Source: Takakia lepidozioides (taxonomy: Eukaryota; Plantae; Bryophyta). Taken from it: DNA of 64,000 nucleotides. Location of the stretch: NCBI GenBank assembly GCA_030704615.1, contig CM060734.1, forward strand, positions 62,062,001 through 62,126,000, read 5' to 3'. Made by a program: the position numbers and the translations under genes. The notes under the pieces are model-generated. The model saw nothing but the letters and a program-made list of their open reading frames with translations. It was not told the DNA's origin and searched no databases. This document shows, piece by piece, positions 1 through 64,000 of this stretch (its first letter is position 1; each line of letters starts with the position of its first letter).

Positions 1-939
1 CAAATGTACTGAGAGGCTTTATACACAGGATTGAAAACTTTCTTGCTCTCATGAGTCTTCAAAATGGTAGATACGTTCGGCGCTTATGGCCCCTCTCTAG
101 TCCCTGATGGTGATTTGTAGGCCTACCCTCCACAAAAGGATATGCAAGACAATCGCAGAAAATCATCTTTCCAAAGAAAGGCAGGGCATGACTGCTGAGC
201 CATGGGAGGATGCTGTTTTGAGTGTCTCATCAAACTTCCAATGTAGGAATAAGATAATGTAATCGTCCAATGGGTGGGAGAACCCATGGCCAGCAGATGC
301 ATGCATTGAGTGGGAATGATCTTGGAATAAACAAGAGTATGCAATTCTCGTAATACCCATTGTAGGCAGGTCATGTTTGTCCCATATGGCCGCTGCAAGA
401 AGTCTTTGATCAATGTGCACGCCCCACTGCACAAGCAATCCACCACATCATAAATTGAGCTTGCACCCACAAGAGAGCAGGCTCTTGCTTTTCACAAGCA
501 GTCCCTGTGAGAGACAACTGGGTCTGCAGGTCTTTCAACTTACATTTAACATGCAAGTCCTTCGACAACCATGTTGCAAAACTGAAGTGTTAGCTTGTAA
601 TAATTGATGTGCACACTTAATTTGGTCCACAACATGCCCTTAGATATGAGCATCCTGGGTGGGACAGGCCACCTATGTCTACCTATTAGCCCCCCAATAG
701 ACAAAAGTGGAAAGTGTCAGTCCTCACCTCATGAAATGTTTTCTACCTCAGTGATGCCAAACATTGAAGTTTGTCAACCAACCCACCATTTTCAGTCATA
801 AGAAACTACATACGGTGCACTAAAACTTTCTCATTACACGAGAAACGGGACAGTGGAATTAATAATATCACATCGTAAAATGTAAACTAGATTTTACTAT
901 TTTTCAAGGAAGTATCGATCTCATCGGCAAACCATCAAC

Positions 940-1290
940 CTGGGAATAAGTGTCGACACTGTTGATACAGGCACCTGTCTGCGTGTTCCAAAATTTAATA
1001 CAGCGATCAGCAGTACCCCCTCCAGACGCGAGTAAGTTGGCCTAGAAGGGGCACCAGGCAAAGTGACAGCTGCATCCCAAATGTGGAGCAAGTTGTCATT
1101 GCCTCCACTTGCTAGCTGTTGGCCTGACGGTGACCACTTGAGGCCACACACCTCCTGATTGTGTATCACTTCTTGTTGATTCATTACCCCAAACTTTCTC
1201 TGCCTCACAGAAGCTATTCAATGCTTGGAAAAGAGCCCAAAAGAAAACAACCTTACCATCATGATTGATGATGTGGCTGTCACGACCAAA
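940..1290 (-). pseudogene. CDC20: Cdc20/Fizzy WD40 APC/C activator fragment
   Basis: Minus strand reads GRDSHIINHD|gtaag, then [30 protein letters not shown], then (shifted frame) [27 protein letters not shown]. Has an internal deletion and a frameshift; no flanking exons found. Confidence 0.85.
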
Positions 1291-1439
1291 ACACGTTCAC
1301 AAGCCTAAGCAAGCAAAATGATGTGATCTGTGGAGCCTTTGCACGAAATCCGAAGCTGATCGAATGAGGGAAATGCCACGGTTTGCATTGAGCAGCGAGA
1401 CTGTTGAGAGCTTGCAAGGTGCACGATGGCGGAAAACGC

Positions 1440-2650
1440 AGAGCTCCTGCAGTTCAAGAACTTCAAGAACCGGGCAGTCCGGGCAATTCCAAAACAACTT
1501 GGCGCTTTGGGGTTTTTTGCACGGGCAATCAGGGCAGACTCGACAGAATTTGACGACGAAACGTGGCAACGATGACATGGGGACGAAAACGTGGCACTTT
1601 GGCACCCTATTCCTGCTCTACGCTAAACTAGCTTCCGACCTTCGGTCATCGCTAGAATAAGCAAGCGGCTCCGCCACAAGAGGCTCTAGCCTTGCTCTCT
1701 CCTTCGGTGATTCTCGGGTTGTTGTTATACTTTTTCCACGAGAATCATGTGATACCCTCCATAGACTAGGCATGGATAAGCCTAGTTCTCCCCATAGGCA
1801 AGACCTCTATCTCTTGCGGGTCCCATCAACCTTCCATAGACTAGGCTTAATGGATAAGCCTAGTTCTCCACCTAGGCAAGATGTTGGTATCCCGATTCCC
1901 TAATGCCTCTATCCTTACGGGATAAAGCCAACAATAGACGAACCTTAAGTGGACAATTTTAATTAATTCGCATGGATAGAGTTCGGAGCAGCGCAACATA
2001 GAAACAATTTTCATGGATTAGCAAATCGAAAAGAAGTATAACCCAATTTTCTCGTTGAATGTGATGATATGAAATCGATATGATTTTCAAAGTCTTCGAC
2101 TCGTAGGCACCTGTTTGTGACACATAGCCCCCCCCCCAAAAGCAAACAGAAATAATCTTATTATGGTTACTTTGTTATCCAATTCTAATGTCAATCGGTC
2201 GTTAAGTTAAGTAGACATAAGCATAGCCTTCTATCAAAATTGTTAGACCTTAAATGGAGGAAGACAATAGGAATAAAGTAAGAACTTAATGGACGCGTGT
2301 GGTCTAACGGTACTTTCGCCGGATTCCAGTAGCATGAGCTCCTCCGGCGGGGACCCTGTCAAATCCTCCCCACCCCCTCTTACTTCGGTTTCACTATTAA
2401 ATTCTAGCAACGACCAAAGGTCGGAAGCTAGTTTAGCGTAGAGCAGGAATAGGGTGCCTTAGTGCCACGTTTTCGTCGACACGTCATCGTCGCCACGTTT
2501 CGTAGCCACGTTTCGTCGCCACATTTCGTCATCAAATTCTGTCGAGTCTGCCCGAACTGCCCGCCTGAGAAACGCGAATAGAACTCGTCACGCCAATTTT
2601 TCGAAATTGCCCAACTTACCCGTGTCTTGATCTTGTTGAACCGTAGGAGG
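1440..2650. repeat. Inverted repeat pair (~1440-1660 vs ~2401-2650) around a ~740-bp spacer
   Basis: GGCACCCTATTCCTGCTCTACGCTAAACTAGCTTCCGACCT and adjoining sequence occur on + near 1600 and on - near 2420. Antisense ORFs 1364..1660 and 2428..2658 share GQTRQNL. Confidence 0.85.
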
Positions 2651-2697
2651 AGTTTCACAGACCGATCGCGATTCGCAGATGGAGACGTTGGAGACGT

Positions 2698-3341
2698 TCA
2701 CAGATTGTGAGTACACAGCAACAGCTCTTGCACATGGTGGGACAACCTCAATCGCAAGGTGTCGCTTTTCTGAATGTGTGATGTGAAGAAGTTTGTCCAT
2801 CCTGCAAATGTGGGCTCTTAGTACCAGGATTTGGTATTGTTCCTAATGTTTACAAGGTTCTTGGGAGATTCAGCTTGGTCTTAGCAGGCCTTTTTTCAAT
2901 CTCTGCCTGCTCAGCTGCACCTTGGTGGTTCTCACCGGCCAACCTGACATTACCCGTCTACAGACACAAGCAGCACACACAAGAGGTTTTTTTGGGGTGA
3001 TTGTCGGCCAAATCCTGCATGGATGATGACACAAGGTCATGGACAATATGGTGAGGGCACCTTCTTCTTCGACCTATTTCAGCCTGTTTTGCCCTTGCAT
3101 CAGACTCGGCCCTAAATTTTCATACAAGTTAGCTCGTTGGTAGATCTATGGTGGTTTTGGAGTGATTTGGACATGTTACTGCCAATGTGGCAACAGGAAA
3201 GTATCGAAAAACATATAACGAGAAGAAGCTCTGGAATGAATACGTTTCCGATCCCAGTCAATGGTGGAACAATCGAGGCAAAAAGGTGAATGCCTGTTGG
3301 AAGCAGACGCAAGTCAGTAGGCACTAGTGCGATAAGTAGGG
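2698..3341 (+). pseudogene. Degenerate OSB-type PDF-motif gene fragment (inverted paralog of ~13170-13865)
   Basis: WWDNLNRK|gt at ~2735 and EKKLWNEYVSDPSQWWNNRGKK|gt at ~3220-3285. Nucleotide similarity to the reverse complement of 13170-13865. Confidence 0.7.
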
Positions 3342-3672
3342 TCCGTCCTCAACACGTCTTTCAGCGTCCCGCCAAACTGCGCCAACAACCCTTCCCAAAA
3401 GGCTGCCGGCATAGGAGACATCTGTTGGTCGGTCGGAGCTCTCACGGATTCCTCGGGCTCCGACTCCTCGGATTCCTCCCGCTCTTGAGTGGCCTCGTTT
3501 TCGGAAACGTGCATCGCTCCCTCAAACGGCCGCCTCGGTGACACGTCGCCCCCATCGGGCTCACCAGGATCATCATCTTTTGGGTCGTTCCGCTTTCGCT
3601 TCGGCTTGCCCGACCCCATGATGAGGCCAATCCCAAGGACGATCACGTACTGAACTCTAAGCTCCGATACCA
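3342..3672 (-). mobile_element. PBS and start of the internal (gag-side) region of the nested chromovirus, truncated
   Basis: TGGTATCGGAGC (tRNA-iMet-type PBS, 3661-3672) lies 2 nt after the LTR end, followed by ORF MGSGKPKRKRNDPK..., which breaks off at ~3342. Confidence 0.75.
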
Positions 3673-3674
3673 AG

Positions 3675-4399
3675 TGTCGCGCACCTCACTCCGGTAAGCT
3701 CCCCTTCAAGTCATAGATACTCGCTTTGATGCGCGCGCCTGACTCCCAACCTGGCCGTCGGGCCAACTTGGAGCTTCGGCTGCTCACCGAGACATAACGG
3801 TCCCCCTTCGCTTCCCACTAAACCCTCCACCTATTTGGGCCTAGTGGAATTCCCTTTGGTAGATGGCAGTCCGGAACAGCTCCCCACTCTTTGGTCGCTT
3901 TCCGGCTCGCACGCTTACTCACTAGTTTTTGGTCCCCAACGGGCTTGCACCGTTCTCAGGGTTACTACTCCCTATATATATTTCTGTAGCTGTCCGCGGG
4001 GGTTTCACAACCAGCCATGCCATTTTATGGCGAACCACCACGAAAACCCTCGACTCCCGGTGATGAGTCGCGGTGAGTCTTGGCCCACTCACCACGACCC
4101 CTATGGACCGTGATGAGTCCCAAGACTCCCCACGTCTCCCACCACGAGGTCTCCGCCCCCATGGTGAGTCCTATGCCACCCCCACTAAGTCTCGCTAAGC
4201 TACCACCACCCCTTGTGGAGCCACCCCCACCGCAACCCGGTGTGCGGGGCTCCACCTAGTGAGCGCCTCCGCCTCCTTGAGTGCCTTGGGCACTCACGGG
4301 TGCTTCAGCCCCCCATACCTATCGCTGCCGCTGCCCCCACCACAGGGGCAGCCCCTCATGTGTCCCGACCTCCTGCCCTTAAGGCAAAGGGCCGCGACA
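3675..4399 (-). repeat. 5' LTR (725 bp) of nested Ty3/Gypsy chromovirus
   Basis: TGTCGCG...CGCGACA termini, followed by the PBS. About a dozen mismatches by eye versus 27794-28518. Preceded on - by TGGGA. Confidence 0.92.
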
Positions 4400-5936
4400 T
4401 CCCATATCTCCTCCCTCAGGAGCAGGAGGTGGACCATCCCGTCTGGGAGTCGGTACCACCTGAGCTGTAGCCATTGCAGCGAGCCTCTGCTCTAGCTGCT
4501 GAGGCCGGTTGGCCATGTCTTGGTCAACACCCTGACCTCCGCGTCCTTGGCCATGTTGAGCTTGCCCTTGGCCTGCACCTCGTGCCCGACCACCTCGTCC
4601 TCTCTGGGCTGGTCCACCTCGCCCCCGGCCACCATTGTTCCCTTGGAACTGGCCTGGGCGCAACTCAGGGTGCAAGTCATAACACTGGGCATCTCCATGC
4701 CCATACTTGCCACAATGCCCACACTGCAACTGTGCAGGCTGTGCTTGTGCCGGCCTTCTGCCACTCTCTGGGCAATCTCTCTTGATATGGGGTCCTCCAC
4801 ATGTCCAACATATCACCCCTGGTTGTTGTTGGCCTGCAAAAGATGCCACGGGCCTCTGCACATGAGGTCCCCTGTAAGCTCCATGGAACTTGGGTTGGGC
4901 AACCTTGCCCCCCTGACCACGCTGTTGGGCAGTCCCTTGTACCTGTTGGCTAGCAGCTGCACCTCGTGCAGGCATGTCCTTGCCAAATCCAATGGTAACA
5001 ACTCGCTCCTCCACCATGTTGAGCTCAATCCGCTCAGCCAGCAGAAACACATCCGCTAATGTGGGTTGGGCCGCTTGTAACAGGGTTGCATCCCGCACCC
5101 TTCTCTTGAGCTCTTTGTCCAAAATTCCATACCAGAACTGGACTGCCTGAGCTTCAGTAACCCCTTGGGTCACACTTATCAAGCGCCTCATACGAGTGTA
5201 GGCCTCTCGCAAGCTCTCACTGGATTTGCGCTGGAAGTCTTGCAAACTTCGCAGCTTCTCTGTCCGTACACCTTGGTAGTTCCTCCGCAACTCCTGGAAG
5301 AACTCCACCACCGGGTTGAATCTAGGCACATGTGTTGTAATTGTGGCAGGAGGAGTAGTAGCACATTTTTGAACTGGTACCACCTGCAGAAGTGCCGGCA
5401 CTACTTGTTCCACTACTAGTGCTTGTAGTTGGAGATATTTGTGTAACTGCTGGTGTCACCGCTGCCCTTGTGCCTCTAGTGATTGAGACATAGTTAGGTG
5501 ACCAATACTCTCGCCACTTCTCAATCTCCACCGCATGTCCCCGCCTAAATTCATGGTAATCATCCATGGGCGGCCCCTCAAGGTGCTGGAATAGCCCCTT
5601 CCACGCCATAAAGGGCGTAAACAGTTGTGGATTGCGCATTTGCTGCAAATCACACCAACTGTCAAACTCTTGTATAAAGTCATCAAGCTTGATGGTGCCC
5701 ACAGCTCCAGAGTACCTACGTGGCCCCTTGGTAGCTCCATACATCTCCTCCATCGTGTCCCACAACAATGGCATGGAAATGACTTGCACCCTCGGCGAGA
5801 ATCCTCCTGACTCCGAGTCTGAACCTTCCTCAGAAGACACTGAAGGTGAAAGTGGCCTAAACCGCACACCTTGTCTTGTGTACCCAATAGTATCGCTGGT
5901 GCTTGTACCGGCACTCCCCTCAGCAGCTGGTGGCAC
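4400..5936 (-). mobile_element. gag of the DNMT-carrying Ty3/Gypsy element (one frameshift near 5330-5410)
   Basis: Retrotransposon gag core (DFQRKSSESLREAYTRMRRL) and two Zn knuckles (CWTCGGPHIKRDC, CGHCGKYGHGDAQC). Closely similar to ORF 62602..63750. Confidence 0.88.
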
Positions 5937-6748
5937 CTCCGTGATGAAAACTCACAACCCAACCGGTTGTCAACCTGTCTCTAATCCCCACTTTCTACAA
6001 GGTAACCGGGTAAAGAACATGTTGCGGCTACTGGTTCAAGCAAGAATAATAGGTTTCTAACGTAGACCTGTACCTGCACCTACATCCACCGCAAGCACTC
6101 ATATGGTCTGCTGGTCATCAACCCAGCCTCACCATAGAAGAAACACTGGTGGTCTTGCTGGTCATCACTCCAGCCTCACCACCGACAGCATACTCTAGGA
6201 TTGGCCGGTGATCAAATCCGGACCAACCTCCTATGAAAACAAGCGTCCACACAAAACTAACATGGCGCACAGTCAAGCATGCAGGTGTAGAGGGGATCCA
6301 AACACAAGAAAATCAAGACAACAACTCCCCCACACCAAAAACACTCCACAGTGTCGCTCCTGCAAGGACACCCCAGCCCAAACCCGGACTGACTCTTGCC
6401 TCCACCTACGGAAAGGTTTTGGCCTACAGAGAGGGTGAAAGACTATGGAGAAGAGAAACTAAAGCAATTCCTAACCCCAGAATGCTCTCATCCCACCACT
6501 CTCCCTCCTGTCTCTATCCACTCGCTTGTATGGCCGTGGCAAGTATCCTTCAATATCCCTCAATCAATCTTTCAAGAGCTCTTCAACATTGTCCACCAAA
6601 GCTCCTCGAAGGGTCCTCCAAGGACCCCAAAGATCCTCCATACACTCCTCCAAGGACCCCAAAGATCCTCCAAATACTCCTCCAAGGGCCCTCAAATATC
6701 TTCCAAACAATCCTCCAAAGGCCCTTAAATTTCACTAAGTCCTTTCAC

Positions 6749-7232
6749 TGTTGATACCTTAACAGAGGTATAGTCTGAGGTTGCTAGGGTCCCTTATGTT
6801 GATGATACCTTTACAGAGGTATAGTCTGAAAATGAGGGTTCTGTTTGGTATACTAACAGAGGTATAGTCTGAGTTGATTAAGGTCCACATATGGTGATAC
6901 CTCAACAGAGGTATAGTAAAAGGGACAAGCTCCTGTTTGGTATACTAACAGAGGTATAGTCTGAACTGATTAGGGTTCACATATGGTGATACCTCAATAG
7001 AGGTATAGTAAAATGGACAAGCTCTTGTTTGGTATACTAACAGAGGTATAGTCTCACATTAGGGTTCACATATGGTGATACCTCAATAGAGGTATAGTAA
7101 AATGGACAAGCTCCTGTTTGGTATACTAACAGAGGTATAGTCTCACATTAGGGTTCACATATGGTGATACCTCAACAGAGGTATAGTCAAAGGGACAAGC
7201 TCCTGTTTGGTATACTAACAGAGGTATAGTCT
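6749..7232. repeat. Tandem array, ~11 copies of AGAGGTATAGT core, ~89-bp dimeric period
   Basis: Alternating GATACCTCAACAGAGGTATAGT and GGTATACTAACAGAGGTATAGT units. Confidence 0.92.
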
Positions 7233-8964
7233 GAGCATACACTACAAGGGTTTGTAATGAAGAGCTAGAATGCAAGTCCTTGACTTCTATGCTTCTACTC
7301 AAGCAAAAATATGGTCTCTAGGTGGTCATAAGAGGCATCTTCTTGCTCTCTTCCACCCCAATGTGCAACCGAGAGTGGTCCAACTCAACTTGCAAGTCAT
7401 ATTCCACCAAATCAATCCCCCTTCTAGTCCTTGGGATTTGATTGCAAACTACCATATCTCCATTGCCGAGCAATCATGCATTTGTCTCCTTATCACTTGA
7501 CAATTGCTCCAAATCAACACAAATTATCTCAATGTGTAGGAGCAATGCTTGTCACTTACAATAATGCTCCCAAGCAATCCGCCTTGGATCCCACTCTCAC
7601 GCCATATGCCTCATTTGGGGTCTTGCACCAATCCATCATCCATGTGCTCCCCGTGGTCATTTGAATGCATGTTTCATGACCTCTTGGCCTATGTGTTGCT
7701 CTCCTTCATCATAACATGAATCAACACCTCTCCACTTCACACACAAATGGATCTCAAAGGCCTTCACCTCTTGCTAGTTCAAGAGCTCCATTTCTCAAAC
7801 TTGAACTTACAAACTCAAGCAAGCATGCTCCACACATGCACCACTTGCTTGGTCAACTATCCACCACAAAACTCGCACTACCAAGAGCATGAATAGCCAA
7901 GTATTGCCTCCCCCTCTTGTCACATTACATAGTTAGGGTGAAGCTATGCATACATTGAATGATGATTTCCCTTCAAGGATTTCCCACCACATGTTCTCCA
8001 AGCCCTTCCAATGGCACCCTAAGCTTGGCTCCACACCACCATGATTGGAAGATTTCTTCACATGCTCCCTTTCAAAACCTCTTGAGCTTCTTAGTGCTCT
8101 CCAAGTGTTTGCCTTTGTTGTCTTCAAGCCCAAGCATATATAGCTCCTTGGCTTCTCTTCCACAACATCCACACTTTGAACTTGCTTAACCCTAGCTTGA
8201 TAGTGAAATGAGCACTAACAAGCCTTTAGTCACTCTCCACAAGCCATGGCGCACACCATCGACTCCATAATGCATACAAAGGATTCTCAAACCCTAGAAT
8301 CCATGCTTCCACACACACAAGACTTCCTCCTTACAATCCTTGCAAAATCTTGTGATTCAATAGCTTTCTTCTCAAGCTCTCCAACTCCTTGGTGCATGCA
8401 ATACTCGAGCACCTTTCCTTGCAACCCCTTGCAAGCCTTGTGATACAAGAGTTAAATTCTCCTAGCTCTCAACCTCTTTAAAATACAAGTGCAAAACTAA
8501 TCCTTACACTCCGCACTCACAAGCATAAGGTGATCTTCTTGTAGTGATAAGAGATGAGAAATGAGAGAAGTAGAAGACAATGAAAGCTCTCAAAGCATGA
8601 AGCAATCACATGAAGAACAAGCCCTAGTCCTTCCAAGTGAAATCCACTCTATCACATAAACTAAGTCAAGCCAAGGGCACCTTTGCTAAAGGAATCCACC
8701 CTCCAAAGCCCTCAACACACTCCCTCTCAATACCTAGAGCTATGGAGGTGAGAGAAGCTCATGGAGGCTCACTACAAGAAGATGAGCCTCCTCAACACTC
8801 ACAAGGGGAAAACCTATCTCCATGTCTCAAGTGAGGCTCGACACCTCACTTGGCATGTGAGACCAAATGAAGTCCCAACACACAAAATATAAATATAAAT
8901 ATATAAAATGTCATAGTTAACTAGAAGTAGGTAATTCTAGATAACCATGATTAAAACCATGACA
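6749..8964 (-). repeat. Putative ~2.2-kb 5' LTR of the DNMT-Gypsy element
   Basis: Minus strand begins TGTCATG (8964) and ends TATCAACA (6749), upstream of gag. Part (8640-8790) recurs at 15590-15765 beside a Gypsy RNase H remnant. There is no partner LTR to confirm the ends. Confidence 0.55.
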
Positions 8965-9183
8965 GATGTAAATGAACGGTGTTTTGGGGTATGGTATTTG
9001 AGGGATGTTTGTGGGGGAGTCTTGGAACTCATCACGGTCTATTGGTACTGGAGATGGCATCCTCTCAAATGCGCGTTGCTATACATGCCACAAATTAAAG
9101 TCAGTTTCTCAGGATGACAAACCCATATTCACTAAGAAATCCTCCCATCATCTGCAAAAACTCGTTTCCTGTATGTCATCCGA

Positions 9184-9715
9184 CAGTAAAGCACTTGCAT
9201 GGTGGACCTTCTTGGACGTGAGGGACAACCGGATGAGGCAGTGGACATGATCAATGAAATGCCCATAAATCCAGGTGTTGTGGTGTGGAAGGCCTTGCTT
9301 GGTGCTTGCAGAATCCATGGCAATGTGGAGATTGCTGAACGTGCAACAACATCTATCCTCATATGGGCTGAACATGATGCCGCGACTTATATGTTGCTCG
9401 AGCAAACATCTATGCTGCAGCTGGCAAGTGGGATGATATTACAAAGGTGAGAAGAATGATGAAGGTCAAAGTGGTTAGAAACGAGCTAGGTCGCTGCTAC
9501 ATTGAGGTTGGCAATAGGGTGGACACTTTCATTATAGATGACAAGTTGCATCCCAGAATTAAGGAAATCCATGCTAAGTTAAGAAGATTGACTGGGAAGA
9601 TGAAGGAGGCGGGGTATGTGCTTGACAGGCGCTTTGTATTGCATGATGTGGGGGAGGAGGAAAAGACATTTTCTCTTTGCCACCACAGTGAGAAGCTAGC
9701 CATTGGTTTTGGCAT
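9184..9715 (+). pseudogene. PPR E/E+/DYW RNA-editing factor C-terminal fragment
   Basis: MVDLLGREG...WKALLGACRIHGNVE, then GRCYIEV...MKEAGYV...LCHHSEKLAIGFG. Frameshifted and truncated before CxxC. Confidence 0.9.
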
Positions 9716-10281
9716 ATCTACCTTTGTATGTGAAATGTAGTGGGTACAAAACCCAAATTTCACCGGTTGCATGGCCAAAATGCAATGGGGGATTGAATTT
9801 CTAAGTGAATTGGAATTTGCAACGGTCAATCTATAGCATGGAAGCATTGAAAGCTACTGGAAAAAAAACCTGATGCAAATGTAAAAAATTCCACCTAGGA
9901 TGGAGTATTTAGTGAGATTCCAACTCAAGCTAAATTTCCAAAAAGAAGCTGCACTGGCCTTTCAGGGCCCGCCACGTGTGCTGGTCAAGCCATCCCTACC
10001 ACGACCCCTGCATACGGATTTTTGTATTTACTCAATGGGGCCAATATTAAATGCGTTGGATTCCTCTATTCAAGGGCTACAGTTTTTATTTAGGGCCATA
10101 CCTCATCCGAAGTCATCCACAGCAGCTGTGGGACTTACAAAAAAGGACGTGCCAAGGATGCAACCAGAAACTAGATCATTTAGGGGTTAACGAATTATTG
10201 AAGTTATATTTTTAGAAAAAATACTTATTCAAACAGATACCAAAACACACCCCTTGCAGGGAAGGAGAGTTTGCCTTAGTG

Positions 10282-11400
10282 CATCTGCTACTCTCTGTAA
10301 TCTAATAGGCATTCACCTTTTTGCCTAGGTTGTCCCGGTCAGAAAAGTATTCATTCCACAGCTCATCCTCATCTGTGTTACCTGTTTCTGGATACTTTCC
10401 TATTGTCACTTGGCACCTGGCACTATCATATCAAAGTCACTCCAAACTATCAAAGATTTACTCAACCAGCTAACTTACAGAATTCAACATGAAAATTTAG
10501 GGCCGATTCCGATAAGAGGGAAAAAAACAGGGTGAAATATGTTGATATGTTGCATTGATTAGCAGTGCCTGATTTATCAATTGTGCTGCTTCTGCTGTGG
10601 CTTCCAGGTGACCATCCCATGCAGGTTTCTTGTAGCTATCCTTCCACAGGGAATCATAGGTAATATGGAGCTTGAAATCCGGCCCTCTTGGATGGTCTGG
10701 ACCCAGTACACTCTATCCCTGCTCCTTCGGCTACCCATGCCTCTGCACAGATCATGCATTCATCCTTACATTGCTGTTAGCAGCTGACAATGACAGCCTA
10801 GATTTGTTCCAGCAAACACCCAACTCAGCTTATCACACTAGTTCCTATTCTCAATTCCATCTGCTACTCTCTGTAATCCAACAGCCATTTACCTTTTTGC
10901 CTCGGTTGTCCCACCATTGACTGGGGTCAGAAAAGTATTCATTCCACAGCTTCTCATCCTCTCTGTTACCTATTTCTGGATACTTTCCTATTGTCACTTT
11001 GGCAGTAAAAGTCACTCCAAACTATCAAAGATTCACTCAACCAGCTAACTTGAACATGAAAATCTAGGGCCGAAAAATAGGGTGAAATGTGTTGAACAAG
11101 GTACCTTGATAAGCAGTGTCTGATTTTATCAGTTGTGCCGCCGCTGCTGCGGCTACCAGTTGACCATCTACCCATGCAGGTTTCTTATAGCTATTGATCC
11201 ACAGGGAATCATAGGTAATTTGGAGTGTGAAATCCGGCCCTCTTGGATGAATCTGGACCCACACTCTATCCCTGCTCCTCCACCTATCCATGCCTCTGCA
11301 CAAATCATGCATGCATCCTTGCCTTGCTGCTAGCAGCTGACAACGACAGCCTAGAAATCTTCCAGCCAACACCCCAACCATACTTATCACACTAGTTCCT
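10282..11400 (-). pseudogene. Two tandem ~575-bp units encoding intron-split OSB-type PDF motifs
   Basis: EKLWNEYFSDPSQWWDNRGKK|gt...ag|HPRGPDFKLHITYDSLW..YKKPAW. A second unit reads IHPRGPDFTLQITYDSLWINSYKKPAWVDGQL. Confidence 0.75.
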
Positions 11401-12559
11401 ATGCGCTACAAAACTGCTGAGGCCCGTAGCATCAGTATGAGGTAAGTGGTAGAACACCTAGTGTCATGTTGTCAACTACAAGAGTGTTAAAGATGCCCAA
11501 TAAGTACCAACAAGCCCAAACAACTTATGTGATGACATATGGCATGAGAAACCAAAAACCAACGTGTACCTCTTGGGATGACATGACAAGGTCAATGCAA
11601 ATGAACCATCGTGGTACCTGCCCTCCACAACCATCCCAAAACCAGTCCCATGGGATGACTTGAGGGATTCATCAATGACTAAGTATAACAAACACGACAA
11701 TGGGCTTCCATAAGCATGTGAAACCGACATACGAAACCAGATAATGGACTGAAGAAACCATGATACAAGTGACAAGAAAAACAAGAAAAACAAGAAAGAC
11801 CTAAGGTTGGTATAAGCAGCCCTAAAATAAGAAATAGTGCTCTACCAAGGCATGTTCAAAACTCCGTGGAGGCCTGGTAGGACATCCCTGAAAGCAGTAA
11901 ACAGCTTATGAGGTGATGCATTGTTCAAGGAAAACAAGAAACAAAATGACATAGCCCCCTCCACAAGCAGCCCACAAAACCACTATTGCCAATGAAAACA
12001 GGAAACAAAACATGGTAGGAAAACAAAAAACAAAAATGAAACAGCCCTCCACAAGCCTGCGTGACAAACGTCCAGCTTTGCAACTGGAAAAAGGGGAAGA
12101 ACAATAAACAACCCTCCACAAAAATTGCCACTGAAGAAAAGAAACAAACAACAAAGAGACCTCCAGAAAAAGCCCACACCATAGTGTACCTGTTGGGCCG
12201 AGGTGCGATTGACCACATGCAGCCCCCTCCACAAGCCGAAAAAAATGAGTGTTGCCACTGAAAACAGGAAACGAAACATATCAGGACCTCCACAAGCTAT
12301 ACAAAGCCCATCAAACAATGATTGGAGGCCTCGACAAGCAGCCCACTAACCAGATAACAGCTTGTGGGAACGGCTTGATCAGCTCACTAGCCTGACAGTG
12401 CTAACCACGATGAGCACTACACACGGATAACTTAGCAAAAGGTAAGGGAGACGATGCTACGCCTCATGCGCAATCCAGGTGATATTTGTAGGTCCTGCCA
12501 TCACTATGAGCACTGATACTATGCTCCATGACACCACATTGCATACAGCACCTTAGCTG

Positions 12560-12800
12560 CCCAACACCCCCTTTAATGCATCCTTCATGCACCCGCATTT
12601 GGCATACATGTCCACCACGGCACTGGTCAGGATGACATCTGATAAAATCCCAGCTTTGATGATGCCACCATGGACCTCTTCCCCATTTTCCAGGGCGCTA
12701 GGATCGAACACGCATTGCAAACACAAACAAATGTGACTGGCCTGGGCTCCACCCTTTCTCGCATCATTTGCTGATAAGTCTCCAAAGCCTCATCACATGC
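12560..12800 (-). pseudogene. PLS-class PPR fragment
   Basis: EALETYQQMMRERVEPRPVTFVCVCNAC, then (shifted) AVVDMYAKCGCMKDA. Confidence 0.8.
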
Positions 12801-12814
12801 CTTTGCTTTGCGAG

Positions 12815-13865
12815 GTAACTTGCAGAATTCAACATGAAAATTCAGGGCCGACCCTGATAACATGGAAAAACAGGCTGAAATGTGTTGAAGAAGGTGCCTT
12901 CATTAGCAGTGCCTTGTTCTATCAGCTGTGCTGCTGCCGCTGCTGTTTGCAGTTGACCATCTACCCCACACAGATTTCTTGTGCTTTTGATCCACGGGGA
13001 CTCAGAAGTATTCTTGTGTTTGAAATTCGGTCCTCTTGGATGAATCTGGACCTCTATCCCTGGTCCTTCAGCTATCCCTGCCTGTGTACAAATCATGAAT
13101 ACATCCTCAGCCTTGCTGCTAGCAGCTGACACTAACGGCATGACGTTCTTCCAGCAAACACCCAACCCTACTTATTACACTAGTTTCAATTCTGAATTGC
13201 ATCTGCTTCTCTCTGTAGTCCAACAGGCATTCACCTTCTTGTCTCCATTGTCCCATCATTGACTGGGGTCAGAAAAGTGTTCACTCCAGAGCTTCTCCTC
13301 ATCTCTGTTAGCTGTTTTTGGATACTTTCCTACTGCCACATCGTCACTAACTTGTCAGAGTCACTCCAAACCACCACAGATCCACCCAACGAGCTAACTT
13401 ACAGAATTCAATATGCATCTCAGGGCCGAGTCTGATGAGAGGGCAAAACAGGCAGAAATAGGTTCAAGAAGAAGGTGCCCTCACCACATTGTCCTTGACC
13501 TTGTGTCATGACCCATGGAGGATTTGACCGATCACCAACCCAAAAGGACCTCTTGTGTGTGCTGCTTGTGTCTGTAGTCAGGAAATGTCGGTTTGGTCTG
13601 TGTGAACCACCAAGGTGCAGCTGAGCAGGCAGAGATTGAAACACGGCCTGCTAAGACCAAGCTGACTCTCCCAAGAACCTTGTAAACATCAGGAAGAATA
13701 CCAAATCATGGTAGTAACAGGAGCCAAGAGCCCACATTTGCAGGATGGACAAAATTCTTGACATCGTACATTAAGGAAAAGTCACACCTTGCGATTGCGG
13801 TTGTCCCACCATCGTGCAAATTCCAGCTGCGAGAGATACGGCGGTGTACTCATAATCTGCAAATG
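12815..13865 (-). pseudogene. Two further OSB-type PDF motif units
   Basis: RWWDNRNRK|gt..ag|TKPTFPDYRHK...NPPWVM and EEKLWSEHFSDPSQ*WDNGDKK|gt..ag|IHPRGPNFKHKNTSESPWI. Confidence 0.75.
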
Positions 13866-13879
13866 TAAACCCTAAACAG

Positions 13880-14165
13880 ACGGCATGCATCCTTTATGCT
13901 ATTGCGTTCTGCATACAGATCAGTAAGAGTAGTCTCCAGCATGATATCTCGAACAAAACCAGCTTCGACGACGTCTGCATAGACCTCTTTGCCCTTCTCC
14001 AGCGCTCATAGCTGGAAGCATTGAGGACGCAAATGATTATGGGCTTCACCCCTTCCTGCATCATCTGATTGAAGATATCTAAAGTCTCCTCATGACACCC
14101 ATGTTGAGCATACCCTGCGATCGATACACTCCACGAACCATTTGGTCAAACACTTGACGGGCATC
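13880..14165 (-). pseudogene. PLS-class PPR fragment
   Basis: IAGYAQHGCHEETLDIFNQMMQEGVKP...LEKGKEVYADVVEAG...TDLYAE..SIKDACRLF, with indels. Confidence 0.75.
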
Positions 14166-15179
14166 ATCCTCCCGTCCCCAAACATCACCAAAAGCAGAAG
14201 CTGGCAGCCCCTTCATAGCCTACCCACTGCACTTCCCAGCACATGTCAAAATCTAACGAGAACAAGAACAACAGTCAGTCACTCCTCACAATCGTCTAAG
14301 TGATTGTGAATTTTTTTTTTTGTATCTTTTGTTTTTTTGGGAAGGGGTCTGAGGCCCTGCACGAACTTTATTTATAATTATTGGAGGGAAAAAAAGTTAA
14401 AACGTTAAAACCCTCGGTTGCCAAAGGCTGCCATAAGGCATGTCACACGGGAGGCCGTGCCAGATAACGAAGCGCTAGTAACTGTAACTAGAACAGTAAA
14501 GAAGACACCATTAGTCGTGATTAAATCACAAGAAACTCCAAGTGTGGAGAGAGTCCAGCACTCCACAGAATGTTCATGCAGGTGGAGTGTAGCATTGAGG
14601 TAGTAAGTGTAATTTTGCAAGTGGGAGGGAAGAGGGTTAGAAGAAGACACCAGCCCTAAGATAGCTTGGCAGAGGTTGGATCGGGGTGCGACGGAACGGG
14701 GTGACAGCGAGAGGGTATTGTGAACTAAAAGCGAGTAACTTGAATTCTTTCTATTTTAACTAAATAATATTACCATTATTTTGGAAATTGCTGCCATGGA
14801 GAGTAAATAGAGAATTAAACCCGGAGCAGCCACGCGTCTTTTCCTAATTGACCATGCCAACTCATACAGTTGACCAGGATCACAAGAATGTGTGAGATAT
14901 ATCATATCCAATAACGCTTATCTCATTTCACACTTGTGTGAGATAGACAAATCCTGCATCCTACATGGTTAACATGCCATGTCATACCGTGGATTTCCAA
15001 GGTGTGGTGAACATGTGGGACACCCCACAATAATGCCATATACGGTTCTCACACCTTGGCTCAATCTACACCCCTGAGAAAAGCCATGGAATATGCCAAG
15101 TGTGAGACCCCCATACCGTGAAAAAAACCATTTTCTCTTGTAGTGAACTTCCACGCACCATAAACGTGAGTCAAGTGGG

Positions 15180-15765
15180 AAACTACTATCGACGTTCATC
15201 AAGGGATTAGTGCTATTGCAAATGCCCTAACTATTAAGCTTACCAAAGTGGATCAGGAGGCAATGGGAAGATGAGCAAGAGCGAGCTTTTAAGGAGCTCA
15301 AGGCAATATTAACAATCTTAAGACGGCTATCAGAGGTCATCCATTTCATCTGCATACGGATTGGAATATGTTGGGGCTTGGAACGGTGCTCACATAGGTG
15401 GATGATGAGAGAAAACAGATCATAGTGGCTTATACTAGTCGCTTGACCACTGCAGAGGCAAAATAGAGGGTGGGTGCTTAGTTGCAGTATGGGCTGTGAC
15501 ACACTTCAGGTGCTACCTATAATCTCTTCACCATTATCACAGATCACCAGTCACTCAAGTGGTTGATGGACTGAGACATTGACAATGGCGCTTCAAAACT
15601 GAGACATTGCAAATGAGGCTCATCTTCTCGTACAGTTGAGCCTTCATGGGTGTCTCTCACCTCCATAGCTCTAGGTATAGTAGGGAATGTGTTCAGGGCT
15701 TTGTAGGGTAGATTTCTTTAGCAAAGATGTCATTGACTTGACTTAATTTATGTAATAGAGTGGAT
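15180..15765 (+). mobile_element. Decayed Ty3/Gypsy RT-RNase H remnant plus LTR fragment related to 8640-8790
   Basis: Broken frames give WEDEQERAFKELKA, PFHLHTDW, IVAYTSR, AVWAVTHFRCYL, TDHQSLKWLM. CTCTCACCTCCATAGCTCTAGGTAT is shared with the reverse complement of ~8730-8755. Confidence 0.75.
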
Positions 15766-18588
15766 CTTCTTCCTAGTACATATCCATATTAGCCCAGTAT
15801 TGTGTTTACTAATACTTTGGTCGATACCATGGTTGAAAATTTGCAAAAGTCTTGCTATTGGTACCAATAAAATATCACACCAAGAGCGTACCATGATACC
15901 ACCATGGTAGTCAAAAATCACATTTCCCCAATACTAGGTATTGCAATCGGATGAAGTCAATTCCAGTATGATATTTTGGGCTCCAGTCTCTTTTCTGTAA
16001 AAAAGAAAGAAAAAAGATATGTTCAAAATACGATACTATTATACTAATCCAACACTAGCTGACACCATGTGTTGGATGTGATAAAGGTTTTTTTTGGCCA
16101 ATACCAGCAAAGGTCATGACCTTTTCTATGTGCCACATGTGGCACATTCACAATAACCACGATGTTGAGAGGTGCGGATCGCTGAAGTGCCGTCGTATTT
16201 GGAAGAAGGGACAAGGCCTCGTGGCTAAAGCACGCGAGATAAGGGAGGCGTCCACAAGAGGCGTCATTATCCGCCGGGTAAAGATCTGGTCCGCGGACCA
16301 GCGGTCGCGGGTATAACCCAAAGCGAAAAGCAGCGGTCCGCAGCGCGGCCCGGCTCAAGTGGATCTACGTCCCGCCACGTGGCGGGGGCGTCTTTACCCC
16401 GCGGACCTACAACATAAGGTAGTGGTATCTAGAAGTGTGCATTTAAGCAGTGTGAACTACTCAAAGGGTGTAGTGTCACAAAAATTACATGAGCAGAATA
16501 GCAAATGAAGCAACAACTTTCACTTGTGCTAAGCACATAATTTTCCAATCACAGATATATTATATATGAATTATCAAACTCAAAGTACATGTTATCCCGC
16601 TTCTGCTCAGTAGGTTCTCCTGTAATGCCATATATTCATCCCTGATATGCGCCTAAAGGTGCCTAAGTGCACAAGGTGTGCACCTACACCTTTTCCAAAG
16701 AATTACCAAAACCAGGCCTTGTGTGGGCCAGAAGTACCTGCCTCCCAACACGGAATTGAGCGTATCTACCTATGGAAGGACCCATAGCTTTCCCTGCATG
16801 GATGACGATCTATACACGTACAAGTAGGACCTCTTAGTATTGACCTACAACTCCTCAGACATGACCAATTCAGAACCCTAAACTAGCCGACCCCGTGGAT
16901 AGACTCAACGGCTCCTTCATTTTTCATTCTCCCGTAAACTGAAGCATGATAAAAGTGCGCACCAATATAACAATATATAATCCATGCATCCCATTTGCAT
17001 TCATGCCTGACTGCTGTATTAACCGGCCATTGTCCCAAAAGACCAGCCTCCACTTTCAAAAAGGGAATGGGGAATTTGAAATGGGATCACTAGGTGGCTG
17101 TGTAGTTAGCTTCACTAATAACCCATTAATTAAGCCCCTCGTACTCCAAAAACACTCCATTCTGTACCTAATCCAAAGCAGTAATTAACCTTGAACTGCC
17201 TCCATTGCAAAAGTGCACAGTACTGGGATGAAAGCAGTGACTTTATTCATCAAAAATAGGGGACAGAATAAGGCAACGTACACTTCTAGATGCCACTACC
17301 TTAGACCAAATTTTAAGGGGAGTTTCTTTACCTTCTACTATTCCAATTTATACCCCTCAAAGGGGCTGGGAGGCTTTATATGAGGGTCTATTGGTAGAAA
17401 AAAACATAGCTTTTGAGGGTAGAGAGCCCTTGGAGAGTCTGTTCATTCAAGCCAGAGAAGAGCATGAGGACATCTCTGAGTCCAGAGGTATACACCGAGA
17501 CAACGAGGGTTTCATTTTGAGAACAAAGTACTCTATCTTAGATTTTAGGCTACAGTGACCAATGGTGTCAAGTCTAGAAGTAGGGGATGACCCTTTACAA
17601 GGAGGGAAAACGCTATGGTCTCTTTTAATATAAATAGGTTGAAACAAGGCTTGGACCCACCATGGGGTTATTTTATAATTAAGGCATGCACGTTATGAGC
17701 TAACGGATGAGCATAAAGGCATGGCAACGATTTTCATTCATCCGCGGGGCGCGACGGTCCTCCGTGGCGGGGAACGGTTCCCATCTGTTCCCAACATTTA
17801 ACTCGGTTCCTAGGGGGTTCCCACATTCCATTGGAGGTGCCAATGGCATCCCTGGATTCCCCCAGGATTCTCTACTTAGGAGGTATTTTTTAATTTTGTT
17901 ATTTATAATTATTTTTATGTATTTCTGAGGGCAAGAAATTCCTAAATAGGCTAAAGGCGCCTGATTGAACTTATTGAACTTGTGGAACTTAAGTGATCTT
18001 TGTGCAACTTATTGAACGTTTTGAACTTATTAGCCTTTCATAAAGGGTGTCTGGAGCTGAAACACCCAAGGAAGGAAGGGCAGAGGAAGAGGGAATGTGA
18101 CCCTATCCTCCCTAGGCTTGGAAGGTGTTTTGCGAAGGGATAAACGGATGTCCCGGCTATAAGCGGCTCGTGGGCTTAGGCACTAGGAGTTAGTCAATAA
18201 CCTAAGACTTGTAAGGCGGTTACTCAATAATTAAAATCTTAAACAAACCGTAGGACGTAAGAATGCAAATCGCCCTATGAAGTAGATTAGTTAAACGCTT
18301 CTTTGCCGGTAGGAATTAGAGATTGCAAGTGACCACCAGAGACACGTCGCGGATTCCCTGCACTAACCGCAGCCGGGTAGGCGGTTACTCGAGCCCAACC
18401 TACACCGCAACTTGCCACGAACCCCCCTAGCTAGCTGTCACCCTGGCCACCCTGGCTGCGCGCGACCAGGGCTCGTCACCCTCTCCACATGGACCTTGTG
18501 ATTTTATAAAATGTAAACAATGTGCCCAACCTTTTATTCTACGTCTTTATGGATACTGGCAATCCAACACTCCCATGGACCATAACTG

Positions 18589-18591
<3 letters not shown>

Positions 18592-18657
<66 letters not shown>
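18592..18657. repeat. (TC)n microsatellite
   Basis: Perfect dinucleotide run, ~33 units. Confidence 0.97.
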
Positions 18658-18660
<3 letters not shown>

Positions 18661-19099
18661 TGTTGGCGAACTTGCAAACTCAGTGGGGTCTTCACACTAG
18701 CCACATTTGACCCCGAGTTAGATTTTTATGAAGCTCCAGCGCCTTTACCACATTATATGAGATATAATGAGCCGTCATTAGCAAAACTTGTTTGTATTCA
18801 CCATTCAAACAACTAGAATATCTGCTACTCTCTTCATACAGTTAAGCTACTTACTAAATCGGTTATTCACCCCCCCCCCCCCAAGCCATGGTATGTATAC
18901 CAAACCTAACTGAGTTGACAACAAAATGTGTCCACCAAAGTCCATAATATAAGTATATCCGGAATGGATCAACAGTTGGTTAAGGCCCAATTTCCTAGGT
19001 CATAGCTACAGCTGTATTAGATACAATAGCATGTAAACCAGCACGGACATGGATACACGCATCTACTGAACGTTTATTTGCCTGTTTGAGCTTCGATCT

Positions 19100-20158
19100 T
19101 CAGTGGAGCATCTTCCTGCCTCCGAGTGCAGAATGATCTTGATCCGCAACCTCCTCGTGAGCAGCATCAACTAGCGTGGATTCAAGCAAAGAGCGTCGAC
19201 GACAATTGTTCCAGACCAAAGTTCCGTCCTGGTTCTCAACATTGTTTTGTATGTTGTAGTAGGTAAGAATACCGGTGCTATCTTGCTTATAGCAAAAAGC
19301 AAAAGCATCGTATTCCAATCCAATCCAGGCACTTTCTTTTGTGAAGCATGACTTCCAAAAATTGGTTCCCTGCACCAAGTTCCCGTTGTTGTTTCCTAGG
19401 AATAGATTGAGATCTAAACTAGACGTCACAAACACTCCACCAGTAATTCTGGCACAGGAGGCATAGAGGACGGGTCCCGACAAATATATAGATTTGCATG
19501 TTGTAGCAAAACCACCACACTGTGTTGAAAGCCACCACATACCACATACCACATATCCATGAATTAATCATCTGTATCTTCGTCCGTTGGACAGTGGAAT
19601 AGTAAATGCACAAATCAAAATTATGATTCATATTGGGGGCATATGTGTCATTCCAACAACACAAATCCAAATGCACGAGTGATGTAGGCAGTATGAGTTT
19701 GTCAAATTTGATTGAAAATTGCCATAGGTACATCATATACAACATCGTACCACAATAATGGATAGGGTGATGATCGAGGCTCCACTACAAGACATGAAGA
19801 TGAGTACTGCAAAGCATGAGCACGGCGAGGAAACAATGTACTGACTCAAATCAGCAGCTAGCTGCGGAACGGTGAAAGAATCAAGAGCACTGGAAAATCA
19901 CGGAATCACAGGTTCCTAGAGCAGATTAGAACTCCGCAACGTACGATAAGCAATAACAAACAATTCCTAGTTCATCAATTAGCTGCGCTGATATTGGTCG
20001 AATAAGATCAACAACAACAAAACACATGAGGGATCAGGACGTGACAATTTTCGCCTCTTGTAGGCACTTACTGTTGCTTGAGCTCCATTGAGCATTGCCG
20101 ATATACAAAGAAGCCCCGCCGTAGCTAGAAGCGCCATCTTATGCGATGAATTAGCCAT
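19100..20158 (-). CDS. Secreted cyanovirin-N homolog (CVNH) lectin-like protein, 2 exons (20158-20072, 19519-19100), 168 aa
   Basis: Exon 1 is a signal peptide (MANSSHKMALLATAGLLCISAMLNGAQAT|gtaagt). A phase-0 cag acceptor opens CGGFATTCKSIYLSGPVLYASC...SSLDLNLFLGNNNGNL..GTNFWKSC...VENQDGTL, the two-half CVNH pattern. Intact frame. Confidence 0.85.
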
Positions 20159-22824
20159 GATATCGATCTTCGCTAGGAGCTTACGTCGATCACTGGAGAT
20201 GGATGCTTGCAATTGTAGTATAATATCCCACTCACGAAGATGGCCTTAGATTAGACTCTTGTGGTGTCTCGATGGGCCTACAACAAAAGCAGCTAGTGTT
20301 GAATGCTCGGCAATGTTGAGACAGTCATGCAACGCTGAGTATTGTGATTGACCATTCTCTCCCGTCTTGTTATATACTTAGACGTCCATTCACTAGACGT
20401 TAAGGAAACTTTATCTTTATCTCCAGATAAAGACCGGCCATTCTTTTAGTGGCGAATAATTCTTAGTGGCAATAATCGCCAAATTTGACCTCCCTTGGGT
20501 CCCGCCGACTAAGGGAATTAGGTTGAAAAATTTAGGGATTTTGCCAAAAGCTGATTTGGTGGGCCCATCATTCGCCGGAGGGGAAGAGGGAGGCACTTAT
20601 CACCAGCCATTCTTCTAGTGGCGAATAATTGCCAGATTTTGACTTTTGGCGACAGGGGCAAAGAGAAATGAGGCTGAAAAATGCAAACTTTTTGCCAAAT
20701 GCTGATTTGGTGGGCCCACCATTCGCCAGAGGGGCTGCAAGAGGGAGGCACATGGCGCCATATTGAATGAAGGCAATTTACAACAGAGGAGCCAAATCCC
20801 ATCGACCACCTGCAGGACATCGCCCCGTTCCGAATGGCGGGAGGACGTGGAGCCAGCTATGGTGCCCATTTTCTACATACACACACATATATGTGGGTAA
20901 GTATAGTCTTTATAGATAGACACAAGTCAAATGGCTACCCAAGGGAGTTATCTACCGCTAAGATACCCATACAATATTGCAAATTCATCACTACAAATTT
21001 TGTAACTATAGCCAGATCTATACAGGTACACCAATAGATATCGCAGAGCACTATGATGCCTGTAAATGTTTCCATGTACATGTACCGCCCAACTCGTCTT
21101 AGCTTCCATGGGTTGCTGCCTTGGTCATTGTGCAAGTAGCATTCATAGCCTTTTTTTTTTTTTTCATATTCCAATATTGGAGCCACAAATTTTGTATCCT
21201 AAAAATCAGAGTGTCGCCATCACAAATTATTATTTGGTTTTACACTTCGCCAAAACTCAACTTGAATTTATGAATTGTTGCCAGCCATTGCACCAAAAAA
21301 TTTGAATATAATCGCCAATTCAGTTCCAAGGAGCCTGCTGACTGTAGCCATGTCTGTGCAACTTCAGAAATGAAAAAAAATGGCTGGTGACAGATTTAGG
21401 TTCAAAGAGGGTTGTAAATATGTCAATCATTGGGATTTTGGGGACGGAGGGTGAGGAGTTTAGCTCAACATGTGCAACATGTGGTTAATAAAATCGCAAG
21501 TACAATTTTTATTAATTAAATGTATTTATTACCGTGATTGGTCAATTGATGGTCTTCAACCTAGGCTTATGCTATGTTTGTTGGGATATGCTCCCCCATG
21601 CAGGGCCTCCAGGGTCAGAGTAGCAGAAGATAATAGGAATAATGTAAGAACTTAATGCACACGTGCAACCTCTGGCAGGATATATGGTATGCCAGTTTCT
21701 AGCATGTCAAATCATCCCCACCCTCTCTTGAGAGTGACATAGAACTGAAGGTCGAGTTGGGGTTACACGATGAGGTGTGTAACTCCACTCGGGATTACAC
21801 AGAATGGAGTGTAACTCCTCTCGGTGTAACTCACACTTGGTCTTGAAATTTGACTAAGTCCAAATTGGGTTAAGTATAAAATGGACTAACCAGAGTTACA
21901 TCAGAAACCGGGGTTACAAACGGTTACATTGATTGGAGGGTTACAATACCGGGGTTACACCAAGCGCCTCCCATCAAGAATTGAGCCCTGAACCTCGTTG
22001 CCTACGACGATATCACCTCACCATCTTGCTACCCACCACAGCTTGTAATCCATTTGGATTCTTAAGTACTAGGGCTTCGCGTTGCTTCGCACTACTAGCG
22101 ACGAATTCTGAGAACTACCTTCAATTTTTCACAAAAAAAAGGGTGGGTCATCCCCACGGTGTTACATGCAAAGATCCCGTGTTTTGTTTTTTTCTAGAAG
22201 AAAAATGACGGATCTGCATTTCAAGGTTCAATTTTCACAAGCCGCATCAATCAATAACAACATACCCAAATACCCTTGCATTCACTATATGAACTTTCAA
22301 GCATCCACCATGGGATTGGATCTTGGTGGGTTAAGCCTAGCTTTTGACAATATTCATGCAAATTCGTCAAGGGCTCCATCCAAAGCCACACCACGAGAAA
22401 CAAACAAACATGTCCAAATTTAAGATGCTGAACAAACTTGTGCATAGGGCTACCCCTCTCATCAATCTCATTAAAATTCGAATTCACTTCCATCTTCAAG
22501 CTTTGGAGAAGCTCCACCACCCAAACCCAGAAATAGGACAGCACTCCGATTTCCATCTACTGTCACCAGAATCAGTCAAAAATCACCCCTTCAGTCAAGT
22601 GCAATTGTGGGCTGACTTTCCACCTATGCCGGGTAGACCGCACCATCAGGAAATGGTGGATGGTCTGAGTAGCTACACAGATCAATGAATGAAGCAAGAC
22701 ACTTGCATCTTGCACCCAACAGTACATGATGATCAATACTCTCAGGAAATGGTGGATGGTCCGAGTAGCTACACAGATCAATGAATGAAGCAAGACACTA
22801 GCATGTTTCCAAGAAAGCATCCTT

Positions 22825-25040
22825 TCACCAGTAATCACCACAAGAACAAATCCCATCTTCAAAGTGGTGGAAAGAAGTTAGCATCCCATACAACAATTGC
22901 TCGGCCAACAATCTTTGAAATGAATTTGGTGGAGGTGTGGCAGTCTCCACACACTTGAAGATTCTTGATGAGTCGTGCTGATCAGCCCAAAACCAATGGT
23001 CAGCTTCTCACTGTGGTGGCAAAGAGAATATTCTTTTCTTCCACATCATGCAATAAAAAACGTGTGTCAGGCACATACCCCGCCTCCTTCATCTGCCCAG
23101 ATGCTCTTCTCAGCTCAGCATGGATTTCCTTAATTCTGGGATGCAACTTGTCATGTGGCTTCTTTCTAGCCCATCTGACCTTCATCATTCTTCTCACCTT
23201 TGCAGTGTCATCCCACCTGCCAGGGGCAGCATAGATGTTTGGTATAACAACACATAAGTCGCAGCATCCTGTTCATCCCACTTGAGGATAGATGTTGCCA
23301 CACATTCAGGCATCTCCACATTGCCATGGATTCTGTAGGCACCAAGCAAGGCCTTCCACACCACAACATCTGGATTGATTGGCATTTTATTAATCAGGTC
23401 CACTACCTCATGTAGTTGTCACGCACGTCCATAAGGTCCACCATGCAGCCAAAGTGCTTTACTGGCGGGGTGACACCATGATCTTGACTCAGGGAATCGA
23501 AGTAGCGTCTTCCTTCATTCAGTAGGCCAGTGTGGCTACATGCAGAGAGAACACATATAAAAGTGATATTGTCCGGCTTCAAGCCGTTCTTTTGCATTCC
23601 TTCAAATAGTTGTAGGACCTCCCTATGACAACCTCCCCCTCCCACTCCCACTCAAACTCCAAACTCCTTTATAGATTTCTGTACATCACACAAAGGAAGC
23701 CCTAAATTAAAGCTGACTTTGGCTGGGGAAGAGCTGTAACCATCTCTGTCTTGATGAAAAGGGCAGAGATCTTAGGTGATCAGTCAGCTACTAACCTGTG
23801 ATAAGAGGAATTATGTAGTCCACAGTTTGCACGCCAAGCATCCCAAGCGAGATGTAGGGCGTCGACTCCAGATGGTGCTTGGCATGTGACAATTGGGCAC
23901 CGATACATAGCAACATCAGAGTTAGGGTTGCCACACTCAATGACCCTTCCAGACTCTTCTAAGAAATGATCTCATCTCGCTGTCGCTTGTAACTGATCGG
24001 GAAAGTTTCAAGATTCATCAGTTTGAAGTAAAAAGGTTCGTCCACATTCCGCCGGCTGGTGATGTCTATCTTCACAGTTGGTCTTGTGAGCCACCTAGCA
24101 ACTATTGCGGGGTACTCCAGAACAATTTCAAGGGAACAGTCAAGCCCATCATCTAAGGAATCTGCATTTTCCTGGAGCAGCGTCCAATTGGCATCTACTG
24201 GTCAACAGCCCTTTATGTACATTTTCCTATCCTTGGGATAATACAGACCTTCTGCAAAATACACAAGCGGTTTTCAACAGAAAACCCACCTGGTGTAATC
24301 TTCAAGTGAGCTCCCACTTTGAAATATTCTGGTTGCTTGGTTGGTGGCGTGCACTTGAGCGAGGATTCGCTTTTAACGGCATCATCCATTGTCCCTCTGG
24401 AACCATGGTAAAATTACTCTCCTGATCTCTCCAGTTTATCGCACTCCATGACACCACATCTCGTTCATGTCAAAAACTCCCTTTGCATCCTTAATGCACC
24501 TACATTTGGCATACAGGTCCACCAGGGCAGTGTTCAGAATGACATCTGGTACAATTCCAGCTTTGACAACCACATCACATTTGTTTGTGTTTACAATGCG
24601 TGTGCAAGCCTGGGAGCTCTGGAAAAGGGGAAAGAGGTCCATGGTGACATCACCCCTTCGCGCAACATTTGCTCATAGGTCTCCAAAGCATTCCTACCAT
24701 ACCCATGCTTGGTAAATCCTGCCAACATTATATTCAACGTGATCAAAGATCGCTGAGGCATTCTGTTGAACACTTGGTGAGCATCCATGATGCTCCCGCA
24801 CTTTACATACATGTTGACAAGGGTATTGAGTAGAAAAACATTTGGCGTGAATCCACTTTGGATAATGTGAGTGTGCACCTGCTTTCCAGCTTCCAGACCT
24901 TCCATCTTGATGCACTTAAGCAAGAGACAGACATACATATCTGAATCTGCTGAAATGCCTTCTTGGTTTAAAGTCTGTAGAGCCTCCGTCAGTCTGCCGA
25001 GCCTCCGTCAGTCTGCCTGCCGCACAAAGCATCTTCATAT
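22825..25040 (-). pseudogene. PLS-DYW PPR gene, near full length but frameshifted and interrupted by an ~800-bp insert (23632-24435)
   Basis: N-terminal PPRs (NTLVNMYVKCGSIMDA), S2/E motifs (VWKALLGAYRIHGNVE), [19 protein letters not shown] and terminal GICSCGDYW* at 22825. Confidence 0.9.
23890..24430 (-). pseudogene. DUF2921-family membrane protein gene fragment inside the PPR pseudogene
   Basis: EGLYYPKDRKMYIKGC*...DGLDCSLEIVLEYPAIVARWLTRPTVKIDITSRRNVDEPFYF...FPISYKRQRDEIIS*KSLEGSLSVATL matches my recollection of plant DUF2921 proteins. Has in-frame stops. Confidence 0.65.
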
Positions 25041-25659
25041 GTCCGAAGATGCATTGTGGACTGGGTGAATGCAGGGTTGAGTGGACCAAAATGGACGTTA
25101 CCGGCACAGTTTTAGATGACTGCAATTGATGGTGTCATCAATTGAATTTGAATTAATTCATTAAAACCAGCAAATGTATATGTCATTGTATTCCTAGCTT
25201 CAATCTCACCCATAGCAAGTCTCCAATCATGAATCCGATAAGAAATGACTCTGCTATGGACTTTTGAACACCGTCATTGTGGACTGTTACCGCTATGAAT
25301 GGAATTACAATGGACTCAAGTTCTCATATGTGCCATTGGTGAATTCCATTGAAATTTGGACTTAAGGTGGCCATTTTGGTCCACATCATAGGTATGGATT
25401 TGAAGTGGCAAAATCATTTGTCATTTGACTCATATGGACTAATATATATAAAAAAATAGTCGTTTTTTTGAAAAGTCCATAGCTCATATTGTTTTTTGGA
25501 ACAAGTCAGATTTCCAACGAGTACTCTCGCAAACTTGCAAGGAGGCTATAGTACAGAACACCATCCGTTCATTTCATAACTTGAGCTCTTGGGTCCTTGC
25601 CAAATGTTAGTGTAACAATCAAAGTGGTTAATGTAAATTTTTGATACTTTACCCTGCGG

Positions 25660-26888
25660 CACTCTTAAAGAAAGAGTATTTCTGGCCTAAACTGAGGGAG
25701 GAGGCGGAGGAGTATGTCAAGACATGCACCACATGCCAACAAAACCGGAGCGAGTACAAAAAGCAAGCGGGGCTGTTACAACCCTTGCCGATTCCAGAGG
25801 GGACTTGGGAAAGCGTCTCGATGGATTTCATGATTGCTATGCCGCTGTCAAAAGGATTCGATGCAATCATGGTGGTGGTGGATAGGTTCAGTAAAATGGG
25901 TCATTTCATCCCCACCAAGGAGACGACAACGGCGCAGGAGACAGGGCGACTTTACTTCGCCCACGTCTTAAAGCATCATGGAGTCCCGAAGGATATTGTT
26001 TCGGACCGCGATCCAAAGTTTACGAGTAAATTTTGGAGGGCACTTTGGAAGAAGATGGGGACGAGGCTGAAGATGAGCACCGCCTTCCGACCTACGACCG
26101 ACGGCCAAACAGAAAGAGTGAATTCCGTAGTGAAGTAGATCTTGCGGAATTACGTGTCGGCAGACCAAACAGACTGGGTGGAACACTTAGACGCGGCAGA
26201 GTTCTGTTATAATAACATAGAACACTCCGCAACGGGAGTTTCCCCTTTCGTATTGGTCTATGGAAAAGCACCTCTGGTGCCGACAAGTTGGGCCGCCCAA
26301 GACGTTGAGGAACCGGCAGTAGCGGCAGTACTGGAAGAACGCGAGCGTTTGTTGAGGCTCGCAAAGTACAACATTGCCAAAGCTAGGAAACGGTATGAAA
26401 GGCAGGCGAATCGGAAGCGGAGGGAAGTGAAGTTTGAGGCAGGCACGGAGGTCTGGTTGAACATCAAGAATTTCCGACTACCTCCGGAAGTGAGTCCGAA
26501 GTTCGTACCTCCGTATGCGGGACCCTTTCGCATTCGGAAGGTTATGAATGAGGATGTGTATGAATTGGAGCTGTCGGCAAACAACAAGGTGCACCCAGTA
26601 TTCCATGTCTCCCTTTTGAAGCCTTACTTCAAAGATAAAGCGCGTCCGAATCGGCATCAAGTGTTGCGTCCGCCACCTATGCTGTTGGATCATGAAAATG
26701 AACCTGAGTACGAGGTGGAGGCAATACTTAAGTCGAGGAGGTTCAAGAACCGAGAAACGGAGTATCTCGTCAAATGGAAGGGCTATCATCATGTGGAGGC
26801 ATCTTGGGTGCGTGCCTCAGAAATGGGAAACGCATCCGAGGCGGTCGCAGCTTTCGAAGGGCGACCTCAAAAGCGGAAGAAGCGTTGA
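25660..26888 (+). mobile_element. Chromovirus integrase plus chromodomain (3' part of nested element)
   Basis: CTTCQQ Zn-finger end, VSMDF, VSDRDPKF, TDGQTERVN, GPF module, chromodomain YEVEAIL...YLVKWKGY...SW. One stop at 26136. Confidence 0.93.
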
Positions 26889-27793
26889 TGGGGACATCAA
26901 CCTTGGAGCGTGGGGGAGGAAATGCATGCTTAGCCCGGCTTAGCTAGCTTAGGAATCCGATTGCAAAAACTTGTATTGTACAAAACGTGCTATAAATGAA
27001 ATGGATTCCAAATGTTGTGCGTCCTATTTTGTTTGGAATGGTGATGCATGGTATGGTTGGCTAGTGTGTAGAATGCATGCTAGCTTATAAAAGTGGGAGA
27101 GGTAAATTGGGTTAATCGTGTGTTTGCATAGTGCCGAAATCGGGTGACCCCCATCCGAGGGGCAAGGAAACTTGCGCCTTCTTTGGGAGTTCACGTGCTA
27201 GTGCGTACCTGGCGCGTGCGCGTACTATAACTGCGCTACCGAGGGGGTTGCCTTGTAGTGCGGGCTAACGCGGAAGCTACGTGCTTCCGTTCACGTACTA
27301 TAATCGTATAGCCTCGGGACGAAGTCGTAGTGCGGCTTCGGCGTGTTCCCGTACCTCAGGCCAGCATTCCAAGGCGGACCCAATTGTAGTGATTGGGGCA
27401 CACGGTTGGTTCAAGGTTATCTTCCTAGTCAAAGAGGGTTCCAGGTGAACCCTTGCTCAAGGTGATGCCAAAAGCGGCATCATGAGCGGTCGCAAGCAAC
27501 GTTGTTGCAGTAAGGCGATCCGATCCTCGGGGAGGATCGTTCCTTGGCCTTGAAGTAGGCCAAGAAGAGTGCACTGGGAGGAGCTGGAGAGGCTCCACCC
27601 TTGGCCGGGACTTGGAGGAAGTCGGCCAAACTAGCTAGTGGAGAGTAGAGTCAAGTGTGGGGTTTGGTTCTTTGCCATGGGACGCCATGGTGCGGAAACA
27701 AACTCCTTGATGTGGGACGCCACAACTTGGATGTTCGTTTCTACAAAATGGAGAAGTCGATGAGGACATCGACTCCCTGTTGGTAGGGGTGTG

Positions 27794-28518
27794 TGTCGCG
27801 GCCCTTTGCCTTAAGGGCAGGGGGTCGGGACACATGAGGGGCTGCCCCTGTGGTGGGGGCAGCGGCAGCGATAGGTATGGGGGGCTGAAGCACCCTTGAG
27901 TGCCCAAGGCACTCAAGGAGGCGGAGGCGCTCACTAGGTGGAGCCCCGCACACCGGGTTGCGGTGGGGGTGGCTCCACAAGGGGTGGTGGTAGCTTAGCG
28001 GGACTTAGTGGGGGTGGCATAGGACTCACCATGGGGGCAGAGACCTCGTGGTGGGAGACGTGGGGAGTCTTGGGACTCATCACGGTCCATAGGGGTCGTG
28101 GTGAGTGGGCCAAGACTCACCGCGACTCATCACCGGGAGTCGAGGGTTTTCGTGGTGGTTCGCCATAAAATGGCATGGCTGGTTATGAAACCCCCGCGGA
28201 CAGCTACAGAAGTATATATAGGGAGTAGTAACACCGAGAACGGTGCAAGCCCGTTGGTGACCAAAAACTAGTGAGTAAGCGTGCGAGCCGGAAAGCGACC
28301 AAAGAGTGGGGAGCTGTTCCGGACTGCCATCTACCAAAGGGAATTCCACTAGGCCCAAATAGGTGGAGGGTTTAGTGGGAAGCGAAGGGGGACCGTTATG
28401 TCCCGGTGAGCAGCCGAAGCTCCAAGTTGGCCCGGCGGCCAAGTTGGGAGTCAGGCGCGCGCATCAAAGCGAGTATCTATGACTTGAAGGGGAGCTTACC
28501 GGAGTGAGGTGCGCGACA
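27794..28518 (+). repeat. 3' LTR (725 bp) of nested chromovirus
   Basis: TGTCGCG...CGCGACA termini, preceded by a G-rich PPT-like tract and followed by TGGGA (TSD). Confidence 0.92.
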
Positions 28519-31500
28519 TGGGAGGCATGGGATTCATGTGCGGAGCAGCACTACTACTAGTGCAAGTGGAGTCTGCTGCAGCCATGACTCGAGGAGCAGC
28601 ACGAGTTCCTGAGCCACGAGGTGTAGAGGTGGAATTGGATCCACAGCGTGGGGAGGCAAGCCGTCAGGCGAGGCTTCCTCAGTCACTCACATTGGCGGAG
28701 ACAGTGTCGACGCCATCCATGGCACCTAGTTCTCGCCCGACTGTTACCGAGGCGGAGGTTGCTATGTCATTGGGGGAGAGCTACACGTGCAGCACTGACA
28801 CCTGCTACCAAGGCTAGTGCAGCCGGTGTGTTATTGGGGGCAGCCACCTCTGTGTTTCAAGCCCCACTGTTCTCGGCAACCATGATTGCGACGCCAGGGG
28901 TAAGACCAGCTACAGTGTTCAGACTAGCAGCAACACTCTGCGAGAGTGGGGAAGTCACTTCATCTTCTGTGGAGTTACTGGAAGGTGTAGTGGCAGAGGG
29001 ATCCTCGGATTTGAGGGTCAAGACTGCCACGGCTGCGCCATGGCAAGCTGCAGCTGCCAGGTTGACGGAGCTGCCAGCTAGGCCAGCCTTTGAGCGCGCC
29101 ATGGTGACACCTGGAGTTGTCTTGTTAGACAACCAGGGAGGCATTTTCACTTTGAGTGGACCGGCAGGCAAGAAGTACCGGCCACTGTGGGTCTTGTTGG
29201 ACTCAGGAGCTCAGCCACTGATGTTGGGCAGAGCTGCTATTGCAGGTTTGGGCCTCATGGAGGCGGATATGGAGCCTTGTGCTTTCCAGATACAGACATC
29301 TCTGGGATGATCAGAGCAGGCTCGGGGCATGAAACGGCGTGAGTTGGCCATTGGACTACAACCAGATCATCCTGTAGATGGCTCAATGATACGAGCCAAG
29401 GCCATTGTCACAGAAGCAGTCTCTTACGATGTCCTTGTTGGTGGGGCAGTGTTATATCCCATGGGCTTCACCCTGGACTTTAGGGAGGAGTCAGCATCTT
29501 ACAGGCCTGGATTGCAGTCAGGGGATGGTCGTCGTGCACAGCTCCCTGTGACATTCATTGGGGGTATTGCGGCTGCCCAGTGGGGCAAGATGCCAACACT
29601 AGCCACCTTTACAGCTGCAGTTAGTTGGCCTGGAGAGTTGTTGGAAGGCAATACCCATGCAGAGGATGTGCCACCTCCAGCAGAGCAGGATGACATGCAT
29701 GGTATGGCGGAGTTGCCTGCCATGGTTGCATGGGGTACGAGCAAGGATTTGCAGCAGGCTGCTGATAGACGGGTACAACAAGCCTGGGTAGAGGCCTTCG
29801 TACTGTCAGGAGAAGAGGAGAGTGCGGTGATTGCACCAGATACACCTCAGTTGTCGCCATTGGACACCACACCTCTTGTGTGGCAGTGCCCGGATGAAGG
29901 CATATGCCTTCTGGACTTGTTTGGCGGGATCAGCACTGGATTGGCTGCAGTACTGCAGGCAGGTGTACGAGTTCGACGTTACCTGTATGTGGAGAGGGAT
30001 GAGACTGCACGACGTGTCTCACTGCGCCATGTTGCTCAGTTGGTACAGCAGTACCCTGATTTGTTGCCAGTGTCTGCAGTTCGTGGATACCAACAAGCCT
30101 TGCCAGCAGACATTTCGTTGTTGGGGGCGCAGGATTTGGAGCGGGTTGGCTCAATTGATCTGGTAGTGGCAGGTTGGCCTTGCTAAGGGCATTCATCAGC
30201 CGGGCATGACAATGGATTGCAAGACTCGAGGACAGGTCTGTTTTGGGAGATGGTGCGGATTTTGCGCCACTTACAGCTTCATCAAGTTGTATCTCCAGCA
30301 TACATCTTGGAGAATGTGTCACTGATGGGTGATTCTCGAGCCAGGGTGATGGCCAGTGTGCATCAAGTCCGGTCGTGGTTTGGGTCAGCAGTGTTGCTGG
30401 ATGCAGCTGCAGTGGGGTCATGGGCTCATCGTCCACGGCTATGGTGGACTAACTTGATGCCACCCGCACTGCTCAAGCGTGCATTTGATGGGGTGCAGCA
30501 GCCAGCACACCTCACAGTGGATAGCATTTTGGACACAGGGAGGCAGTCTCAACGTGTGAGACACGATGACCGTTCGCCTTTGGCAGTGGTCAACAGGGTG
30601 GGTCAACCACGAGCAACATTACCTACACTGCTCAGCTTCCTAGGATCCCATGCTTTTCGGGATGGTGGACCTGGCCTCTTGTGGGATAGCCAGTTGCAAC
30701 AATTAGTGGAGCCCAATGCTGACGAGCACGAGCGGGCGATGGGTTTTACCACAGGTACCACGGCGGTGCCATCTCTTTCTAAGGCATCACGTCGTCAGGT
30801 GTTGGGGCAAGCAATGGATCTCAATTGCTTGACCTGGATTATCAGCTTGGCTATGGCTGAGCAGCGCAGAGTACGGAGTACACTTCCCTTCATGGTCTCC
30901 CTGCCTACCGAGACGGTACAGGCAGCGAGTGGGGGTGAGCAGGTGAGGACCACGAGGTGCAGGCCGCATCCATGGCACACGTGGGAGGTGCTCGAGGTTC
31001 AGAAGGAGTTGGCAGCCAAGGCCGGCGGTGATGGATCAGGTTGGGGATTTTTCTCGGATTGAGGAGGTCCTCAAGGATGGGATGATGGGGCAGGATGAGA
31101 CATTGTCACTGACAGAGGAGGCAGTGGTCACTGCTCAAGAGGTTGCAGCATAACAACCACGGGACGCGTCTTCTACCTCTAAGCCTGCTGAACTCAAGGT
31201 TGCAGTCACGGAGGACAACTGGGAGCCTGATGTTGGACCTATAGTCACCGGAGGAGAGAGACAACGTATATGGCGGTTCTTGAGGGCTTACAGGAACTGC
31301 TTTGCCTTCAGTTTGAAGGACTTAGGAGCACTGAAGGGTCAAGAGATTCGCATTGAATTGGCTACTGACACGCCAATCTTTCGGAGACCCTATAGATACA
31401 GTGACATGGAGACTTGATTCAGATGAGAACTCAGGACCTTTGGGAGGCTAGTTTGGTGGAGTTATCTGGGGGAGAGTATGCTTCAGCCACAGTGATGTCA

Positions 31501-32583
31501 GCCAAGAAGGATGTCTTTGGCAATTGGACGGAGAGACGTATGTGCGGTGATTACCGGCCTGTAAATCGTCAGGCCAAGTCCGATAGGTATGCCATGCCAA
31601 CACCAGAGGAGATCTTTGATGCCATTGGGCATGCCAAGGTCTTTAGCACGTTGGATTTACGATCCGGATATCACCAGTTGCCGATCAAGGAGGCGGATAA
31701 GCAAAAGACGGCATTCTGGGGGATTAATGAGCACGGGAAGGATTGCCTATACCAGTGGCAGTTCTTACCATTTGGGCTTAAGAACGCTCCGGCAGAGTTT
31801 CAGAGAGTCATGGACAGGATTCTAGCAGGGGTGGAGTTTGCTCGGTGCTACATAGATGACATCATCATCTTTAGTGCTACGGTGGAAGAGCATGAGAGAC
31901 ACCTTCAGGGGGTATTTGAGCACTTGAGGGCGCACGGATTGAAGTTACATCCGGGAAAGTGCAAGTTTTTCCACAACCAGATTGAGTATCTGGGTCACAT
32001 GATATATCCTGGAGGATTGGGGGAGTTTCAGGCTTTGTGTGACAAGGCCTTGATAGACCACCGCACCACTTCTCGGGATCATCCTGAGGCCAATGGCTTG
32101 GCAAAGAGAGTTGTTCAGACAGTAAAGAGGGGTTTGCGCAAGTATGGCTTGCAGAAGGGACACCTAGGAGATTGGGACCTTCAGTTACCCTGGTTAGCCA
32201 TGGGCTACAGGTTCAGCAAGCAAGCATCACTTGCCTCCTTCTCACCATACTTTCTTCTCTTTGGCCGAGAGCCAGATTTGCCTACATCCATTCGCAGAGA
32301 AGCTGCTACAGTTCTTAACCTTGACGATCCGGACGTGTGGGCACGTGCATGTGAGCAGCGTGCAGAGTTGTTCAAGAAAGTCATGCCCATGGCTTTCGAG
32401 AACCTTGCCATTGCACAACATCGTGATACGTTGAGGTATGCTACCATACGTGGTGGGGGCTATCGTCTTGGGGTTCGGAGATTCAACCCTGGTGACTATG
32501 TTTATCTGCAGCAGACTGCTCCTACGACCTTGGATGTGACTGCAGGACGTACTATTTTGAAGGTTCGAGAGGTGTTGCCCTAG
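28519..32583 (+). mobile_element. Ty3/Gypsy pol of DNMT-carrying element: gag tail - protease - C5 DNA methyltransferase - RT - (deleted RNase H) - partial integrase
   Basis: Protease VLLDSGAQP...YDVLVG, MTase motifs, RT (RMCGDYRPVN, LDLRSGYHQ, LPFGLKNAP, YIDD), integrase C-half (HPEANGLAKR, SPYFLLFG). ORFs 28648, 29329, 30217 and 31414 are all in the same frame. Confidence 0.93.
29902..30870 (+). pseudogene. DNMT3-like C5-cytosine methyltransferase domain within pol (nonsense codon at 30184)
   Basis: Motif I LDLFGGIS, II YLYVE, III ADI, IV DLVVAGWPC, VI YILENV, VIII AHRPRLWWTNL, IX EHERAMGF, X RRQVLGQAM, in canonical order. Confidence 0.9.
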
Positions 32584-33626
32584 GATAGTGTGCTTAGATT
32601 GTGTGGTGGACAACGATGTATGTTGTGGCACGATGCTTAGGTGCACGACACATCATCTAGATACAATATTTGGTTCAATGAGCGCCCATCATAACCCTGA
32701 CCCCCCCCCCCCCCCCGGGTATATGCTAAATTTCTACTCCCACAGTAGACACTTCCGTGCCATTTGTATACTCAAGAATCCTCAAACGGTGACGTATTAT
32801 GTCGCCATGCAAAAATCCACACACCCCAAATCAGATTCTAATATTCCCAAACTATCACTCGAATACCGTCTATATACTAATATCATGGTATCATCTCTAG
32901 GCAAATCCTACACACCCATCAATAGATACCACATATTTACTCTATATTCCCACAGTCGTCACCCTCGCTCCACTCATACAATCAAGAAACGTACCACCAT
33001 GAGGTATCATATGGCTTTGGAAATACACCTGCCATACCTCCACTTCTCATCCACTCTTTTTCCACTAGTATCCCAAAACTTTTGTTCTTAGGCCCTATCC
33101 CCTACCCCACCCCCAGTGCCCACACTGTGATACTACCCTCGAACACTTTCTCCACTATCTATAACTCGATATTATCCTCCCCACAACCCCACACTACATA
33201 TATCTCGACCCTACCCCTAAATAAATCTTACATTTTCCACCACTCGACTCTATTATACAACACTCTTCGGCCCTCCCCCACTCCAACGCACCCGTTTCAG
33301 AACGCCATGATTGACCTCCACGTACACACATCGCCCACTAGTTCCACATCCCCAACCACAAACCCCTCTATCCACACAATCTGGCCACACCCCTCTCACC
33401 CCCACTTTCCCAACATCCCTTACCGGGGAATGCCTTGGCGTGAGCACAACCAAGCTCACGCCACATCACCAGCTGATTCGCCACATCACCGCTCGCACAC
33501 GCCATGTCACCAAGCTCCCATTGCGCTGAGGAAGAAACAGAGTGTATTTCCGTGGAATAACACCCTTCACCGCGGGAACACGCACGACTGCAAATTAACA
33601 GAATGTGGTCACTCCCCACTGAAAGT

Positions 33627-36600
33627 TGTTGGAAGTAATTAAACATATCTAGAAGACTAAAAGTCTTGAAGGCCAAAGGTTTAGAAGTCTAAGAGACTAT
33701 CTTGTTTAACTTACCTTTGGAAGGTGAATGGCTAGAAGGTGGATGGTCACCATAGTGGAAGTGGGAGTGACCAAGTAGGACTTTCTAGAGACCTTCTTGT
33801 ACAAGCTCGGGGGTGAAGCCACTAGTCTAAGTGTAAGAGTATGATGGTGGCTTCTATGGTTGGGAGGAGAGCTTTAGTTTTAGCTTTAGTCTAAGACTTT
33901 AGTTCTTGTTCATGTTCTCGCTCAATTCTAACATGGTATCAGAGCCATTCTTCTCTAGGTGAGAGTTGGTAGTTGAGATTGAGAGAACTTGATTATGGCT
34001 GGAGCGTCGTCCTCTAGCAATCCTCCTTCTATGTCTATGACGAGTGCATTAGATGTGAGAGTGGAAGATCGATTCAGTAGAGCTAACTATCAAACCTGGA
34101 AGTTTAGGATGGAGATGGTCCTTCTAGACAAAGATCTATGGGGAGTGGTTGATGGATCAGTCCCAAGACCTGACACTATTGTTGGCCAAGCCATATGGGA
34201 TAGGAAAGATCAGAAAGCAAGAGCTAGCATCATCACAAGCTTGAGAGACAATCAGTTGCATCTCATTATAAGTGCTAAGAATGCTAAAGATGTTTGGGGC
34301 AAGCTAGCAAGCATATATGAGACAAAGGATGTCACATCGCAAGTGTATGCGACGCAAAAGTTCTATGGTCTGAAGATGACCGAGTCAGACTCAGTTGAAC
34401 AACACTTGAATTTGTTTTGTGTGTTGCGAGATCAACTAGTCTCTGTGGGAACTAATGTGACTGATGAACACGCCACAGTGGTGTTATTGGCAACCTTACC
34501 TGAATCCTATGATGGTTTTGTGGTGTCTCTAGCAGGACAAACCAACTTAACTATTGATGTTGTCATAGGACTTCACCTCAATGAGGAAACAAGAAGAAAA
34601 GGTCAAGGTACGTCTACAGAGGTAGACAAAGCTTTGTTCACAGGCAAGACTGGAGTAGTCTTGAATAGAAGACTCCCTTCACATATGTCTCAGAAGTCCC
34701 AGAGGTTTCAGAAACCTCAATCTAGCTCAAAAATCAAAAAGGCCAAAGTGAGGTGCTTTTATTGCAAGAAACTTGGTCACATTATCAAGGATTGTAGAAA
34801 AGCGCATTGCATTGAAGATGTGCCAATTCTAAGGAGATCTCAGCGGGAAATGAAAGCTCCTAGTAGGCTGATTACATCTATGAGTGCCATTGAAGCTATG
34901 GAAGAAGCATCACAAGTGGTTGAGCCTGCTACATATGAGGAAGCGATGCGCTCTCCAGACAAACTACAATGGGAAGAAGCAATCAACTCAGAGTTGGATT
35001 CATTGATGCAAAACAAAGCATAGACACTCACTAGGTTGCCTGCAGGACGAAGAGCCATTGGTTGCAAGTGGATCTTCAAGTTGAAGTACAAAGCTGATGG
35101 ATCTATTTACCGGTACAAAACTCGTCTTGTAGCTAAAGGCTATGCACAAATTCAAGGAGTGGATTACAATGAAACCTTCTCACCAGTGGTGAAGATTTAT
35201 TCTATCAGAGTGTCGTTAGCTCTTGCACCTCAACATGATTACGAAGTTCATCAAATGGATGTTAAGACCGCATTTCTGAATGGAGAACTACAAGAAGAGA
35301 TCTACATGAGACAACCTAAAGGGTTTGTACAAGGAGGAAGTGATATTGTGTGTAAGCTGCAAAAAAGTTTGTATGGACTCAAACAAAGTCCTCGAGTTTG
35401 GTATGCTAGGATCGATGCTTACCTCTTAAAGGCAAGATTTGAGCGAAGCATTGCTTACACAAACATCTATGTGAAAAAGATGGGAGAACAATTTGTGGTC
35501 ATAGTTCTATATGTGGATGACACAATCATTGTCACCAACGATCATCAAAGGTTGTTGCCAGAAACCAAAGCACTGTTGAGTGTTGAGTTTGCCATGACTG
35601 ACATGGGTGAGATTCGGTTCTGTCTTGGTATTCAAATCAGCAGAGATCGAGTGAACCATACAGTATTCATGCATCAACGACAATACATTGAGACAATTCT
35701 ACAAAGGTTCAAGTTAGAGATGAGAAGCCAACATCAACTCCTCTCGAAGTTGGTTTGAAACTTACGAAGGATATGACACCTAAGACTCAAGAAAAACAAG
35801 AAGATATGAGGAAAATTCCTTATCAAAGCGCAGTCGGCAGTTTGATGTATTGCATGGTTTGTACTAGGCCAGACATTGCACATTCAGTGGGAGTGGTCTC
35901 ACAATTTCTTTCAAATCCCGGGCAAACCCATTGGAAAGCAGTGAAGAGGATATTTCGATATCTAAGAGGAACATCAACCTCTGGTCTACTCTACAAGAGA
36001 GTGGAAGATCCAAGTTTGTTGGGGTTTGCTGATGCTGACTGGGCAGGAGACGTTGATAGTAGAAAATCAACTTCAGGCCATTGTTTTCTCCTAGCAGGTG
36101 GAGCTGTATCTTGGTCTAGCAAACGACAAGTTGCAACAGCGTTGTCATCAACAGAATCTGAGTACATGTCCATTACACAAGCAGCAAATGAGGCTATTTG
36201 GTTACGGAAGTTGCTTGGAGATTTGGATCATCAACAATCACTACCTACGACTCTCTATTGTGACAATCAAAGTGCGATTGCACTAAGTTAGAATCCGAAG
36301 TATCATTCAAGGATGAAGCACATTGAAGTGCAACATCACTACATACAGGAAGTTGTATGCAAGGGAGAGATCAAGATGATCTATTGTGCTACAGGAGATA
36401 TGGTTGCGGATGTTTTGACGAAGAGTCTACCACAAACAAAACACATGAAGTGTTCAGCCTTACTTGGTATCTCTTCTCCAAAGACAAACGAAGTAACTCA
36501 ATGATATGGTTTAATTGAGTGGGAGTGTTGGAAGTAATTAAACATATCTAGAAGACTAAAAGTCTTGAATGCCAAAGGTTTAGAAGTCTAAGAGACTATC

Positions 36601-36807
36601 TTGTTTAACTTATCTTTGGAAGGTGAATGGCTAGAAGGTGGATGGTCACCATAGTGGAAGTGGGAGTGACCAAGTAGGACTTTCTAGAGACCTTCTTGTA
36701 CAAGCTCGGGGGTGAAGCCACTAGTCTAAGTGTAAGAGTATGATGGTGGCTTCTATGGTTGGGAGGAGAGCTTTAGTTTTTGTTCATGTTTCCGCTCAAT
36801 TCTAACA
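33627..36807 (+). mobile_element. Ty1/Copia LTR retrotransposon, internally deleted
   Basis: LTRs at 33627-33933 and 36526-36807 (TGTTGG...CTAACA). PBS TGGTATCAGAGC at 33934, PPT GAGTGGGAG, TSD AAAGT/AAAGC. Contains gag with CFYCKKLGHIIKDC, RT (QMDVKTAFLNG, YVDD) and RNase H (ADADWAG, CDNQSAI). Confidence 0.96.
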
Positions 36808-39800
36808 AAAGCGTCAAATGAAGGTAGGATGGATGAACGAATGTTGGATGAAATTTGGATGGATGAATACAAACAATGCGAAGGATGGATGAATGGGCGT
36901 TGGATGAATATGAAATGGATGAATGTTAAGTGGATGATTATGTAATGAATGTGTTGTGGTTGAAAATGTGATGAGTGTGTGGGGTTGATAGAAAGGTTCA
37001 ACATGTATTCATGAATTTGAATGCTCTTCCAGTACAAGTGGAGAATCTATTATATTTTTCATTCTGTCGGAACAAGTCTGATGCAGTCCGATCAATTAAA
37101 ACTTGCATTATGAGCTCGAAAAAATCCATGAAAACTGCGAATGTCAATATGACTCCGAGTCACTACAATCTATCCCCGCCTCCTCTACATCCAAGTCCAA
37201 GAATTTCATAACTCCTGAACTACGATGTCTACGGCATCTATCAGACAGCAAGGGGTCAGGGGATGGAGCCTCAGACATGCGACGTGTCATTGCTTCGGCA
37301 TACAAGCACAAAACTGTGGAGGGGGCTGTCGTATGCAATCTCGCGGTCACTAATTTTCTTCACTGCTGAAGACCAATAGCTGCCTCTCCTGCATGCCACA
37401 AGAAGAAAAATGAAACTACTTATAAGATGAAGTCTGGGTATTCGATTGAACCCCAAAAAGGAATGAGAAGTCAATGGCAGACTTACTCACATGAAAAATC
37501 GTTGTCGATCTGCTTATCTTCTGGATCCTCATCATTCCGGATTTGAATGTTTTCAGTCTGTGTGCCAAACGTAGAGCCAGATAGAAAGGGGAGGAGCACA
37601 GTCTTGTATAGGTCAGAGTCATCCTCCATGCCAAAAAGGGTTCTTCCGCTTGCCTGCACACATGGTAAGTTGTTCTTGCACCAAACATGAGGACATGAAT
37701 AGGTTGGAGGGGAGGCATTTACGAAGATGAAACTGGTGAAAGAAAACGAAATCTAAAGGGAGAGAACGAACCTGTGGATACTGAGAGATTGACCACCCGT
37801 ACAGAATGGTGGTTGCATGACTCCAACAGTGTCTGCATGAACACTGGGGTTTTCTCTTTTGCACCTCTCCAAGGAGTGCCATCTGGTCTCTTGAAAATCT
37901 GACGGACTGCATGAAGTTGTACAAAATGTCATCGACATGCGGCTCATACGGGTGTTGATGAAACACCCCTGGTTAGAGCTCTCAAAATTGCGGACAGAGG
38001 ATGGTGTCTTTGAGGTGCGAATCCTCCGTAGGCAGATCGCCTCAAACATCCTCGTCTGGCAAAGACTGGAAGCTTGTAGATTGAACGAACAAAACGTAGG
38101 CATGCAACAAACTGATCTGTCACGTATTTGTGATGATCGGTGCCGATCATCACAGATTCTTCAAGAGTTACGTTGCAGAGATCACTGAAACGTAGCATGA
38201 AAGCACAGACAAGAAGGAGGCGTCATACCAATTGACCAGCTCAGTTTTTGCGTAACATGGCAATTTCTACAGTGGCCTCCCTACATGGTTTCACCCATAT
38301 TTGTCCAAAACTCAATTGATTATTTCATCTAAATTTATATGGTGTAGGGTTTCTAACTACAATAGGTATGTGTACCATTGTTAGATTGCAAAAACAATCA
38401 TGTATCATAGAGCCATGGACTTTTAAAGTTGATTACTGTGGACTACAGATGTTACACATAAAATCTTATGGACTGAAAAAACATCGTGTACACTCATACA
38501 ACGACACAAGGGAAAACACACTAGTGGTGCCATTTTTAAATCCAACCCAAATCCACTTTTATGTGGACTAATTATCTTAGGAATTGAGAACTATAGACTA
38601 TTTTGCACCTAATAACAAGTTGATTTGCTCTAGTCCATAGCATGTTATGTTTTGGGTTTTTGAGGTGTCTTCTTTTACTAAAAAGGCATACAAACCTATA
38701 ATCTAGAGGTACTAGATGGTATATGGACAAGTGGTTGTAAATTTTAGATTTTGATATCTAAATATTTTTTCAAATTAAAGATTAAAACATGTAGTAAAGA
38801 ATGTTTTCAATCTTTGAGGAAAGACTCTTTACTAAAAATGTTATATATACTATCTACTTTTTTTTGATAAACTGAAACCAATATATACATATTTTCCAAT
38901 TGACCTCCAATGGACTCAACATGTGCCGCTTTTGATCCACCCAATCCTGCAACTGCCCATATTCATAACAAAAATAGCTACACGACTGTAAGTTATGACT
39001 ACATCACTACATAATATATATTTGACGCCTCCAAATGAAGCGTAAGAGACCCTTGGTCTCTCTTAGCCCGAAGGGTTACTATCTTCCGCTAGGAAGGTGG
39101 ACACCTTTGTGAAACCAAGGGTGGATTGAACCCACAACACGTCCGAGGTGGTATGTGCCCATCACCACTGGGCTTGGTTGTCGACTCTCACCATATAATG
39201 CTTACAACTCGGGACATATCATGCTAAGCTGGCCAACTGTTGCAATAGAAGGAGGTGACATAAAAAGTAATAGACCTGAACGGCATAGGTGAAGCGGATG
39301 TTTTCTTCCAAAATATCCTGCCGGTATGACAAGGCCTTGGAGATGGCACAGGTAACAAGGTAGGTAGCTCTGAATCAGGCAATGGAGACAAAGACTATGG
39401 CCAGTTGAAGGTCAGTTTAGGAAGGTCCTAGGGCATAGAGTAACACTAAACTTGCTTACAGCATCGAGCAGGCCGTGGCAGTATCATCCCGCAGTCAAAA
39501 ATTGTTATTGGCAACATCATCACCGACTCAAGCATGCCACCATGTCATCATCATCTCCACATCTGCCCAAGACTAGATTGTGGTTTGTCTTGGAGTCTAT
39601 CAGTTGTTTGTACAAAAGCACCATCGTTGGCAGGTTCCCCCAATACCTTCACGACGCATGCAGCTTATAGCAATCAACCCTGAAGCTTCGATACAACCAG
39701 TAGTTACACTTATTCCTCAACATCTGGAAAATGATGCTATGAATGAAAGTGGAGAGACAATTTTCCAAATGTCATGTAACCTTATATGGAGATTTTCTGC

Positions 39801-40169
39801 CAGAACAAATAAATCAAATGTTTTTTTTTGTTGGAACTTCCTGAAAATGTATCCTAGTAGTGCATATGCACACATATGCACAATGAGCCCAATTCAAAGA
39901 AACGATAGGACGAATAACCCACACCTACATGTACATGTTACAAAATACAATTCATGATGGTATAATGTATCGATCGTACTGTTGGATGGATCAAACTTTA
40001 CTGCATGAACCACGTAGCAGTACTAGATATACACACTGGGCGTCACCCTCACACCCCAACTCAGTGGGGAAGCGATCATTGAAGATATGAATCCACAACC
40101 CAAGATAACAATCACTGAACAGGTAATGACGATCTCTTCTATAATCAGTAACAAAGGTAAGTAGTGGAA

Positions 40170-43100
40170 CCCACCCACTAGGGGATGCCCAAGTGCTGCC
40201 AGGTGTATGCGTATCTGATGTGGACGCCCTGTGAAGATTTGCACCTGCAAATGGTCATGAGCGTATCTTTTTAAAGCAGCCAGATAATCTTGCAGAACTG
40301 TCTGACTCAGAGCTATGCCAAACCAATATGAGATACACATCTATAAAAATCACTGGGGACACTCTGCAAGCAGGCTTTGTATTATTGTATGAATGTCATC
40401 ATATCAGAAGACATTAAGAGGAGAAATAACAGGAGACAACGGAAAAGGAGTTTGCAATTTACCATGCAGAGAGTCTCATGAGATGAGAAGAACCACATGC
40501 ATGAATGCGGACATGAGAATACCTCAACTAGACTTTGGTTATCAATTTTGTTCCGCCATAGAATAGTGACTTTGCTTCGAGATGGTTTCCCTCCAGCAGC
40601 TACAATCCACATCAAAATTTAAAAAAAAATCCTGTAACCGGCAAGTAATGCAGGTCCACTAAATATCATGCTTTGTTACACCAGTATTTTGTATTATATT
40701 GGACAAATGTGCTAAACCATCTGAATTTCCAATGCAGGTCCCACAACTTCAGCTAGTAGGCTATGCACAAGATTTCCCAAGGCACGTAAACTGAAGTATC
40801 CCTACAGACCAGTTGCTCACAAGTAACCCCAAATCAAGTTCACCTGATAACAGCTTTTGTGATATAATTAGGAAAATACCAGTTTCAGATGCCATATAAA
40901 GTCCACCAGCAACTCCTGAGTATGGCACCCTCCCTATCGGCTGGTCCACGGCAACCTACAAACAAATGGAATAACAACCAGTGAGAATTGACATGCAGCG
41001 GACAAAGACCTGCGTACACCATCTAAAACACTTGGCTATAGCCAAATGCTTTTGTGAGACAAAGCACATACTTCCTAACTTTCAAGAGTACTGCTGCTCT
41101 TTGGACCATTCATGTGTCAAACCATCTATATGTAGAGCGGCCAAAGAGGACTGCGCTGTTACAAAGATCTCCCAAAGTATGGACTGTGAGGTTGCTAGGT
41201 AGGCATAGTCAGGAACCAGACCTCATCAGCCAAGATAACACCGTTTGCCAGAGCTCGGTATGTTTTACTTATTCGTCGATTGGCCTCTGGGTTAACATCT
41301 AACCTCCTGCAACAAAATTGCATAAAGCATAAGAGTCCACAGAAATAATGAAAAATATAAGTTGATATGGTCCAATTCTAGTTCAGACTTCTGCTCCTGA
41401 GTTAGTTCTGGGTTAATCCAAAGCCTGGTACGCAGACTGCACCAGCAGGTCTCCAATTTTTCTTGGTGGCTGGGTTCCCAAACTTCTCCCCCCGCACTAT
41501 GCATAGACCCTGTCACCCTCATGTACTCCTCATGTGTTACTACTTGGTTCCAGTCATGGAAGTTGTCCTCAATTTCCACATTGTTATTGCCTAACTCACC
41601 ATTCCATGCTTTCTTATGCTTCCTGTATTATGGAAGAAGCCATAGTACGATGTGTCATGTCCCACACTAGACCAGTCTCAGTTCTACTCCACTGCAGCAA
41701 TTCAATGGATCAAGCTGGAAACAATGGCTAAAAACCTTTTGCCAGGTACCAAGGGCAAACTGATTTAAAGTTGAGGGTATGGGACAGAGTATTGGAAACT
41801 AGAGTCTATCAAGAAGACGTCAAACACTTGATGGAAACCAAACCTGCCCGTTGTGCTTGCAGATGTTCCAGAGGCAAAGTCAGCAGCCAGTTGAGACTTG
41901 GCAGCCGGTGATTTTGCGCAGAGAAGAACTCCTGCAAAGAGCCCACAACAATAAATTGGAGTACAAGAAGAACTTAGTACCTATGGGACAAAATCTCTTC
42001 ACCCTAGGGGACATGACTTTCCCACCTTGACACATCCGAACAAGTACTTGTAAGAAAGGATTTAGTCTTAACACATGAACCAAGTCCAACCAAGATGGTG
42101 GGGCCCACACCTGACGTGCCTCTTCCAAGCCGGTGGACTGGACAGGGTTTCCACAGGTCTTTCGATGGATGTAAGGTTGCAAGATCGTGATTGTCCTTCA
42201 CTTGAGCAGCAGTCCGCCACTGTAACTGTGTGAGGACAGTCCTCTGCTGAAACAGACCCCAGGCAGCACCTGGAGGCCTGATGGTTTGTTGACTGCTACC
42301 TGCCTCACACAGAGAGTAGGAATGGGTGCGCCCCAAATGGGAGAAAAAGACAATGGCATTCCCAGACACTGCAGGTTTACATTGACAACCATGTACAGAT
42401 AAGACCTAAACAAACAAGTATCCTACAACAAAGACAGGAGTACAAATAAGAGATGGTAGAATAGGACACAAAGGTGCAGCCCTTACTAAGTGTTCATCTT
42501 CATAGAGCACATGGAGCCGAAATGGAACATCGGGCTCCCTCCATGGAAGCCGGTGGTATACCAAACAAGCCCCAGTCCTGACACACAGGGTGCAAGTTCA
42601 GCACAAACTCATCTGGTTGTGAATCATCATCGTGAAAATTCATGAAGGTGAGAAGTGTGGCAAAAGAGGAGTTCCAAGAACCTGGGAACGAAATTTGAGG
42701 CAGTTGTCACCTTTCCGTCCACCCCTATCTGCTTTCCAAATTGGTGATCGAGTCATTATAACAACTCGCAATTCCAGCAAAAGACCGAGCAAGACGGTAT
42801 GTCCAGTACAAAACACCAAACTGGGATGAAGGACGCTAAAACTGCACCTGGCCTTTGCGTATTCTCTGCAGCCAGCTATTGTCACCCACACCTCATTATC
42901 AGCTCTCTGTTACATTCTCACCATGGAAGAAAGAATCATCTTTGGAACCGATACAACAAAGATTCTTGTCTTGCATCAAAGGACCTACATGGGCAGTACC
43001 TCATATTCCTCCACATTCTCAGAGTAAAGAGTGGAGTGATTGCCCATCCCACTGCGCTTGCAATTCACTACAATACAGCTTCTGCTATCAGCAAATTGCA

Positions 43101-43561
43101 ATACGAGGAGGAATTCTCCCCTTGTATCGTACGCTTTCGCCATTGCAAGTAACGAATTAAACCTCAGCTTTTAAAGACTTTACATACCCTTGCTTAGATG
43201 CTGAGTTACACCTCGACGAGTAGTACTCCAGCAGACTCTGAGCTGCAAACGCAAACGCAGTGCCAGCATTTGAACAAAGATTCGATGATGGTAAATCGGC
43301 AACAAATTGTATGAATCTCAACAGGTTTATATCTGGCTGTGCATATGTAAATCACCACAGAAACCCGCAAATTTCCGCTGTTCTAGGAAGCCCACAACCA
43401 CAGTGTTCTGACATGGTTGCTTGAACAAAATAGGATGTAATATGAAGGACGGCAGAGGATGGCAGGACTTTACGAGGGGAAGAGTTGCGGACGGTGTCAG
43501 AGTAGAGCAGCCCATCATTGAGATCTGCCCACGGCCGCCCAAACCAAGCCGACTGCTCCAT
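40170..43561 (-). pseudogene. RluA-family RNA pseudouridine synthase (plant PUS5-like), multi-exon; two apparent 1-bp deletions, 3' exons not resolved
   Basis: Exons WADLNDGLLYSDTV, WLQRIRKGQ, YHRLPWREPDVP..LYEDEHL, VAVNKPSGLQVLP, PVHRLGRGTSG, QPIGRVPYSGVAGGLY, GKPSRSKV, VQIFTGRPHQIRIHLAALGHPLVG. Confidence 0.8.
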
Positions 43562-44318
43562 GTGTGTGGTGCGTGAAGGTTCGGAGCCTCGTTCACGTCA
43601 AATCAACACAATGCGAAATCACAAGTGAGAAACCTCCTGCAACACAACCGAGTGGATGGCTCGCTGTGCTGGGTTTCCTTCTTCTTCTGACGAACCAGAG
43701 CGTCGGCTTCAAGTTGGCTTCATAGACGCACCAACTCTCTAAAAATAAACTTTCTACTGAAGTTTCTCTTAAAATGCTTTCATAGTAGATTTGAAATTGG
43801 ACACATCAGAGAGGTCAATGGCAGTAAGAAGGAGAAGATCACACCTCGTAGAGAAGAGGTTTTTTATAGAAAAGAGTTGGTGGTATGCAATGCAGTCCCT
43901 TGAGGTGCGAGTGCATTACCACACTCGCTCTTTCAGGGACTGCCTTATTACCAGGGGATATGGTGGCGGGTCTCTCTCTCACTCTCTCTCTCTCAAACTC
44001 TCAAATTGAAAATGTCAGTGAAGTAAAATCAGTCACATGCATTCATATGAGAGCCCATCTGAGGAGAATCCATAACACCAATGGCTTGTGCTGCAATGTT
44101 ATATCATCACAACCAACACATAGCTTGCCATACTACAGATTGGCTGAGATATACCACCACATGATTGTAGCCCTGTGCTGCAACCTTCCGTCACACTTTG
44201 GATGGTCAGCCATGGCATGATATTTTCAGCAAACTCATAGAACAATTATGCTTGGGCTGACCTCCTTTAAGCTTGAGGTGCAAAATTCATCTAATGAAAA
44301 ATTACAGTAATAGCAACT

Positions 44319-47300
44319 TCACAATTGACCCATGCTGAGTTTGCTAAGTACATCGGACATGTCTTCAATATATCCATTTCCCGTAACAGATTGAGTTCTT
44401 GCTGTCTCCTTGCTGGAGGATGGAGAATCGCTCAAAAGGTTCCAAGTTGGCTCATCAGATGATGGCAAATATGAGCTTCTGACCTGCTGACCAGTTCTAT
44501 TTGATCCATGATATCCACTGTTGCTGAGGAGGGGGCCACAGCTGGGTTTTATGATGTTGGAGCTGAGTGTCTTTGGCTTAGACAGAGCTGAGCCTGACAT
44601 TGTGTTCACCACAGAGTTAGGGGATGATAGATCGACCAGCGGAGTTGGAGCAGAGGGCCTTGACTTCATGTGGACTCCGGTGTTCTCTTTGCTGGCAGCA
44701 CGAAGTTCCTCCTGAATGAGCTCCGCCCTTAGCTTCTCAATCTTCTTCTTTATATTGGCACCACCATCAGGAAGTTTGGCAACAGTAACCTGCAAAGGGA
44801 AGAATATCAGTTAGGAGCATGAATGTTCATTCCAATGCTCACCTTATATTTGGCAGAAATAGCGTTTAGAATTCCACAATGCAAAATAACCATTCTACTC
44901 CAACGAGATTTTTTTTGAAATGCGCAACTGTATAGCTTTACAAAAACTAGATTACTACTGAATTCATCGAACTATATCAACTGTCAATGGCACTTGGAAG
45001 TTGGCATTACCTACAACTAGCTAGCTGGAAATCCAAACTGGGGGGGTTGTTGCTAAAGGGATATAGCAGTTCATGGGAACTCATGGCCATGAAGGTACCT
45101 CCTCGGTCATAATTGCAGAGCATAGCAGATTTGGTACATTTCGTGATATCTTAGCCTCAGTGAAGTCAAATTGCTTTATCGAGGTATAGGGTGTAGTCTA
45201 GGATACCGTATCATCAAGAGTCTTCACAAGACGCTCAATTTGGCTTCGCAAATGCAGCACTTTAAGCCACACATTATCACGAGTGCTTGAGGCTTGCAAG
45301 TCTGCAGTGGCAGCTGCCAAAACGCCCCCTCTTCTGATACAAACCATAACCCAATAATGAGGATACTAGGTTGCATCAAACTGAGAAACTTGATAACAAC
45401 ATTATCCCACTATCAGAAACATAGGAATATTTCTGTGCCAAAAAAGCAGAATTTTGAAGCACACACAAAAGAAAAGACCAAGCCAAACATGCCTGGCAGC
45501 GGGTATGCTCATCCTAGCAGTATTCACACTCCAATGCTCTTCCTTGAATTGTTGTCCAGTGTATGCTGGATTCCTATGGACAGGAAAGTGCATCATGTTA
45601 GATTCATTGTGCCTTGCTGGAGCATTCCAGTTTGTTTGATTCAAAGTCGCCAGCCAGTGGTTCATTAGTAGCCGAAGACAGCTTCATATAAAGTTCATGC
45701 TACACAAAACACCACAAATGCTAGGTCAATGTGTATCATACTTTTAGACACTGTAGAAAATTGAAGACATTACCTGACACCCATCCATGCTTCAAAGTGC
45801 CACACATTGTGAAAAAACTCCCACAAAAGGTCTTAGATTTGTTGACCGGCTTTTGTTCTTTCTCATGAATAGAAATGGATGAAATGAAATGATTCTTAAA
45901 ACGTCTGTGGAAAGCTCAAAGAGCCTAGGGACAAAGCCCAAGGCTTCCTACAACCTCCGGACCATCTTGTCAAACAGGAAATGAAATGAAATGAAATGGT
46001 GCTTTATAACGTCCACGGAAAGCTCATAGAACTTATGGGACAAAATGCAAGAAAACATGAGAGGAGCAAATCCAGAAACCAAGCATAACAATTAATGTTC
46101 TAGCGATTGTCTAAGGGTGAAGGCCTCGTGCAGGTAGGCTGCCAAGGAAGGAAGGAAGGAAGCTTATTACATCCACAGGAAGCTTAAAGAACTTATGGGA
46201 CAAGGAAAAGAGAAAAGAGAAAAGAGAACAGAAAAGTTGGGCCTCCAACAACCAGCAACCACAATTAAATTTACTTCTACCATGCCCCTCCCCACAGTAA
46301 GGTGTGGAGTTACAGATACAAGCATTGGCACCTTCGGAATATTTGAACACCGGTGCCTTTTCTATGTCCATGGACAAAAACCTCGATCAGGAGTACGCTT
46401 CTTACTTCTTGCTGAACCATCAGTCTTTGGATACTGTAGCAATCTATAGGATTTGTGCACAATCATGTGTGTCTCAAAGGGAAATTGTATTGCACCATGC
46501 AAAACAATCTCCATTTGTCACAGATGTTACTGGTTATGATATTGCTGTTTGTAGTTCACATAATTTTGCACCGTGTGAAGTACATACCTGCTGTCCAATT
46601 CAGATTGAACAAAAAAACACTCTATAAGCTTCTTCGTATATGGAGCTATATTAATGCCTGCATTCTGCCCAATGGCAGACTAATGAATTGACTTTAATTG
46701 CATTTAGGGTCCACATGAGCCAGGCAGAAGGAGGTCATGTAAATAAAAGCTAGATGGTGTGCGATTTCATTTCGAGGCACTTGGATCCCAAATCAATTCA
46801 TCGACAAATTTAAAAAGCATCAGGCCCCTTGGAGTTGTACGACACCAAGCCAAAACAAAGCCACTGGTCGCCAGAGGAATTTTCATCAGAGGGGAGCAAG
46901 TTGTGAACTTCAACGTGGGAACGCTAATGGGATGGATGTTTGTGGGACATTACTCCCGGGTTTGATGGTGGTGTTTGCTTGTACCTTGGCTCCCAGGTAA
47001 CAGCAACATCTTGCTCATCAAGACCAGGGGGCGGCAACGGTTCTGCTGCTTTGGAAAAGAGAAGATCATGATGGCTCACACCCGCAATCCCCCGACTCTC
47101 CAAAAAATGAATGTGCTCCTCCAACCCTTCATCACTGCACAAAATCAACATTGGCTCCAGAATGTTGGACAGTCTCTGATCCCAGAGCCAAACTGCCAAC
47201 TCATAGATTCAGTCAAGATTCAACTCAGCAAGTATGAATAAAACAGTAGCTAATGAAAAGCTTACAAAGCTTACATCTGGTGTTGACTGGCGTGCTCTTT

Positions 47301-50300
47301 GTGCAGCTGTGCTGTGTCAGAGACACATCAAAACCGTGTCTTTGGGACAGTGAACAATTCTCTCAAATCCTGCACCCAGTTCAGTAAAAGGTTACTGTTT
47401 AACTCGTCCTCCTCTCACTGGTTGCTATCCTAAGCACCAAAGGTGATTCCAGTTTGAGTTTCCATACCCTGGTAGTAGACACATCCAGGAGATTCATATC
47501 CTGTCAGGACTAACCTCGAGGGTATGTCATAAGCAACATTTCAAGGGAATGGACAAAAAGTACCTATGCATGCCACCTAAGAGAGAAGCACAATTGTGGG
47601 ACCTGCTGTGAAAAGTAGCGCATCTGTCTTTATTTTCTGTTGCCACCTTCATCAAGGCCTCCCTTTGAAAACCTGCCCTCAGCCCACACACATCATTCAG
47701 AGATTGTCTACAAACACTTGGCATGCCATTAGGCAATTAGTACAGAAGTCAAAGTTTTGATGTAGCAGGGTCTTCCAAGTTACTTCTGAATCAGAAGCAG
47801 TATTCTGAGAGCAGGTCAAAGAAATGGTGTCATACCTGCTTGCGGTAGATTTTCTCTTCATCGTACCACATGTCATGAGGCGATACACCACCACATCCTT
47901 CATTTGCCCAATTCGATATGCCCGATCCACACTTTGATTGTCAGTGCTGAATAACCGCCCCAAAAAGGAATTAGAAGCTTCACTGACCAAGAACTAAAGG
48001 GAAATGAAATGAAATGGTGCTTTATAACGTCCGCGGAAAGCTCATAGAGCTTATGGGACAAAATGAACAAGAACTAAAGGGAATCAGACAAAAACGCAGT
48101 ATTAGAACCAGGCCTAAGTCACTGAGAGAAAGGATTAAGAAACAGTAAGGTGACTGTTCCTTCAGCGCTTGCCTGCTCGTCTTCCAAATGGAGGAGTGGC
48201 CAGGGCTTCTAACCTTAAAGGGCAGCTGCTGTAGGTTAAGACTTAGGGAAAACCCTAAGGAGTCAGTCTGTTTTCAGATTTCAGTTCTATTCTGGGGGAA
48301 AAATTCTGAACAGAATACAGGATCAGGCAAGTGAAGTTACAAAGAACCACATTCAAGGAAAAAGAGAGGAATGAAATGAAATGGTACTAGAAAGAGTGAT
48401 TGCCTTGGATTCCAAGCAGGATCAATGATGACAACTCTGTCTGCCCCAGTCAATGTAAGCCCTAGACCCCCAACTTGTGATGTCAACAAAAATAGGGAGA
48501 TTCGGTAGTTTGCTTGAAAATCCTGTCAACAGCAATAATGGATGCTATATCAATCTCCAGAAAGTCAAATCACGTAAGTGAGGTTGCCAGAGATATTGTG
48601 TCATGAAGATGAAATCAGGAGGCATGTTGAAGCATATTACAACCATCTAATTTCTGGTGACAATATAGCAAGTATGTTGTGAGACTCACTTGGACATGTT
48701 GCTGCCTTTCAACAGCCTTGATTGTCCCATCTATGCGACGGAAACACCACCCTCTGTCCAAAATCTCGTCCTACAGCACGGTATAAATGACTGCATGTTA
48801 GCACTGATAGAAACATAATAATTGGCGCCACGGCAACCAAGAACTTGAATGAGTGCAAACTAGAGCAATACTTAGGAGCTGATAGGAGCTGATATGGAGT
48901 AGCAGAGGTCAATAAGAAAGGACCTGGATGATATTAAGCATCTTGCGAGTCTGGGCAAATATGAGAGTGCGGTGGCCCTCATCAACCAGGTTTTCCTGCA
49001 CTTGACCACTTTTGTGTAAGCAGCAGTCTTGTTTGAATGGGACTCTATTGTAGGATACATGATTTCCACAAAAACCAGAGAAAGTCTACACCAGAATTGA
49101 TTAGCTGCATTGTTACGCTACGGATACCCTGGTTCATTAATTAGTGGACCTTGGAGTAGGATGGAAGAATTCACCAGCAATGCCATGAGGAAGACAATCT
49201 TACAGGATGGAGCACCCTGTACCCCCTTGTCGTACCCCATCGCTGTCAGTGAAGCTGTCATTGCTGCAGCAGCATCAACATCAACACTGTCGAGAATACC
49301 TTCCATGCCTTCAGCTATGTCATCGGCTGCCTTCTTCGTGAGCAGAGATGGATGATCACATATTTTCTTCATAACCTGATATCCAACAGGCCCCAAGTGA
49401 GTCATGCTGTTGGCATGTCTATAACTGTGAGCAGCTCACCCACAGACTAGCTGTACAACTATGAATACTTCCAAACACATTTCGCGCAAATTGTGTGTGC
49501 AAACTTGAAGACTAGGAGCAGAGCCATGGTAGTAATAATCAACTACAAGATGTAGCACCCCAAATAGAAAACTAATAATCCATAGTGCAGCAGGTGTCAC
49601 ATTACTTTAGGTCTCAGTCTAGAGCATTCTATTCCCGAAAGTAAGTCACATGAAATAGCAATTGAATAATGGTTTGTGAATTTTGACTATTACTTAATTA
49701 AATGAAGCGACAAAATGGTTGTACTTCACTTCTACCTTCATACTAAATACTACTTGAGGAAGATCCTTTACACACCGTCAGGGCTGCCAAGGCTGAGCTA
49801 TCACCCCTCCATGACGGCTCAGCTGCCTCACTATTGAGGAAAGCTTTGTAGATTTTTTGCTGTAAAAATCACACAAAGCAAAGTGCACAGAACCCCAAGT
49901 AAAGGCTTAGTTTCATCTATTTGAAAATTAAGGCTCCAATTTCACAACACATTACATTTTTTGGTATACATTGTGAAAACATTATATGCACGACAGCACC
50001 CACTGCAACAGAGGCACAGAAGAAAAACTTGCATGGCCAGACTGACTGTACTATGTGAACACCACTACACTGAATCTGAAGCCCCAGAGTGCATCCCCAA
50101 CCCTGGGACCATCAATGCTGTGTACCTGAAACTCAGAAAGGCGAAGCCAGACTATGAGATCATTCTTCCTGGAGAGTTTCCGGTCAGCCTTGTCCCCGCA
50201 ATCTGGAAAGACTTCACTCTTCAAGCGCCGCAAAAAGAAAGGCGCAAATCGCTGTCTCAGCTCCTGCACTTTCAAAAATTTAAAGAGTTAAAACTCCATT

Positions 50301-53300
50301 TCAGCACTGACTATTTTTACAATGCAGTTATTGACCATCTCCAATCTGCAGCAAAGGGAGATCGTCCACCTCTGCAACTGCAGATCCAGTTCGCTTCTGT
50401 CGGTCTGATGCATGTTTATCATTTCCTGCCAAAATTTGTCGCTCATACATATCTTTGAACCTGCCCATAGGCCAAAACCAGATAGACCAATGGTAAGCAG
50501 TCTGTATAACATGCAACAATAGGGTTCATTGTCGAGGGGTAGCAAGGGAACACAACGGTCCTCTATGGACAAATTCAAAATTTCAGCAAAATCAACTCCA
50601 AGGTGCGGGCCAATTAAAAGAGTACTAAGTGGAGAAGCTGTACTCTTTGCGGTCTCCAAGAAGACCTGGGCAGCAAAAGTCAAACAGTGCCCACATTTCC
50701 TGTTCCAACAGCAACAGAAAATTTATTTGCTTGTGCAAAAGATTGCTGAAAGGCTTTAGCATTACATGGCAATGCTCAGATCCCACGACAGCACGGATGA
50801 TGAATTTGGCTTGAGAACTGACGAAATGCACAAAATCTCATCTCTATTATCCTGCTACTAAGGTTGGTTCTATTAATGAATGCCTGGCTGTACCAAGGTG
50901 GCAACAGCCTGTTGCTAGCATGTGTGCTGATTAATGGAGACTAAGCCCGTTTTGACAAGAGAACAGGACAGATTAACCAGAGATAAGGGCTATACCCGAA
51001 GGTGGTTTTGTATGGGTGTGCCACTTAAAATGAGTCTGTGTGCCGCAGGAATTTCCCGCAAACCTTTGGCACGCTGAGTGCTGGGATTTTTAACCAGATG
51101 TCCCTGTTGGCCAGCCTCATGCCCAAAGATGTAAGATGAAGCTCTCTGAATGAGAGATACAGACTGTTATCTTTAAGTGGCAAACAAGTATGTGCTAAAA
51201 AGGAAGTAACTAAGTTTACAGACCTCGTCAAGAATAATGTAATCCCAAGTAACGATGTCTTCGCTGGTGTCCCCAAAGCCATCCCTCCCAGTGAAGTCCC
51301 CTCTGAGCTCCTTTGAGTGGCAGCGCACTAGGTCATATGTGGTTATCAGCACCCCTCCCCTCTGAGCTTGCCCGTTTGTCAGTTCTCTTTGCCATTAACA
51401 ATCTCTACCAATCAGTGTGGGATGCCAAAGAAACCTTATTCTACTACAACCAAATCATACAGACATTATATACTCTTGTTCCATTGTTGACAAAAGAGAC
51501 CGGCTAAAAAGACCCAGCAGCAGCAACAAGTGTACGTATTGTCATGAAAAGTGTGCAGGCAAAATTGTTACCTGGAGGACTCCTTGCAGAGCAAATTCAC
51601 GTGCCTTTGCTGATGTACCTGAATAACTGCATGACTTGTCCCAAAAGCCTCATTAGTGATGACAGGAAGAATGCCGACCCTTTCCCAATCTTAAGGGTGA
51701 CCTGAAGGGCCTACCTACCCTGGGCACTAGACTGAAATTTATCAAAATCATGGGGTCTGTTTAACATGGTATAACTCTTTGCCATGAAGGCATTGCAAGA
51801 GAACAATCCCAGAAACCTCACCCGGGAATCTGGGGCGGTGGTGAAAAGATGGAAAAACATCAGATGCACTCACTCTTGCGTCTTGCGTGCAAGACCAACC
51901 GTTGATAGCTCTTTAGCCCACTGTGCAATCAGTGTCTTGGGAACCACAATGAGTGCACACTTGATAAGCTGAGAATGAAAGAGTCCAGCAAGGAAGGATG
52001 CTATCTGCACTCAGCCAACAACAATCAAAGTCAGCAGATGATAGAGATGCCAGGGCTATGCAGTGTAGACAAACTGCAATGTCTCTGCATACATACTCAC
52101 ATCCAGCAACAATCCAATCTGCCAACAACACATCTACCAAGTGCTCAAATGCTCAGAGAGGGGCACATGCAAAAATGTCATTCTTACCAAGAACAGCAGA
52201 TTCCATTCATTCTACAGAGCTTAGATTTATCACAAACTGCCCATTTGACACTATGTTTACCTTCCAAACCACCAAAAGTGTATTTGACATGGCACTAACA
52301 ATTATGCTCACCTGCATAGTTTTACCAAGACCCATGTCATCACCTAGAATGCCTCCCATGCATTTACAGTGCAGTCCCCACAACCACTTGATCCCCTCAC
52401 GCTGATGGGGGTAGAGCATCTTAGCAATTTTGGCATTAAGCTTGTAGCATCGACTACCATCAATCAATTCCATGTCAGCTTCTGTGCCCTGTTTAGAAGC
52501 AAATCCATTGAATGTAGAGGGCGGCAGCTTTGGAGGCAACACAGCTTGATCAACCCCTGTGTTGCAGTTCAACAGCACTGGTGCACCATCATCACCGTCA
52601 TCCGCAGATGTACATCCCTTGGAAAAGGAAGACTTCCCAATACTAGAGCTGCCAGGTTTGCTGCTTTCTGAACCCCTCTCCGCCTCAATCGTCAGCTTTT
52701 GCTGGACAAAACCTTTTCTCTCACAGGCTGATGCTGGCATACCTCCTTCTTTGAATGAACTCTGCAACTCGTTCCTTTGGTTCCTGCTGGACAAACCACC
52801 TGGGCAGATTGAATGCTTGCCCCGGAGAGTCAGACAGCTAAGGCTCCCACTCAACCCATCAGACAAACCAGCTTCATCCTCTGAAGCCCCTTCTGCATTT
52901 GCATGACTGTATGTCCTCTCCAATCTTAGCTTCTCGGAGACATCCAGCACTTGAGGCCTCCCTTTGACACATTGACTTAGACCTGGATATAATGCAAGTA
53001 TGAATAGAATCAATTGACATATATACATTGCTGTTGGCACAAGGATCACGCACTCATTACCATGAACTCATAAGGATAAAATCCATGTATGGAAGGGATC
53101 AATCGGCAGAGAAGTCAATCTGCAGAGAAATCAAGACATGATTAACATGAGGGCATTTGTATCACCAGCGGCAAAACTATCCAGAAATCTATGACAATGA
53201 TACTTATCTTTGAAATTGACTATCTTTTCTCTTTGGATAACAGGGCCATACAGCTTAGGGGACTTCAAACTGCAAACTTACCTGCTCTTAAGTTCAAAGC

Positions 53301-54002
53301 CGAGAAACTCGAATTGGCAGTGTCGTCATCACCATCATCAAGACTTATTCCTCCACTTCCTTCTGGATCTGTTAACAGTTTAGAGTCTTCTCTTTTGGAT
53401 TCTGCTTCGAAGTGTTCTCTCTCCTGACGTAAAGGCAGATCTGCACACAAATCATCTGTTATTCTCCGGAGTCATCCAATGCATAGCTTAGACAATCAGA
53501 CACCGCAATGGCTATGGTGATGGAGAACCTTTCATTAATTGCAAAGCAAGCTTTCAAATGTCTTGTTGGCACCTTTCAGTAAACAAACTTGTCTACTGTT
53601 TACCCATGTGATTTAATTGTTCTCCGAGTATCAGGTAAAGCAACGTAGCAGGAAAATGCATGCCCTGATAATCCGTAGTGGCCAGAGACGCAGCGGCATA
53701 CACCACATCACTCATCGTATGCCAATTCTGAATTTGTGTGGACCTCATGAGCTTGGCTATCAGAAAGGTGCGTGTCACTATTAGGAGCAGTAAGGAAAAA
53801 TCTGACAGGAGTTTCGAGTTTCACAAGAGCAAAACGGACCTGGCGGGAGGGGGGCAGCATTACGGGACCGATGGAGCTTGTTCCGGCGTATTGCAGCGAT
53901 GGACTGAAGAAGGTCAGCCCTCTCCTGAAGGGCGACAGATTTGGAGGCTGGCCTGCGCTCTCGAGCAGCTGTGAAGGCATCTCTACGTTCCCAATCGGCC
54001 AT
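44319..54002 (-). CDS. CHR24: SNF2-family translocase, ERCC6L/PICH (CHR24-like), multi-exon
   Basis: [31 protein letters not shown]|[51 protein letters not shown]-terminal LPDGGANI, with GT-AG introns. Start codon inferred. One apparent 1-bp deletion near 47860. Confidence 0.88.
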
Positions 54003-54267
54003 AGCTCACCACACTCTCAAGATTTTCCACCACAGCCTAACCTAGGGAACTTCAATTAACGTCACCGAGTCCTTTTCATGATCTCTCAAATGCTGTAGAT
54101 GCTATGCTCGGAGAAAGCGTTTGCCGGCAAAAGGAATGTGAGCACATGGAGCTAGCAAGCCAAAATAGACATTATACTTCGCTGCAATTCTTAAGAAATG
54201 AGAGGGAGTGGAAGGTTGCGAGTAGCTGTGTTTGATGTAGGATGACAAAACAGCAAATCGATCGAGC

Positions 54268-54293
<26 letters not shown>
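54268..54293. repeat. (GA)n microsatellite upstream of CHR24
   Basis: Dinucleotide run. Confidence 0.9.
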
Positions 54294-54298
<5 letters not shown>

Positions 54299-56064
54299 GT
54301 CCACGACACTTTTAGCGGGAAATGTTTGTGAAGGACATGTTTGAAACGCGTCCTTGGCAACGGTGCACATAATGACCTTGTCCGACTGCCCGGCCCACAG
54401 CCCGGTACATAGCAGCGTGCCAAGGTGGAGTCTGGGCAATTCGCACGGAGGGATGTATCCGGGTGGGTTCACATTTCTGCCCATCCCTGCGCCTCGAGAT
54501 TCCCATCAGCTAGTGGAAGAATCTGCACAAACTGAATTCGTAAGTAACTGAGGTCAAGCTTGATGAAGACATCATACGAGAAAGCATTCCGTTGCTGCTG
54601 CTCTAGCCCCCTGTGCAACACAGATATGGCACGTGACTGTGCTTGAGAAAGGACGCGGGCGCACACAAAATCCGACAGCATCAACATGTTGACATGGTCC
54701 TTTACTGAAGGGTGCTAATGAGCTTTCAACAACATTCATGCAAGTTGTTTTGGGCTCCACTGAGCTCTACACGGTGAGGAACAACGACTGTGCTTGATAA
54801 AGGACGCGGGCGCACACACATGCAGGGTGTGTGTGTACGGAGGGGGCGCGGCGACGTGCGCTTTATTTCTATGAAGCCGACACTGGTATTTGGTATTCTC
54901 CTGGGGACTCTTGAGTTCATCATTAAGATGCAGTGGCGTCTACATGCAGGTCAAGCAGTACGCATAGAGCAAGGACTTCATATCAGAGCCTTCGCAGTGG
55001 TGGGACAACAGCTGTGAGAAGGTGTGTTGATGTGTTTTGATACGAATGTTCTATAAAGTCCTAGGACCTTCGATGCTACTCGGAGTGAACTGCTGAAATT
55101 CTAGTTGCGCAGACTGGAATATCTCACTTGCTTTGAGTAAGAACTTCAAGGTCTGTCAGATGTGCGGTCGTGGCTTACTTTGTTGGGTTACTAACCCACA
55201 ACAGCCTCTTAAGTTGGTTGATTCAAGCTTGTGGAGTCTTCTGTATTAATATCAAAGGTCACCAGACACCAGACAAAAGCCCAGAAGGTTCTTTGATTTA
55301 AGAGTTGGACTAACCCCTGGGGTAAAGAAGAGCTAGCTACCATTACGCAAGTTCTAGCACACTTGATGATGTATTGATCGCAAAGTAGGGGTGCAATTCG
55401 GGTTTGAATGTTGGAGCTCCATTGAAATTTCAATACGAAAGTCCAGATTCTGCCGGACTGGAAGATTATGTTGGAAGATAGAGTCGGTCCAAACAGAGGC
55501 TGTGGAAGAATGTGAGAATCATCAACAATGAGCTTGACTTGAAGGATCGCCTTGGCCAACACAAGCTTCTTGAGTACCCTCTGCAACATCTGTCATGTTT
55601 GTATGTTTCTTGTGGGAATGAGGCAGGGCAGTGTAGTTTGCAGAAATGTTATCCAAAGCTACTAAAGCCGTCATCATTTGAGAGACTTATACAATCAAAA
55701 GCTGCCATCGTTCTCATGTTCTTGCTGTTGCAGGTCAGATGATGATAGCTCAAAATCTCTGGCAGGAGTTCTCAGATACTTCACAATGGTCAGGCAATAG
55801 GTGTGAAAAGGTGAGGCCATCTTCATTTAGAACTTGAAAGAGGGGTCTGTAGATAAAGCTGTAATGAGGATGGGCTGTGGGACTGGATTGTATTTCCAGC
55901 TGCTTAGCCTTATGGAAGTCAGTCTCTACCCACTGGAAAGTAAGTCTCACCTGTGGTGTCAGTAAATTTCTTCCTTGTTACAAGTGCAAGAAGGTAACTT
56001 TCTATCATTTGAAAAAGGCATGGAACACTAGTGGTTTTATCCCTGTCTATCGAGGTCATGGTTG

Positions 56065-56620
56065 AGTATGGCTCCCATCCTTCATGCTCCCGCATTTAGC
56101 ATACATGTCAACAATTGTATTCTCCATAATGATATCCGGAGGTTTTCCAGCTGTGATGATGTCAGCATGGACCTATTTCCCCCTTTCCAGCACTCCTAGT
56201 CTCGCACACACATTGAGGACAAAAGTGAATGTGACCCTGTCAGGCATCCCCCTTGCCTGTTGCATTCCTTCATAGTTTTTGAAAGCCTCCTCGACACATC
56301 CATGCCTGGCATATCCTGCCATCATCATGGTCCAAGTAAGCATATCTCTTCGAGGCATCTTGTCAAACACTTGGCGCGCATCCACCATGCTCCCACACTT
56401 GGTATACATGTTGACCAGGGTGTTGAGTAGGAAAATATTTGGCTTAAATCCACTTTGGATGATGTGCGCATGTACGTGCTTTCCCTCTTCAAGGCCTTTC
56501 ATGCGTATGCAATCCTGTAAGAGACACACGTATGTCTTGGAGCCGACCTGAATGCCTTGTTTGCTCAAAATCTGCAGAGCATCTTTAGGTCGCCCTGAGA
56601 GTCCCGTCATATCCCCACAA
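56065..56620 (-). pseudogene. PLS-class PPR N-terminal fragment
   Basis: YVCLLQDC...NTLVNMYTKCGSMVDARQVFDKMPRRDMLTWTMMMAGY. Frameshift at ~56175, truncated. Confidence 0.85.
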
Positions 56621-56734
56621 GAGCTCAAGGTGTGCTTGTTGACTCCCTCCCTTGGTCCTCTGTCAAAAGCAGTGGTAATTGTCAAAGTACTATTCTCATT
56701 CTTCTATTTACATGCGTGTGGAAGATATATCTGT

Positions 56735-57860
56735 CCTTAAGGTGCAGACATAGAGAGTTTGACAATATGGCTAAGAGAGATGTGGTCTGATGGAGTGTGA
56801 TGATCTCAGGATATGCTCAGCATGGGTGTGGTAGGGAGGCTTTGGAGATCTATGAGCAAATGCAACAGGAAAGAGTGATGCCAACAGGGTCACATTCATT
56901 TGGATTCTCATTGCATGTGCAAGCCTAGGAGCCCTGGAAATGGGCAAAGACGTGCATCGTGATGTTATAAAAGCTGGAATCCAGTCATATATTAATTTAC
57001 ATTGGTGGACATGTACGCGAAATGTGGGAGCATGAAGGATGCAAGTCAAGTGTTCAACAATATGGCTCAATGAGACGTGGTCTCATGGAATGCCATGATA
57101 GCAGGATTTGCTCAGGATGGGTGTGGTACAGAGGCTTTGAAGATCTATGATCAAATGCAACAGGATGGGATGATCCCCAGCAGGGTCATATTCATTTATC
57201 AGGGTGAAAAGCACCACAATCTTACAGAAGCAAACGATCGCTGCACCACAGGCAGTGCAACTACTGAAGGAGCTGCGATTGGAGGGATTGCTACGCAAGG
57301 ACTGGTCCTTGCATCATCGGCAGTTCATGATACAATTTCTTCAAAACTTTGAGCCTCGGACAGGAGTTACTCAGGTGAGGGGAGTAGATATAGAAATTAC
57401 TCCCCAGTACCTGCAGCAACTGTTTGATTTGCCATCAGGACATGTATCCTCAATGCATGTGCTGACATAGGAGCCCTGGAAATAGGCAAAGAGGTCCATG
57501 CTGACATCATCAAAGTTGGAATTGCACCGGATGTAAACTTGGAGATTGGCCTTGCTGACATGTATGCAAAATGTGGGAGCATGAAGGATGTAGAAGCAGT
57601 TTTCAACAATTTGTGGTTTCATGGAGCGCAATGATTGCAGGCTATGCTCAGGATGGGCGTGGTAGGGAGGCCTTGCAACTATTTGAACAAATGAAAGATG
57701 CAGGTGTAAAGCCCAATGGTATTACCTTTATATCTGTTCTCTCTGCATGTAGCCATATGGGCCTAGTAGATGAGGGCCATCACTGCTTTGGTTCCATGAC
57801 CCAAGATTATGGCCTCACACCTACGTTGGAGCATTTTGCTGCATCGTGGACCTTCTTGGG
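56735..57860 (+). pseudogene. PLS-class PPR pseudogene with ~245-bp foreign insert (57197-57441)
   Basis: VSWNAMIAGFAQDG, VSWSAMIAGYAQDG, ITFISVLSACSHMGLVDEG, with multiple frameshifts. Confidence 0.85.
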
Positions 57861-58779
57861 TTTGGAGGGCGATAAGCTCAGGCAGAGTGCTCAAAGACCA
57901 GCAAGCATGACAGCCACCTAAAGGATGCTCGCCCTAATATGGCTTCACTGCTGCCTACACGGTGTTGGGGCTTGCTTGTGAGATTGTAAGAGACTTTGTG
58001 CTTGAAGAGTCGGGAGTGCACACTGGCATGTTTGGGCTGTTTGGACATTTGGACCTGCATTAGCTCGCTGAGTGTTTGCCCATGTCAGGTTCAGAAAGAA
58101 AACCAGATTCTCTGAGAATCTCACTCCTGTAGGTGGGTACACTGCCAATGTCCACAATCTCACACTGCCAATTCAAAACTTGGTTTTTTTGTTCTAGTAT
58201 ATCTGGGCTATTGAATCCTTGCTTCCCGATAGATGGCGCCCCTTGCGGTCTGGGGGTCCGTGGCACGACGACATTCATGGCTTGCCGCAGCCATTTGTGC
58301 TTCCAAACCTACTCGCTTTTGTTCCTCATTCTGGGAGTCTGCCTGCCGCCACATGTCCTCTTTCCTCAGACCGTCTTCAGAGCTTTCCTGGGCCAGTGGG
58401 ACGAATGATTCAGTCGGTAAGTTCCGTCTGACCACTCTTTGCACACTGCATGATGGTCGGTAGCATAAAGATGGTGTGCAACACTAACACGTAACCAGCT
58501 CTATCTATCACTGTGGTTGGATTTCGTTCAAAAACTATCAATCCAAGCATAGTTTGAGACTGGAAGTCCAAGCAATTGCAAAAATTTGAAATTCGTGTCG
58601 TCAAGCCAAGAAAAAGAGAGAAAAGCGTATGTTGTCACCGAGCGAGCACCTTTGTGTCTTTGCTGGTACTAAATTGCTGTAAAATGTCCGCTCAACAGCT
58701 TCAACCAACCGTCACTTTGTCGCATCCAGACCTCCATATTAGCAGACTCGACCTTGACAAAGAAGGGAATTTAAGGTGT

Positions 58780-61700
58780 AACCTGCAAGTAGTATTTTTC
58801 TATTGGTAGTCTCATCTCCAAAATGACCTCCAGCCACTCCTTTATGAACTTCTTCCAGAACTTTATTTACTTCATGGTGGTACAAGCATCGTTTAAGAAC
58901 TCCATCAGGTCCTAGCTTATACAATCTGCCATCTATCATAGTGTAGGGTAAAGCCTTGATAGCTATTCTCTTCCTCTGTTCTTTCTTATAATTGGGTGGG
59001 CATTGACCATGAGTAAGGTAGTATTTGATGGGCCACTGCCAATCTAGCCAATGATCTGCACTTCCCTGCACCTCCACTGCAAATAGACTCGCATCAGGTA
59101 ATTGGTCGTCTACTCCCGTGGCGGGCTCTCCTGTTGATAGGCGTAACAAGTGATTTGCCACAAGATGCAAATGGCCAAGCTTGTAAACAACTTCGAATTC
59201 AAACTCATACAAGATTATTAATCATCTCGTTATCTTGTCACTTATCAAAGGCTTGTTCACCAGATAAATCAAAGCCTGATGATCCACATAAAACATAAAC
59301 TTCCTTCCCAATAGGTAATGCTTGAATTTCTTGACTGCATCAATCATTGCCAATGCTTCTCTTTCAGTTGTGCTATAGTTCCTTTTAGCACTGTTCAACA
59401 ACCTGCTAGCATAGTACATAGGTGAATCTATGTTTCCTGTGACATTTTGGGCTAACACAGCTCCCAATGCTTCTCCTGAGGCATCACAGTGTACATGAAA
59501 TACTACATGCTAGTGAGGGTTAATCAGCACAGGTGTAGTTGTTACTGACAATGTAAGTGCTTCAAATGCTTGTTGACATTCAGCCGTCCATGCAAACACT
59601 GCATCCTTCTTCAAAAGCTTGTTCAATGGAGCTGTCATCTGTGCATACCGTTTGACAAACCTTCTATAATAAGTAGTTTGTCCAAGGAACCTCCTTAGAC
59701 CCTAAACGTTACTTGGTGGTGGTGAGGCTTTAATAGCCTCTGTCTTTCTAGGATCCACAAGTAGTCCCTTCTTACACACAATGTGTCCCAGTAGTATCCC
59801 TGAATTCACACAGAAAGTACACTTTTTCGGATTCAGACCAATACCTCTCATCCTGCATGTGGCCAAACATAATTCCAACTTCTGCAAGTGCTCATTCTTA
59901 GAGCTGTACACACTGAAGTCATCTAAGAACACTTGCATAAAATCATCCAAATACTCATAGAAAGATTCACTTATCACTCTCTGGAAAGTTGTTGGTGCAT
60001 TACAAAGTCCAAAAGACATGACTTTATATGCATATAGGCACTCCAGTCTGTGATGAAAGTTGTCTTTCCCTGATCTTCTTCCGCTACTTGCACTTGGTTA
60101 TATCCACTGCAGCCATCCATGAATGAGTACATCTCATGGCCTGCCATAGTGTCCAGTACAGCTTCTATGAATAGCAAGGGAAATGGATCTTTCTTTGTAC
60201 AAGCATTCAACTTCTTATAGTTCACACAAACTCTCAGTTTGCCATTCTTCTTGGGAACTATCACAATGGGTAATAGCCAAGTTGTATACTCTATCGGGTA
60301 TATGAACTTAGCCTTAGTCAACTTCTTGATCTCTTCCCCAACCTTCTATGCATAGTTAGGATTCATCCTATACCTTGCCTATTTGATTGGCACTGACCTT
60401 GGTTCCAGTTCAATCTTATGCTGACAAACCTCAGGGGGTATCCCTTCATATCCTCATAGCTCCAAGCAAATAAGGCCTCTAGCTTCCTCAAAGAATTCTG
60501 GCTCCAAGTCAGCCCCTACTTTCACCATTCTTGGTTACTCCTCAGTTCCCACATTCACTTCTCTCACCTGCTCTTCAGCTGTGATTGTCTATCCAGCCAC
60601 TACTTCATCTTGTAAATTCACAGTGGCTGGTTTATCTAGGATTTCTATTTCTCCCTCTCTTTCCTCATAGAAATGTGGTGGGTAACTACTTGTTTCCCCC
60701 TCAATTGGTGTTGTTGTTACTGCACCACAGCAGATACATTTAAAGCAACTCAGGCCTCCCAGTTGCATTCTGCAACCTGCTCCCACTCTGGGTGTGCAGC
60801 AAACAAGGTAGCTTCCTACTCCTCATCAAGTCTTCCTCTCCAATCATACTCCCTGACTCTACGAGGTCTTTTGGTAGCAGGTAGCCTACTAGATTTCTTA
60901 GTGGTGACCTGTATCTTGTGCTTCCCATCATGCACAGTCAGTAACTGGGAATTCCTAACATGGAATACCCTGGCCTGTTTCAGCCATGGTCGACCCAGCA
61001 ATAAAGAGTAAACTTCCATGACTTCATCCATTTTCAACACAGTCACTGTGATCTTAAATATCATCTTGTGAATATGTATCTTAACTCATCTTATCAAGCC
61101 TAATGGCTGTACACTCCTTTTAACTGCCATTGTTACTGTGAATGGGGCTGGTTTCATGCTACTTAGACCAAGCTTCTGCCTTAATTGGTCTGTTATATTA
61201 TTCACTCATGAACCTCCATCTATCAGTACATCAGTCAAGTCTGTGCTTCCAATTCTCAGTTGGATTACTGGCATAGAATCATCAAAGTCCATGACTGTTT
61301 CTCACCCTTCAGGCTTCACATTATAACTTGTCACCTTGCTGCCCATGTCTGTATTCTCTGTTACATGAGCAATCTGATTGATTGCTTGATACAGCCTGTG
61401 CCTACAATGAGGTGCCACAGCCAATAGTTGTCCAATGATAACCTCAGCTTTGGACTGGCATATTACTTCAGCCAAAGTCCCTTCATTACCTTGCACTTGT
61501 GCAGCTTCTTGCTTCACTTCATTTTCACCCTCTTCATCTTCTATTTCAGAATCAGAGGAATCTGCCATAGGCATATTAATATTCTTCTGTATTTCCCTTA
61601 TGGTATCCGCCACTTCCTTGTGCAGTTCCTTCTCATCTCTCCAAGCCTCATCATCTTCAGGCACATCACTGCCATCTTCATTAACATCTTCTTCCTCATC

Positions 61701-62305
61701 TACTGGAGGTATTAGCTTAGCTTTGCTTCTGGTCACTATCATTGTACTTACTTCTGGTACAAAACATGGCCTAACCATGTGAGCTGCCACCACTGGGCCC
61801 TCATTCACATGAGCTCTCATCTCATTCTGGTGTCTGATCCAGAATGGGCAAGCTGCTTTGCGATATCCTACCTGGTTACAATAATAACATAGCTCTTCAC
61901 CATTGGGTCCTCGTCATTGGTCTGCTCTGGGATTATTTCTATAATCCTGATTCCCTGGCCGGTAATTCTCCCTGGGATTACCCTGATAGTTGCCTCTGGG
62001 ATTGCCTTGGTAACTCCCTCTTGGATTACCTCTCCCTGCCATACCATTGTTATAACCACCATCCAGTTCAATCTTATGCTAACAGATCTCAGGTGGTATC
62101 CCTTTCAGATCCTCATAGCTCCAAGCAAATACATCTCTGTATTTGATGAACAGACTCTTAGTTTCCTCAAAGAATTTTGGCTCCAAGTCAGCCCCTACTT
62201 TCACCATTCTCGGTTCCTTCTCAGTTCCCACATTCACTTCTCTCATTTGCTCATCAGCTGTGATTGTCCAACCAGTCACTACTTCATTCTGTAAACTTAC
62301 AGTGA
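58780..62305 (-). mobile_element. Decayed Ty3/Gypsy pol (PR-RT-RH-INT N-terminus), different family
   Basis: LIDGGS protease, MDGCSGYNQ, FGLCNAP, FLDDF, HCDASG, NYSTTEREALA, HKGVAGGHFG, with many stops. No MTase motifs between PR and RT. Confidence 0.9.
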
Positions 62306-62599
62306 CATTCTAACTTTTTCATTACTTTAATCTGAGTGTCCCTCCAGTCAGCGCAAAAGTTTGGCTGCACAACAGTAGGTCATGACTGATTGTTCTGAGC
62401 GGGCTGAGTGCTTAGAGATATCCAACTCTTCTATCTTGGAGTTTCCACCTCGGATAGCGAAGGGATGGGTGAGTAAAAGCCGCTCGACACAAGGAGATAC
62501 AACGAAGCGGGGCTCCTAGCCAACAACCACCACTATCCCAATGTGCTCAATGCAACAATGGGGCTCAGGCGAAGCCCAGGGAAGGACAGAGAGGATCTC

Positions 62600-64000
62600 A
62601 ATTGCAGAGGTCACTTCCTTCATTCTCAGACCAACAACAGTCGGGTGTGATATGTTGGGATTGTGGAGGACCCCATGTTAAGAGAGATTGCCCAGAGAGA
62701 GGCAAAGGGTCAGCACAGGCACAGCCTACACAACTACAGTGTGGGCATTGTGGCAAGTATGGGCATGAGGAGGCCCATTGTTATGACCTGCATCCTGAGC
62801 TACGTCCAGGCCAGTTCCAAGGAAACAATGGTGGCCGAGGACGAGGCAATGTAGTCCAGAGAGGTAGAAGAGGCAGAGGTTGCGGTGGAGGTCGTAACCA
62901 AAACCAGGGAGCACAAGGTCAAGGTCAAGGTCATGACCAAGGCATGGTGGATAGGCTTGCCCAGCTAGAGCAACGTCTTGCTACCATAGCCACTACGCAT
63001 GTTGCGCCAGCTCCAAGGCCTGAGGTTCAAGCCTCACCTACACAACCTCCTATGCCTAGGGAAGACCAGATTGGTATGGGCTTCATGTGTGGAGCCGCAC
63101 TTACAGGACCATTGCATGTGGACTCTGCAGCTGAAGTCACTCGAGCAGCAACGCGTGCTCCTGAGCCAAGAGGAGCAGATATGGATTTTGATCCACAAAA
63201 GGAGGAAGCAAGTCGACAGACAAGGCTTCCACAGTCTTTCACATTGGCTGAGACAGTGCCAACTACGCCATCGATGGTACCCGCTCGCCCAAATGTGTCA
63301 AAGATAGAGCCACAAGTGTCAGTGGGGAGAGTTGGTGTGGCTCGAGAATTGCCAGTGGGTGGTGCTACAAAGCAAGGTGCAGCCAGTACATTGTTGGGGG
63401 CTGCTACGGCTGTTTGCCGAGCTCCATTGTTTTCTTCAATGACCATTGCAATGCCAGGGATTCGGCCAGCTGCTGTATTCAGACTAGCAGCTAGACTTTG
63501 TGAGAGTGGTGATGCATTGGCACTATCTGCGGGGATAGCGGATAATGTGCAGTGCATGGATGCCCTGGACTCAAAGGTAAAGATAGCCACAGCTGCACCA
63601 TGGCAAGCGGCAGTTGCAAGGTTGCAGGAGTTGCCAGCTAGACCAGCCATTGAGCGTAGTATGGTAACTCCTGGGGTAGTCCTGGTGGACAATCAGGATG
63701 GTGTGTTTCAGTTGGGTGGCCCAGCCGGGAGGAGGTATAGGTCACTGTAGGTCTTGTTAGACTCGGGAGCACAGCCATTGATGTTGGGAAGAGCATCAAT
63801 TGCAGGCTTAGGCCTTACAGAGGCAGATTTGGAGCCTTGCCCTTTCCAAATTCAAACATCTTTGGGCGGTTCAGAGAAGACACGAGGGATTACACGCCAT
63901 GAGCTCTTCATTCGATTGCAGCCGGATCATCCTACGGACGGCTCAGTCATGAGAGCTAAGCCATTGTTACGGACGCGATGTTTTATGATGTGCTTGTTGG
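62600..64000 (+). mobile_element. Second copy of DNMT-Gypsy family (gag knuckles to protease), runs off window
   Basis: Colinear with 4400-4850 (-) joined to 28519-29440 (+): CWDCGGPH, CGHCGKYGH, GMGFMCGAAL, VLLDSGAQPLMLG. Confidence 0.9.

Follow-up and report, generated by a model that had tools for sequence, protein, structure and literature searches.

How did two halves of one nested pair of retrotransposons come to lie about 17 kb apart and in opposite orientation? This question is raised by the 64,000-nucleotide stretch of DNA analyzed here (the window; Table 1), in which a chromovirus has inserted into the gag of a Gypsy element carrying a DNMT3-like gene, and the 5′ halves of both elements now face away from their 3′ halves.

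Table 1. Coordinates of the nested elements, their flanks and a paralogous fragment in the window.
Feature	Position	Strand	Remarks
Left flank, member of repeat family with ~570-bp unit	2694-3341	plus	80% vs 13866-13165; that copy continues to 12802
Chromovirus gag stub, ~92 codons	3342-3619	minus	truncated at left break; ORF starts 41 nt after PBS
Primer binding site (PBS), presumed tRNA-Met type	3661-3672	minus	2 nt past left LTR end
Chromovirus 5′ LTR	3675-4399	minus	98.3% vs 27794-28518
TGGGA, 5-bp TSD, first copy	4400-4404	minus	outer side of left LTR
DNMT element gag, 5′ half	4405-5951	minus	split into two ORFs; colinear with relatives
2.1-kb segment, TGTTG...CAACA ends, with 89-bp tandem array	6749-8880	minus	inside 5′ region of DNMT element
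DNMT element 5′ terminus TGTCATG	8958-8964	minus	7-mer that starts 24/28 relatives with a 5′ A repeat
CATC, 4-bp TSD, first copy	8965-8968	minus	flanks 5′ terminus
Original upstream flank, probably inverted with the 5′ halves	8969-25653	.	contiguous with TSD
Chromovirus integrase and chromodomain	25654-26888	plus	begins at right break within zinc finger
Weak polypurine tract (PPT)	27782-27789	plus	before right LTR
Chromovirus 3′ LTR	27794-28518	plus	pair of 3675-4399
TGGGA, 5-bp TSD, second copy	28519-28523	plus	outer side of right LTR
DNMT element gag, 3′ half, with protease region	28524-29859	plus	stops and one frameshift; LLDSGA motif by eye
Predicted DNMT3-like cytosine methyltransferase	29860-31030	plus	Pfam DNA_methylase; DLFGG, GWPC, ENV motifs
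RT joined near 32020 to C-terminal half of integrase	31405-32583	plus	RVT_1
Terminal B repeat remnant, 3′ terminus GCACGACA	32590-32650	plus	score 62 vs B of L069
CATC, 4-bp TSD, second copy	32651-32654	plus	flanks 3′ terminus
Paralogous DNMT-element fragment, gag uninterrupted	62563-64000	plus	alignment to both gag halves

The inner element is bounded by two inverted LTRs of 725 bp with TG...CA ends and 12 mismatches between them (9 transitions), and TGGGA stands on the outer side of each, a match with a chance of ~9e-4 from base composition; an earlier note on this DNA had recognized both the LTR pair and its TGGGA flanks. The PBS (3672-3661) is one that we take to be of the Met type. With the substitution rates that we assume, the LTR divergence would place the chromovirus insertion at about 0.7-1.8 Myr ago. 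The right-hand part contains the Pfam domains Integrase_H2C2, rve, SH3_Tf2-1 and Chromo (Chromo E 8e-13) in an ORF with a single stop (26136-26138). The chromodomain at the C-terminus of the integrase, together with the paired LTRs, PBS, weak PPT and TSD, identifies the element as a chromovirus, and all of these except the PPT are held in common with the plant chromoviruses of REXdb in the accessible text of Neumann et al. (2019; PMC6317226). Its best relatives were 49-54% identical, one of them named from Riccia. The aromatic cage residues of the chromodomain seem, by eye, to be present, and that motif is described as confined to non-seed plants in the same part of PMC6317226. Most Tcn1 elements are described there as having no tRNA-type PBS, so the PBS of the window chromovirus argues against a typical Tcn1. 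The gag stub had no significant protein match among full-length chromoviruses and is assigned by its position. RT has been deleted from this copy; the earlier note had proposed the loss of most of gag-RT, which our data bear out, and RNase H is gone as well.

Several lines of evidence indicated that the halves of the outer element belong together. Against the paralog, the left gag half aligned over 62563-63074 with 357/497 identities (71.8%), and the right half from 63073 onward with 662/910 (72.7%). The contiguity of the two halves in this paralog, noted earlier, was extended to other copies: of the 46 relatives with both halves, 43 have them abutting to within 150 bp of expectation, and the other three showed overlapping alignments only. 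At the joint the paralog reads ...PMPREDQIGMGFMCGAAL, with letter identity for the right-hand motif only. As both halves are ~72% identical to the paralog, the possibility that they derive from different subfamilies can be set aside. The ends of the outer element, at 8964 (minus) and 32650 (plus), are each flanked by CATC, a match with a composition-based chance of 4e-3, and CATC|TG occurs on the minus strand just once within 6900-9500, at the site in Table 1. Thus, two TSD pairs, TGGGA and CATC, are each divided between the halves in inverted orientation (joint chance 3e-6 from composition, before allowing for the choice of 5′ end), which ties the halves to one nested insertion. As to the termini themselves, TGTCATG occurs 16 times in the window and similarity past the 7-mer at 8964 was not significant (107/500 random slices scored equally high); the score of the B remnant was matched by 2/500 random window slices.

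The copy of the outer element in the window is heavily damaged. Retrotrans_gag (Pfam) was below the cut-off in the 5′ gag half, and the methyltransferase ORF has a stop immediately after PC, at 30184-30186. The DNA_methylase domain sits between protease and RT, and from its sequence the enzyme is predicted to be a DNMT3-like C5 methyltransferase inside Pol; the PDB matches of one relative (P0019) were DNMT3A/B in 16 of 16 cases, but these were weak (E 0.004-0.01). At the RT-integrase fusion about 1.42 kb is missing over short microhomology (the gap is 1171-1457 bp against 20 relatives), and this copy has no RNase H, first half of the integrase or PHD/B1/A2 tail. No LTR pair of the outer element was found in the window, where the start of A and the end of B are all that is left of the layout described below. 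Consequently, the earlier reconstruction of a whole LTR-gag-PR-MTase-RT-INT element does not hold, both for these losses and because relatives have split repeats. The segment at 6749-8880, for which no 4- or 5-bp TSD was found, is possibly a further insertion. Its tandem array (6749-7235) was considered as an LTR or end of the DNMT element and rejected, as it has no second copy and no match to relatives. Likewise, an RNase H fragment at 15200-15577 was rejected as the deleted piece, being degenerate and ~42% identical to relatives where RT is 62-70%. Both elements in the window are dead, and we claim no function for the locus. Elsewhere in our annotation a CHR24-like SNF2 exon was recorded, and no tRNA genes were found.

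Exactly two new junctions were observed, at 3342 and 25654, each of which cuts known sequence midway; two reciprocal new junctions are what a simple paracentric inversion would leave. At 3342, where the earlier note had also placed the left breakpoint, a repeat breaks off partway along its match to the 13165-13866 copy. The right breakpoint had been put at 25660; it lies at 25653|25654, where 20 chromovirus contigs of one public run (X1) diverge from the window and where the sequence picks up at residue 1073-1126 of full-length relatives. Both breaks are outside the LTRs and the junction sides have no long shared homology, which speaks against both recombination and a misjoin driven by repeats; LTR-LTR recombination in particular was rejected on the position of the breaks. 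A search up to 2 kb from 25654 did not detect the 360 bp that the cut repeat lacks (scores of 25-26 against shuffle means of 25-26). GC skew (-0.06 vs -0.52) gave no information on continuity between the two flanks.

We consider it probable that a single 22.3-kb inversion (3342-25653), with deletions at its ends and homology-free repair, took place after the chromovirus insertion. The first three steps of this history are shown by the sequence: the DNMT element inserted with duplication of CATC, internal deletion at some stage removed RNase H, half of the integrase and the 3′ tail, and the chromovirus entered gag with duplication of TGGGA. A break within the chromovirus and another ~20 kb upstream then probably freed a segment that turned over and was sealed in place by end joining, at a cost of ~3 kb of chromovirus sequence and, from the flanking repeat, at least about 360 bp. 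The earlier note had proposed this same sequence of a chromovirus in the DNMT gag followed by an inversion with deletion. That proposal is supported, and it is reinforced by the second TSD pair, CATC, which the note does not mention; the flipping of all 22.3 kb in a single event is a choice of parsimony, not proof.

The alternative that survives best is a more complex history, in which there were multiple inversions, or the 5′ block was translocated or duplicated in inverted orientation and its original lost, so that less or more than 22.3 kb moved at once. Such a history is unlikely in our estimation. It would require extra junctions, of which none was identified where two suffice, and the upstream flank is still joined to the element through the CATC TSD. 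On the other side, no trace was found of the join that would once have connected 3341 with 25653, the interval 8969-25653 is heavily rearranged (it contains repeats, PPR fragments in both orientations and, at 19100-19567, a CVNH ORF), and the DNMT copy has suffered two other deletions.

Public contigs of four runs were compared with 21500-33600 at 90% likeness, and the output was dominated by repeat copies. The share of 0.23 in run X5 is not a sign of habitat. Among the contigs listed, in which such copies predominate, none bridges 25654, 28519 or 32650, and the best runs contain only 55-63% of sampled words, two observations compatible with an artefact of assembly or library (chimeric molecules, or a misjoin that inverted the segment). 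Nevertheless, we regard this as highly improbable. This is because two matching false junctions and a 3-kb loss would be needed, the window contains no N, and the junction sides are non-homologous and outside LTRs that retain their 12 differences; in addition, unique DNA just past the element (33117-33287 and 33386-33590) matches public contigs with 0 differences.

There is only a very slight chance that the segment was flipped by alternative (aberrant) transposition, with the chromovirus as the target of a DNA-transposon end at 25654. On the minus strand the sequence to the left of 25654 is GGGTAAAG, which presumably resembles some Mutator ends; those 100 bases have no partner inverted repeat in the window (best score 33, against 28-35 for shuffles), and the left break falls in the interior of a repeat unit. 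The mechanism itself has been published for maize (PMC8225341, in the part of the article available). Finally, two unrelated broken copies in opposite orientation by chance can be practically dismissed, for although both families are abundant in the public runs compared and a second DNMT-element fragment is present in the window, the same nested site and both TSD matches would all have to be coincidental.

A single inversion would account for the present arrangement; the family of the outer element is a separate matter. Its relatives start with TGTCATG, end with ACA and are flanked by 4-bp TSDs: among the ten with both ends (two of which, L034 and L062, are the same insertion), the TSD was exact in seven and within one mismatch in all ten, and exact TSDs of 3, 5 or 6 bp were found in none. 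The family has split repeats and not LTRs. The form A-ORFs-B-nn-A-B was observed in 8 of the 23 relatives with a B repeat, with a B/A spacer of 2 nt in 8/8, and a single-B form, A-ORFs-B, in 13 of the 23. Relatives carry A at the 5′ end only, and no TGG follows A in the 3/3 shown, which departs from the canonical LTR layout. Their domains follow the Gypsy order gag-PR-RT-RH-INT, with a C-terminal PHD finger. No stop-free stretch of >124 aa lies between integrase and end in the 7/7 relative loci checked, which leaves little room for a tyrosine recombinase; that enzyme and a lack of TSDs mark the DIRS order, whereas these relatives have 4-bp TSDs and no long ORF after integrase-PHD. The 53 database matches to the DNMT element include homologs named from Marchantia, Calypogeia and Sphagnum.

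We tentatively suggest that this is a non-seed land-plant Gypsy lineage, equipped with a PHD finger and a DNMT3-like enzyme, whose substrate for integration may be circular cDNA. Priming at the purine tract would give the unit B-nn-A, and the DDE integrase would cut the internal CA-nn-TG site, such that a two-unit circle would yield A-ORFs-B-nn-A-B and a one-unit circle A-ORFs-B, both with TG...CA ends and a 4-bp TSD. To our knowledge, circles usually count as a dead end where the integrase is of retroviral type. The shorter, single-B form could instead arise from B1/B2 recombination or from assembly collapse.

An A1-ORFs-B1-A2-B2 layout is characteristic of PAT/Ngaro/TOC1-type split-direct-repeat retrotransposons. 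It is shared by the eight relatives above, which differ from that group in having a Gypsy-type integrase region, TG...CA ends and TSDs. A DNMT-carrying Gypsy has already been published for the alga Klebsormidium nitens: KnitGypsy-Dnmt3 has an intronless DNMT3-related domain in Gypsy Pol and, according to the legend to Fig. 4 of de Mendoza et al. (2018, PMC5890265; accessible text), combines Gypsy domains with a repeat structure like that of DIRS. Those DIRS-like repeats fit the split repeats described here, and the outer element appears to resemble KnitGypsy-Dnmt3 in domain and repeat layout; no Klebsormidium name was among the 53 matches. In contrast to that algal host, the genome here is of embryophyte type, with liverwort and Sphagnum homologs, and the accessible text of PMC5890265 does not mention TG...CA ends, a 4-bp TSD, a 2-nt B/A spacer or a C-terminal PHD finger ('PHD', 0 matches). 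No paper describing a DNMT-carrying Gypsy in land plants was found in a search outside which most subscription papers and Repbase reports lay; one preprint, in the part available, has the wording 'streptophytes (Gypsy-DNMT3)'.

Small inversions with deleted ends are routine in plants. Nesting is common in TE islands (PMC9033089, available part), and our locus differs from other nested LTR elements and break-repair inversions only in the unusual clarity with which the event is recorded, by two nested TSD pairs. The inversion is routine turnover in a repeat-rich plant region, and a clean teaching case dated by its LTR pair. Element finders that depend on a directly oriented LTR pair will overlook or misannotate loci of this kind. 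The CVNH ORF would have been moved by the inversion. Overall, the rearrangement is ordinary and the family of the outer element is the interesting part. Because it occurs in Marchantia, a tractable model, it becomes possible to ask by experiment whether a transposon methylates its own cDNA and by what route an element with an integrase and split ends is replicated.

Comparison of the window with itself revealed a single near-identical pair of long repeats around the locus (3675–4399 against 28518–27794, 98.3%). These are chromovirus LTRs of 725 bp, with TG...CA ends and 12 mismatches (K2P 0.0168). After the left LTR, which lies on the minus strand, come a PBS, which we take to be Met-type, and a short acidic ORF ending at 3342, while the right LTR is preceded by an integrase, a chromodomain whose cage was judged present by eye, and a weak purine tract. 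TGGGA lies before the first LTR and after the second. As claimed in an earlier note, the gag halves outside the LTRs meet at one point (63073–63074) of the paralog, a DNMT-element fragment at 62563–64000 (+), and their identities of 71.8% and 72.7% indicate that both are equally distant from it. Relatives of the DNMT element, a Gypsy element with a DNMT3-like methyltransferase, were obtained by scanning metagenome contigs with the methyltransferase (88 confirmed stretches, 80 kept). Their gag halves were colinear, at most 150 bp off expectation, in 43 of the 46 loci with both halves; the remaining three fail this filter solely through a 9-base alignment overlap. The chromovirus is almost certainly nested in the DNMT element. 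Relatives of the two elements carry the names Marchantia, Calypogeia, Sphagnum and Riccia, which, with the PPR and CVNH domains of the window and the chromodomain cage, suggest a non-seed land plant as host.

The outer element has a split target site of its own. GCACGACA at 32643–32650 closes a remnant resembling B, one of the terminal repeats (A and B) of the DNMT relatives (a score that 2 of 500 random slices reach), and TGTCATG, which starts 24 of the relatives' 28 5' ends, begins at 8964 on the minus strand. CATC borders both ends, matching at 4 bp and no other length. Ten relatives have both ends, two of them representing the same insertion; the TSD is an exact 4 bp in seven and has one mismatch in three, with no exact TSD at 3, 5 or 6 bp in any. 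Beyond TGTCATG the 5' end has no significant likeness to the relatives, and this 7-mer is present at 16 places across the window, so it is the TSD that carries weight (chance ~0.004). The CATC and TGGGA pairs tie 3342–8964 and 25654–32650 to one nested insertion, and the DNA right of 8965 is shown to be the DNMT element's original upstream flank. The nested insertion followed by inversion proposed in the earlier note is real in outline, and this second split TSD gives it stronger support than was claimed.

Features of the window and of relatives of its DNMT element (locus names denote relatives)
Feature	Position or locus	Strand	Remark
CVNH (cyanovirin-like lectin) ORF	19100–19567	−	intact-looking; within probable inverted block
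2.1-kb segment	6749–8880		84 bp inside DNMT element's 5' end; TGTTG...CAACA ends; 89-bp tandem array; flanking match just 3 bp
Inverted recurrence of 8642–8790	15615–15765		adjoins RNase H fragment
32 bp, 91% to chromovirus LTR	9014–9045		50 bp outside DNMT element's 5' end
Young Copia	33627–36780		255-bp LTRs, 99.2%; gag continues into RT; no integrase detected in element
Degenerate PPR fragments (many)	9180–9712, 12524–12800, 13885–14200, 22900–25007, 56076–57860	both	
PPR fragment	24328–25135		matches very many contigs, as if amplified repeat-like
CHR24/ERCC6L-like SNF2 gene exon	52207–53067	−	
Another degenerate Gypsy pol	58937–60625	−	
PHD finger at integrase C-terminus	L034:13901–14371; P0041		
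3' ends with 2-nt B1-A2 spacer	L020, L034, L035, L049, L062, L069, L074, L075		

The left break, at 3342, cuts a repeat within its homology to a copy at 13165–13866, which continues for ~360 bp; the missing piece is absent near 25654. At 25654, the right break, 20 chromovirus contigs of the public sequencing run X1 diverge from the window, and no transposon end pairing with this junction was found. The inverted block would measure 22,312 bp. The chromovirus integrase picks up at residue 1073–1126 of full-length relatives (1484–1540 aa) and the gag stub has ~92 codons, indicating that ~3 kb of chromovirus, including RNase H, has been lost. The sequence shows both insertions, both TSD pairs, the opposite orientation of the halves, two non-homologous junctions, and the deletions.

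The flip in orientation is very likely real, and a single 22.3-kb inversion is its probable cause. Such an inversion, an ordinary event in itself, would have followed the chromovirus insertion, with two breaks whose ends were trimmed and then sealed by end joining. The LTR pair would be 0.65–1.75 Myr old at assumed substitution rates of 1.3e-8 to 4.8e-9 per site per year, and we infer that the inversion is younger than this insertion. That the inverted arrangement was created by an assembly artefact is unlikely: the N content of the window is 0, and unique DNA beside the DNMT element is matched exactly by contigs of four public runs. Among the 32 pieces listed from these runs, out of more than 134,000, none bridges the junctions at 25654, 28519 or 32650.

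The reconstructed LTR-gag-PR-MTase-RT-INT element of the earlier note did not hold, its ends being wrong (no LTR pair was found in the DNMT relatives) and the copy itself being incomplete. Domain order in the relatives is gag-PR-DNMT-RT-RH-INT-PHD. In 20 relative loci, 1171–1457 bp lie between the RT end and the position at which integrase starts again in the window; the window copy has no such interval, its RT and integrase being joined at short microhomology; the PHD finger is also deleted. Large internal deletions occur too in L030, L056 and L059, relatives in which the methyltransferase is joined to the integrase.

Our literature search returned the term Gypsy-DNMT3 solely in PMC5890265 and a preprint (10.64898/2026.05.21.726589), and nothing on “split LTR” combined with gypsy or PHD combined with Marchantia. 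PMC5890265 describes KnitGypsy-Dnmt3 of Klebsormidium nitens as combining DIRS-like repeats with Gypsy domains, and a word search of its main text gave no mention of Marchantia, fern or PHD; the preprint mentions “streptophytes (Gypsy-DNMT3)”.

Among the 23 B-bearing relatives, the arrangement A-ORFs-B-nn-A-B (nn, a 2-nt spacer) was observed in eight, a single B in 13, and a fused B/A in two. All eight of these loci have a B1-A2 spacer of precisely 2 nt, the join reading CA-nn-TG or a mutated version of it, and a G-run lies upstream of B1 in the four loci printed. This spacer is like the junction of unprocessed cDNA ends. The anatomy of the DNMT family, as read from its sequences, suggests that these elements may integrate as cDNA circles, using an internal CA-nn-TG site.
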